From NCBI RefSeq assembly GCF_000012805.1, contig NC_007484.1, positions 780,001-812,000 of the forward strand: 32,000 bases of DNA, written 5' to 3'. Position numbers and translations under genes: made by a program. The DNA is from Nitrosococcus oceani ATCC 19707 (lineage in GTDB: Bacteria > Pseudomonadota > Gammaproteobacteria > Nitrosococcales > Nitrosococcaceae). Of the stretch, positions 1 through 32,000 are shown one piece after another (within the stretch, counting starts at the first letter, position 1; the number at the start of each line of letters is the position of its first letter). The notes under the pieces were generated by a model. The model saw only the letters and a program-made list of their open reading frames with translations. It made no database searches and was not told the origin of the DNA.

Positions 1-17
1 TCACAATTTTTGTTGCC

Positions 18-1685
18 GTGAGCACCGTGAATTGGCAAAAAGCGATAAAGGATAAAAGAATCATCGAGATTGATGGCCAGGATATAGCGGAAGGACCTCT
101 TCCTCCTTGGCGGCCGCTTGCCGTTTTTTGTCTCTATCGCTTGTTAATTGTCTCCTTGCTTTTGGTGGCCGTCATTACTGGTGCTGGCCCCGGTTTTCTG
201 GGCGAATCTCACCCTAATCTATTCTTGATTACTAGTCTGGTTTATGCCGCCGCCGCCATTGCCCTAGGTGTTGCCACGATAGCTCGGATGGGCGGATTTT
301 GCTTTCAAGTGTGGTTCCAGTTAACCTTGGATATTGGCGCTATTACGCTTTTGATGCATGCCAGTGGCGGTGTGCTCAGCGGCCTGGGAATGCTGCTGGT
401 GGTAGTGATTGCCGCCGGGGGTATTTTAACGGTGGGGCGGACCGCTAGCGCCTTTGCTGCCCTGGCCACATTGGCGGTGTTGCTTGAACAGTCTCATGCT
501 CTCGTATTCCGTGATTTCGATACCGTTCACTATACTCAGGCGGGTTTATTAGGCGCCACCCTATTTGCCACGGCTCTACTAGCCCAGGTGCTGACAGCGC
601 GGATTCGAGAGAGTGAGGCCCTCGCGGCCCAGCGGAGCTTGGATCTGGCAAATATCAGCCAGCTCAATGGGTACATTATCCAGCACCTACAGTCTGGAGT
701 CCTTGTGATAGATAGGGAGGATACCCTGCGGCTCATTAATCAGGCTGGGCGAGCACTATTAGGGTTGAAGCCGGGAGGAGAAAAAAAATCGTTGGACCGG
801 ATAGCCCCATGCCTGGCTAAACAGCTTAATTGCTGGCGAGAAGGACTACGCTCTCATCAGCCTGAAGCTTTCCGGTCACGTTGGGGACAATCCGAGATAT
901 TGTCTAAATTCATCAGCCTGGGGCCCCGCTCAGGCACACTGATTTTTTTAGAGGACGCTTCGGCTTCGGCTCGCCAAGCTCAGCAATTGAAGCTAGCTTC
1001 CTTAGGACGGCTTACAGCGAGCATTGCCCATGAAATCCGTAATCCTCTGGGCGCCATCAGTCATGCCAGTCAACTTCTAAGAGAATCTTCCACCCTAAGT
1101 CAAAGTGAGCAGCGGCTGTTGGAAATTATTCTTAATCACTGCACCGGGGTAAACGGGATCGTTAAGAATGTCTTGCAGTTGAGCCGCCGGCAGCAGCATA
1201 GCCGTCTAAAAGTGTTAGCCCTCAAGCCATGGTTGCTGGATTTTCTGGATGAATTTTGCCGTACCCAAGGAATTGACCGGACAGAGGTGGCGCTCCAAAT
1301 TCGCTCCGGCACAGTTCAAGTTCATATGGACCCTTCTCAGTTTCACCAGATATTGTGGAATCTTTGCGATAACGCTCGGCGTCATTCCCGAAGCTTGGGC
1401 CGTATTCCTTGTTTTCAAATTTCAGTAGAGAGCGCAGTGGATATGGGCCAAGTCTTTTTGGAGGTCCTGGATAGGGGATCCGGTATTCCCAACGATATAG
1501 CCGATAAAATATTCGAGCCCTTTTTCACAACCCAAGGCACAGGTACCGGGCTAGGTCTTTATTTGGCCCGCGAACTATCGGAATGTAATGGTGCCAGTCT
1601 GGAGTATCGTCCAGCGCCTGGCGGAGGAAGCTGTTTTCGGCTTTGCTTTGCCCCCCTGGGCATGATGGGGGCGAATGTGGCATGA
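18..1685 (+). CDS. pilS: PilS-like membrane sensor histidine kinase
   Basis: 555-aa ORF with about six hydrophobic N-terminal helices. H-box 'SIAHEIRNPLGAISHASQLL', N-box 'WNLCDNARRH', G-boxes 'LDRGSGIP' and 'GTGTGLGLYLA'. The stop overlaps the next start (ATGA at 1682-1685). The GTG start at 18 is provisional because the frame stays open to the window edge. Confidence 0.8.
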   Translation: MSTVNWQKAIKDKRIIEIDGQDIAEGPLPPWRPLAVFCLYRLLIVSLLLVAVITGAGPGFLGESHPNLFLITSLVYAAAAIALGVATIARMGGFCFQVWFQLTLDIGAITLLMHASGGVLSGLGMLLVVVIAAGGILTVGRTASAFAALATLAVLLEQSHALVFRDFDTVHYTQAGLLGATLFATALLAQVLTARIRESEALAAQRSLDLANISQLNGYIIQHLQSGVLVIDREDTLRLINQAGRALLGLKPGGEKKSLDRIAPCLAKQLNCWREGLRSHQPEAFRSRWGQSEILSKFISLGPRSGTLIFLEDASASARQAQQLKLASLGRLTASIAHEIRNPLGAISHASQLLRESSTLSQSEQRLLEIILNHCTGVNGIVKNVLQLSRRQQHSRLKVLALKPWLLDFLDEFCRTQGIDRTEVALQIRSGTVQVHMDPSQFHQILWNLCDNARRHSRSLGRIPCFQISVESAVDMGQVFLEVLDRGSGIPNDIADKIFEPFFTTQGTGTGLGLYLARELSECNGASLEYRPAPGGGSCFRLCFAPLGMMGANVA

Positions 1686-3016
1686 AGGGACGCCCCGTGG
1701 TCCTTATAGTGGACGATGAGCCGGATATTCTGGAATTACTGGAGCTTACCCTGGCGCCCTTGGGTGTTGTCTGCCAAAAAGCGAGTGATCTTGCCAGGGC
1801 CCGTCAGCATCTGCAGCAACAGTCCTTCGATTTCTGTTTGACTGATATGCGTCTTCCGGATGGAGATGGCATCGAGCTGGTTAGGCTGATTAGTCAGTAC
1901 TGCCCGGAAACGCCAGTGGCGGTGATTACCGCCCATGGCAACGTGGAGACTGCCGTTGCGGCCTTGAAAGCTGGCGCTTTTGATTTTATCTCAAAACCGG
2001 TGGATTTACAGGCGCTGCGCAATCTGGTCAAGAGGGCGCTAAAACTTCCTCTTTCCTATCCCAAAATGGAAAGGCGAACCCGCCACCGGTTACTTGGGGA
2101 GTCGGCCGCCATGCGGGGAGTGCGCGCCCAAATTGCCAAGCTGGCCCGTAGTCAAGCGCCGGTTTACATTAGTGGCGAATCGGGCACGGGTAAGGAACTA
2201 GTTGCTAGGCTTATCCATGAGCAAGGGCCCCGTTCGGCGGGTTCCTTCGTACCTGTCAATTGCGGCGCTATACCCACCGAGCTGATGGAAAGTGAATTTT
2301 TTGGTCATAAAAAGGGCAGTTTTAGTGGCGCTGTTGGTGATCAGGAGGGGTTGTTTCACGCCGCGGATGGGGGCACCCTGTTTTTGGATGAAGTGGCCGA
2401 TTTATCTCTCCCCATGCAGGTCAAGCTTCTGCGGGCTATCCAGGAGAAGAGCGTGCGGCCCATCGGCAGCCAGAAAGAAATTGCCGTTGATGTCCGTATT
2501 CTTTGTGCTACCCATAAAGATCTGGCTACCTTGGTGCGACAAGGCAACTTTCGCCAGGATCTTTTCTACCGGCTCAATGTTATTGAATTGGCTGTTCCTT
2601 CCTTGAGACAGCGGACAAGTGATATTTTCCAGCTAGCCGGACACATCTTGAACAGGCTCGCCGAGACCCATGGGGATACTCCTTTTAAACTGGCGCCCGA
2701 TGCTTTGGCAGCGTTGCAAGCTTATCTCTTTCCCGGCAATGTGCGAGAGCTGGAAAATATTTTGGAGCGGGCCGTAACACTATGCGAATCCGAAACCATT
2801 GGGGCAAAGGATCTGCGCTTGCCCCAAGTAGAATTGCCTAGTACCTCAGCATTCCTTCCTGCAAATTCTTTAGAAGAGCATTTAGCGGGATTAGAAAAAC
2901 AGGCTATTCTCCAAGCTCTCGAACAAACCCGCTACAATAAAACCGCTGCTGCTAAAATTCTAGGCATTACCTTCCGCGCCTTACGTTACCGGTTAAAAAA
3001 ACTGGAGCTAGAATAA
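1682..3016 (+). CDS. pilR: PilR-like sigma-54-dependent response regulator (NtrC-family enhancer-binding protein)
   Basis: Receiver domain 'VLIVDDEPDI...CLTDMRLPDGDG...KAGAFDF'. AAA+ Walker A 'GESGTGKE', sigma-54 contact loop 'GSFSGA' (GAFTGA variant), Walker B 'LFLDEV'. C-terminal Fis-type HTH 'AAKILGITFRALRYRLKKL'. I chose the ATG at 1682 (MKGRPVV...) over ORF-track 1643 because of the ATGA coupling to pilS. Confidence 0.85.
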   Translation: MKGRPVVLIVDDEPDILELLELTLAPLGVVCQKASDLARARQHLQQQSFDFCLTDMRLPDGDGIELVRLISQYCPETPVAVITAHGNVETAVAALKAGAFDFISKPVDLQALRNLVKRALKLPLSYPKMERRTRHRLLGESAAMRGVRAQIAKLARSQAPVYISGESGTGKELVARLIHEQGPRSAGSFVPVNCGAIPTELMESEFFGHKKGSFSGAVGDQEGLFHAADGGTLFLDEVADLSLPMQVKLLRAIQEKSVRPIGSQKEIAVDVRILCATHKDLATLVRQGNFRQDLFYRLNVIELAVPSLRQRTSDIFQLAGHILNRLAETHGDTPFKLAPDALAALQAYLFPGNVRELENILERAVTLCESETIGAKDLRLPQVELPSTSAFLPANSLEEHLAGLEKQAILQALEQTRYNKTAAAKILGITFRALRYRLKKLELE

Positions 3017-3478
3017 GCTAGTTGTTGGGAGCGTTCAGAACCCAAGCGTTTGCCGTTTGGGGCGTTCGGCCTAAAAGGGAAAAAATCCCTAAACAAAACT
3101 TGATCCGGCAATAAGCCCCAGGCAGCAGCCATGGGACTTAAATCACTCCCCGAACTTTTGACTTGTTAGTAATCCCCCCCCTGCCTTCCTTCAATTGGCA
3201 CCACTGTGCCGTGGGTTTTAAACAAGTGGAGATACCACTTGAGAACAACAGCTTAACCTCAAGGCATCAAAATATGAGCGAACTATGTGTAGAGAAGTTT
3301 ACAGGGGGGGTATTCTTCTAAGCGTTTGAAGGATGGGATATTTAGGGTATTTTTTAGCCGAGGAGGGGAGAAGTGTTACATAGCTGAAACAAGGAAGGGA
3401 GAGGGGGAAGGTGTTGGCGGCGTGTTCCCGGGGGATGGGGGCAAGCTATTGTGTGATATGTCAGTGACTTAGCGCCTT

Positions 3479-3494
3479 TGGCATGAACTTAGCA
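3479..3494 (+). promoter_or_regulatory. candidate sigma-54 (-24/-12) promoter
   Basis: TGGCAT-gaact-TAGCA. GG (3480-3481) and GC (3492-3493) have the canonical 12-nt register of TGGCAC-N5-TTGCW, with two mismatches to the consensus. It lies ~150 nt upstream of ATG 3643 and directly downstream of a sigma-54 activator gene. Confidence 0.5.
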
Positions 3495-3642
3495 GAGGGT
3501 AGGTCAGACAGGGGATGTCAAGGAGAGCGCCATGGGATACCCGGTAACAAGACGCCTATGAAAATGAGGGCGTGGCCAGGGTCCACAGAGCGCAGGGAGG
3601 CGCGCCTACAAGATGATACTGAATGCTAAGGAGCACACATTG

Positions 3643-4791
3643 ATGAAACACACCACAGTCATGATGAGCGCGGTTGTGGCCGCCTCCCTGTTAAGCACCT
3701 CCGCCCTGGCCCTGGACCGGGCCAACACCTCCGAGAAAGGCAGCTTATTGGTTTTCCCGAATGTGGATGTGAGCGGGGATAAGAATACCATTATTCGCCT
3801 CCAGAATGATTACTCCGACTCGGTGAGCCTGAAGTGCTACTGGAAGAACGGGACCAAGTTTTTCACCGACTTTCAAATTGAGCTGACCAAGTTCCAACCC
3901 ATCTGGATAAGCGCCCGGGATGGTGAGGGGACCTACAGCGTCCCCCCCTTTCCCACCTCCACCAACCAGGACTACCTGGATAAGATAGGTCTCGGTGGCG
4001 GTGAATATGCCACCCCCAGCCGGGTGACGTTGCCCGAGCATGCCCGGACCGCAGGTGAGCTGCAATGCTGGGCGGTGGATGGCGGGGGTGCCAGTGAAAT
4101 TCGCTGGAACCATCTGGCCGGCTCCGCCACGGTGGTGGACGCCTCCCAAGGGACGGCCTATCAATACAACGCCTGGGGTTTTCGCTGCCTGGTCGGGGGC
4201 AATGGGGATGCGTGCGTGGTGGCCGATGCGGGTCAACTGGACCTCAATGGCAACGAATACGAAGCCTGCCCGAAGAAGCTCATCGGCCATTTCAGCCCCG
4301 CCGAGACCGCTCTTGGGGGCATGCAGGTGCATCGCAATGAGCTGACCCTGGCCTCCTGTAATCAGGACCTGACCCAGGACCAGCAGTTCCACTTCACCAA
4401 GCTGAAGTTTAATGTCTGGAACGAGCAGGAAGCCAAATACACGGGGGCCTATCAGTGCATGGACAGCTGGCATCAGGGGCTGCTCGATGGGGTGCAGAAC
4501 AATGGCCGTAACTTCACCGCCTCGAGCCTCAAGACCGATGTGGCCCGCTTTAAGGTAAGGGGGATGAAGAGCAGCGTCTGTGAGCGTGCTGATAACCGCA
4601 AAACCTTCGCCATTGATGAGAGCATTGTGACCGAAGAGGCCGGGCTGCTCGGGGTCATGGCCACCACCTACGGGTTGGGGGAAAGTGATGGCCTCGCCGA
4701 GGCGGGCACTACCCTGCACATGCTCGGTCAGCGTGATGGCTTTATCGCCTACGACCCTCAAGAGGTCATTGAGGAGCGTCCCGCTCGCTAG
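3643..4791 (+). CDS. secreted Cys-rich protein of unknown family, paralog A
   Basis: AAGGAG (3628-3633) lies 9 nt before ATG 3643. Signal peptide 'MKHTTVMMSAVVAASLLSTSALA|LD'. Eight Cys are conserved with paralog B. C-terminus is '...YDPQEVIEERPAR'. No motif of a family I can name. ORF-track start 3613 rejected in favour of the RBS-backed ATG that aligns with paralog B. Confidence 0.85.
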   Translation: MKHTTVMMSAVVAASLLSTSALALDRANTSEKGSLLVFPNVDVSGDKNTIIRLQNDYSDSVSLKCYWKNGTKFFTDFQIELTKFQPIWISARDGEGTYSVPPFPTSTNQDYLDKIGLGGGEYATPSRVTLPEHARTAGELQCWAVDGGGASEIRWNHLAGSATVVDASQGTAYQYNAWGFRCLVGGNGDACVVADAGQLDLNGNEYEACPKKLIGHFSPAETALGGMQVHRNELTLASCNQDLTQDQQFHFTKLKFNVWNEQEAKYTGAYQCMDSWHQGLLDGVQNNGRNFTASSLKTDVARFKVRGMKSSVCERADNRKTFAIDESIVTEEAGLLGVMATTYGLGESDGLAEAGTTLHMLGQRDGFIAYDPQEVIEERPAR

Positions 4792-4846
4792 GGCAAGTGC
4801 TCTATTAAAATAAGATCAACACCAACAAAGAACACACCCTTTAGCA

Positions 4847-4879
4847 AGGGACCCTCCTACCAGGTGGGTCCCTTTTTTT
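4847..4879 (+). terminator. rho-independent terminator after paralog A
   Basis: Perfect 8-bp stem AGGGACCC (4847-4854) / GGGTCCCT (4866-4873) followed by a T-run to 4879. Confidence 0.8.
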
Positions 4880-5207
4880 ATGATCTTGTTTCCTAAGGCG
4901 AATCATGATAGCAGAGACGCACCAAGCGCAACGTTCAATTTATATGTTGTTTTAGCATTAAATTCGAGCTATGCTTTTTCTGGCCTCGCAGGCTAGGGTC
5001 GGGAAGGCCCGAGGTAAAGCGTATAGGGCTTGTTTACAGTTACAGGTAAACAGGCGGTAAAAACCGGAGACCAGTAATGTTCTTCACTAGAGGTTAGAGG
5101 TTGCCGGGAAACGCGAATTGATTCGCCTGCTGAGGTTTTGTGAAGAACTAAATTAAAATGAGTTGCAACAAAAAAACTCCAAAATAATACTTTAAGGAGT
5201 AAAGTTA

Positions 5208-6434
5208 ATGACAATGCGATATGCTGTAATTATGGGGACGGTAGTAGCCGCTTCTTTGTTAAGCACCTCCGCCCTAGCCCTGGATAGGGGCAACACCTCC
5301 GAGAAAGGAAGCCTACTGGTTTTCCCGAATGTGGATGTGAGTGGGGATCGGAATACTATCATCCGTATTCAGAATGATTATTCCGATTCGGTCAGCCTCA
5401 AGTGCTATTGGAAGAACGGCACCAAGTTCTTCACTGATTTTCAGATTGAACTGACCAAATTTCAACCCATCTGGATCAGCGCTAAGGATGGGAAAGGCAC
5501 TTACAATGTGCCTCCCTTTCCCACCTTCACCAATCAGGCTTATTTAGACAACATCGGGGTCGGTTACAAGGGCCCCGAAAAAAATAGCATCAATGGCGGC
5601 CCCAACCATCGTGGAGTCACGCCAAGCCAGGTGCTGTTGCCGGACAATGCCAAGACGGCAGGTGAACTGCAATGCTGGGCGGTGGATAGCTCGGGCGCCA
5701 ATGAAATTCGCTGGAATCATCTGGCCGGTTCAGCCACCGTCGTGGACACCTCCCATGGCACCGCTTATGAATATAGTGCCTGGGGGTTCCGTTGCCTGGT
5801 CGGGGGTAATGGAGATGAGTGCGTGACTGCCGATGCTGGCAAGCTGGATCTGGATGGGACTGAATACGAAGCCTGCCCGAAGAAGCTCATCGGTCAGTTT
5901 AGCCCTGCTGGCGCTTCTGTCGGCGACGTTCAAGTTCGCCATAATGAGCTGACCATTGCCTCCTGTAATCAGGATCTGACCCAGGACCAGCAGTTCCACT
6001 TCACCAAGCTGAAATTTAATGTCTGGAACGAGCAGGAAGTGAAGCTTACCGGTGCTTACCAATGCATCGATAGCTGGCATCAGCTGTTGCTTAGCGATGT
6101 TCAGAACAATGGCCGTAATTTCAGTGCTTTTGGCACCAATGTGGCCCGCTTCAAAGTGAAAGGCATGAAGAGCAGCGTCTGTGAGCGCCCGGATGCACCA
6201 AGAACCGCTTTTGTCGATGAGAGTATCACCACCGAAGATGCGGGGATCGTAGGGGTATTGTCTACTACCTACGGGTTTGGTGGAGGCATCATCATCCCTG
6301 TTGAGGATGGGGATAATGGCAATGGCTCAAGCGGCGTAGCTGAGGCGGGTTCTACCCTCCACATGCTAGGCCAACGGACCGGCTTTATTTCCTATGATCC
6401 AGCAGAGGAGATTGAGGAGCGTCCTTCTCGCTAA
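5208..6434 (+). CDS. secreted Cys-rich protein of unknown family, paralog B
   Basis: AAGGAG sits 8 nt upstream of ATG 5208. Signal peptide 'MTMRYAVIMGTVVAASLLSTSALA|LD'. Collinear with paralog A along its whole length (roughly four-fifths identical by eye). Same eight Cys and same '...YDP.E.IEERP.R' end. Two insertions relative to A. Confidence 0.85.
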   Translation: MTMRYAVIMGTVVAASLLSTSALALDRGNTSEKGSLLVFPNVDVSGDRNTIIRIQNDYSDSVSLKCYWKNGTKFFTDFQIELTKFQPIWISAKDGKGTYNVPPFPTFTNQAYLDNIGVGYKGPEKNSINGGPNHRGVTPSQVLLPDNAKTAGELQCWAVDSSGANEIRWNHLAGSATVVDTSHGTAYEYSAWGFRCLVGGNGDECVTADAGKLDLDGTEYEACPKKLIGQFSPAGASVGDVQVRHNELTIASCNQDLTQDQQFHFTKLKFNVWNEQEVKLTGAYQCIDSWHQLLLSDVQNNGRNFSAFGTNVARFKVKGMKSSVCERPDAPRTAFVDESITTEDAGIVGVLSTTYGFGGGIIIPVEDGDNGNGSSGVAEAGSTLHMLGQRTGFISYDPAEEIEERPSR

Positions 6435-6486
6435 ACTTCAGTGTCAAGTAAAATTAAAACTAACTGAAGAATTTAAAATTTGGGAA

Positions 6487-6515
6487 GGGCAAGGCTTCAG
6501 TCTTGCCCTTTTTTT
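6487..6515 (+). terminator. rho-independent terminator after paralog B
   Basis: 7-bp stem GGGCAAG (6487-6493) / CTTGCCC (6502-6508), 8-nt loop, T7 run 6509-6515. Confidence 0.8.
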
Positions 6516-6752
6516 ATGGGCATAATGGCCAGTGCGACGATGTGAAGTGAAACGGCGCAGGCCGCTAGGGGGTTGCTCAACATTTATGTTTAGCTTCGAG
6601 GTAAAGATCCGGTTTTTTTAGCCGATAGTTTCAGAAAAGAAGCTTATTATTTTACCTGCTCTTTCAGTAACTTATTGAAGGTGAAGCAGGTTTTTTGTTT
6701 TATGGAATCAAAGAGTCATCACCTCCGCTTCACTCGAAGATAGGACAGTTCA

Positions 6753-7544
6753 ATGCAGCAACGGTACAATTCTTTCGTTTTGCTTTTTTGCTTATCCTTT
6801 ATGGGACTGGGGTTTGCCCAAGACCAGGGAGAAGAAGCCGCCCTTAAGGACCGGGCCAGCGTTTTCTGGAAGGCACGAGTTCAGGAAGACTGGGCCACGG
6901 TCTATAATTTTTTACCCTCCGAGACGAGAAGTAAAACGGCCAAGGAGCAGTTTGTCGCCTTTCGGCAAAAGAAGGGGCCTTTTCGGTATTTATCCTCCGA
7001 GATAGGCAAAGTGGCGGTAGCTGGGGACAAAGGTTGGGTAGAGCTGCACTATACCGCTCAACCTTACAATTATCCAGAAATATCGCCGGATCGGATAGAG
7101 ATGTGGGAGCCTTGGCAAATTCGGGAGAAGCAATGGTATCCCGTTCCCCCTCAGTTACGGGAGCAGATGCCCAAGCTACCTCCCCATTTGCGGCCTGCGG
7201 AAGAAGAGGCTGCCCTTTCCCGGCGGGCGGATGAATTCTGGAAAGCCAAGGAAGCCCAAAATTGGGATCTTATTTACCGTTTTTTAGAGCCGAGCTATCG
7301 CGCCGAGGTTTCTAAAGCCGAATTTTTAAGCAAACAATCCCTGTTTGTCTATGTTACCCATCGCTTTGAGTGGGTAGAAGTCAGGGGCAACCAGGGCCGG
7401 GTCAACGTAGTGTATTCCCGGAAGTTAAATGATCCCACGTTATACAAATTACAACCCGAGGAGGACAGTATGATTGCAGAATGGGTCAAGGTGGATGGGG
7501 TGTGGTACCGGCATGTCGAGCTGCCGAGTGGGGGAGAATCATGA
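6753..7544 (+). CDS. secreted protein with two tandem ~115-aa repeats, unknown function
   Basis: Signal peptide 'MQQRYNSFVLLFCLSFMGLGFA|QD'. The two halves align ('EEAALKDRASVFWKARVQEDWATVYNFL' vs 'EEAALSRRADEFWKAKEAQNWDLIYRFL'). The stop overlaps the next start (ATGA at 7541-7544). Confidence 0.75.
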   Translation: MQQRYNSFVLLFCLSFMGLGFAQDQGEEAALKDRASVFWKARVQEDWATVYNFLPSETRSKTAKEQFVAFRQKKGPFRYLSSEIGKVAVAGDKGWVELHYTAQPYNYPEISPDRIEMWEPWQIREKQWYPVPPQLREQMPKLPPHLRPAEEEAALSRRADEFWKAKEAQNWDLIYRFLEPSYRAEVSKAEFLSKQSLFVYVTHRFEWVEVRGNQGRVNVVYSRKLNDPTLYKLQPEEDSMIAEWVKVDGVWYRHVELPSGGES

Positions 7545-8884
7545 AGCTGTGGCAAGTATTGAGTGGAAGCATGGGTATGGTCATGGCTGCTCTGGTTTTT
7601 GCCGAAGAAGGACCATTGCCCTCTTCTCCGGAGTCTCCTCTGCTCAGTTATCAGCTGGCGGTAGAGGGGTTGCCCCCCAGGGCTCCCCTCCCTATCTGGA
7701 AAAGTACCCCGGTCATAGTTGATAGCAATGGGGATGGTTTCTTAGACCTAGCCGCTATCTCCCGGGTGGGTGACGGGGCTCAGGTGTGGCTCGGGGATGG
7801 AAAGGGCCGGTGGCAAGATTCTTCCCAGGGGCTGGGTCCTGCCGATTCTTGCGGTGGGGGGGTGGCCTTTGGCGATATTAACCGGGATGGCATGCTTGAT
7901 TTGGCGGTAGCGGATCATTGTGGCGGGGTATTCGTGTATTTGGGGAACGGTAAAGGGGAGTGGACAGCCAGCACCGAAAGACTAAATCCAGCCCTGTCGC
8001 ACCAGATAAATCTGGAAGAGGAGGGGGAAAATACCCTGACCGGGGCTGAGGATTTAGCCCTGGGGGATGTTAATGAGGATGGTTTTTTAGACTTGGTAGT
8101 AGCCGCTTCCGATGAAGGCGGATTTGCAGTGTACCTAGGAGATGGCAGCGGTAAATCCTGGCAAGAAAGTGACGCCGAGGGTCTGCCTACTGTTAAGCAC
8201 CTAGGACCGGGAGCCGAGGAAAATGGCGGTTGGGCCAACCAGGTGCAGTTACTGGATATAGATGGGGATGGGCATTTAGATGTGGTGGCCAACTATTATT
8301 TAGGACCCTGGGTCTGGCGGGGTAATGGCAAAGGGCAGTGGGAGGATTCTTCGGAAGGATTGCCCCGGCCTATGATCGGAGGGCTTTTCCGCGGTCTGGC
8401 GGTGGGCGATATCAATGAAGATGGCCGTCTGGATTTGGCGGTGGCTAACAGCATCAATGGCCCCGAGGTTTTTCTGCAAACTCAGAAAGGATCGTGGCAG
8501 CGAACCCCCGATGTCATGCCCTCCATGCTCGGCGGAGCGGAAGGCATTGCCCTAGGGGATTTAGACCGGGACGGTCATCTGGATTTAGTGGTAGGGGGGC
8601 GTTTGGAAACAAAGGGAACCGGCTACGGGCTGTTTATCCTGCGGGGTGACGGCAAGGGTGGCTGGACCAAGCTTCAAGACACGAGTCTTCCCGCCTCCGG
8701 GTTGCCCTTTACCTGGGGTATCACCACGGCCGATGTGAATGGCGATCAGTGGCTGGATTTTGCCGTAGGTACCGGAGGGGCGGTGGATGGCACCAAAGAT
8801 CCTGTACGGGATGAGAGCGCCTTGCCCCAGTTACAGGTTTGGTTGCACCAAGCCCCCTCGCAAGAAGATCAGGCGAGCCAATAG
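7541..8884 (+). CDS. secreted FG-GAP/VCBS-repeat beta-propeller protein
   Basis: Signal-like N-terminus 'MKLWQVLSGSMGMVMAALVFA'. At least six Ca-binding-type FG-GAP repeats ('GDINRDGMLDLAVAD', 'GDVNEDGFLDLVVAA', 'LDIDGDGHLDVVAN', 'GDINEDGRLDLAVAN', 'GDLDRDGHLDLVVGG', 'ADVNGDQWLDFAVG'). Start moved from 7481 to 7541 because of the ATGA coupling and signal peptide. Confidence 0.8.
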   Translation: MKLWQVLSGSMGMVMAALVFAEEGPLPSSPESPLLSYQLAVEGLPPRAPLPIWKSTPVIVDSNGDGFLDLAAISRVGDGAQVWLGDGKGRWQDSSQGLGPADSCGGGVAFGDINRDGMLDLAVADHCGGVFVYLGNGKGEWTASTERLNPALSHQINLEEEGENTLTGAEDLALGDVNEDGFLDLVVAASDEGGFAVYLGDGSGKSWQESDAEGLPTVKHLGPGAEENGGWANQVQLLDIDGDGHLDVVANYYLGPWVWRGNGKGQWEDSSEGLPRPMIGGLFRGLAVGDINEDGRLDLAVANSINGPEVFLQTQKGSWQRTPDVMPSMLGGAEGIALGDLDRDGHLDLVVGGRLETKGTGYGLFILRGDGKGGWTKLQDTSLPASGLPFTWGITTADVNGDQWLDFAVGTGGAVDGTKDPVRDESALPQLQVWLHQAPSQEDQASQ

Positions 8885-8895
8885 GGCGGGAAGTT

Positions 8896-10899
8896 CTAGG
8901 ACTCAAACCCATCGGCGAAGATGATATCCGGCAAAGTGCCGGTAATAGTGAAATCGGTATCGGAGATATCGAAGAAAATATTATCCGCGCATGCCACCTT
9001 GAGGCGGGCCTGGGTGGTGGCTTTATCCGGCACGGTGATCACCGCCTTGCCATTATTGGCGGTGGTGGTAAGGATCTCGGAAAAATTATTGCCGCCGTTG
9101 ATGGACAGCAGGATATGGACCTGGGCGCAGTTCACCGGTGGGAGATCGGTATTGGTTACTTCCCAAATCACCAGCTTGGAGGTGTTGCTGGCCCAGGTGA
9201 CCGGACTGTTAGGCTCGGTCACCCTAAAAGGGCCGGCAAGGTCCGTGACCTGCAAGGTAACCTCATCATAATCCACGCCGCCGCCCCCCGCCCGATTGTC
9301 CCGGGCCGTGAACCGGAAGGTGAGATCACGGGTCTCGGCGGGTAACTGTTCTCCCACGGTAGATGTATTGTTCAGCAGATCCGAGAGCTGGGGAAAAGTC
9401 CGGGAAGGATCGCCGGTAGGGGGAAAGGAACGGAAAAGGGGCTTATTGCCATCTCTCTCTAGATCAAATTCCTCCCAATTATAGGTAAGGGGATCCCCAT
9501 CGGGATCGATGGCCTCCCCGGTAAGGGTAAAGGGGGTTTCCAGGGGAAGCGTGTAGCTTGGCCCCGCATCCACGTTGATGGGCGCCTGGTTCAAGGTGCT
9601 GATGATGGCCGGACAGCTGCTTTGGGTGGTGTAGTCCACGATTTGGTCGAAGCTGTGACCATGAAAATAAGGGTCGGTATGGGGTTGCAGGTTCTGTTCA
9701 CCACAGATGCCCGCATAGGACATGATGGTGGAACCACTGCCCGGTTCATAGGCGTCATTAGGTTTCCTACGGGTTCCGCAAAAGCCTGCGGTGCCATTAA
9801 AGGTGTGGTGAGCGCCAAATTGGTGGCCGATTTCATGGGCCACGAAATCCACATCAAAGGGATCGCCCATGGGATGAGACGATCCGGTGACCCCCTTGGC
9901 CTTATCGCCTGCTTGGCAGACCGTGGCGGGTACCGCGGCTCCGCCGCCCCCGGTACTGAACACATGGCCGATATGGTAGTTGTCGTTGCCAATCTCATTA
10001 TCCAGATTCATTTGATTTTCAGTTAGCATCGTTCTGCCGTTTTCATTGGTGTAGGGATCGGTCTGGGGATCGGTATAAATAATGGCAGGATTATCTTCCA
10101 CCAGCTGAAACCGCACCGCCACTTCCCGCTCATAGATAAAGTCAACCCGGGTAAGGGTGGTTACGATGGCAGCCATGGCCTGGGCAACCGTGCCTCCTTG
10201 GAATTGGGTATACTCGCCGGTGGCGGCGATGGCGATGCGGTAGGTGCGCAGCTCGTTGCCGGAAGATCGTAGGGCCAGGGAGGAGGGGCGAAAGTCCAGG
10301 GTGTCCGCGGGGGATTCCGTTTCCTCCACCTGACACGCCCGCTTCTTGGGTTGGGCCGGCTTGAAGTCCCGCTTGAAATAACTGCGGTAAAGTTCCGGCA
10401 GGCCATTTTGAGTCGGGGAGTCCGGGTCGATATACACCGTCCCCTCGCTGGAATGGAAAATAGCGTGGAACCCCTTGGGAGTCAGGTCAAACCGGGCCGT
10501 GCCCTGGGGATCATCCAGGCTGATGCCCCGGTAGGTTTTAATTTCGGGAAACTTGGCGGCCAGGGCCGGGGCCATGACCGGGGATTCCTCGATGAGAAAA
10601 CGCTGAAACCCCCCATTCGGCATGGGAATGGAGAGGACAATGTCCGCGCCGGGGCGCTCCTCGAAGGGCGCTTGGCCCAGAGTCCGTTCTAGGGCGGTAA
10701 TATCGACCCGCAGCAGGCGATAGTAGCTTTCGGGCGCTGCTTGGCCCCGTCGGGCGATAGCAGGGGGGGCGACATCTTCCCAAAGGGAGTCTGGGGAAGA
10801 GGCGGCTTGTCCCTCCATTGAAATGGTCATACAGGCCATGAACGCTATCATGGCCTGTGTAAGCCTAATAGGCTTTATTTTTCCAAGCAGTTTCTTCAT
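8896..10899 (-). CDS. secreted zinc metalloprotease, metzincin (reprolysin/M12B-like)
   Basis: 667 aa with N-terminal signal/hydrophobic segment 'AMIAFMACMTISMEGQAA'. Metzincin motif 'HEIGHQFGAHH' (HExxHxxGxxH) followed by a Met-turn-like 'STIMSY'. Beta-rich C-terminal domains. Confidence 0.8.
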   Translation of the reverse strand: MKKLLGKIKPIRLTQAMIAFMACMTISMEGQAASSPDSLWEDVAPPAIARRGQAAPESYYRLLRVDITALERTLGQAPFEERPGADIVLSIPMPNGGFQRFLIEESPVMAPALAAKFPEIKTYRGISLDDPQGTARFDLTPKGFHAIFHSSEGTVYIDPDSPTQNGLPELYRSYFKRDFKPAQPKKRACQVEETESPADTLDFRPSSLALRSSGNELRTYRIAIAATGEYTQFQGGTVAQAMAAIVTTLTRVDFIYEREVAVRFQLVEDNPAIIYTDPQTDPYTNENGRTMLTENQMNLDNEIGNDNYHIGHVFSTGGGGAAVPATVCQAGDKAKGVTGSSHPMGDPFDVDFVAHEIGHQFGAHHTFNGTAGFCGTRRKPNDAYEPGSGSTIMSYAGICGEQNLQPHTDPYFHGHSFDQIVDYTTQSSCPAIISTLNQAPINVDAGPSYTLPLETPFTLTGEAIDPDGDPLTYNWEEFDLERDGNKPLFRSFPPTGDPSRTFPQLSDLLNNTSTVGEQLPAETRDLTFRFTARDNRAGGGGVDYDEVTLQVTDLAGPFRVTEPNSPVTWASNTSKLVIWEVTNTDLPPVNCAQVHILLSINGGNNFSEILTTTANNGKAVITVPDKATTQARLKVACADNIFFDISDTDFTITGTLPDIIFADGFES

Positions 10900-10932
10900 A
10901 AATGTCTTTGTGTGGTCGTGCCGCCTTCTTGC

Positions 10933-11418
10933 TTATTCTTCAATCTCTTTCGGGTTACCCTTCTCTTCCTGGGAAGAGGTGGGGGGAGCTTGCTGCAGGG
11001 GGGGAGGTTTCCGCTCTTCAGTGGATATTCCTGCTGCTTCTCCATCGGGCAAAACCCGAATCTCGGCTATTTTTGGGGGGGAGTCCCGATCCTTGGCCGG
11101 GAGGGGTTCTTGGTAAGTGAGAATATAATTCCTTCCCCTCAGGAGTAGTTTTAGGCCCTCGGCTAAGGGAAAATCGTCAAAAGATAGGGGGATTGTCTCG
11201 GCAGCCACGGAGTCGGAGACATGAATTTTAATATCCGTTTGCCGCTCTAGTTCTGCTAATACTTCTCCCAGCAACGCTCCCTCTCCCTGGAAACTGACCA
11301 AATTATCCTTTACGGATAGCTTGAAGGAGGCGCCGGGAAGATTTTGGGCGGATATTCCCCCGCTTGCAAGTAACACCAGGATTCCGAAAGAACCACAAAG
11401 TAAATTTTTTATTTTCAT
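10933..11418 (-). CDS. small secreted protein, possible STN-like fold, Pro/Glu-rich tail
   Basis: Start chosen at 'MKIKNLLCGSFGILVLLASGGISA|QN' (ATG 11418), not ORF-track 11526. It lies 33 nt upstream of the protease gene on the same strand, so probably in one operon. The domain guess is weak, based on an 'ALLGEVLAELERQTDIKIHV...LAEGLKLLL' pattern. Confidence 0.55.
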   Translation of the reverse strand: MKIKNLLCGSFGILVLLASGGISAQNLPGASFKLSVKDNLVSFQGEGALLGEVLAELERQTDIKIHVSDSVAAETIPLSFDDFPLAEGLKLLLRGRNYILTYQEPLPAKDRDSPPKIAEIRVLPDGEAAGISTEERKPPPLQQAPPTSSQEEKGNPKEIEE

Positions 11419-11579
11419 TGGCTTACCATTATTCTGGCGATATTTAAAGGATATCCTGGGGAAGCTTTTTATATACAGCTTCCACAAAAAAAACTGCGGC
11501 TTGATGTTGTTAGGATATTCCCCCATTATACTTTCTTTTTTTAGCCGGCATACGGAAATCGAGGCAGTACGCCACCATT

Positions 11580-12425
11580 ATGCTTTCGACTTTAACTAAT
11601 ATTATCGCCCGTCAGGATCTCCTTAAATCCTTGACCCTGAGCGAGTTGCAGTCTTCCACGGCCCAAATGCGGCTCGGCTGGTTATGGTGGCTGCTGGACC
11701 CTTTGCTGTTGATGGGGGTATATTGGGGAGTAATGGTGATCATCCTTGGCCGGGGGAATATTCGTTACGAACCCTACTGGATTTTCCTCTTCTGCGGCCT
11801 GATCGCCTGGAAGCATTTTGCGGAGAGCGCCGCCAAGGCTACCAATGTGCTCAGCGCCAAGGATCATCTTATTAAGTCGGTACCCTTTCCTACCATTATT
11901 TTGCCGATCGCCGTTGTGTTTTCGAGTTTTGGTTTTTTTTTATTCGGCATGGGGGTGCTCCTGGTTTTTGCCCTAGGCGCCGCTTTATCCGGCGCGTTAG
12001 TCCAGCATAGCGGTGATCTGCTTCCGCTGCTTCAACTCCCAGGCTTGATGGCGTTGCAGTTGCTCATTGTCACGGGGATTGCCCTGCCCCTGGCGTGCGT
12101 AGGGGCCTTGGTCCGGGATCTTTCCCCCTTTATCAACCACTTTCTTAGAATGGCCTATTACCTGTCGCCAGGGCTCTATGGTATCGACCTTATCCAGCGC
12201 CTTTTGACAGCCGAGTTCGGTTCCGAGTGGGGTAGTAAGCTATTCAACCTCTACATGCTCAATCCCTTTGCTATCCTGATTAGCGGTTACCGGGACAGTA
12301 TTTTTTATGGGGAGTTCATGCCGCTTTATTTTTGGCTCATACTTTTTCTGGAAGCCGGGATTTTACTCTTTGTGGGATATCGTATTTATCTTTATTATGA
12401 CCGCCGTGTCATCAAGTTTCTCTAG
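11580..12425 (+). CDS. wzm: ABC-2 type polysaccharide export permease (Wzm/TagG/KpsM type)
   Basis: 281 aa with about six TM helices. N-terminal 'LTLSELQSSTAQMRLGWLWWLLDPLL' resembles the ABC-2 permease signature region. Immediately followed by, and overlapping, an ABC ATPase gene. Confidence 0.75.
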   Translation: MLSTLTNIIARQDLLKSLTLSELQSSTAQMRLGWLWWLLDPLLLMGVYWGVMVIILGRGNIRYEPYWIFLFCGLIAWKHFAESAAKATNVLSAKDHLIKSVPFPTIILPIAVVFSSFGFFLFGMGVLLVFALGAALSGALVQHSGDLLPLLQLPGLMALQLLIVTGIALPLACVGALVRDLSPFINHFLRMAYYLSPGLYGIDLIQRLLTAEFGSEWGSKLFNLYMLNPFAILISGYRDSIFYGEFMPLYFWLILFLEAGILLFVGYRIYLYYDRRVIKFL

Positions 12426-13285
12426 TGAGTGAAGAATCTATAAGGCACGCTATGACTGGGGATTATCTTGCTATGACCGAGGAGGCTCGGGAGAAAGCTT
12501 CGGCACCGAGCCGACCGCGTCCCGTAAGTCCGCCCTTAATTGAGGTCCGCAACCTCAAACTCTGGTACCAACTGCAACAGCATAAACGCCGCTCGGTTAA
12601 AGAGGTTCTACTGTCTCCCCGCAAGGGATCAGCGCAGGTTCATTGGGCGTTGAATGGGGTGAGTTTCCAGTGCCATGAAGGGGAGGCGCTAGGGATCGTG
12701 GGCCACAATGGTGCGGGCAAGAGCACCTTGTGTCTGGTTTTGGCGGGCATCTTGACGCCGGATACCGGGACGGTCCAAGTTCGTGGTGAAGTGACGCCGC
12801 TGCTAAATTTTGGCGCCGGTTTTAACCGGGAGCTGACTGGTCGGACCAATGCCTATCTCTACGCCTCGTTTCTGGGCATTCCCCACCGGGTGGTGGATCG
12901 CCGTCTGGATGATATTATTGCCTTTTCGGAGCTGGGCAATTTTATCGATCAGCCCATGCGCAGTTACTCGGCAGGGATGAAGGCCCGGCTCGGTTTTTCC
13001 GTAGCCTCTATTTTGGACCCAAAAATCATGATCTTGGATGAGTCGCTGGCTCCTGGGGATTTGGCTTTTAAAGCCAAAAGCCGGACCCGGATGATGGAAA
13101 TGATTCAGCACAGCCAACTGCTGATCGTGGTTTCCCATTCTTGCGCCTTGCTGCGGCAAATTTGCACCCATTGCCTATGGTTGGACCATGGCCAGACCCG
13201 GCTGTTTGGGGAGGTCCATCAGGTGCTGGATGCTTACGAAGAAGCCATGGGAGGAGAGGAAATCCTTGATCTTGACGAACCATAA
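12425..13285 (+). CDS. wzt: polysaccharide export ABC transporter ATP-binding protein (Wzt/TagH type, no C-terminal carbohydrate-binding domain)
   Basis: Walker A 'GHNGAGKST', ABC signature 'YSAGMKARL', Walker B 'IMILDE'. The GTG start overlaps the wzm stop by 1 nt (TAGTG). At 286 aa it has an NBD plus a ~60-aa N-terminal extension only. Confidence 0.8.
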   Translation: MSEESIRHAMTGDYLAMTEEAREKASAPSRPRPVSPPLIEVRNLKLWYQLQQHKRRSVKEVLLSPRKGSAQVHWALNGVSFQCHEGEALGIVGHNGAGKSTLCLVLAGILTPDTGTVQVRGEVTPLLNFGAGFNRELTGRTNAYLYASFLGIPHRVVDRRLDDIIAFSELGNFIDQPMRSYSAGMKARLGFSVASILDPKIMILDESLAPGDLAFKAKSRTRMMEMIQHSQLLIVVSHSCALLRQICTHCLWLDHGQTRLFGEVHQVLDAYEEAMGGEEILDLDEP

Positions 13286-13300
13286 CCACACAGCAGCTTT

Positions 13301-14587
13301 ATGAATCTGGCCGCTCACGAAATCTTGGTAGATACCTATAACCTTCGGTTGCCCCAGGGCTCTGGGATTAAGACCTATGGGCTTTCCTTGCTCAATGCCT
13401 TGAGCCAGTGCCAGGCCCAGGTTTCCTTGCTGACGGATCGGTATATGCCTAAAAGCCGCTACCCGATTCTGGATGAAGTACATCTATTTGATCAGGCCAT
13501 GGACCACGCTCCTCGCCATCCCCGGCTTTGGCGGGGACTGCGGATGCTCTCCCATGCAGGTCGTACCCTGAGGGCAACGCCGGTGGATATTTCCCGGGTT
13601 ATTCCCCTGGAAGGCTTGGGCGGGACTTCTATCCATCGCTGTTATAATTCGCCTCAGCTTTATGAGATGGCCAACCAAACCTATCTGCGGTTGGGTAGAT
13701 TGACTCGGGTCAAATTTCCGCGGCCGCCTGCCCTTTGGCATGCTACTACGCCGCTGCCCATCCGTATTCGGGGTGCCCGGATGGTCACCACTGTTCATGA
13801 TTTAATTCCCTTGCGCCTGCCTTATACTACGTTGGATAACAAGCAATTTTTCTACCGGCTGGTGCGGGATGCACTGCGGGATTCGGATCTAGTGCTCACC
13901 GTTTCCGAATGCTCTAAACGGGATATTCTCGCTTTTTATGATATTCCTGAAGAGCGGGTTGTTGTGACCTATCAGTCCTTGTCCCTGAAGAAGGCCAGCA
14001 CTCATCAAAGGCAGTCTTTTTCTGTACTAAAGAGTTACGGGCTGACACCGGGCCAATATGTGCTATTCGTGGGAAATATTGAGCCTAAAAAAAATCTGGC
14101 GACTTTAATCAAGGCCATGAGCATGCTTCAGCATGATCTCCCTCTGGTAGTGGTAGGCCGAAAAGCTTGGCTCTGGGAAGAGCAACTCCAGATGGCCAAG
14201 CGCTACTTTGGCAGTAATGAAGCCAAGCGCCTGCGAATACTGGATTATGTGCCTTCCACCGTTTTAAGCACCCTTTATAGCCATGCTCTCTGCATGGCCT
14301 TCCCTTCTCTCTATGAAGGTTTCGGGCTGCCCGCCCTGGAGGCCATGAGCCATGGTTGCCCAGTCATTTCCTCCAATGCGAGCTCATTACCAGAAGTATG
14401 TGGCGAGGCTGCTCTTTATATGGACCCCCATGACTCCGATGGGCTTTATGCCCATATCGAATCGCTGTTGGAAGATGTTTGTTTAAGGGCACGTCTGATT
14501 GAAGGGGGTTACCGCCGGGTCGAGTATTTCAGCCCGGAACGTTATGCTGAGCGTCTCTCTACGGCCTATAGCCAGATCCTGGCCTGA
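13301..14587 (+). CDS. GT4-family (GT-B, group 1) glycosyltransferase
   Basis: C-terminal 'FPSLYEGFGLPALEAMSHGCPVISSNASSLPEV' is a classic EX7E-region group-1 motif. Confidence 0.8.
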   Translation: MNLAAHEILVDTYNLRLPQGSGIKTYGLSLLNALSQCQAQVSLLTDRYMPKSRYPILDEVHLFDQAMDHAPRHPRLWRGLRMLSHAGRTLRATPVDISRVIPLEGLGGTSIHRCYNSPQLYEMANQTYLRLGRLTRVKFPRPPALWHATTPLPIRIRGARMVTTVHDLIPLRLPYTTLDNKQFFYRLVRDALRDSDLVLTVSECSKRDILAFYDIPEERVVVTYQSLSLKKASTHQRQSFSVLKSYGLTPGQYVLFVGNIEPKKNLATLIKAMSMLQHDLPLVVVGRKAWLWEEQLQMAKRYFGSNEAKRLRILDYVPSTVLSTLYSHALCMAFPSLYEGFGLPALEAMSHGCPVISSNASSLPEVCGEAALYMDPHDSDGLYAHIESLLEDVCLRARLIEGGYRRVEYFSPERYAERLSTAYSQILA

Positions 14588-14615
14588 ACTTTCTAGCGAG
14601 TAGTAGGCGTTAGAG

Positions 14616-16103
14616 ATGTTACAGCCTCAAGACCGCTTGTATTTCATTCATATTCCCAAAACTGCCGGGACTACCCTGATTCCCCACCTGGATGCCCGCT
14701 TTCATGTGGATGAAATCTGTCCGGCGCAACTTTGGCCCCAGCTCTTGTTGCTTCCCCAGGAGACATTGCCCCGCTACCGCCTGTTTCGGGGACATTTTGG
14801 GGCCAAGGGACTGGATTGTTTTCTGCCGGAGCCGCCACTACGGATAACCATGCTGCGCCATCCCGTGCCCTTGGCTTTATCCACCTATCAATTTATTTTG
14901 CGGGAACCGGGCACCCATCTGCACCGTCTAGTAAAGTCCGGAAAAATGAGTTTTGCTGAGTTTTTACAGCACCCCAAAGCCCGCCTGGCGGTAACTAACA
15001 AGCAGGTGAGCAACCTGGGTTTCGAGCTGCGTTACCAACCAGGCAGGGGGCCGGCACTTTCTGCTGCCCGCGGCGCCAAGCAATGGGTGAATAGCCGCAA
15101 GGTGGTCTGCCCATCTCCGCAAGAGCGGCTTGAGGGAGCTCTTGCCGTCCTTCAGGAGTGCGTTTTTTTTGGCTTGGTGGAGCGTTTCGATGAGTCCATC
15201 GCCCTTTTGTCCTGGACCTTTGGCTGGCCTCCGGCGGGACCCGTGCAAAAATTAATGGTAGCGCCTCCGGCTTCCCGCCGGGGATCTGCCCTTTCTGCCT
15301 CCTTGGAGACGCAGATTCGCGCTTATAATCCGCTGGACCTGGCGCTCTATGAGGCGGCGGAAAAGCGATTTGAGGAGCGGCTAGCTGCCATGAGAGAGGA
15401 TTTGCAGCAATACGCAAGGGCGGGGGAGACGATGCCGGACTCCTTAATTGCTGATCCCCAGTTGCTCTATAAGTTACTGAAACGCCATTACCGATGTCAC
15501 CAGCCAAAGCAAGTCCGCCCGGCGGGCGCTTGTATTCGGATGACCTTTGCCGAGCCCTTGCCGGGAAGTGGCTGGCATCGCCGGGAGGAGGCACCCTCCG
15601 AGGGAATATTCTATCGTTGGACCGGCCCCGGCAGGGTGTCTACCCTGGCTTTCCCCTTGGGCGTTGCGGAAGATCTCGTAATAACTTTCCTGGTGCTAGA
15701 TGCGGCTTCCCGGACGATACTGGAAAGTCTGCAATTAACTGTCAACGGCCAGCCGGTGGCGCTTCGTTCCTTCGGTCGCGGTTCCCACTTCCCTCGGTAT
15801 TATCAGACTTTTGTGCCTCAGGATATTTTCTCCTCCAGAACTAGGCATATCCGGCTGGCCTTCCGGGTAGCCAAGACGGCGCATAGGGAACGCTTTTACT
15901 GGGACCCCCGCGCAGTGGGCGTCGCTATTGGCGGGGTGGAGCTCGCCCCCGCCCGGGAAGCCCCGCTGGAAGAAGTGCTTATGGCCCGGTTAAAGAAGCT
16001 CCGCCGCCCTATTTCATGGCGGCTCTGGCTGCTGCAAACCCCTTGGTTTGGCCCTCGGCTGAGAAAGTTGTATCTTTATCTGCGCGCTGTCTATTTTTCA
16101 TAG
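14616..16103 (+). CDS. sulfotransferase (family-2-like, HxPKTxGT type) with ~190-aa C-terminal extra domain
   Basis: N-terminal 5'-PSB-like 'FIHIPKTAGTT' and downstream 'ITMLRHPV'. The C-terminal part contains 'GSGWHRREE...FYRWTGP', shared with the ORF at 28135. Confidence 0.7.
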   Translation: MLQPQDRLYFIHIPKTAGTTLIPHLDARFHVDEICPAQLWPQLLLLPQETLPRYRLFRGHFGAKGLDCFLPEPPLRITMLRHPVPLALSTYQFILREPGTHLHRLVKSGKMSFAEFLQHPKARLAVTNKQVSNLGFELRYQPGRGPALSAARGAKQWVNSRKVVCPSPQERLEGALAVLQECVFFGLVERFDESIALLSWTFGWPPAGPVQKLMVAPPASRRGSALSASLETQIRAYNPLDLALYEAAEKRFEERLAAMREDLQQYARAGETMPDSLIADPQLLYKLLKRHYRCHQPKQVRPAGACIRMTFAEPLPGSGWHRREEAPSEGIFYRWTGPGRVSTLAFPLGVAEDLVITFLVLDAASRTILESLQLTVNGQPVALRSFGRGSHFPRYYQTFVPQDIFSSRTRHIRLAFRVAKTAHRERFYWDPRAVGVAIGGVELAPAREAPLEEVLMARLKKLRRPISWRLWLLQTPWFGPRLRKLYLYLRAVYFS

Positions 16104-16105
16104 CT

Positions 16106-16921
16106 ATGGTTGCTTCTTCTGTGGACTTTTCCCAGCCCTTTATTTATATCGCCGCTTTGCGGCGAACCGGTTCAACCATGCTGAGCGAGGCGCTCACGGC
16201 TTTACCTTGCTCGTTTATTTTTCGAGAACCCCATTTTGGCAGTAATAATTTTTCCCTAAAGCCGGGGGATGCTGACAGACTGAGGCCCTGGGGGGTTGAG
16301 CTGGAGCAACTGCGAGAGCAGTGGCTAGAGACCAGGGATGAGCGTCCTATTCTCGCTGCCCTGCAAGAAGAGTTGCTGTCCAAGCTCTCTCCACTAATTC
16401 AGCAATGGGGGGTCAAGGAAATCAGGCACAGAAACTGGCGGCGCTATTATCAGCAGTTTCCCGAGATGAAGGTCATTCTTACGGGCCGGGACCCGCGGGA
16501 TATTTATATTTCCCTTTTTTACCGCCAAAAAGCGGGTTATGGGCGATGGCGAGGACCCTATAATCCAGAATTAGTGGCGGCGGATTTAAATGTTGAGTTT
16601 CAAAGACAATTAGAAATGGCGGCGGCGATAGACTGCCTACCTGTCCGCTATGAGGATTTATGCCAGGATTCTCAAACCTTCGAAAAAATCAAACGCTTTG
16701 TGAAGAGCCCCTTGCCGGGGACAGGGGATATTGGCGGGTTTCTGAGCAAGGGTAAGCCAGGAAAAAGAATTGAGTATCAACTTCATGGCAAGCGTATTAC
16801 CGCGCAGCGTGTCCGCCGCTGGCAGGCGGAAACCAATGCTGCCCTGGTGGGAGAAGCGGAACAGGTTTTTGAACTGATGGCGGACTATTGCCATTATTGG
16901 GGGTATCGAAAAACCCCTTAA
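16106..16921 (+). CDS. sulfotransferase (P-loop 'RRTGST' type)
   Basis: 5'-PSB-like 'IAALRRTGSTMLSEAL' and 3'-PB-like 'LTGRDPRDIYISL'. ATG 16106 chosen, 3 nt after the upstream stop, instead of the overlapping 16016 start. Confidence 0.7.
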   Translation: MVASSVDFSQPFIYIAALRRTGSTMLSEALTALPCSFIFREPHFGSNNFSLKPGDADRLRPWGVELEQLREQWLETRDERPILAALQEELLSKLSPLIQQWGVKEIRHRNWRRYYQQFPEMKVILTGRDPRDIYISLFYRQKAGYGRWRGPYNPELVAADLNVEFQRQLEMAAAIDCLPVRYEDLCQDSQTFEKIKRFVKSPLPGTGDIGGFLSKGKPGKRIEYQLHGKRITAQRVRRWQAETNAALVGEAEQVFELMADYCHYWGYRKTP

Positions 16922-16943
16922 ATTAGAACCGATGGAACGAAAA

Positions 16944-16986
16944 TAAGGTAGGGCGGGAAAGCGTGAGCACATCCCGCCCTACCTTA
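16944..16986. terminator. bidirectional terminator hairpin between convergent genes
   Basis: Perfect 15-bp inverted repeat TAAGGTAGGGCGGGA (16944-16958) / TCCCGCCCTACCTTA (16972-16986) with a 13-nt loop. It lies between the + strand stop at 16921 and the - strand stop at 17009. Confidence 0.75.
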
Positions 16987-17008
16987 TCGAATCCCAAGTT
17001 AATTGTGG

Positions 17009-17737
17009 TTAGGGACCAATGAAACTGGAGCGGGTGGAGACGAATTCATCAATAAAGATACTTCCAACCGGGGCAAAATTGCCCCCCAGATAGCCTAGCC
17101 GGGCGCGATCAATGCCCCCATAGGCGGCATTATCGAGCTGGGTGGCTTCAAAGTTCGGGACCGCTTCATTGCCATTGTTGATCCAGATTCGGTAAGCGCC
17201 ATTGCCCTTCCCTATAATCAGCTCGATTTCGATGATGTTAGGGCCGTCTTCAAGGGGCAATTCCACCCGTTTTTTTCCGCCGCTACCGTCCGGCCGTGTC
17301 CACCGTGCCCAGGCGCGAATGACATAGCCTGAAGCGTCGCGTTTTAGTTTCATTTGAGCCACGCCGATGGGGAGGGCGGAGTTGCTCTGCTGCTGTTGGT
17401 TGGAAAACTTTAATTTTTCGGAATCATCGGCGGCGATGTCAACCCCATTGGGGTCAAAATAAAACCGGGCTCGGTAACGGGTTTCCTGGCTGGGGGTGGA
17501 ATCTTGAACATAGCGTTTGCCGTTAGGACCGTCGGTCCCGTCCAGTCGGATCTCAAGGCCGCAGTTGCTGTTTTTCATGGCCGCCGTGTCGTTGACGTGC
17601 AAATGACCGCCAGGATCCTCCGTTTGCCAGGCGGCAGTGGTGCCCCCCGTGCAGGCGGCGGAGGCCAGCAGGGGAAGCTGCAGTCCATAAAAGGCGGCGC
17701 TCCAGGCAATTAATTTTATGGCTCGATACTTTATCAT
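17009..17737 (-). CDS. secreted beta-rich protein (possibly ConA/LamG-like), unknown function
   Basis: Signal peptide 'MIKYRAIKLIAWSAAFYGLQLPLLASA|A'. Beta-strand-like periodicity throughout. Start could instead be ATG 17773. The fold guess is weak. Confidence 0.6.
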   Translation of the reverse strand: MIKYRAIKLIAWSAAFYGLQLPLLASAACTGGTTAAWQTEDPGGHLHVNDTAAMKNSNCGLEIRLDGTDGPNGKRYVQDSTPSQETRYRARFYFDPNGVDIAADDSEKLKFSNQQQQSNSALPIGVAQMKLKRDASGYVIRAWARWTRPDGSGGKKRVELPLEDGPNIIEIELIIGKGNGAYRIWINNGNEAVPNFEATQLDNAAYGGIDRARLGYLGGNFAPVGSIFIDEFVSTRSSFIGP

Positions 17738-17766
17738 CGTGATCTTTTTAACAAGAGTTGCGGAAT

Positions 17767-18804
17767 TCTCCATCTAAAATCTATGATTTAGATGGAGATG
17801 GATAGCGGCACAGGCTGAAAACCTGTTGTTATTGGCATTGGAGTGTGCCTTAGAAGGTTATTCAATGGTATGGTTTAGGTATGAAAGCGTACCAATTCAG
17901 GATTTATCCCAATACTGACCAGCAAGATCTGATGAACAAGCATTTTGGTTGTGTACGTCATATCTTCAATTGGGCTTTAGAACTTAAAGATAAACACTAC
18001 AAAGGAACACAAAAGAGCCTGTCCAAATCAGAGATTCAAAGCCTGCTGGTCAGAGCAAAAAAGAAGATAAACCCTGGCTCAAGGAAGTCAATAACCAAAG
18101 TCTGCTCTCTGCCTCGCTCCATCTTGAAACCGCCTTCACAAACTTTTTCAAAGGCCGAGGCAAGTTTCCCAAGTTCAAGAAGAAAGATACTTCTACCCAA
18201 TCCTTTCAATGCCCTCAGCATGTCAGCGTTGATTTTGATTTAGGGCTGCTCTACCTGCCTAAGTTCAAAACGGGTATTAAAACTAAATTTCACCGTCATT
18301 TCAAAGGCGAAATTAAAACGCTCATGATTAAGTGCAAGCCCAGTGGGAAGTTTTATGTCAGTATCCTGGTGGATGAAGCCAAAGCGCCCTCTCCCTCTGC
18401 CCCGATTGTTTTAGAGCAAACCATGGGTATTGATTTGGTCCTCTACAAAAGCCGCTGGGTCGGTAAGAACGTTCTCAGAATAGGTCGATTTGAGCCAAGC
18501 TCTAAAGTCCGCAATGCCTATGGCTACAAAGTGGATAAACTCCCTTTGCGCGTTCGTCATTGGGCTTGTCCGGCTTGTGGTGCTGCATTAGATAGAGACA
18601 TCAATGCTGCCAAAAATATCAAAAAAATAGCTTTAGCTGATGCGCTCGGGCAGAGCGTGTATGTCAAGCGTTCCCTTGAAACCATACCTGTCAGCGCAGG
18701 TGTTTCAGCGAGAGGTGTCGATGTTCATCGGCATGGGTCGCAAGAAGCCCTCACTACCATGGCCCTAGCAATTTAGGGGTGGGGATATGTCACTACTTAT
18801 CCCT
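17767..18804 (+). mobile_element. decayed IS200/IS605-family (tnpB-only, IS1341-like) element
   Basis: A TnpB pseudogene is flanked by hairpins. The left one is a perfect 12-bp stem TCTCCATCTAAA (17767-17778) / TTTAGATGGAGA (17787-17798). The right one is a 6-bp stem GGGATA (18782-18787) / TATCCC (18798-18803). No tnpA is present. Exact ends are not determinable by eye. Confidence 0.55.
17881..18776 (+). pseudogene. tnpB: TnpB (IS605 OrfB, RuvC-type RNA-guided nuclease) pseudogene
   Basis: N-terminus 'MKAYQFRIYPNTDQQDLMNKHFGCVRHIFNWAL' is typical of TnpB. There is a frameshift near the A-run at 18057-18062; frame 0 then reads 'KPWLKEVNNQSL...AFTNFFKGRGKFPKFKKK...GIDL'. After 'GIDL' the sequence jumps to 'YKSRWVGKN...RFEPSSK', so roughly 100+ aa including the middle RuvC region appear deleted. 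The Zn-finger is degraded ('SSKVRNAYGY', then 'CPACG'), while 'DRDINAAKNI' is retained. Confidence 0.8.
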
Positions 18805-18839
18805 GCAAGCAGTCAGGGGAATTTTTTTATAATATTCTT

Positions 18840-19658
18840 ATGTTAGACATTCAATTAGCGGAGATCCAAAAGCTTGCCGATCACTATCCCCCAACTCTTT
18901 TCGACCACCTCGAGCGTTATGTGTTGTTCGTGGGTCATGGCCATAGCGGCCATAGCCTGGTAGGCGCCTTGCTGGACGCCCATCCTGAAATCGTGATTGC
19001 CAATGAACTCAATATAGCGCAGTTAGTGGAGCGTTTTCAGTTATCACCTCACCAGCTACAAGCCCTGATTTTACATTATGCGAGTAAAAATTCCTGCCCC
19101 GAGGGCTGGCTGAATACGGGCTATCGCTACTTTGTTCCTAATGCCTGGCAAGGCAACTACACCCGTATTCGGGTACTCGGCGACAAAAAAGGGGGGGGCA
19201 CATCCCGGATTTTGAATCAAAACCCGGCTCTTTTGGATCAACTCTATGAATGCTTTGCAGAAAAACTGCATGTCATTAGCGTCATAAGAAACCCCTTCGA
19301 TAACCTCAGCGCCATGGCTTACCGGCGTCAAAGAACCATTGATAATGATTTAATAGATCATTATTTCAGGAATGCTTCCGCTATTTTAAAGGTTCAGGCT
19401 AGCTTGCCCGGGGAACAATTTTTGTTGCTGCGCCATGAAGATTTTGTACTGGACCCGCAACTCTATCTGGAGCGGTTATTTGCTTTCCTTGGATGTTCGG
19501 CGCCCCCCCCCTTGCTGGGAAACTGCCTCCGTATTATTAATCCAGTTTCCCATGCGCGCCGGTATAAAACGGCGTGGCCGGCTAAAGCAAAAAAGAAAGT
19601 GTTGGAGCGGATGGCAACAGCGGAGTTTAGCGCTCTTTTTAGGGGTTACCGTTTTTGA
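18840..19658 (+). CDS. sulfotransferase (P-loop type), contains G8 and C9 tracts
   Basis: 5'-PSB-like 'VLFVGHGHSGHSLVGALL' and 3'-PB-like 'ISVIRNPFDNLSA'. Its 3' end overlaps the convergent gene by 20 nt. Confidence 0.6.
   Translation: MLDIQLAEIQKLADHYPPTLFDHLERYVLFVGHGHSGHSLVGALLDAHPEIVIANELNIAQLVERFQLSPHQLQALILHYASKNSCPEGWLNTGYRYFVPNAWQGNYTRIRVLGDKKGGGTSRILNQNPALLDQLYECFAEKLHVISVIRNPFDNLSAMAYRRQRTIDNDLIDHYFRNASAILKVQASLPGEQFLLLRHEDFVLDPQLYLERLFAFLGCSAPPPLLGNCLRIINPVSHARRYKTAWPAKAKKKVLERMATAEFSALFRGYRF
19191..19198 (+). repeat. G8 homopolymer (preceded by A6) inside a sulfotransferase CDS
   Basis: Read directly: aaaaaagggggggg at 19185-19198, encoding KKGGG. Confidence 0.95.
19503..19511 (+). 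repeat. C9 homopolymer inside the same sulfotransferase CDS
   Basis: Read directly: cg + ccccccccc at 19503-19511, encoding PPP. Confidence 0.95.
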
Positions 19659-20595
19659 TTGCTTCTAAAGGAGCTTCGTTTTCTCGGGCTTTTCTTAATG
19701 CTTGCCATAGGGGCCAGGCCAGTTTTTCGATACGTTGGATTTGCTCCGCTGTTAGTGGTGGAAGCTCCGTAACTGTTTGGGCCGGCAGGGAGAGATTTCC
19801 TCGCTCATGGAAATAGCGATTGTTTGAGCGGAGGCGGGCGCCGGTAAGATATTCCCTATCACAGCTTTGCAAGGGGGGCACGGAAGGCGGAGGAGTGAGA
19901 CGGCGGGGTTGGCAAAGTTGTAGAATCCGTTGCAGCCAGAGTCGGGGTTGTCGGCAGAAGGCTTCGTAGGTCAGGTATAAATCCACGTGCCGGGTATTTG
20001 CTAGCAAGAGCTGGTTGACGGCCAGCCATTGGTGGGCGCATTGCTGAAGCTTGTCCTCTTGGATGATCTCTCGCCACTGGGGAGGCTTGACTCCCCACCA
20101 GCCTTCTTCAGGCGCTTTTCCCCGCCCTTGGTGGGGCAGGTATTTTTTGGCCAGGGAGTAGGTATTGGCTAGGGGGTTCCGAACCATAGCCACGATTCGT
20201 GCTTGCGGGAATAGCGCCCGCAACCACCCCAGGCGGAGAGTATTATAGGGGTTTTTGTTGAGCAGTATGGGAGTAGTGTGAGGAAGACTATGCCAGCGGC
20301 TATGGATGGTGGCGATGATGGTTGCGTCAATATCGGAAGCCTCAAGCAGATGGCCTCGATTTCCCCCCTTGGCCTGATAAAGGGTTCCCGTGGGATAGGC
20401 GGTGGGGGTAAAGGGAGGGACATCCCCCCAAAAATCATGGCCTTCGGCCTTGAAGGGGCTGCTGACTGCGGCATCCATTTGCAGGCAGCGGCTAAGCAAG
20501 GAAGTGCCGGATTTCTGCAGTCCCACGATAAATAAGGGGATGGAGGAATCGTTTCCCTCTTGAGCTAATGGGTGATTGGGGAGGGAAGCGGTCAT
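19639..20595 (-). CDS. sulfotransferase (P-loop type)
   Basis: 5'-PSB-like 'LFIVGLQKSGTSLLSRCL' and 3'-PB-like 'IVAMVRNPLANTYSL'. The start overlaps the upstream stop (ATGA at 20592-20595). Confidence 0.7.
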   Translation of the reverse strand: MTASLPNHPLAQEGNDSSIPLFIVGLQKSGTSLLSRCLQMDAAVSSPFKAEGHDFWGDVPPFTPTAYPTGTLYQAKGGNRGHLLEASDIDATIIATIHSRWHSLPHTTPILLNKNPYNTLRLGWLRALFPQARIVAMVRNPLANTYSLAKKYLPHQGRGKAPEEGWWGVKPPQWREIIQEDKLQQCAHQWLAVNQLLLANTRHVDLYLTYEAFCRQPRLWLQRILQLCQPRRLTPPPSVPPLQSCDREYLTGARLRSNNRYFHERGNLSLPAQTVTELPPLTAEQIQRIEKLAWPLWQALRKARENEAPLEAIKNGNP

Positions 20596-21593
20596 GATTT
20601 TCTTGTCTTTTTTATTTGGTACCGTGGCCGTGCGGTGCCATGGCGCTGCCGCAGCTCAGCGCGGGAGACTTGAGTGCCCATCTGTCCATGGAGGGGTTCG
20701 TCCATGGTGGGGTGAAAAGGCAAAAATGACTTGAGCCACTTATATTCAGGGGTGTCTCGCCCTAGGGGCGGTGTTAGCAATTCAAGAAACTGCGGCCGAT
20801 TAAACCAGCGATGGTAGTGGATATGGATCAATTCATCCAAATCAACCGTACCCATTGGACCGTGAAACAGGGCGCGCCGGGGAATGGCATAATTATACCG
20901 ATAATCGAGGGCGCCTATCCGTTCCGGGAATTGAGCCAGGGTGGCCGCTAGGGAAAGTTGATCCAGGTTATTGATATTTCCCGAGGGCGGGATATGGTTC
21001 ACTTTCATCAGTAACCGGAAAATCTGGAGCCATTGCTTGCAAATTCCCGCGCTGCGGCGCACCGCAATCAGACCCGCATTCCAGTAACCACGGATGGGAA
21101 TGCCCCGTTCCATGGTGTTCACATAGGGAGTATGCTTGACCCCCGCTATTTGATACATCTGCTGCCAGAAATCATCATGGGGGTGGCCCGGGCCGGTACT
21201 TCCCTGGCCCACTAAAACCACGGGCTGAAGAGCGGCATCCAAGGCGAGGTTCAAGTCAAAAGCGCTAGGCTCTCCGAGAAAAATCGTATCGCTGTCGCAG
21301 AATACCAGGATTTCCTCTTGCAACATCTCCTCGGCCCAGGCGCAAGCATAGATTTTATTAGCGAAGGGATAAAAGCGATGCTCATGGTTGAGGGGCTCCT
21401 CATGCAGCACTACCCCCAGGGCTTGTAAACCATCAAGCGTAGTTGGGGCCAAGGGTGGGCCTTGCCGGGGTTGGAAGGCATGAATAGGGCAGCAGGCATA
21501 GCGCCCGCCCCAGCGTCGGATGGAACGGGCTAGGAGCAGGGATTGGGGTTCCAGATAGCCCGCTTCGATGCAGAATAGAAATGAATGATTCAT
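20592..21593 (-). CDS. putative GT-A fold (GT8-like) glycosyltransferase
   Basis: DxD-like 'VFCDSDTIFL' and downstream 'YWNAGLIAV', resembling GT8 'FNxGV'. No TM segment or signal peptide. Assigned by motif resemblance only. Confidence 0.45.
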   Translation of the reverse strand: MNHSFLFCIEAGYLEPQSLLLARSIRRWGGRYACCPIHAFQPRQGPPLAPTTLDGLQALGVVLHEEPLNHEHRFYPFANKIYACAWAEEMLQEEILVFCDSDTIFLGEPSAFDLNLALDAALQPVVLVGQGSTGPGHPHDDFWQQMYQIAGVKHTPYVNTMERGIPIRGYWNAGLIAVRRSAGICKQWLQIFRLLMKVNHIPPSGNINNLDQLSLAATLAQFPERIGALDYRYNYAIPRRALFHGPMGTVDLDELIHIHYHRWFNRPQFLELLTPPLGRDTPEYKWLKSFLPFHPTMDEPLHGQMGTQVSRAELRQRHGTARPRYQIKKTRKS

Positions 21594-21931
21594 GAAGTGG
21601 TGAATAGGCGTAAGGGGTCTACGTTGCGATTACCAGGCAAACCCATCCCCATCTTTTTCGTTGAGCGGGGTAAGCACGCTTTTTGGAGTTTTGCCATGAC
21701 GGATAGCAGTTTTGTGCCTACCTGTCTGCATGCGGACACGCACAGGCAGGCACGCTCACTGGGGGGTCATTCAACATCCAAGTTTAATTCCAAAGTATAC
21801 TGAACTTAGGGGAAGTTTTTAATCAGGGAGGTTCATTTTATTGAGAGTCTGTTCTGTAACATTAATCTTAGCTAGCTATTTTTTCTAAGGAAAATTTTAT
21901 CCTAGATATAGCTGATGAAAGAGTAATAAAA

Positions 21932-23323
21932 TTGAATAAATATACTTATACGAGGCGTAAGTTTTTAAAAACGCTTGGGTTTACTGCCGCCTCGATAGCT
22001 GTGCCCTGGCCTATTAATAGCTCATCTTTGGTTAGTGGAAGAGAGAAGCAGCCGCCTAATGTTATCTTGATTGTCGCTGACGATATGGGTTATGGAGATG
22101 TGGGATGTTATGGAAATCAGCATATAAAAACTCCAAATCTCGATGCTTTGGCAAAAAAGGGGGCGCGATTTACGGATTTTCATAGTAACGGCCCGCTTTG
22201 CACGCCCACCCGGGCCGCGCTTTTGACCGGATGTTATCAGCAAAGAGTAGGTCTTCATATTATCCCGAAGGATCAGCGCTATGCCATGGCTAAAGCGATG
22301 TCCCTGGAAGAAATTACTTTTGCAGAAGCGCTAAAATCGGTGGGTTATAGCACGGCACTGGTAGGTAAATGGCATTTGGGGGATCGTCCTGCTTTTTTGC
22401 CTCCTCGACAGGGTTTTGATGAGTATTTCGGGATTCCTTACAGCCATGATATGCACCCCTGGCGTAAGTCGTTTCCGCCTCTCCCCTTGATGAGGGGTGA
22501 AGAGATTGTCGAGCTAAATCCTGATCTGGATCACTTGACGCAGTATTGTACCGAGGAAGCCGTCAAATTTATTAGCAAGAATAAAGACCGCCCTTTCCTG
22601 CTTTATATGCCTCATCCGATGCCCCACCAGCCGGTGCATGTTTCCGAGAGATTCGCAAAACGATTTTCCAAGGAACAACTAGCTGCTATTAAGGGAGAAG
22701 ATAAAAAATCCAGGAAATTTCTTTACTCTGCCACTATTGAGGAAATTGATTGGAGTGTCGGTGAGATTATTAAGGCGGTGAGAGCGTTAGGGATAGAAGA
22801 AAGTACTTTCGTTGCCTTTACATCCGACAATGGCCCAGCTATTGGTTCCGCGGGCCCATTGAGGGGGAAAAAAAGAGAACTATGGGAGGGTGGGCATAGG
22901 GTGCCTTTCATTGCCTACTGGCAGGAAAAAATCAGACCAGGTGTAGTGATTGACGAAATCGCAATGAGTATGGATTTGTTTCCCACCATGGCGGCAATGG
23001 GGAGAGCGCCATTGCCTAGAAAAAAAATAGATGGCGTTAATTTACTGCCGTTGCTTTGTGAAGGCGATAAACTTTCGGAAAGGACGGTTTTTTGGCGCAG
23101 CAAGGGTAAAAAAGCAGCCCGTAAAGGGCCATGGAAACTGCTCATGCAGCCTACTAAGAAAAAAAGACCAACAAGTATAGGTTTGTATCATCTTAATAAC
23201 GATCTTTCAGAACAACATAATCTTGCTGAAATTTACCCGGAGAAATTAAAAAGTTTACAGCTTGAGTTTGCCGCTTGGGAAAAATATGTGGATGCTGGCA
23301 GGGCGCAGAAAGACGAATGGTAA
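21932..23323 (+). CDS. Cys-type sulfatase (arylsulfatase family) with Tat signal
   Basis: Twin-arginine leader 'TRRKFLKTLGFTAASIAV'. Metal site 'LIVADDMGYGDVG'. Formylglycine motif 'CTPTRAALLTG' (CxPxR). TTG start at 21932. The gene is noticeably AT-rich compared with its neighbours. Confidence 0.85.
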   Translation: MNKYTYTRRKFLKTLGFTAASIAVPWPINSSSLVSGREKQPPNVILIVADDMGYGDVGCYGNQHIKTPNLDALAKKGARFTDFHSNGPLCTPTRAALLTGCYQQRVGLHIIPKDQRYAMAKAMSLEEITFAEALKSVGYSTALVGKWHLGDRPAFLPPRQGFDEYFGIPYSHDMHPWRKSFPPLPLMRGEEIVELNPDLDHLTQYCTEEAVKFISKNKDRPFLLYMPHPMPHQPVHVSERFAKRFSKEQLAAIKGEDKKSRKFLYSATIEEIDWSVGEIIKAVRALGIEESTFVAFTSDNGPAIGSAGPLRGKKRELWEGGHRVPFIAYWQEKIRPGVVIDEIAMSMDLFPTMAAMGRAPLPRKKIDGVNLLPLLCEGDKLSERTVFWRSKGKKAARKGPWKLLMQPTKKKRPTSIGLYHLNNDLSEQHNLAEIYPEKLKSLQLEFAAWEKYVDAGRAQKDEW

Positions 23324-23336
23324 GTAGGCTTAAAGA

Positions 23337-24239
23337 ATGAAGTTGTTTATGCAGGGTTTGCGCCGCTCCGGGACCACCATCGTTTATGATGTGCTGTCCC
23401 AGGACAGGCGCTTGGATCTTTATTACGAGCCTTTCGCCGCGGGCAAAATAGGCGAGCTTGGGGGCGGGAGCGGGGTCCAAGAGACCGATTTTATGGTGAA
23501 GCACTGCCAAGTGAAGCAAGCTTTCATTGCCTCCTACCCGGAGTCCGTGGACATGGTGGATCTTAACCATGGCGCGCCACGGGCGCCGATTCTGGAGCTG
23601 CAAAGGGAATTGCCCCAATTTTGCCGGGATTATATCCGTTTTATGGTGGAACGCAGGGAACATAGCGTCATTAAATTTACCCGCATGTACCGGAAAGTAG
23701 GAGAACTTGCCGCCTTGGCTCCCCAGGCCCGTTTCGTGTTGTTAGTCCGCCATCCCCAACAGGTAGTGGCCTCCTACCTCTATGGCCGGGGGCAAAGACG
23801 TTTAGGGCAGCTTGCAAGCCGGGAGCAATTTTTTACTATCCGGGATCAATTCAACGCTTGGAAATTTCGTGAATTTTTCGAAGGTATCATCGCCCAGCAG
23901 GGAAGGCCGGAGCTGGCGGATGCCCCCAATTGGATTCGTTGCCTGGTGCTATGGAAATATACTTTTGATAACGCTTATCAGGATGGCCGCGCCGCTTTTG
24001 GGGATGCCTTCCGGGTATTGCGGCACGAAGATCTGTGTGCCCATCCTCGGAATACCGTGACTCAGCTTTACCGGCACATGGGGCTTTCCGTCAGCGGGGA
24101 AGCCGTGACGTGGGCGGAAGCCCATGTCCGTGAAAACGATAAAGCCTGTTATCAAGACGATCCCCGCTGGCTGGAAGCCTATGAGAGGCTTGATCTGGTA
24201 GATAGTCTAATTGCCGCGGGCTATGGCCCCTGCCAATAG
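23337..24239 (+). CDS. sulfotransferase (P-loop type)
   Basis: 5'-PSB-like 'LFMQGLRRSGTTIVYDVL' and 3'-PB-like 'VLLVRHPQQVVASYL'. Confidence 0.65.
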   Translation: MKLFMQGLRRSGTTIVYDVLSQDRRLDLYYEPFAAGKIGELGGGSGVQETDFMVKHCQVKQAFIASYPESVDMVDLNHGAPRAPILELQRELPQFCRDYIRFMVERREHSVIKFTRMYRKVGELAALAPQARFVLLVRHPQQVVASYLYGRGQRRLGQLASREQFFTIRDQFNAWKFREFFEGIIAQQGRPELADAPNWIRCLVLWKYTFDNAYQDGRAAFGDAFRVLRHEDLCAHPRNTVTQLYRHMGLSVSGEAVTWAEAHVRENDKACYQDDPRWLEAYERLDLVDSLIAAGYGPCQ

Positions 24240-24275
24240 GTTTTTTAGGTTTTTGATGCTTTGCAAACCGCCTGA

Positions 24276-25385
24276 ATGAATATTGGATTTATCAGTAACT
24301 GGTGCAATCGTGGGCAAGGGATTGTGACCCGCCAGATTCGAGCTATTTTCGCCGAGGCGGGACATGACACCTACGTACTGGCCCGGCCCACCCGGGCCAG
24401 GGCGGCCATGCCCAATCTCATTGATAGCCGGCAGGAGTGGCAGGTGCCCCATCTGACTCACGGCTCGGCTTATGATATGCCTGTCGGGGAATATATGGCT
24501 TGGGCCAAGGAGTCCGCCCTGGATGTGCTTTTTTGCGATATGAATATGCAATTCGAGGCCATTGTCGCCATTCGAAAGTTGGGGGTGCGAACCATTGGGC
24601 GTTTCGTGTGGGAGGCTTTCCATCCGGATTATGTGGCAGCGGTCAAACAAGCCTATGATATTGTTTATTCTTTGACCCGCTGCGAGCAGGAGAACTACCG
24701 GAAAATGGGAATTTCCTCCCCCTATGTCCGGTTTGGTTTGGCGCCCTCATTTACCGCTTTTTCTCCCATCAAGCGCCCCGATGATGCCCTTTACTTTTTC
24801 TTCCACGGAGGCACCCAGGGAACCCGCAAGCCCATCCAGGCCACGCTCAAGGCGTTCAAGCAGGTAAAGAACCCCCATATTCGGCTGATTATTAAGAGCC
24901 AGTGCATTGATAAAGCCTCCGAGCCTGTGACCATCGAGGATGATCCCAGAATCACCCATATAGTGGCGGATTTGCCCTTCGAGGAGCACCGGCGGTTATT
25001 TTCAAGTTGCCACGTTTGCCTCTGCCCGAGCCGCTGGGAAGGGTTGGGGGTCCATTTGTTCGAGGCCCTGGCCTATGGGATGCCGGTAATTTCCAATGAT
25101 ATCGCCCCCATCAATGAAGTGATCCGCCACGGGCGGAGCGGTTTGCTGGTGCGCAGTTTCTCCAAGCGCAAGAATCGTTGTGGCCTTCCCATTTTCGAGC
25201 CTGACGAAGGGCATTTACGGGAATGTATCGAGGAACTCAGCAATCCAGTCCGGTTGGCGGCCCTGATGGCGAGCACCCGGGAGGAAGCAAAGCAATTTGA
25301 TTGGGCATTGACCCGGCAAGACTATCTTGAATTAGCCACTTGCACTAGGGAAAATCTTAGCCGGAAACAAAAGAATGACGGGTAA
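24276..25385 (+). CDS. GT4-family (GT-B, group 1) glycosyltransferase
   Basis: 'CPSRWEGLGVHLFEALAYGMPVISNDIAPINEVIRHGRSGLLV' is an EX7E-type motif. Confidence 0.75.
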   Translation: MNIGFISNWCNRGQGIVTRQIRAIFAEAGHDTYVLARPTRARAAMPNLIDSRQEWQVPHLTHGSAYDMPVGEYMAWAKESALDVLFCDMNMQFEAIVAIRKLGVRTIGRFVWEAFHPDYVAAVKQAYDIVYSLTRCEQENYRKMGISSPYVRFGLAPSFTAFSPIKRPDDALYFFFHGGTQGTRKPIQATLKAFKQVKNPHIRLIIKSQCIDKASEPVTIEDDPRITHIVADLPFEEHRRLFSSCHVCLCPSRWEGLGVHLFEALAYGMPVISNDIAPINEVIRHGRSGLLVRSFSKRKNRCGLPIFEPDEGHLRECIEELSNPVRLAALMASTREEAKQFDWALTRQDYLELATCTRENLSRKQKNDG

Positions 25386-25403
25386 ACAGGCTTGGTAGAA
25401 AAC

Positions 25404-26363
25404 ATGGCAGGGAAAATTTTTGATTGCAATGAACCCATTCGAATCGACGCTCAAGCTATTGCCGCTTGGCAGTCCTTGCCGGTCGCCGAGCGGAGCAGAA
25501 GAAACCGGGACTGGATCGGTCCGCGGGTTATTCAATGGAAGCAATTGCAGGAGGCGTCCCTGCCCCATGATCCTTGTCATTATCGTTTATTTTACCTCCA
25601 TGCGCCGAAAACCGGGGGAACCACCTTGCAGCATTTGATTGCAAAAAATTATCGTGTCAATGACGTACTGCAGGTGAATGCCAAGGAAGCGCTGCGGAAT
25701 CCAGGGCTTCTTTATAAAAAGGGGGAGCTGCCAAAAAGTGTCATTACCGGCCATTATGATATGGGCCATCTGCTGTACCGGGCGCTTGAGGGGCCTTTTT
25801 TTCATCTGACTTTGCTGCGGCATCCGGTGCCACGGGTACTGTCGCTTTATAATTACATGCTCGGGAAAACCGATCATAACCATCACCAAAAGGCCGTCAC
25901 GAGAAGTTTCCCGGAGTTCATCCAGTCGGTAGATATATTTGAACTAAGCAACGGGCAAACTAAGCGGCTAGCGGGGAGTATAGGGCTGAAAATCGATCAA
26001 CCCTCGTCGTTAGGAGACGAAGCGCTTGAAATCGCCAAGGACAATCTGGCCCATCGCTTCACCTGCTTTGGCCTGCAAGATCGCTATACAGAGCTTCTTT
26101 TGATAATGAAGCAGCTTTTAGGCTGGGCGGATATTTTTTATCGCTGCCGGAACGTCTCGGAGAAACGGGTCAAAAAAGAAGATATGGACCAAGAGACATT
26201 GGCTTGTATTCAGGAGCGTAATTATTATGATCTTGCGCTCTATGATTTTGCTAGTCAGCTATTTGAGGAGCGGTGCCGGCAACTTGGTATTACCCAAGCA
26301 CGGGTAGAGGGATTTTGGAAGGCGAATGACCAATATCTCGAATTATTATCACGCTCTCTTTAA
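25404..26363 (+). CDS. sulfotransferase (family-2-like, HxPKTxGT type)
   Basis: 'FYLHAPKTGGTTLQHLI' and 'LTLLRHPVPRVLSLY'. Catalytic domain only. The start could also be TTG 25392. Confidence 0.7.
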   Translation: MAGKIFDCNEPIRIDAQAIAAWQSLPVAERSRRNRDWIGPRVIQWKQLQEASLPHDPCHYRLFYLHAPKTGGTTLQHLIAKNYRVNDVLQVNAKEALRNPGLLYKKGELPKSVITGHYDMGHLLYRALEGPFFHLTLLRHPVPRVLSLYNYMLGKTDHNHHQKAVTRSFPEFIQSVDIFELSNGQTKRLAGSIGLKIDQPSSLGDEALEIAKDNLAHRFTCFGLQDRYTELLLIMKQLLGWADIFYRCRNVSEKRVKKEDMDQETLACIQERNYYDLALYDFASQLFEERCRQLGITQARVEGFWKANDQYLELLSRSL

Positions 26364-26378
26364 GCGCCTATTGCCGAA

Positions 26379-28061
26379 GTGATATTCAATCAGAGGATAG
26401 GAAGTATTCATAACCCATATGCCCGAGTCAGGCGGATAATTCTGTCCTGGGCCTGGACGCTCCCGGCCTTCTTTGCAGTGTATGGCGTGAACAATATAAA
26501 TGGGATGGATGCCGATGCCTTGGGCGCATTCCGCTATACGCAGGATATCGTCCAAGCGATTTTTGACGGTATTCCAATTGCCTGGAGCTGGCAAGAAGCG
26601 CCACGCTATTTTCCGGATCTCATTATCTCCACCGTTGCCTATCTGCTGGCTTTTGGCGATCCGGCTAAATGGGGAATACTATTTTCCTTATTAAATCTGG
26701 GACTGCTGTATGGCGCGACCCTTTTATTGCTGTGGGCCTATGGAATCGCTGAATCCAGGAGACGCCCCATCGCCTGCTCTTTTATGCTTGGTTGTCTTGT
26801 TTGCGCGGCGGTGAGCCCTTTTTTCGCCCAGCAATGGCTGGCTCCTACTCACCATAACGGGCTGTTGCCCTTGGCCGTATTATTCTATGCCGCCCCTTCC
26901 ATCTGCGCGCGGTTTAATGATCGCGCTGCTAGGGAGGTGGGCATATTGGGGTTTTCGGTAATTTTTGGGTTGGCTATCCATGCCGATCTCATTTTTCTGG
27001 CGTGGGTCTGTGGGCCTTTATTCGCGGCCTGGCTTGTTCTTGCGCTGCTACGAAAAGGCAATATACAGACCTTTGTTCTCTGCGGCATGATACTGGGCCT
27101 TTCCTTGGGCATCGCTGGCACCGCCAATATTATCGTGGAACTACTGCCTTTCGTGGCTATTCATAGCGGTGATAACTTGCTGGAACAATTTCCCGGCTCC
27201 ATGGAAGAAATGATTGCCCGATTTTATACGCTGGGGCAAGTGTACATGCATCCTGGTTCATTTAGCTTGCTTACCATCCAGGTGCTTGCCGCGCTGGTGT
27301 GCTTAGCTACGTTGCGGCGAAGCAGGCGATCGGATGATAAGAAAAAAGAACAGCCTATGGAAGTTTTCATGGCGGTATTGTTTTTTACCACGACCGCCTT
27401 GCTTCCCGTGGCCATGATTATTACCGGCAAGCTTTCTCCCCACTATTATTTTTATTCTTTCGTCATTGCGGTGCTAGTGATTGCAATTAACCGCACCGTT
27501 TTTTCCGAGCATTCGGGAACTGGCCCGCTGCGGTTTAGAGAGTTGTTCATTGGCGGCGCCGCTGCCATAGCAGTATTATTATTGTTCCCTAAAGCGATTG
27601 CGGTGCAAGCGAAACCGCCGGCATTTACTATGCTTACTAATGCCCTGACTGAACTGCATTCCCAGGGTAAAATCGGCAAGCATGGTTTGGCCCACTATCA
27701 GATGGCCTATCCTGTAACGGCCCGAACGCCCTTCTATGTGGGGGCTATCGCAAATGACGCTAGACCCTGGTTATGGATGAACAATGCTTATGGTTACTGG
27801 AACTGGGATAAGGGTTGCCCTGCTCTCCGTCCTTTTTCATTCATTATCACCGCTCAAAAATTAAGGTACCGTATCCCTCCTGAGGCTCTTCAAAAAATTT
27901 TTGGCAAGCCCTCTAACATTATGAAGGTAGAGAGCCAAGAAGGCTATGAAATTTGGCTTTATCCCCAAGAGATAGGTCTAAAAGAAACTTTATTTTATCT
28001 TTTTATATGGCGTTCCATGGAAGTAAAGGGGGTGCCTATGGATCGTATCAAAAATTGCTAA
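26379..28061 (+). CDS. polytopic membrane protein, possibly a GT-C-type (ArnT/PMT-like) glycosyltransferase
   Basis: 560 aa with at least 10 hydrophobic helices followed by a ~150-aa soluble C-terminal domain. The first extracytoplasmic loop has acidic 'GMDADALGAFRY', reminiscent of the GT-C DxD/DExRY loop. The GTG start is uncertain. Confidence 0.45.
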   Translation: MIFNQRIGSIHNPYARVRRIILSWAWTLPAFFAVYGVNNINGMDADALGAFRYTQDIVQAIFDGIPIAWSWQEAPRYFPDLIISTVAYLLAFGDPAKWGILFSLLNLGLLYGATLLLLWAYGIAESRRRPIACSFMLGCLVCAAVSPFFAQQWLAPTHHNGLLPLAVLFYAAPSICARFNDRAAREVGILGFSVIFGLAIHADLIFLAWVCGPLFAAWLVLALLRKGNIQTFVLCGMILGLSLGIAGTANIIVELLPFVAIHSGDNLLEQFPGSMEEMIARFYTLGQVYMHPGSFSLLTIQVLAALVCLATLRRSRRSDDKKKEQPMEVFMAVLFFTTTALLPVAMIITGKLSPHYYFYSFVIAVLVIAINRTVFSEHSGTGPLRFRELFIGGAAAIAVLLLFPKAIAVQAKPPAFTMLTNALTELHSQGKIGKHGLAHYQMAYPVTARTPFYVGAIANDARPWLWMNNAYGYWNWDKGCPALRPFSFIITAQKLRYRIPPEALQKIFGKPSNIMKVESQEGYEIWLYPQEIGLKETLFYLFIWRSMEVKGVPMDRIKNC

Positions 28062-28134
28062 TAGTGAATTAGTTAAAAAATTTTTATTAAATAATAAGTA
28101 AATATTTCAGGATCTTCAGAAAAAAACTACTACC

Positions 28135-29442
28135 ATGCCGACAACAGCGCCTAAGCTCCATTTTCTTCATATCCCGAAAACGGCCGGAACTTCTGTCACC
28201 CAGTTTCTTCAGCGGCAATATGATTTAGATCAAATCGTCTTTGAAACCACCTGGCGGGAACTTTTTGAATATCAGCCAAGGATGCCAAAATTAAAATTAT
28301 TTCGTGGCCATTTTGGCATTAATTTAAGCCAAATGATTGGCCCGGAATTCAAGGTAATAACCTTTCTACGGGAGCCGGTAAGCAGAGTGATATCCCAGTA
28401 CTATCATGTCCGTAAAAGAGCTACTGAAGGGCTAAATCAGTTTGCTGGAGAAATGGAATTAGCCGAATTTATGCACCATAAACAGGGACGTAAATTATGC
28501 CGTAATCTTCAAACCCGCTATATTGGCAGGAGTTTGGAAGTAGGGCAACTCTGGGCGCACCCTGCTGTATTGAATATTCCGCCGGATAGATTCTTTGACG
28601 ATCTAGCCTCGCCGCTGCTATTAGAACAAGCCAAACAGAATCTGAACGGTTTCTTTTTCGTTGGATTGACTGAATATTATGATATCTCCATGCTCCTGTT
28701 GTGCCATAAACTGGCCGCGCTTCCTGAACTCGATGCGGTCAAGCGAAGAGAACGAGAAAGAGATGCTAAGCGGGTGCCTACTGAGGTGCTCCAACATTTA
28801 GAGGCGGAGAATCAGCTAGATATGGAATTATACCGTCACGGGAAGACTCTTCTGGTACATGATCTGGCTAGTGAGTTTAATCTGCCAGAGATTGCCTCCA
28901 TGCCGGTGGAGGCGGCCCTGGATTATGTGAATGAGAGAAAATCCAATTTATCGGAAGCCTGTTTGTCCCGCTATGGGCGACGTATGCGGGCGGAGCAACA
29001 GGAAAACTGGGAGTGGGATGTCTCCATGGCGTTCCAGGGGACAGGCTGGTCGGATGCGCATGGTCGGCTGGGAGAAACGCCTCACCGCTGGTCGGGGCCA
29101 AAGCTAATTTCCACCGTTGATGCGCCAGTCGATCCCCGGCGCGATTATGAAATAACAATACACATATTGCGATTTATGACAGGGCGGAACCAACGCCAAT
29201 TGGAAGTGCATACTTCTTCCGGTCCCATTTCCTTAAAAGGAAGAAAAATGGGTAGTGGCTGGGTAGGCCAGGGGATAGTAAATGGTCAATCTACCGAAGA
29301 CCCTTTTTTAAGGTTAAGCTTTCACGTGCCTGAAACCGTGTCGGTGGCTGAGCTAGGCGGAGATCCTAATGATACGGATAAGCGGGGTTTTGCGCTACGG
29401 GCAATTATCTTAAACCCCATCCCGGCTTCACAGAAGCGGTGA
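28135..29442 (+). CDS. sulfotransferase (family-2-like, HxPKTxGT type) with ~145-aa C-terminal extra domain
   Basis: 'LHFLHIPKTAGTSVTQFL' and 'ITFLREPVSRVISQY'. The C-terminal part contains 'GTGWSDAHGRLGETPHRWSGP', shared with the ORF at 14616. Confidence 0.7.
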   Translation: MPTTAPKLHFLHIPKTAGTSVTQFLQRQYDLDQIVFETTWRELFEYQPRMPKLKLFRGHFGINLSQMIGPEFKVITFLREPVSRVISQYYHVRKRATEGLNQFAGEMELAEFMHHKQGRKLCRNLQTRYIGRSLEVGQLWAHPAVLNIPPDRFFDDLASPLLLEQAKQNLNGFFFVGLTEYYDISMLLLCHKLAALPELDAVKRRERERDAKRVPTEVLQHLEAENQLDMELYRHGKTLLVHDLASEFNLPEIASMPVEAALDYVNERKSNLSEACLSRYGRRMRAEQQENWEWDVSMAFQGTGWSDAHGRLGETPHRWSGPKLISTVDAPVDPRRDYEITIHILRFMTGRNQRQLEVHTSSGPISLKGRKMGSGWVGQGIVNGQSTEDPFLRLSFHVPETVSVAELGGDPNDTDKRGFALRAIILNPIPASQKR

Positions 29443-29549
29443 TAATTATTAAAAAATGGAAAGTTTAACGCACCCCTAGCTATCAAGGTTAGAGTGCAGT
29501 GTTACCCTGCAGTATTAGTTTTACAGCTCTAAACAAGGCGAATAATAAT

Positions 29550-31610
29550 ATGGTGAAGCCGCTGGTGGTATTAACGCTTATCGTATTTTTTTTCTTTAGC
29601 TTAGTGGTTCTTGCTAACTCATTGGATGAATCGGTTGCGGAAAAATCCTTTGCGATTAAGTCTTATCAAGAGATCAAACTCGCTTCCCCCCACGATGTCT
29701 TTGATATGGGTGTGGCCGATATCAATGGTGATGATATCCTGGATATTTATACAACCGGCCATTATACTCGCGAGAATTTGCTTTTGGGGGATGGCAAGGG
29801 AAATTATACGGATGCCCTGACTCGCTTGGGTTTGGATCAGGCAAGAGCGTTTCCCTATTTGGAAGACATGGACGCGGACCCGGTGCTAGAGGAACCCGGC
29901 CTTTACATTCATCGGCGACGCCGGTTATTAATCTTTAGAGCCCATGGGCTGAGCGAGGAGGGAACGATTTCCGGCCGCATTTTAGTGCCTTCTCCCGCCG
30001 ATAGGCCCTTGCCGATTCAGACTTACTGGGCAGAGCACGCCAGCGCGGATATCATTAATTTGGCTTCGGAATCCGGTGAGACTTGGACCAAAGTCCAATT
30101 TTCCATCGCACCCCAAGGTACGTTGGTGCTTGATACCCTCTATATTGCCTTGCCTTTCGAGGTGACGCTGGATTCATCTCTACCCTTAAACAAGGTGAAG
30201 GTGGGGCAGCATTCTCTTCCTCCCAAGGAACATCATTTTGTCCTAAGATGGCGTGATCGTCATGGCGTGGCCTGGACGGAATTGAATGGTGACGAATGGT
30301 TGGATGTCTTTATGTCGACCGGCGGTTTGCGGGCAGCCCTTCATCGCTTCCAACAGTCGCAAATTGCTTCCGATGAACTCTTGCTCAGCGACGGAGGCAG
30401 CCGCTACCGGGACGTCGCCATTGAACGGGGAATTCAGAAAAGAGACTGCCGGACCTATAAACCCGCCTGGGTGGATATTAACCGAGATAACCGCCTGGAC
30501 CTGTATGTAGGTTGCCTGGGTGGTCCCAATCAGCTTTATTTGCAGGATTCAACGGGACAGTTCAGAGAGGTTGCTAAAAAGTACGGCTTAGCGACGAGGC
30601 CAGGGGCTCAATTCGTCTGGCTTGACGTGGATCAGGACGGCGATAGTGATTTATTGGCCGATCTCAATGGTGACGGCAACCATCTAAACCCTAACTTTAG
30701 TCTGTTCACCGACACCGATAGCCGGGTTGCATTATTCATCAACGATAAGGTGAAGTTTAAACGGAAGCTTATTCCCCGGCCGTTTAAAGGCAGCGTGATG
30801 CGGTTTGCCCTGGGGGATTTTGACTCCGATGGGGATCAGGATGTTTACGTCATTACGGCCCGTAAAAAATACCGCCATGAGAGTTTCTTGCTGGTGAATA
30901 ATAAGGGAAGGCTGGAACCCAAGGATATGCGGCAATGGGGTCTTCCCAAGGGCTGTCTCTCGGCAAGCTGGGTCGATGTGGATCTGGATGGCAAGCTGGA
31001 TTTTCACTGCTTGCCTAGGGGGATTTTCTATCAAGCCGAAAACGGACATTTTCAAAGTGCTAATGAATGGACCGGTTGGAAGGCGGCCCAGAGAGCAAGA
31101 AATGGTGTAAGCTCTTGGTACGACGCCGATAATGACGGGGCCTGGGATGTATTGATGACCCTAGGTATTCCCCCGGCGGAAGAGTATTTCAAAATCCTTC
31201 GGGAATGGCAACGGCAGCAGGCGGAGAAACAGGGCCAAACACTTAAAGAATGGCGGTTGGCGCGTGAGGATGTGGCCTGGCCATTGCGGCCCATGTGGCA
31301 TTGGTATCATACCCGGCTCTATCAAGGACAGCCGCCTGCAAACCATTGGTTGCAGCTTGAATTGGCGGGTCCAACCGGTAACCGGAATGCCATTGGCGCC
31401 AGAGTGGAACTCTTAACGGATGAGGGTGCCCAGGTTCGCGAGGTGGGTGTTTCAGAGGGCGCCCATTTTTCCCAAGGACATTACCGTCTTTATTTTGGTC
31501 TGGGAAAATCTCCACAAGCTAAGGAGGTAACGATATACTGGCCTGATGGGAAATTGACGACCCACTCCGATCTTAAAGCTGATCAGCTTCTTAAAATCTC
31601 CTATCCCTAA
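29550..31610 (+). CDS. secreted FG-GAP/VCBS-repeat protein with C-terminal ASPIC/UnbV domain (CRTAC1-like)
   Basis: Signal/anchor 'MVKPLVVLTLIVFFFFSLVVLANS'. Repeats 'VADINGDDILDIY', 'WVDINRDNRLDLYVG', 'LDVDQDGDSDLLADLNGDG', 'LGDFDSDGDQDVYV', 'WVDVDLDGKLDF', 'WYDADNDGAWDVL'. C-terminus 'GNRNAIGARVEL...HFSQGHYRLYFGLG...VTIYWPDG' is typical of UnbV_ASPIC. Start moved from 29499 to ATG 29550. Confidence 0.8.
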   Translation: MVKPLVVLTLIVFFFFSLVVLANSLDESVAEKSFAIKSYQEIKLASPHDVFDMGVADINGDDILDIYTTGHYTRENLLLGDGKGNYTDALTRLGLDQARAFPYLEDMDADPVLEEPGLYIHRRRRLLIFRAHGLSEEGTISGRILVPSPADRPLPIQTYWAEHASADIINLASESGETWTKVQFSIAPQGTLVLDTLYIALPFEVTLDSSLPLNKVKVGQHSLPPKEHHFVLRWRDRHGVAWTELNGDEWLDVFMSTGGLRAALHRFQQSQIASDELLLSDGGSRYRDVAIERGIQKRDCRTYKPAWVDINRDNRLDLYVGCLGGPNQLYLQDSTGQFREVAKKYGLATRPGAQFVWLDVDQDGDSDLLADLNGDGNHLNPNFSLFTDTDSRVALFINDKVKFKRKLIPRPFKGSVMRFALGDFDSDGDQDVYVITARKKYRHESFLLVNNKGRLEPKDMRQWGLPKGCLSASWVDVDLDGKLDFHCLPRGIFYQAENGHFQSANEWTGWKAAQRARNGVSSWYDADNDGAWDVLMTLGIPPAEEYFKILREWQRQQAEKQGQTLKEWRLAREDVAWPLRPMWHWYHTRLYQGQPPANHWLQLELAGPTGNRNAIGARVELLTDEGAQVREVGVSEGAHFSQGHYRLYFGLGKSPQAKEVTIYWPDGKLTTHSDLKADQLLKISYP

Positions 31611-31624
31611 TTCAGGATATCAGC

Positions 31625-32000
31625 GTGGAACAATTGACGAAAAAAATATTCCAGCTATGGAATCGTGCGTGGACCAAAATGCCTACCGATACTTACTCCA
31701 TCGAAGGCAAACTTAATCAACTCTTGGAGGAAAACAAGCGGTTGCGGGGAGAGGTAAGAAAGCTGCTGGACACCCGTACTTTTTACCTCGGTAACAACAC
31801 CGCGCTGACCTTCCTTGCTAATGGCTCGAAACTGTATGTGTTTACTGATGATGTGGGTATTGCGCCTCATATCATCAGCACAGGGAGATGGGAGCCCCAT
31901 ATTACCAGGGTTTTTACCAGCCTAATAAAGAAAGGGGATACTGTGCTCGATATTGGCGCGAATCTTGGTTATTTTTCAGTGATTGCTGCTCCGCTCGTTG
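31625..32000 (+). CDS. FkbM-family methyltransferase, 5' part (runs off the window)
   Basis: Not in the ORF track because there is no stop in the window. My translation from GTG 31625: 'MEQLTKKIFQLWNRAWTKMPTDTYSIEGKLNQLLEENKRLRGEVRKLL...GRWEPHITRVFTSLIKKGDTVLDIGANLGYFSVIAAPLV'. 'GDTVLDIGANLGYFS' is the FkbM SAM-binding motif. An alternative start is ATG 31679. Confidence 0.7.
   Translation, partial: MEQLTKKIFQLWNRAWTKMPTDTYSIEGKLNQLLEENKRLRGEVRKLLDTRTFYLGNNTALTFLANGSKLYVFTDDVGIAPHIISTGRWEPHITRVFTSLIKKGDTVLDIGANLGYFSVIAAPLV

Follow-up and report, generated by a model that had tools for sequence, protein, structure and literature searches.

PilS-PilR, a two-component system, drives pilA from a sigma-54 promoter in Pseudomonas aeruginosa and many other gammaproteobacteria (PMC6058289). 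PilR also controls non-pilin surface proteins in Dichelobacter nodosus and Geobacter sulfurreducens (summarised in PMC6058289), and PilR control of secreted or surface proteins beyond pilin is already a known possibility. As set out by Haft et al. (2006, PMC1569441), the PEP-CTERM box regulon (PrsK/PrsR/PrsT) is exopolysaccharide-associated and consists of single-gene operons with long upstream regions, in which a motif of 17 nt, with TTTACA as its last six bases and in some cases present more than once, is followed by a 32-92 nt spacer and then a sigma-54 site; by the same account these sites occasionally precede genes for non-PEP-CTERM proteins. Nitrosococcus surface arrays have long been known, and NpdA, encoded next to gsp genes, is a candidate S-layer protein of this genus (PMC10765051).

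The locus analysed here, in a 32,000-nt stretch of DNA from the marine nitrifier Nitrosococcus oceani ATCC 19707 (the window) covering genes Noc_0722-0728, resembles PilS-PilR-pilA in the family of its kinase and regulator and in having a putative sigma-54 promoter at a pilA-like distance after pilR. It differs in that the gene behind this promoter (gene A) is not a pilin, the promoter lacks TGAC-N7-GTCA and carries other conserved sites, and the promoter-gene unit is triplicated and also stands at loci without pilSR. In D. nodosus and G. sulfurreducens pilA stays a PilR target and the sites are PilR-type, whereas here there is adjacency only and no PilR-type site. Set against the description of the PEP-CTERM regulon, the unit is alike in being a single gene for a secreted protein with a long upstream region, a TTTACA-ending motif followed by a sigma-54 site and nearby polysaccharide genes, but gene A and its paralog B lack the sorting tail, the spacing falls at the edge of the described range, and the motif was compared with a description rather than a profile. 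NpdA and the family of A and B (family X) are both secreted surface-structure candidates of the same genus; the NpdA protein is unrelated to family X, and NpdA is an S-layer candidate whereas family X has no known link to any surface layer.

The pilS-pilR locus

The features of the locus, in window positions, are as follows.

18..1685, forward: pilS (Noc_0722), sensor histidine kinase with six-transmembrane PilS-type domain (Pfam)
1682..3016, forward: pilR (Noc_0723), sigma-54 enhancer-binding response regulator, ATG at 1682
3196..3211, forward: weak terminator-like hairpin 3' of pilR, TGGCACCACTGTGCCG plus T-rich tail (pattern scan)
3279..4879, forward: A cassette (repeat unit), with enhancer-like blocks, putative sigma-54 promoter, 140-nt leader, gene A and terminator
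3287..3304, forward: conserved block 1, GTGTAGAGAAGTTTACAG, candidate distal activator site
3370..3395, forward: conserved block 2, GAAGTGTTACATAGCTGAAACAAGGA, candidate proximal activator site
3479..3494, forward: putative sigma-54 -24/-12 element, TGGCATGAACTTAGCA, predicted start site near 3505
3502..3524, forward: conserved block 4, GGTCAGACAGGGGATGTCAAGGA, 5' end of predicted mRNA
3643..4791, forward: gene A (Noc_0724), 382 aa, Sec signal peptide, 8 Cys, family X
4846..4879, forward: strong intrinsic terminator 3' of gene A, stem-loop plus seven-U run
5208..6434, forward: gene B (Noc_0725), 408 aa, 74% identical to A
6753..7544, forward: gene Y (Noc_0726), 263 aa, secreted two-repeat protein
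7541..8884, forward: gene Z (Noc_0727), FG-GAP/VCBS beta-propeller (FG-GAP_3 E 2e-50, Pfam)
8896..10899, reverse: Noc_0728, secreted zinc metalloprotease, reprolysin-like (M12B; Pfam Reprolysin_3/4/5)

Noc_0722 and Noc_0723 are a normal PilS-PilR two-component system. PilS contains the Pfam domains 6TM_PilS (E 4e-34), PAS (PAS_8), HisKA and HATPase_c; Noc_0723, named PilR in UniRef, contains REC, Sigma54_activat, AAA_lid_14 and HTH_8, and has a GSFSGA loop that reads GSFSGA or GSFTGA in 79 of the 80 closest relatives. The two reading frames overlap by ATGA, and pilS homologues (E 1e-85 to 1e-151) stand immediately 5' of the regulator at almost all of the 80 related loci. PilR shares 58-70% full-length identity with regulators placed after pilS and often before pilA, and among its closest relatives the gene directly 3' of pilR is pilA, with a sigma-54 promoter in front (TGGCAYG-N4-CTGCW at 57-210 nt upstream). 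Comparison with these loci indicates that Nitrosococcus lacks the ancestral partner at this slot, a pilA driven by sigma-54, and has the A cassette there instead. Because pilA directly follows pilR in the closest relatives, the slot replacement noticed in an earlier, sequence-only reading of this DNA is real.

That reading had identified a PilS/PilR-like pair, which the Pfam domains and relatives bear out, followed by genes other than pilins, which is also correct: A and B carry Sec-type leaders (MKHTTVMMSAVVAASLLSTSALA|LD), and the G|FTLIE prepilin leader is present in neither. Its two Sec-signal paralogs with eight cysteines each were likewise found, with the Cys at equivalent positions, but the count is understated, since each genome has three near-identical copies of A. 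A gene A start at 3613 was rejected; the real start is the ATG at 3643, with an SD sequence AAGGAG at 3628-3633, and database entries agree.

The A cassette and its putative promoter

The Noc_0724 site is a self-contained cassette (putative sigma-54 promoter, gene and terminator) and a single-gene unit. The three copies of gene A occupy unlinked loci (Noc_0343, Noc_0724, Noc_0973), two of them far from pilSR, and only one of the three adjoins any enhancer-binding protein, namely PilR. Cassette copies are 98-100% identical within a species, including the three in N. watsonii, and positions 3279-4879 share 99.1% identity over 1,602 nt with a copy at an unlinked site in N. oceani AFC27; this near-identity within each species indicates concerted evolution. 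The preceding spacer (3017-3278), which includes the hairpin at 3196..3211, is locus-specific, alignable to the syntenic N. watsonii locus only and not to other cassette copies. At the opposite end, the terminator has a predicted stability of -20.5 kcal/mol (z = -3.5, with 0 of 200 shuffles equally stable) and is followed by seven U.

The -24/-12 element TGGCATGAACTTAGCA has the correct GG-N10-GC spacing and matches 10 of 12 consensus positions, its -12 half TAGCA departing from TTGCA. In the window alone such a motif is not above chance (17 matches with two or fewer mismatches versus 17.5 expected), and a sigma-54 promoter for gene A is credible only because the element is conserved in all cassette copies and in four taxa (N. 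oceani, L173, N. watsonii and the relative L006). Among these the GG-N10-GC and its position are unchanged while flanking bases diverge, and the most distant, L006, has TGGCACGAAGCTCGCA (11/12) at the same relative position. The element pointed out by the sequence-only reading is thus present and conserved, though unremarkable in the window by itself, and its failure to find one before paralog B was repeated, with zero GG-N10-GC candidates in 4792-5207. From these patterns we infer that the cassette is sigma-54-dependent, with a start site near 3505.

Three further blocks surround this element. Block 1, at about -209 from the predicted start site and conserved in the same four taxa, includes AGAAGTTTACA, which occurs once in the window at 0 mismatches. 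Block 2, near-invariant across the four taxa and unique in the window, includes TGTTACA-N4-TGAAACA, a dyad of imperfect symmetry at about -122 from the same start site. Block 4 is the region's most conserved element, and in 3 of 3 leaders tested it is predicted to form a short hairpin, GACA[GGGGA]UGUC, whose loop contains GGA; the 140-nt leader as a whole has two predicted GGA-loop hairpins.

Candidate activators of the cassette

Our preferred explanation, to which we assign a probability of about 0.5, is that a normal PilSR pair lies beside a self-contained sigma-54 cassette that has come to stand in the pilA slot and belongs to a family X surface module under another activator. RNA polymerase-sigma-54 would bind at 3479-3494, and an enhancer-binding protein on the conserved dyads at 3287-3304 and 3370-3395 would open the promoter, giving a transcript that starts near 3505 and stops at 4879; protein A would then exit the cytoplasm via the Sec pathway and act outside the cell together with Z. 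We infer that the activator most likely acts in trans, on each of the three copies, and is probably a protein other than the adjacent PilR, and likewise that the role of A is extracellular. A literature search on these genes found no report of transcripts, start sites or binding.

The sequence-only reading had instead proposed that PilS/PilR is rewired, with phosphorylated PilR activating the promoter of gene A and, in trans, the other two copies, so that secreted protein A takes the pilin's regulatory place. Gene A does sit in the exact pilA slot with its promoter at a similar distance, the -24 half TGGCATG is like that of the relatives' pilA promoters, PilR is the sole enhancer-binding protein adjoining any copy, and PilR has non-pilin surface targets in other bacteria (Dichelobacter nodosus, Geobacter; cited in PMC6058289); moreover, a cassette is unlikely to lie by chance beside one of a handful of enhancer-binding proteins per genome. 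The candidate binding sites argue the other way. Exact TGAC-N7-GTCA occurs 10 times in the pilA promoters of 6 of 12 relatives, versus 0.04 expected (250-fold), a motif derived from those promoters rather than from the Nitrosococcus protein and exact in only those 6. The DNA-binding HTH helices of those PilRs and of Nitrosococcus PilR are essentially identical, yet the exact dyad appears nowhere in the window, the other cassette loci or the ~130 kb of Nitrosococcus-lineage DNA scanned, and the cassette's own upstream blocks (including block 2) are different dyads that the pilA promoters of PilR relatives lack. The AGAC-N7-GTCA of block 4 departs from the PilR-type dyad at a single base, and GTCT elements are described as PilR-site hallmarks, but at about +1 to +16 this block has the position of a repressor site rather than an enhancer, and its spacer is conserved like an RNA loop where the spacers of real dyads vary. 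L006 has the same enhancer-like blocks, promoter and X-Y-Z genes without adjacent pilSR. The N. watsonii pilS has a frameshift and its pilR a GAG->TAG stop at codon 235, with all three cassettes and their promoters intact; sequencing error or decay of the laboratory strain could account for these lesions. Given the copies without pilSR, the absent dyad and the N. watsonii lesions, the rewiring is not borne out and we consider it doubtful, while the pilSR pair, the pilA-slot position and a credible sigma-54 promoter survive from that interpretation. The adjoining PilR is probably not the activator of the cassette, to judge from these comparisons, and its direct control of gene A is correspondingly unlikely.

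A regulator encoded elsewhere, PrsR (Noc_1998, with kinase PrsK, Noc_1997), could bind the upstream blocks and activate the three copies together with PEP-CTERM genes. Block 1 reads GTGTAGAGAAGTTTACA, whose 17 nt finish with TTTACA, and a related sequence, GAAGTGTTACA, lies within block 2; the cassette carries a single gene and adjoins a polysaccharide cluster, and N. oceani is listed with a PEP-CTERM system in PMC1569441. The comparison was with the verbal description given there, and the match covers six bases. The distance from block 2 to the sigma-54 site (~97 nt, or 86 nt from TGAAACA) is at or beyond the 92 nt maximum reported in the same text, block 1 of N. watsonii has TTGACA, and A and B have no PEP-CTERM tail; we regard control by PrsR as quite improbable. 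PrsR would be a specific version of the other activator in our preferred explanation.

Less probable still, and in our estimate very unlikely, is that the -24/-12 match does not function as a promoter, transcription coming from a sigma-70-type promoter and the blocks serving a different purpose, for instance as repressor sites or leader RNA. The chance frequency of such matches in the window, the TAGCA half and the distant family X members, which are not enriched for sigma-54 sites, are all compatible with this, but it leaves the constant GG-N10-GC and position of the element amid diverging flanks and the better match in L006 unaccounted for; a scan of 3017-3642 found no sigma-70-like site, and the conserved dyads near -120 and -210 are consistent with an enhancer-dependent architecture.

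Family X and its genomic partners

A and B are members of a large uncharacterised family (2,155 representative clusters, mostly Planctomycetota) of secreted, disulfide-rich proteins with two predicted beta-sandwich domains. Neither has a match in Pfam, NCBIfam or PDB, and a sequence check for a PEP-CTERM tail was negative in both, NCBIfam likewise giving no match. Structure prediction and fold searches, which the earlier reading had suggested, were run: the AlphaFold model of A has two beta-sandwich domains (pLDDT 89.6, pTM 0.88), and neither PDB nor BFVD yielded a full-length relative by structure or by sequence. At the level of single domains the one structural match is TM1070 of T. maritima (PDB 1nc7), a small beta-sandwich whose function is not known; it resembles just one of the two modelled domains, about one third of protein A, with TM-score 0.72 (normalised to the 116-residue target) and 6% identity.

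The most conserved genomic partner of X is Z, found directly 3' of X or X-Y in 11 of ~16 informative metagenome contigs and also in L002, L006 and L007. Gene Y belongs to no known family and has no Pfam or NCBIfam match; its homologues lie between X and Z in L002, L004, L006, L007-12, L101, L103, L152/154 and L158, and in N. oceani the start of Z falls within the end of Y (ATGA). The X-(Y)-Z arrangement recurs across the metagenome contigs, where no regulator is linked to X. The metalloprotease Noc_0728 is convergent with Z and keeps this position in N. watsonii and L006, the latter retaining X-Y-Z-protease-ABC-GT4 synteny, and the genes flanking the Nitrosococcus set (sulfotransferase, glycosyltransferase, ABC, sulfatase) form a sulfated-polysaccharide cluster. 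Because the set adjoins this metalloprotease and this cluster, gene neighbourhood together with fold class suggests that the family X set in Nitrosococcus most likely serves as an extracellular matrix or cell-surface module.

The pilS-pilR pair and the gene that follows it

The open reading frame at 3643-4791 is an exact database entry, and it lies among the genes Noc_0722 to Noc_0728 (ABA57236-ABA57242). The first six of these are laid out as follows.

18-1685: pilS (Noc_0722), sensor kinase
1682-3016: pilR (Noc_0723), sigma-54 activator
3643-4791: gene A (Noc_0724), secreted protein of family X
5208-6434: gene B (Noc_0725), secreted protein of family X
6753-7544: gene Y (Noc_0726)
7541-8884: gene Z (Noc_0727)

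According to Pfam, the kinase begins with a PF25323 6TM_PilS domain (E 4.3e-34, residues 31-203) followed by PAS_8, HisKA and HATPase_c, and the regulator contains REC, sigma-54 AAA+, lid and Fis-type HTH segments. The pilS stop and pilR start overlap as ATGA (1682-1685), placing the pilR ATG at 1682. Over its full length the regulator is 62-63% identical to Pseudomonas and Stutzerimonas proteins encoded after pilS, and its GSFSGA loop is usual for the group (GSFTGA in 63 and GSFSGA in 16 of the 80 closest relatives). Domain order, gene overlap, loop and nearest relatives all fit the PilS/PilR assignment made in the sequence-only reading. Both genes are intact in several N. oceani strains. At the locus of N. 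watsonii C-113 (CP002086, L004:6465-9395) that is syntenic with window 18-3016 both are disrupted, pilS by a frameshift near codon 466 and pilR by a GAG to TAG change at codon 235, directly after the GSFSGA loop. No pilin gene occurs within the window; N. oceani has type IV pilus genes at another site, where FimT and PilVWXY1E, minor pilins, are encoded by Noc_2270-2275 (PMC3772326).

A scan limited to a single genome for each species yielded 80 loci with a regulator that shows 58-70% full-length identity, among them many Pseudomonas, Stutzerimonas and Marinobacter genomes as well as uncultured gammaproteobacteria. Almost all have a PilS homolog directly upstream (E 1e-85 to 1e-151), and about 19 of the 80 have a canonical major pilin gene directly downstream of pilR on the same strand. 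In 12 of these pilA promoters that were inspected, the best sigma-54 match (9-11 of 12 positions, mostly TGGCAYG-N4-CTGCW) is located 57-210 nt upstream of the first codon of the pilin gene. Ancestrally, then, the order is pilS-pilR-(sigma-54)pilA, and a non-pilin gene occupies the pilA position after Nitrosococcus pilR, as had been sensed from the order of the genes. The relatives' pilins start with MKK, unlike A and B, which carry Sec signal peptides and no class III G/FTLIE leader, in agreement with the earlier judgment that they are not pilins. None of the 80 loci contains a family X gene.

The relatives' pilA promoters also contain a recurrent dyad, TGAC-N7-GTCA, with 10 exact occurrences in 2,640 nt where 0.04 are expected. 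It is found once or twice in 6 of the 12 promoters (L014, L019, L020, L041, L044, L072), 146-201 nt upstream of the -24 element and with 7-nt spacers that vary, and makes a clean candidate for the PilR operator of this clade.

A repeated promoter-gene cassette

Gene A is part of a repeat present three times per genome, represented in N. oceani by Noc_0343, Noc_0724 and Noc_0973. Window positions 3279-4879 are 99.1% identical by BLASTN to an unlinked copy in strain AFC27 (L001:9636-11237). An identical 383-aa protein is encoded at three N. watsonii loci, one syntenic with the window, one solo, and one as the first of three tandem paralogs; the solo copy has an Mrp-type ATPase gene on one side and a DUF748 gene on the other, a context shared by the AFC27 solo copy. 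The three N. watsonii copies (L003, L004 and L005:9632-11240) are mutually 98-100% identical by BLASTN across 1.6-1.8 kb, reaching 100% across 1,777 nt between L003 and L005. Between N. oceani and N. watsonii the protein is just 82% identical and the upstream region has visibly diverged. Copies that are near-identical within a species, promoter included, but diverged between species indicate concerted evolution.

The repeated unit begins 364 nt before the ATG of gene A and closes with a strong terminator (4846-4879; -20.5 kcal/mol, z -3.5, U7). It is a self-contained promoter-gene-terminator cassette, homogeneous within each species. The stretch of 262 nt that separates it from the pilR stop (3017-3278) is locus-specific. 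A mobile promoter-gene cassette replaced pilA here. The locus-specific spacer includes a perfect 7-bp inverted repeat (CAAGTGG-AGATA-CCACTTG, 3231-3250) not conserved in N. watsonii. IS630-type transposase fragments flank solo copies (L001:2187-2633, L003:8563-9421), and a short Nitrosococcus-like metagenome contig (L173, 1,785 nt) looks like the collapsed assembly of such a repeat. The start of gene A had previously been placed further upstream; the real ATG is at 3643, behind AAGGAG. The description of A and B as two paralogs holds for the pair, whose proteins are 74% identical, but A is one of three near-identical copies per genome and B is a diverged extra.

The proposed sigma-54 element before A, TGGCATGAACTTAGCA at 3479-3494, has correct GG-N10-GC spacing and matches 10 of 12 positions of the consensus TGGCAC-N5-TTGCW, although the motif by itself occurs at chance level in the window (17 matches against 17.5 expected). 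We aligned the upstream regions of four lineages: N. oceani, L173 (85% protein identity), N. watsonii, and L006, a relative with no adjacent pilSR (56% protein identity). Five islands are conserved amid diverged sequence, namely the four listed below and the Shine-Dalgarno region.

Conserved upstream elements of the cassette
3287-3304: block 1, GTGTAGAGAAGTTTACAG
3370-3395: block 2, GAAGTGTTACATAGCTGAAACAAGGA, with dyad TGTTACA-N4-TGAAACA
3479-3494: -24/-12 element; the L006 version, TGGCACGAAGCTCGCA, matches 11 of 12 positions
3502-3524: block 4, GGTCAGACAGGGGATGTCAAGGA

Because the -24/-12 element and the blocks are conserved across the four lineages, the element being retained in all cassette copies and all four taxa, a sigma-54 promoter is credible, and the earlier proposal stands as a sequence-predicted promoter. 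With the predicted start at ~3505, the dyads lie near -122 and -209, as would fit an enhancer-dependent promoter. Sigma-54 promoters are not enriched upstream of 60 distant family X homologs, and we reject the element as a family-wide trait.

Block 4 includes a near-match to the relatives' dyad (AGACAGGGGATGTCA, 3506-3520, one mismatch), the only such site in the region. It overlaps the predicted start site and its 7-nt spacer is conserved, whereas pilA dyad spacers vary; on both counts a PilR site is less likely here than an RNA hairpin. The transcript of block 4 is predicted to fold as GACA[GGGGA]UGUC with GGA in the loop (3507-3519), and a second small leader hairpin, likewise conserved, UGCU[AAGG]AGCA (3624-3635), would display the GGA of the Shine-Dalgarno sequence; the stems are thermodynamically weak (-3.7 kcal/mol), no better than shuffles. 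The SELEX consensus of CsrA/RsmA is RUACARGGAUGU. We take the GGA-loop hairpins to resemble CsrA/RsmA targets, and so interpret block 4 as an element of the leader RNA. Rfam has no match in the window or the leader. An ATG in block 4 opens a short upstream reading frame (3516-3548) of 10 codons, against 13 in N. watsonii and 8 in L006, whose peptides show no conservation past M-S-(R/K).

Gene B follows the terminator of A and shares only the last ~110 upstream nt with its N. watsonii orthologue. We found no GG-N10-GC candidate, and no sigma-54 or sigma-70 promoter, in the spacer before B, which is likely transcribed separately from a promoter of its own. The suggestion that the paralogs are differently regulated agrees with this arrangement.

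Candidate activators of the cassette

In the sequence-only reading the PilSR module appeared rewired to control this secreted protein. Adjacency and the pilA-slot position of A speak for this, as does a -24 half (TGGCATG) like that of pilA promoters; moreover, PilR control is already known to reach past pilin to non-pilin surface proteins in other bacteria (PMC6058289). It is nonetheless the less likely reading, and we regard direct control by PilR as doubtful. In each genome just one of the three copies lies near pilSR, and L006 keeps the promoter blocks together with X, Y, Z, the reprolysin, the ABC transporter and the GT4 gene, with a glycine-cleavage gene upstream in place of pilSR; nor is pilSR found beside X at any distant X locus. 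All three N. watsonii cassettes are intact despite the pilS frameshift and the pilR stop codon. The exact TGAC-N7-GTCA dyad is absent from the 32-kb window and from ~100 kb of six related loci, even though the HTH of dyad-bearing relatives (LEQTRYNKTAAAKLLGISFRALRYRLKKLGLD) is almost the same as that of Nitrosococcus (...AAAKILGITFRALRYRLKKLELE), and the relatives' pilA promoters contain nothing that corresponds to blocks 1 and 2. By the usual marks of a PilR regulon, then, A and B lack both PilR-type upstream sites and a conserved adjacency of regulator and target. What survives of the rewiring proposal is that the pilA slot holds a gene for a secreted protein other than a pilin, preceded by a sigma-54 promoter; control by PilSR is the less probable part. 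For regulon prediction the lesson is one of caution: a gene that neighbors an enhancer-binding protein, and even fills the position of the ancestral target, cannot on that ground be taken to be under its control. A literature search found no paper on Noc_0343, Noc_0723-0727 or Noc_0973, no entry for them in the N. oceani microarray supplement and no transcript data.

If another activator is responsible, one lead is PrsR, whose N. oceani representative is encoded with PrsK by Noc_1997/1998 (PMC1569441). In the proteobacterial PEP-CTERM box described by Haft et al., a motif of 17 nt that has TTTACA at its end and may be repeated lies 32-92 nt upstream of a sigma-54 site; the box stands before operons of one gene whose upstream regions are long, under PrsK/PrsR control (PMC1569441). 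Compared by description of the motif alone, block 1 is likewise a 17-mer ending in TTTACA, and the architecture of the cassette is similar. Block 2 (TGTTACA...TGAAACA), 86-97 nt upstream of the sigma-54 element, is at the edge of the published range, however, and block 1 lies 175 nt upstream. Neither A nor B carries a PEP-CTERM tail: their C-termini (...YDPQEVIEERPAR) have no hydrophobic stretch and no NCBIfam match, so they do not qualify as PEP-CTERM proteins. Activation by PrsR is improbable.

Family X and its genomic neighborhood

A and B each have eight cysteines at matching positions. Neither protein matches Pfam or NCBIfam, a PDB profile search gave nothing at E<=1, and Foldseek against PDB and BFVD found no full-length relative (TM <= 0.26), so that sensitive homology and fold searches, proposed earlier as a check, place the pair in no curated family or solved structure. 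An AlphaFold model built with a 76-sequence alignment (pLDDT 89.6, pTM 0.88) contains two beta-sandwich domains and supersedes an earlier 16-sequence model (pLDDT 64.5). One sandwich resembles TM1070, a protein of unknown function; Foldseek matches of both models to arrestin, the SID1 ectodomain and viral capsids are low-TM beta-sandwich noise. Long antisense reading frames at 3745-4761 (in A) and 5730-6080 (in B) were treated as shadow ORFs of GC-rich coding sequence.

A word-indexed search returned 16 clusters, which would have suggested an orphan family, but an exhaustive profile search returned 2,155 representative clusters, of which 777 lie below 1e-30. Named matches are almost all 'hypothetical protein' from Planctomycetota/Phycisphaerae. 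Many members are 600-4,000 aa long with two tandem X domains, and many of the large ones end in dockerin-like D-x-D-x-D...WG.C tails. Many members (P0046, P0047, P0061, P0067, P0072 and P0074 among them) are circularly permuted, matching profile positions 73-370 first and 16-72 afterwards, the N-terminal strand pair having moved to the C-terminus.

In the window, in N. watsonii, in L006 and at the comparison loci L007-L012 and L002, Y (a secreted protein of ~265-330 aa without a known family) and Z (an FG-GAP/VCBS beta-propeller) come after X; Y and Z overlap by ATGA in the window. X precedes Y-Z, or Z alone, in 11 of ~16 informative metagenome contigs, where X genes often stand in tandem and none has a linked regulator. 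Further features lie downstream in the window.

Downstream features of the window
11580-29442: probable sulfated-polysaccharide cluster, with an ABC exporter pair, GT4 glycosyltransferases and about six sulfotransferases of three Pfam families
21932-23323: sulfatase within the polysaccharide cluster
29499-31610: second FG-GAP protein, CRTAC1-like, ending in an ASPIC/UnbV domain

A protein that combines TPR, FG-GAP and UnbV_ASPIC also adjoins L002, a distant X-Y-Z locus. A 150-aa reading frame at 18324-18776, whose only match is the TNB domain of Cas12f1-like/TnpB proteins, lies inside the polysaccharide cluster and is probably the remnant of a TnpB-type transposon gene. Secreted proteases recur beside X: a reprolysin-like M12B protein in Nitrosococcus and L006 (window 8896-10899, minus strand), a peptidase M14 (L007:5788-7614) and a P-domain/PPC protein (L013:3053-5164). 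These recurrent neighbors hint at proteolytic processing.

From gene context and fold class, we infer that X-Y-Z works with the sulfated polysaccharide as a module of the extracellular matrix or the cell surface. Regular outer wall layers are visible by electron microscopy in Nitrosococcus, and to our knowledge their protein has never been identified. An S-layer protein reading of X was rejected: nothing ties X to a layer, and for the documented Nitrosococcus S-layers there is an earlier candidate, NpdA, which is unrelated. The most ambitious reading is that X, Z and Y form a new extracellular assembly system, in which three gene-converted sigma-54 copies supply a major envelope or sulfated-matrix protein, for instance of the outer wall layer, and which took the pilA slot and may stay wired to PilS/PilR surface sensing; we consider it very unlikely.

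Enhancer-dependent expression of secreted matrix proteins is of a known kind, and the protein family involved here is undescribed. Two results are more interesting than rewiring: pilA was displaced by a sigma-54 cassette that is triplicated and gene-converted, and the X-(Y)-Z family is large and unannotated. The near-identical promoter and gene at three loci provide a clean case for the study of gene conversion. A family of ~2,000 sequence clusters that is frequent in Planctomycetota and also occurs in marine nitrifiers has had no annotation, solved structure or Pfam model; to it can now be assigned a confident predicted fold, an FG-GAP protein as conserved partner and, probably, a role outside the cell. 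Nitrosococcus is an abundant ammonia oxidizer of the ocean whose surface layers and aggregates are long known and molecularly undefined, and for these a triplicated, probably tightly regulated secreted protein beside a sulfated-polysaccharide cluster is a concrete candidate component.

Follow-up and report, generated by a model that had tools for sequence, protein, structure and literature searches.

Does a gene cluster in which seven predicted sulfotransferase genes lie among those of a polysaccharide exporter specify one multiply sulfated surface glycan? This question is raised by a stretch of 32,000 nucleotides from the genome of Nitrosococcus oceani ATCC 19707, a marine bacterium that oxidises ammonia (the window; all positions are counted from its first letter), where a polysaccharide locus runs from position 11580 to the end. 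The locus includes Noc_0733, here termed ST-A (100% identity), and the glycosyltransferase gene Noc_0739 (GT-A); literature searches found no published work on these genes. With a probability of about 0.7, we regard the stretch as the main part of a Wzm/Wzt-dependent surface-glycan locus, the product of which would be multiply sulfated in the cytoplasm before export. This functional reading, in which PAPS-type sulfotransferases modify a Wzm/Wzt-exported glycan, was the core of the original prediction and fits our computational tests; the novelty claimed along with it was too strong.

Sulfotransferase-family genes of the locus

The seven ORFs that had been singled out by their PAPS-binding-type motifs were all found in the sequence, each at its position and with its motif, and six of them scored above the Pfam gathering cutoff, which is 27 bits for Sulfotransfer_3 and 22 bits for Sulfotransfer_2. 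Four are of the Sulfotransfer_3 type: ST-B (16106-16921, plus strand; RRTGST and RDPRD, within RDPRDIYIS; 40.5 bits), ST-C (18840-19658, plus; GHSGHS and RNPFD; 50.5 bits), ST-D (19639-20595, minus; QKSGTS and RNPLA, within RNPLANTYS; 68.3 bits) and ST-E (23337-24239, plus; RRSGTT and RHPQQ, within RHPQQVVAS; 72.1 bits). The minus-strand orientation of ST-D had been omitted before. The Sulfotransfer_2 type is represented by ST-F (25404-26363, plus; LHAPKTGGTT and RHPVPRVLS; 30.9 bits) and ST-G (28135-29442, plus; LHIPKTAGTS; 32.7 bits). The nearest sequence matches of ST-G in the PDB were heparan sulfate (HS) 6-OST (4.8e-6) and 2-OST.

ST-A (14616-16103, plus; FIHIPKTAGTT), with a Sulfotransfer_2-like domain, stayed below threshold in Pfam, its match to Gal-3-O_sulfotr reaching 19.9 bits against a cutoff of 27. 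We nevertheless accept it as a sulfotransferase because it is paralogous to two other members of the set, aligning end to end with ST-G (E 2e-28) and also matching ST-F (E 9e-18), because H12, K15, G18, H60, R81 and S89 are invariant in its family (38 homologs), and because its model resembles HS 6-OST. The AlphaFold (AF2) model (pLDDT 89.4) found HS 6-OST (5t03) as its top Foldseek match (E 9e-7) and also matched the bacterial sulfotransferase 3rnl, the fold having been tested on ST-A alone. We conclude that the seven ORFs of the window are members of the sulfotransferase family and not chance motif matches.

The count of seven holds for the window and is too low for the locus, which continues for about 5 kb beyond the window end and has nine sulfotransferase domains in all. 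Downstream of an FkbM-family gene lie genes for a fusion of a methyltransferase with an ST-A-like module (897 aa), for ST-H (339 aa) and for a further GT4 enzyme, GT4c (361 aa). Both the 5'-PSB and the 3'-PB motifs were found in all nine domains. The 5'-phosphosulfate-binding P-loop, of the form PKxGTT or (R/K)SGT(T/S), is present in all seven window ORFs, with ST-C atypical: in its GHGHSGHS loop, His replaces the usual Lys/Arg. The odd loop is kept in N. watsonii (dN/dS 0.23), and judging from this sequence ST-C may be catalytically inactive. In the 3'-PB motif, Arg and Ser are spaced as R-x7-S in ST-A, ST-B, ST-D, ST-E, ST-F and ST-G and as R-x6-S in ST-C. Save for one pair, the sulfotransferases share no more than 28% identity; the set reflects deep paralogy and not recent duplication. 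A hydrophobic-segment scan detected no transmembrane segment or signal peptide in any of them, and for this reason we read them as cytoplasmic.

In ST-A, the sulfotransferase domain (residues ~1-265) is followed by a helical linker, a CBM-like beta-sandwich (~305-447) and a basic C-terminal helix (452-494). The C-terminal domain of the model matched CBM6, CBM15, CBM35 and MiXBM. This domain is common to ST-A, ST-G and the methyltransferase fusion; ST-F has none. Fusion proteins join the ST-A module to Wzt and to a methyltransferase.

Exporter, glycosyltransferases and neighbouring genes

The Wzm/Wzt exporter that had been predicted is borne out, clearly for Wzt and more weakly for Wzm. The Wzm-like ABC-2 permease (11580-12425, plus; 281 aa, six hydrophobic segments) has no match in Pfam and is recognisable only through NCBIfam galactan_ABC_perm (2.6e-8), over the nearly full length of residues 5-256. 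Its N. watsonii counterpart shares 96% identity (dN/dS 0.065), and its gene overlaps wzt by 1 nt. The ABC ATPase Wzt (12425-13285, plus; 286 aa) scores 79 bits with Pfam ABC_tran and matches the NCBIfam models for galactan Wzt/RfbE (1.3e-59) and TagH (3e-52). The scores of both proteins lie far under the equivalog cutoffs and show type, not orthology. Wzt is of the short form, without a C-terminal carbohydrate-binding domain.

Both GT4 enzymes proposed for the window are supported by Pfam: GT4a (13301-14587, plus), a retaining GT-B glycosyltransferase (Glycos_transf_1, 102 bits), and GT4b (24276-25385, plus; Glyco_trans_1_4, 60 bits; Glycos_transf_1, 55 bits). Noc_0739 (20592-21593, minus; 333 aa) had been labelled GT8-like. 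It has no match in Pfam, Glyco_transf_8 included, and no sequence match in the PDB. Its model (pLDDT 94.9), however, has the fold of glycogenin (2.5e-9), alpha3GalT, UGGT and WbbM, and a DxD motif, D100-x-D102, is invariant. A retaining GT-A glycosyltransferase is therefore what remains of the label, with GT8, GT6 and GT24 fitting about equally well.

Also as predicted, the window encodes a type I sulfatase (21932-23323, plus; Pfam Sulfatase, 203 bits) with the formylglycine motif CTPTR (CxPxR) and a Tat-type signal, TRRKFLK, which predicts a periplasmic location; its NCBIfam arylsulfatase match (1.3e-41) is under the model cutoff. The polytopic membrane protein (26379-28061, plus; 560 aa) has ~9-11 transmembrane segments and a C-terminal soluble part. 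Only 15 relatives were found among 1.84 billion representatives, with D46, after TM1, and F78-P79 as invariants. Searches of Pfam and the PDB found no family homologous to this protein, GT-C families included, and the GT-C label given to it earlier is unproven. An FG-GAP (VCBS)/ASPIC-UnbV repeat protein (29550-31610, plus; FG-GAP_3, 85 bits; UnbV_ASPIC, 68 bits) is signal- or TM-anchored by an N-terminal hydrophobic segment and has the orientation of its neighbours. The FkbM-family methyltransferase gene (306 aa, plus) is indeed present, with just its 5' part, from about 31625 to 32000, in the window. Two further elements are less readily assigned to the pathway. A secreted protein with a signal peptide (17009-17773, minus; 242-254 aa) has no Pfam or PDB match and a counterpart in N. 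watsonii that is 79% identical (dN/dS 0.26); its membership is uncertain. A broken IS605-family TnpB, in two ORF fragments (17881-18776, plus; HTH_OrfB_IS605, 63 bits; Cas12f1-like_TNB, 52 bits), is missing from the corresponding N. watsonii site and is an insertion scar outside the pathway.

Junctions are mostly tight or overlapping, as had been noted, with gaps of -20 to +87 nt except for a divergent promoter gap of 338 nt and the gap of 1066 nt that holds the TnpB remnant. Only 2 nt separate ST-B from ST-A, and ST-D shares 4 nt with the GT-A gene upstream of it. The sulfotransferase genes are interleaved and translationally coupled with those for glycosyltransferases. Compared with N. watsonii, 13 genes, all intact, have dN/dS values of 0.07-0.31 (ST-E: 91% identity, 0.12), which shows purifying selection on the tested genes over a dS of ~0.3-0.7.

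No ORF in the 11.5-32 kb region matched Wzx or Wzy_C in Pfam, and the window has no gene for a priming phosphoglycosyltransferase, nucleotide-sugar synthesis, an O-antigen ligase (WaaL) or an outer-membrane exporter. Genes for priming and for ligation or export usually lie at other genomic sites. The PAPS genes cysDN/cysC are absent from the window and the flanks examined.

Related loci in other lineages

GT4a orthologs adjoin ST-A homologs in six other loci, with 43-78% identity in the five measured; GT4a is the conserved partner of ST-A across phyla. A GT4 gene beside a sulfotransferase gene with the C-terminal domain recurs, usually next to Wzm-Wzt. The core cassette of Wzm, Wzt, GT4 and a sulfotransferase with the CBM-like domain is also found in Marinicella meishanensis, Elainellaceae and an uncultured bacterium, in which the GT4a orthologs share 43% identity; related arrangements occur in a Nitrosopumilus MAG. 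Cyanobacterial homologs of ST-A and GT4a are 35-44% identical. Four to seven sulfotransferase genes surround Wzm/Wzt in Marinicella and Nitrospiraceae (seven in the Nitrospiraceae MAG loci), and at least five are present in the Nitrosopumilus MAG. A locus of anammox Brocadiaceae (Ca. Wujingus) has five sulfotransferases and shares the GT-A/Sulfotransfer_3 gene pair, but is Wzy-type; its single Wzt-like match adjoins an importer-type permease gene and is for that reason probably unrelated. With its nine domains, the locus of N. oceani is larger than any other found here, and it differs from the related loci by its additional sulfatase, orphan membrane protein and methyltransferase fusion.

A candidate pathway, its alternatives and known systems

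In the pathway that we infer, the three GT4 enzymes and the retaining GT-A enzyme would assemble a lipid-linked glycan on the cytoplasmic side of the inner membrane, where soluble sulfotransferases would use PAPS to O-sulfate it at several sites. The CBM-like beta-sandwich of ST-A, ST-G and the methyltransferase fusion probably keeps each enzyme on the growing chain, and the basic C-terminal helix of ST-A may act as a membrane tether. The FkbM protein and the methyltransferase-sulfotransferase fusion would methylate the glycan, possibly as chain-end caps. The finished polyanion would leave via Wzm/Wzt, and the Tat-exported, formylglycine-type sulfatase could then trim or edit its sulfate groups in the periplasm. 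That several regiospecific sulfations fall on one polymer, as first proposed, is likewise something that we infer; nine sulfotransferases against four or five glycosyltransferases could represent alternative or redundant enzymes and not nine sites per repeat. Because the locus has no outer-membrane exporter of the Wza/KpsDE type, an LPS O-antigen is the most likely destination.

The glycan could instead be transferred to protein, as part of an S-layer or secreted glycoprotein and not of lipid A-core, with the 560-aa membrane protein as the oligosaccharyltransferase. Analogues would be the ABC-dependent S-layer glycan pathways of Gram-positive bacteria and, in haloarchaea, S-layer glycans that carry sulfate. 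The position of the membrane protein in mid-operon, its invariant Asp after TM1 and its soluble C-terminal domain would suit such a role, as would the lack of a WaaL or Wza gene in the window; moreover, two tandem, abundant-looking secreted paralogs (74% identical, no known domains) are encoded 5-8 kb upstream. Between these paralogs and the locus, however, lie unrelated genes in both orientations. No similarity of the membrane protein to Wzy_C/WaaL/PglL or a GT-C family could be detected, and a gene of the ligase type (Wzy_C) in the Nitrospiraceae locus speaks for the LPS route. We consider transfer to protein unlikely.

It is also quite unlikely, in our view, that the locus is a mosaic island in which only a subset of the sulfotransferases acts on the glycan, the others being inactive, redundant, or active on protein tyrosine or small molecules. 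Were this so, a count of seven to nine would overstate the complexity of sulfation. IS605-family remnants lie within the locus, GC content varies along it from 44% to 59%, and the P-loop of ST-C is non-canonical. The sulfotransferase set is not fixed, since ST-F is absent from the syntenic position in N. watsonii. Members of Sulfotransfer_3 elsewhere use acceptors that are not polysaccharides, and ST-D has weak sequence matches in the PDB to tyrosylprotein sulfotransferases. Nonetheless, the tested genes are all intact and under purifying selection, the paralogs are ancient and not duplicates in decay, and translational coupling ties the sulfotransferases to glycosyltransferases. Sets of four to seven sulfotransferases around Wzm/Wzt have, in addition, been kept independently in other lineages. 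A small sulfated glycolipid or oligosaccharide, similar to a Nod factor or sulfolipid and exported by an ABC-2 system of the NodIJ kind, is very unlikely. In its favour, Wzt also matches NodI models (5.8e-23), glycosyltransferases are few relative to sulfotransferases, and lipo-oligosaccharides are the acceptors of the sulfotransferases of rhizobia and mycobacteria (PMC8205485). The matches of Wzt to exporters of polysaccharide and teichoic acid are far stronger, however (1e-59 and 1e-55), acyltransferase, NodC-like and polyketide genes are absent, and the presence of a CBM-like domain on three of the sulfotransferases suggests that they bind a polymer.

A sulfated polymer exported through Wzm/Wzt, the reading that we prefer, has partial counterparts among known systems. 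ABC-dependent O-polysaccharides include those of E. coli O9a, with its terminator WbdD, and of Klebsiella O2a. The N. oceani locus shares with Wzm/Wzt O-polysaccharide pathways the adjoining, overlapping wzm and wzt genes, the cytoplasmic GT4 enzymes and the lack of Wzx/Wzy, and its methyltransferases (FkbM and the bifunctional enzyme) could be chain-capping enzymes like WbdD in O9a. It differs by nine sulfotransferase domains, by a periplasmic sulfatase encoded in the locus, and by a short Wzt, the CBM-like domains being found instead on modifying enzymes. Literature searches found no sulfate-modified O-polysaccharide from a Wzm/Wzt pathway. In the animal heparan sulfate system, 2-OST and 6-OST are the nearest solved structures to the Sulfotransfer_2-type ST-A and ST-G, several sulfotransferases act on one glycan, and the Sulf endosulfatases resemble the N. 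oceani sulfatase as a possible post-export editor. ST-A and ST-G, however, are only 21-22% identical to the heparan sulfate enzymes and would be cytoplasmic, not Golgi-anchored, and the locus has no N-deacetylase/N-sulfotransferase or epimerase gene. The synechan xss cluster of Synechocystis PCC 6803 also places sulfotransferases among the glycosyltransferases of an extracellular polysaccharide, but is Wzx/Wzy/PCP-dependent, with two sulfotransferases and the regulators XssQRS (PMC8205485). Domain searches found neither Wzx/Wzy/PCP nor XssQRS in the N. oceani window; the PilS/PilR pair encoded at 18-3016 is of a different type from these regulators.

The suggestion that no such system was known to have been characterised in proteobacteria was too strong. 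For Cobetia marina KMM 1449 and for Vibrio sp. KMM 8419, capsule structures have been solved and proven by NMR to be sulfated, and their clusters combine ABC (Kps-type) export with in-cluster sulfotransferases and cysNDC(Q) (PMC11766843, PMC11641403). These gammaproteobacteria resemble N. oceani in predicted ABC export and in having sulfotransferase genes within a polysaccharide cluster. They differ in their KpsMTED/KpsSC group 2/3 machinery, in-cluster cysNDC(Q) and one to three sulfotransferases, whereas N. oceani has a Wzm/Wzt exporter, nine sulfotransferase domains and no PAPS genes in the locus; kpsMTED, kpsSC and cysNDC domains were found neither in the window nor in the 10 kb downstream. 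Clusters of the ABC type with sulfotransferases had also been noted in cyanobacteria (PMC8205485). As judged by gene content, the N. oceani locus is not unique, sulfotransferase-rich ABC-exporter loci being present in Marinicella, cyanobacteria, Nitrospiraceae and a Nitrosopumilus MAG. In N. oceani, such a locus probably directs the synthesis of a heavily sulfated, heparin-like surface polymer, as yet unisolated.

Organization and conservation of the locus

The map was built by ORF calling combined with Pfam and NCBIfam scans of the window. The glycan locus of Nitrosococcus oceani opens with the genes of an ABC exporter, a Wzm-like permease (11580-12425, +) and a Wzt ATPase (12425-13285, +) of the short type (286 aa), which is without a C-terminal carbohydrate-binding domain. 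These are followed by the gene for a GT4 glycosyltransferase (GT4a, 13301-14587, +) and by those for the first two candidate sulfotransferases, ST-A (14616-16103, +; 100% identical to Noc_0733 of strain ATCC 19707) and ST-B (16106-16921, +). A secreted 254-aa protein (17009-17773, -), for which Pfam and PDB searches gave no hit, and a broken IS605-family TnpB (17881-18776, +) precede ST-C (18840-19658, +), ST-D (19639-20595, -), a GT-A-fold protein of 333 aa (Noc_0739; 20592-21593, -), a sulfatase (21932-23323, +), ST-E (23337-24239, +), a second GT4 enzyme (GT4b, 24276-25385, +), ST-F (25404-26363, +), a polytopic membrane protein (26379-28061, +), ST-G (28135-29442, +), an FG-GAP/ASPIC-UnbV protein (29550-31610, +) and the start of an FkbM methyltransferase gene (about 31625, +). 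The Rfam search of the window found no RNA family, and the promoter and terminator scan showed no enrichment relative to shuffled sequences. Two draft assemblies, GCA_000740745.1 and GCA_007990675.1, carry stretches identical to the window.

On the source contig the locus continues with four more genes, coding for the FkbM methyltransferase, which runs past the window end (306 aa at full length), a SAM methyltransferase fused to a complete ST-A-like module (897 aa), a further Sulfotransfer_3 protein, ST-H (339 aa, 42.7 bits), and a third GT4 enzyme (361 aa); genes for a GT2 and a DUF2304 protein lie slightly further downstream. The fusion protein is 47% identical to ST-A, with the FIHIPKTAGTT motif intact and the same C-terminal domain. 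The original prediction counted seven sulfotransferases, a number that holds for the window; because the fusion module and ST-H lie past its end, the whole locus has nine sulfotransferase domains. Apart from ST-A and the fusion protein (47%), the sulfotransferases share at most 28% pairwise identity, which rules out recent tandem duplication, and most Sulfotransfer_3 members are mutually undetectable by BLAST. Judged by sequence, they are old paralogs.

The TnpB gene is split into two pieces (17881-18243 and 18324-18776, +), with the HTH_OrfB_IS605 and the Cas12f1-like TNB domains on separate fragments, and a second HTH_OrfB remnant of 30 aa follows the FkbM gene about 800-900 nt past the window end (13262-13354 of fetched locus L005). 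FG-GAP/VCBS repeat proteins flank the locus (among the ORFs at 7481-8884, +, 8896-10899, -, and 29550-31610, +), one of them with an ASPIC/UnbV domain, and a secreted reprolysin-like metalloprotease (M12B, ADAM-type; 667 aa) lies between them. Further upstream, tandem genes (3613-4791 and 5208-6434, +) code for secreted paralogs of 392 and 408 aa, 74% identical and with signal peptides, which matched nothing in Pfam and PDB searches and could be envelope or S-layer-type proteins; the gene at the corresponding place in Nitrosococcus watsonii codes for 408 aa and drew no Pfam match. The window begins with an ordinary two-component pair, a histidine kinase of the PilS type and a sigma-54 response regulator of the PilR type (18-1685 and 1643-3016, +), which lies some 8.5 kb upstream of wzm.

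N. watsonii C-113 carries a syntenic locus without the TnpB scar. Its site corresponding to ST-F (25404-26363 in the window) is without that gene, and the membrane protein gene comes straight after GT4b (about 19696-19848 of fetched locus L007); thus, the sulfotransferase set differs between the sister species. Across 13 orthologous pairs, dN/dS was 0.07-0.31 and dS 0.32-0.74, with all genes intact, and decay into pseudogenes is thereby ruled out. Adjacent homologs of GT4a and ST-A were also found in two further contigs, one from a metagenome (78% and 63% identity), the other an ENA contig of 3.6 Mb (51% and 45%).

The sulfotransferases and their associated proteins

Each of the motifs on which the original prediction was based was found in the sequence. 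The Pfam profiles recognized six of the seven ORFs above gathering scores, as Sulfotransfer_3 for ST-B (40.5 bits), ST-C (50.5), ST-D (68.3) and ST-E (72.1) and as Sulfotransfer_2 for ST-F (30.9) and ST-G (32.7), but gave only a sub-threshold Gal-3-O-sulfotransferase match for ST-A. The full length of ST-A, however, could be aligned with ST-G (27% identity, E 2e-28), which itself matched heparan sulfate 6-O- and 2-O-sulfotransferases by sequence, and its catalytic domain with ST-F (E 9e-18). Across 38 aligned homologs, H12, K15 and G18 of the 5'-PSB, the G59-H60 pair, and R81 and S89 of the 3'-PB were invariant, and the best PDB match of the AlphaFold2 model (pLDDT 89.4, pTM 0.86) was the heparan sulfate 6-O-sulfotransferase 5t03 (E 9e-7). 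On the strength of this paralogy, the invariant motif residues and the match of the model, we accept ST-A as a sulfotransferase. The P-loop and the Arg...Ser 3'-phosphate motif are present in all seven. The P-loop of ST-C is unusual (GHGHSGHS), in that His replaces the usual Lys/Arg and Thr of the PAPS-binding loop; N. watsonii has the loop too, and a dN/dS of 0.23 indicates purifying selection on the gene. ST-C may have altered chemistry or may be a non-catalytic paralog.

Signal peptides and credible transmembrane segments are absent from all seven; the one hydrophobic stretch picked up in ST-A falls, in the model, in beta-strands of its C-terminal domain. The seven are therefore assigned to the cytoplasm, where PAPS is available. 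The C-terminal domain (about 150-190 residues) is common to ST-A, ST-G and the fusion protein. In the ST-A model it forms a beta-sandwich (roughly residues 305-447) that matches carbohydrate-binding modules in the PDB (MiXBM 7ehg, CBM6, CBM15 and CBM35), followed by basic, aromatic-rich helices (residues 452-494), modeled with lower confidence, that could be a membrane tether. Two homologs of ST-A carry the module in other contexts. P0080 combines a Wzt-type ATPase with a degenerate ST-A-like module that has lost the PKTxGT P-loop and kept the C-terminal beta-sandwich, and that may be a pseudo-enzyme turned recognition domain; in P0078 an intact module is fused to a SAM methyltransferase. The ST-A module is therefore physically tied to the assembly of ABC-exported glycans. 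The fusions also prompt the idea, by analogy with WbdD of E. coli O9a, that some of the enzymes might act at, or recognize, the chain end. The long C-terminal extensions of Wzt in other loci were considered as homologs of the ST-A domain; the jackhmmer survey did not link the two.

For the 333-aa protein there was no sequence match in Pfam or the PDB, and a sequence-profile search of its family against the PDB was also empty. The fold assignment came from the structure model alone (pLDDT 94.9), which matches retaining GT-A enzymes, among them glycogenin (GT8), alpha-1,3-galactosyltransferase (GT6), UGGT (GT24) and WbbM; D100-x-D102 is invariant in the family. The label GT8-like given to this protein is thus correct at the level of the fold. 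The sulfatase has a twin-arginine signal (TRRKFLK) and a formylglycine motif (CTPTR), and its predicted site of action is the periplasm, once the glycan has been exported. The 560-aa membrane protein has about 9-11 transmembrane segments, with a soluble part at the C-terminus, and its family is very rare. An exhaustive search of 1.84 billion representative proteins returned 15 relatives, ten of which were scanned and showed no Pfam domain, and a word-indexed homolog search gave three matches, all Nitrosococcus-like; Pfam at E<=10 and phmmer against the PDB found nothing for the protein itself. D46, after the first transmembrane segment, and the F78-P79 pair are invariant. The position of D46 is compatible with a GT-C-type or ligase-type enzyme and proves nothing; the searches gave the GT-C-like label of the original prediction neither support nor contradiction.

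Related loci and known sulfated polysaccharides

To survey other lineages we used a profile search with the ST-A alignment, at one genome per species, followed by jackhmmer on 80 fetched loci with the window's own proteins as seeds. Nitrosococcus itself was not among the matches listed. Marinicella meishanensis NBU2979, a cultured, heterotrophic gammaproteobacterium, has a compact seven-gene Wzm-Wzt-ST-ST-GT4-ST-ST cassette between housekeeping genes (4302-12536 of fetched locus L015), and in an Elainellaceae cyanobacterium, as in an uncultured bacterium, two or three sulfotransferases that carry the C-terminal domain come after Wzm-Wzt-GT4. A MAG titled as the chromosome of a Nitrosopumilus, an ammonia-oxidizing archaeon (OZ250174.1), has at least five genes of the Sulfotransfer_2 type around Wzm/Wzt, in a region that looks native, since its local GC is 32.7%. 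Three Nitrospiraceae/Nitrospirales MAGs have six or seven sulfotransferase genes around Wzm and a long Wzt, within 21 kb and with an O-antigen-ligase-type (Wzy_C) gene nearby, and a Wzy-type locus of the anammox bacterium Ca. Wujingus californicus (Brocadiaceae) has five Sulfotransfer_3 genes beside one for a homolog of the GT-A protein. Set among the matches listed, the N. oceani locus is the richest in sulfotransferases, and it belongs to a recurrent, apparently uncharacterized class. Sulfotransferase-rich loci may be a pattern of nitrogen-cycle lithotrophs or a sampling effect; the apparent weighting is unproven, because the survey is a sample and not a census.

To our knowledge, sulfated polysaccharides have long been held to be nearly absent from bacteria outside the cyanobacteria, and hardly any of the enzymes that add sulfate to bacterial polysaccharides have been characterized biochemically. 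The literature search found no paper treating these N. oceani genes and nothing usable on sulfate-activation genes in the species; in a genome comparison of N. oceani strains, the only mention of a sulfotransferase concerns another cluster, specific to AFC132 (PMC7285500). Synechan is made by a Wzx/Wzy-type xss cluster with two sulfotransferases, and cyanobacterial sulfotransferase genes are found mostly in Wzx/Wzy-type or ABC-type polysaccharide clusters (PMC8205485). The statement in the same paper that no sulfated polysaccharide is known in other bacteria is now outdated, because NMR has given the structures of the sulfated capsules of Cobetia marina KMM 1449 and Vibrio sp. KMM 8419, whose gene clusters hold Kps-type ABC exporters, sulfotransferases and cysNDC (PMC11766843, PMC11641403). 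Sulfated GAG-like polymers are also known from Pontiella strains, with three candidate sulfotransferases in strain F21 (PMC7356697), and are reported from anammox and granular-sludge matrices and possibly from nitrifying ones (PMC7356697, citing Boleij 2020; PMC10483923). These findings weaken the earlier statement that no such system was known to have been characterized in proteobacteria; a Wzm/Wzt locus this rich in sulfotransferases is undescribed as far as our literature searches go.

A candidate route to a sulfated surface glycan

Alongside the observed family membership, fold, motifs, topology, gene coupling, conservation and recurrence, we propose that the locus probably (at about 0.7) makes a multiply sulfated, Wzm/Wzt-exported glycan by a six-step route. 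The GT4 enzymes and the GT-A enzyme would assemble a lipid-linked glycan in the cytoplasm, where the soluble sulfotransferases, three of which would be anchored to the polymer through a CBM-like domain of their own, would sulfate it at several positions. The glycan would then be methylated, possibly at the chain end, and exported by Wzm/Wzt, after which the Tat-exported sulfatase could optionally desulfate particular positions. Display would most probably be as O-antigen, because the locus is without a Wza/KpsDE-type exporter. What we infer is the acceptor, how many distinct sites are sulfated, the sequence of the steps, the part played by the sulfatase and the final destination. The glycan could instead be attached to protein rather than to lipid A-core; the product could be a small sulfated glycolipid or oligosaccharide; or the locus could be a mosaic, in which only some of the sulfotransferases serve the glycan. 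As to the multiply sulfated, exported glycan, the original prediction is plausible but unproven, and less unprecedented than it held, given Cobetia, Vibrio and the recurrent loci.

A bolder and, in our estimation, rather unlikely reading is that the N. oceani locus is the largest case of an unrecognized, phylum-crossing cassette, in which Wzm-Wzt and a single conserved GT4 go together with sulfotransferases that bear a fused carbohydrate-binding-like domain. Its products would be surface polymers of a heparin-like kind, sulfated densely and in combinatorial patterns that the Tat-exported sulfatase would edit after export. Together, the sulfotransferases and the sulfatase would parallel, in bacteria, the "sulfation code" that sulfotransferases and Sulf enzymes set in animals. 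As the cassette or related loci rich in sulfotransferases occur in Nitrospiraceae, a Nitrosopumilus genome and an anammox bacterium, the cassette could be the genetic source of the reported sulfated GAG-like matrix polymers.

Sulfated polysaccharides are valuable as heparin-like drugs and hydrogels. The locus is a source of nine divergent candidate carbohydrate sulfotransferases, of which three have a glycan-binding-like domain built in, together with a matched sulfatase, in a cultured model nitrifier; the seven-gene version of M. meishanensis should be far more tractable. If the product is confirmed, the locus would provide an enzyme toolbox for regiospecific glycan sulfation and a genetic handle on the sulfated matrix polymers of anammox and granular-sludge biomass, and possibly of nitrifiers. 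It may also bear on how marine nitrifiers handle cations, iron, phage and grazers at their surface.
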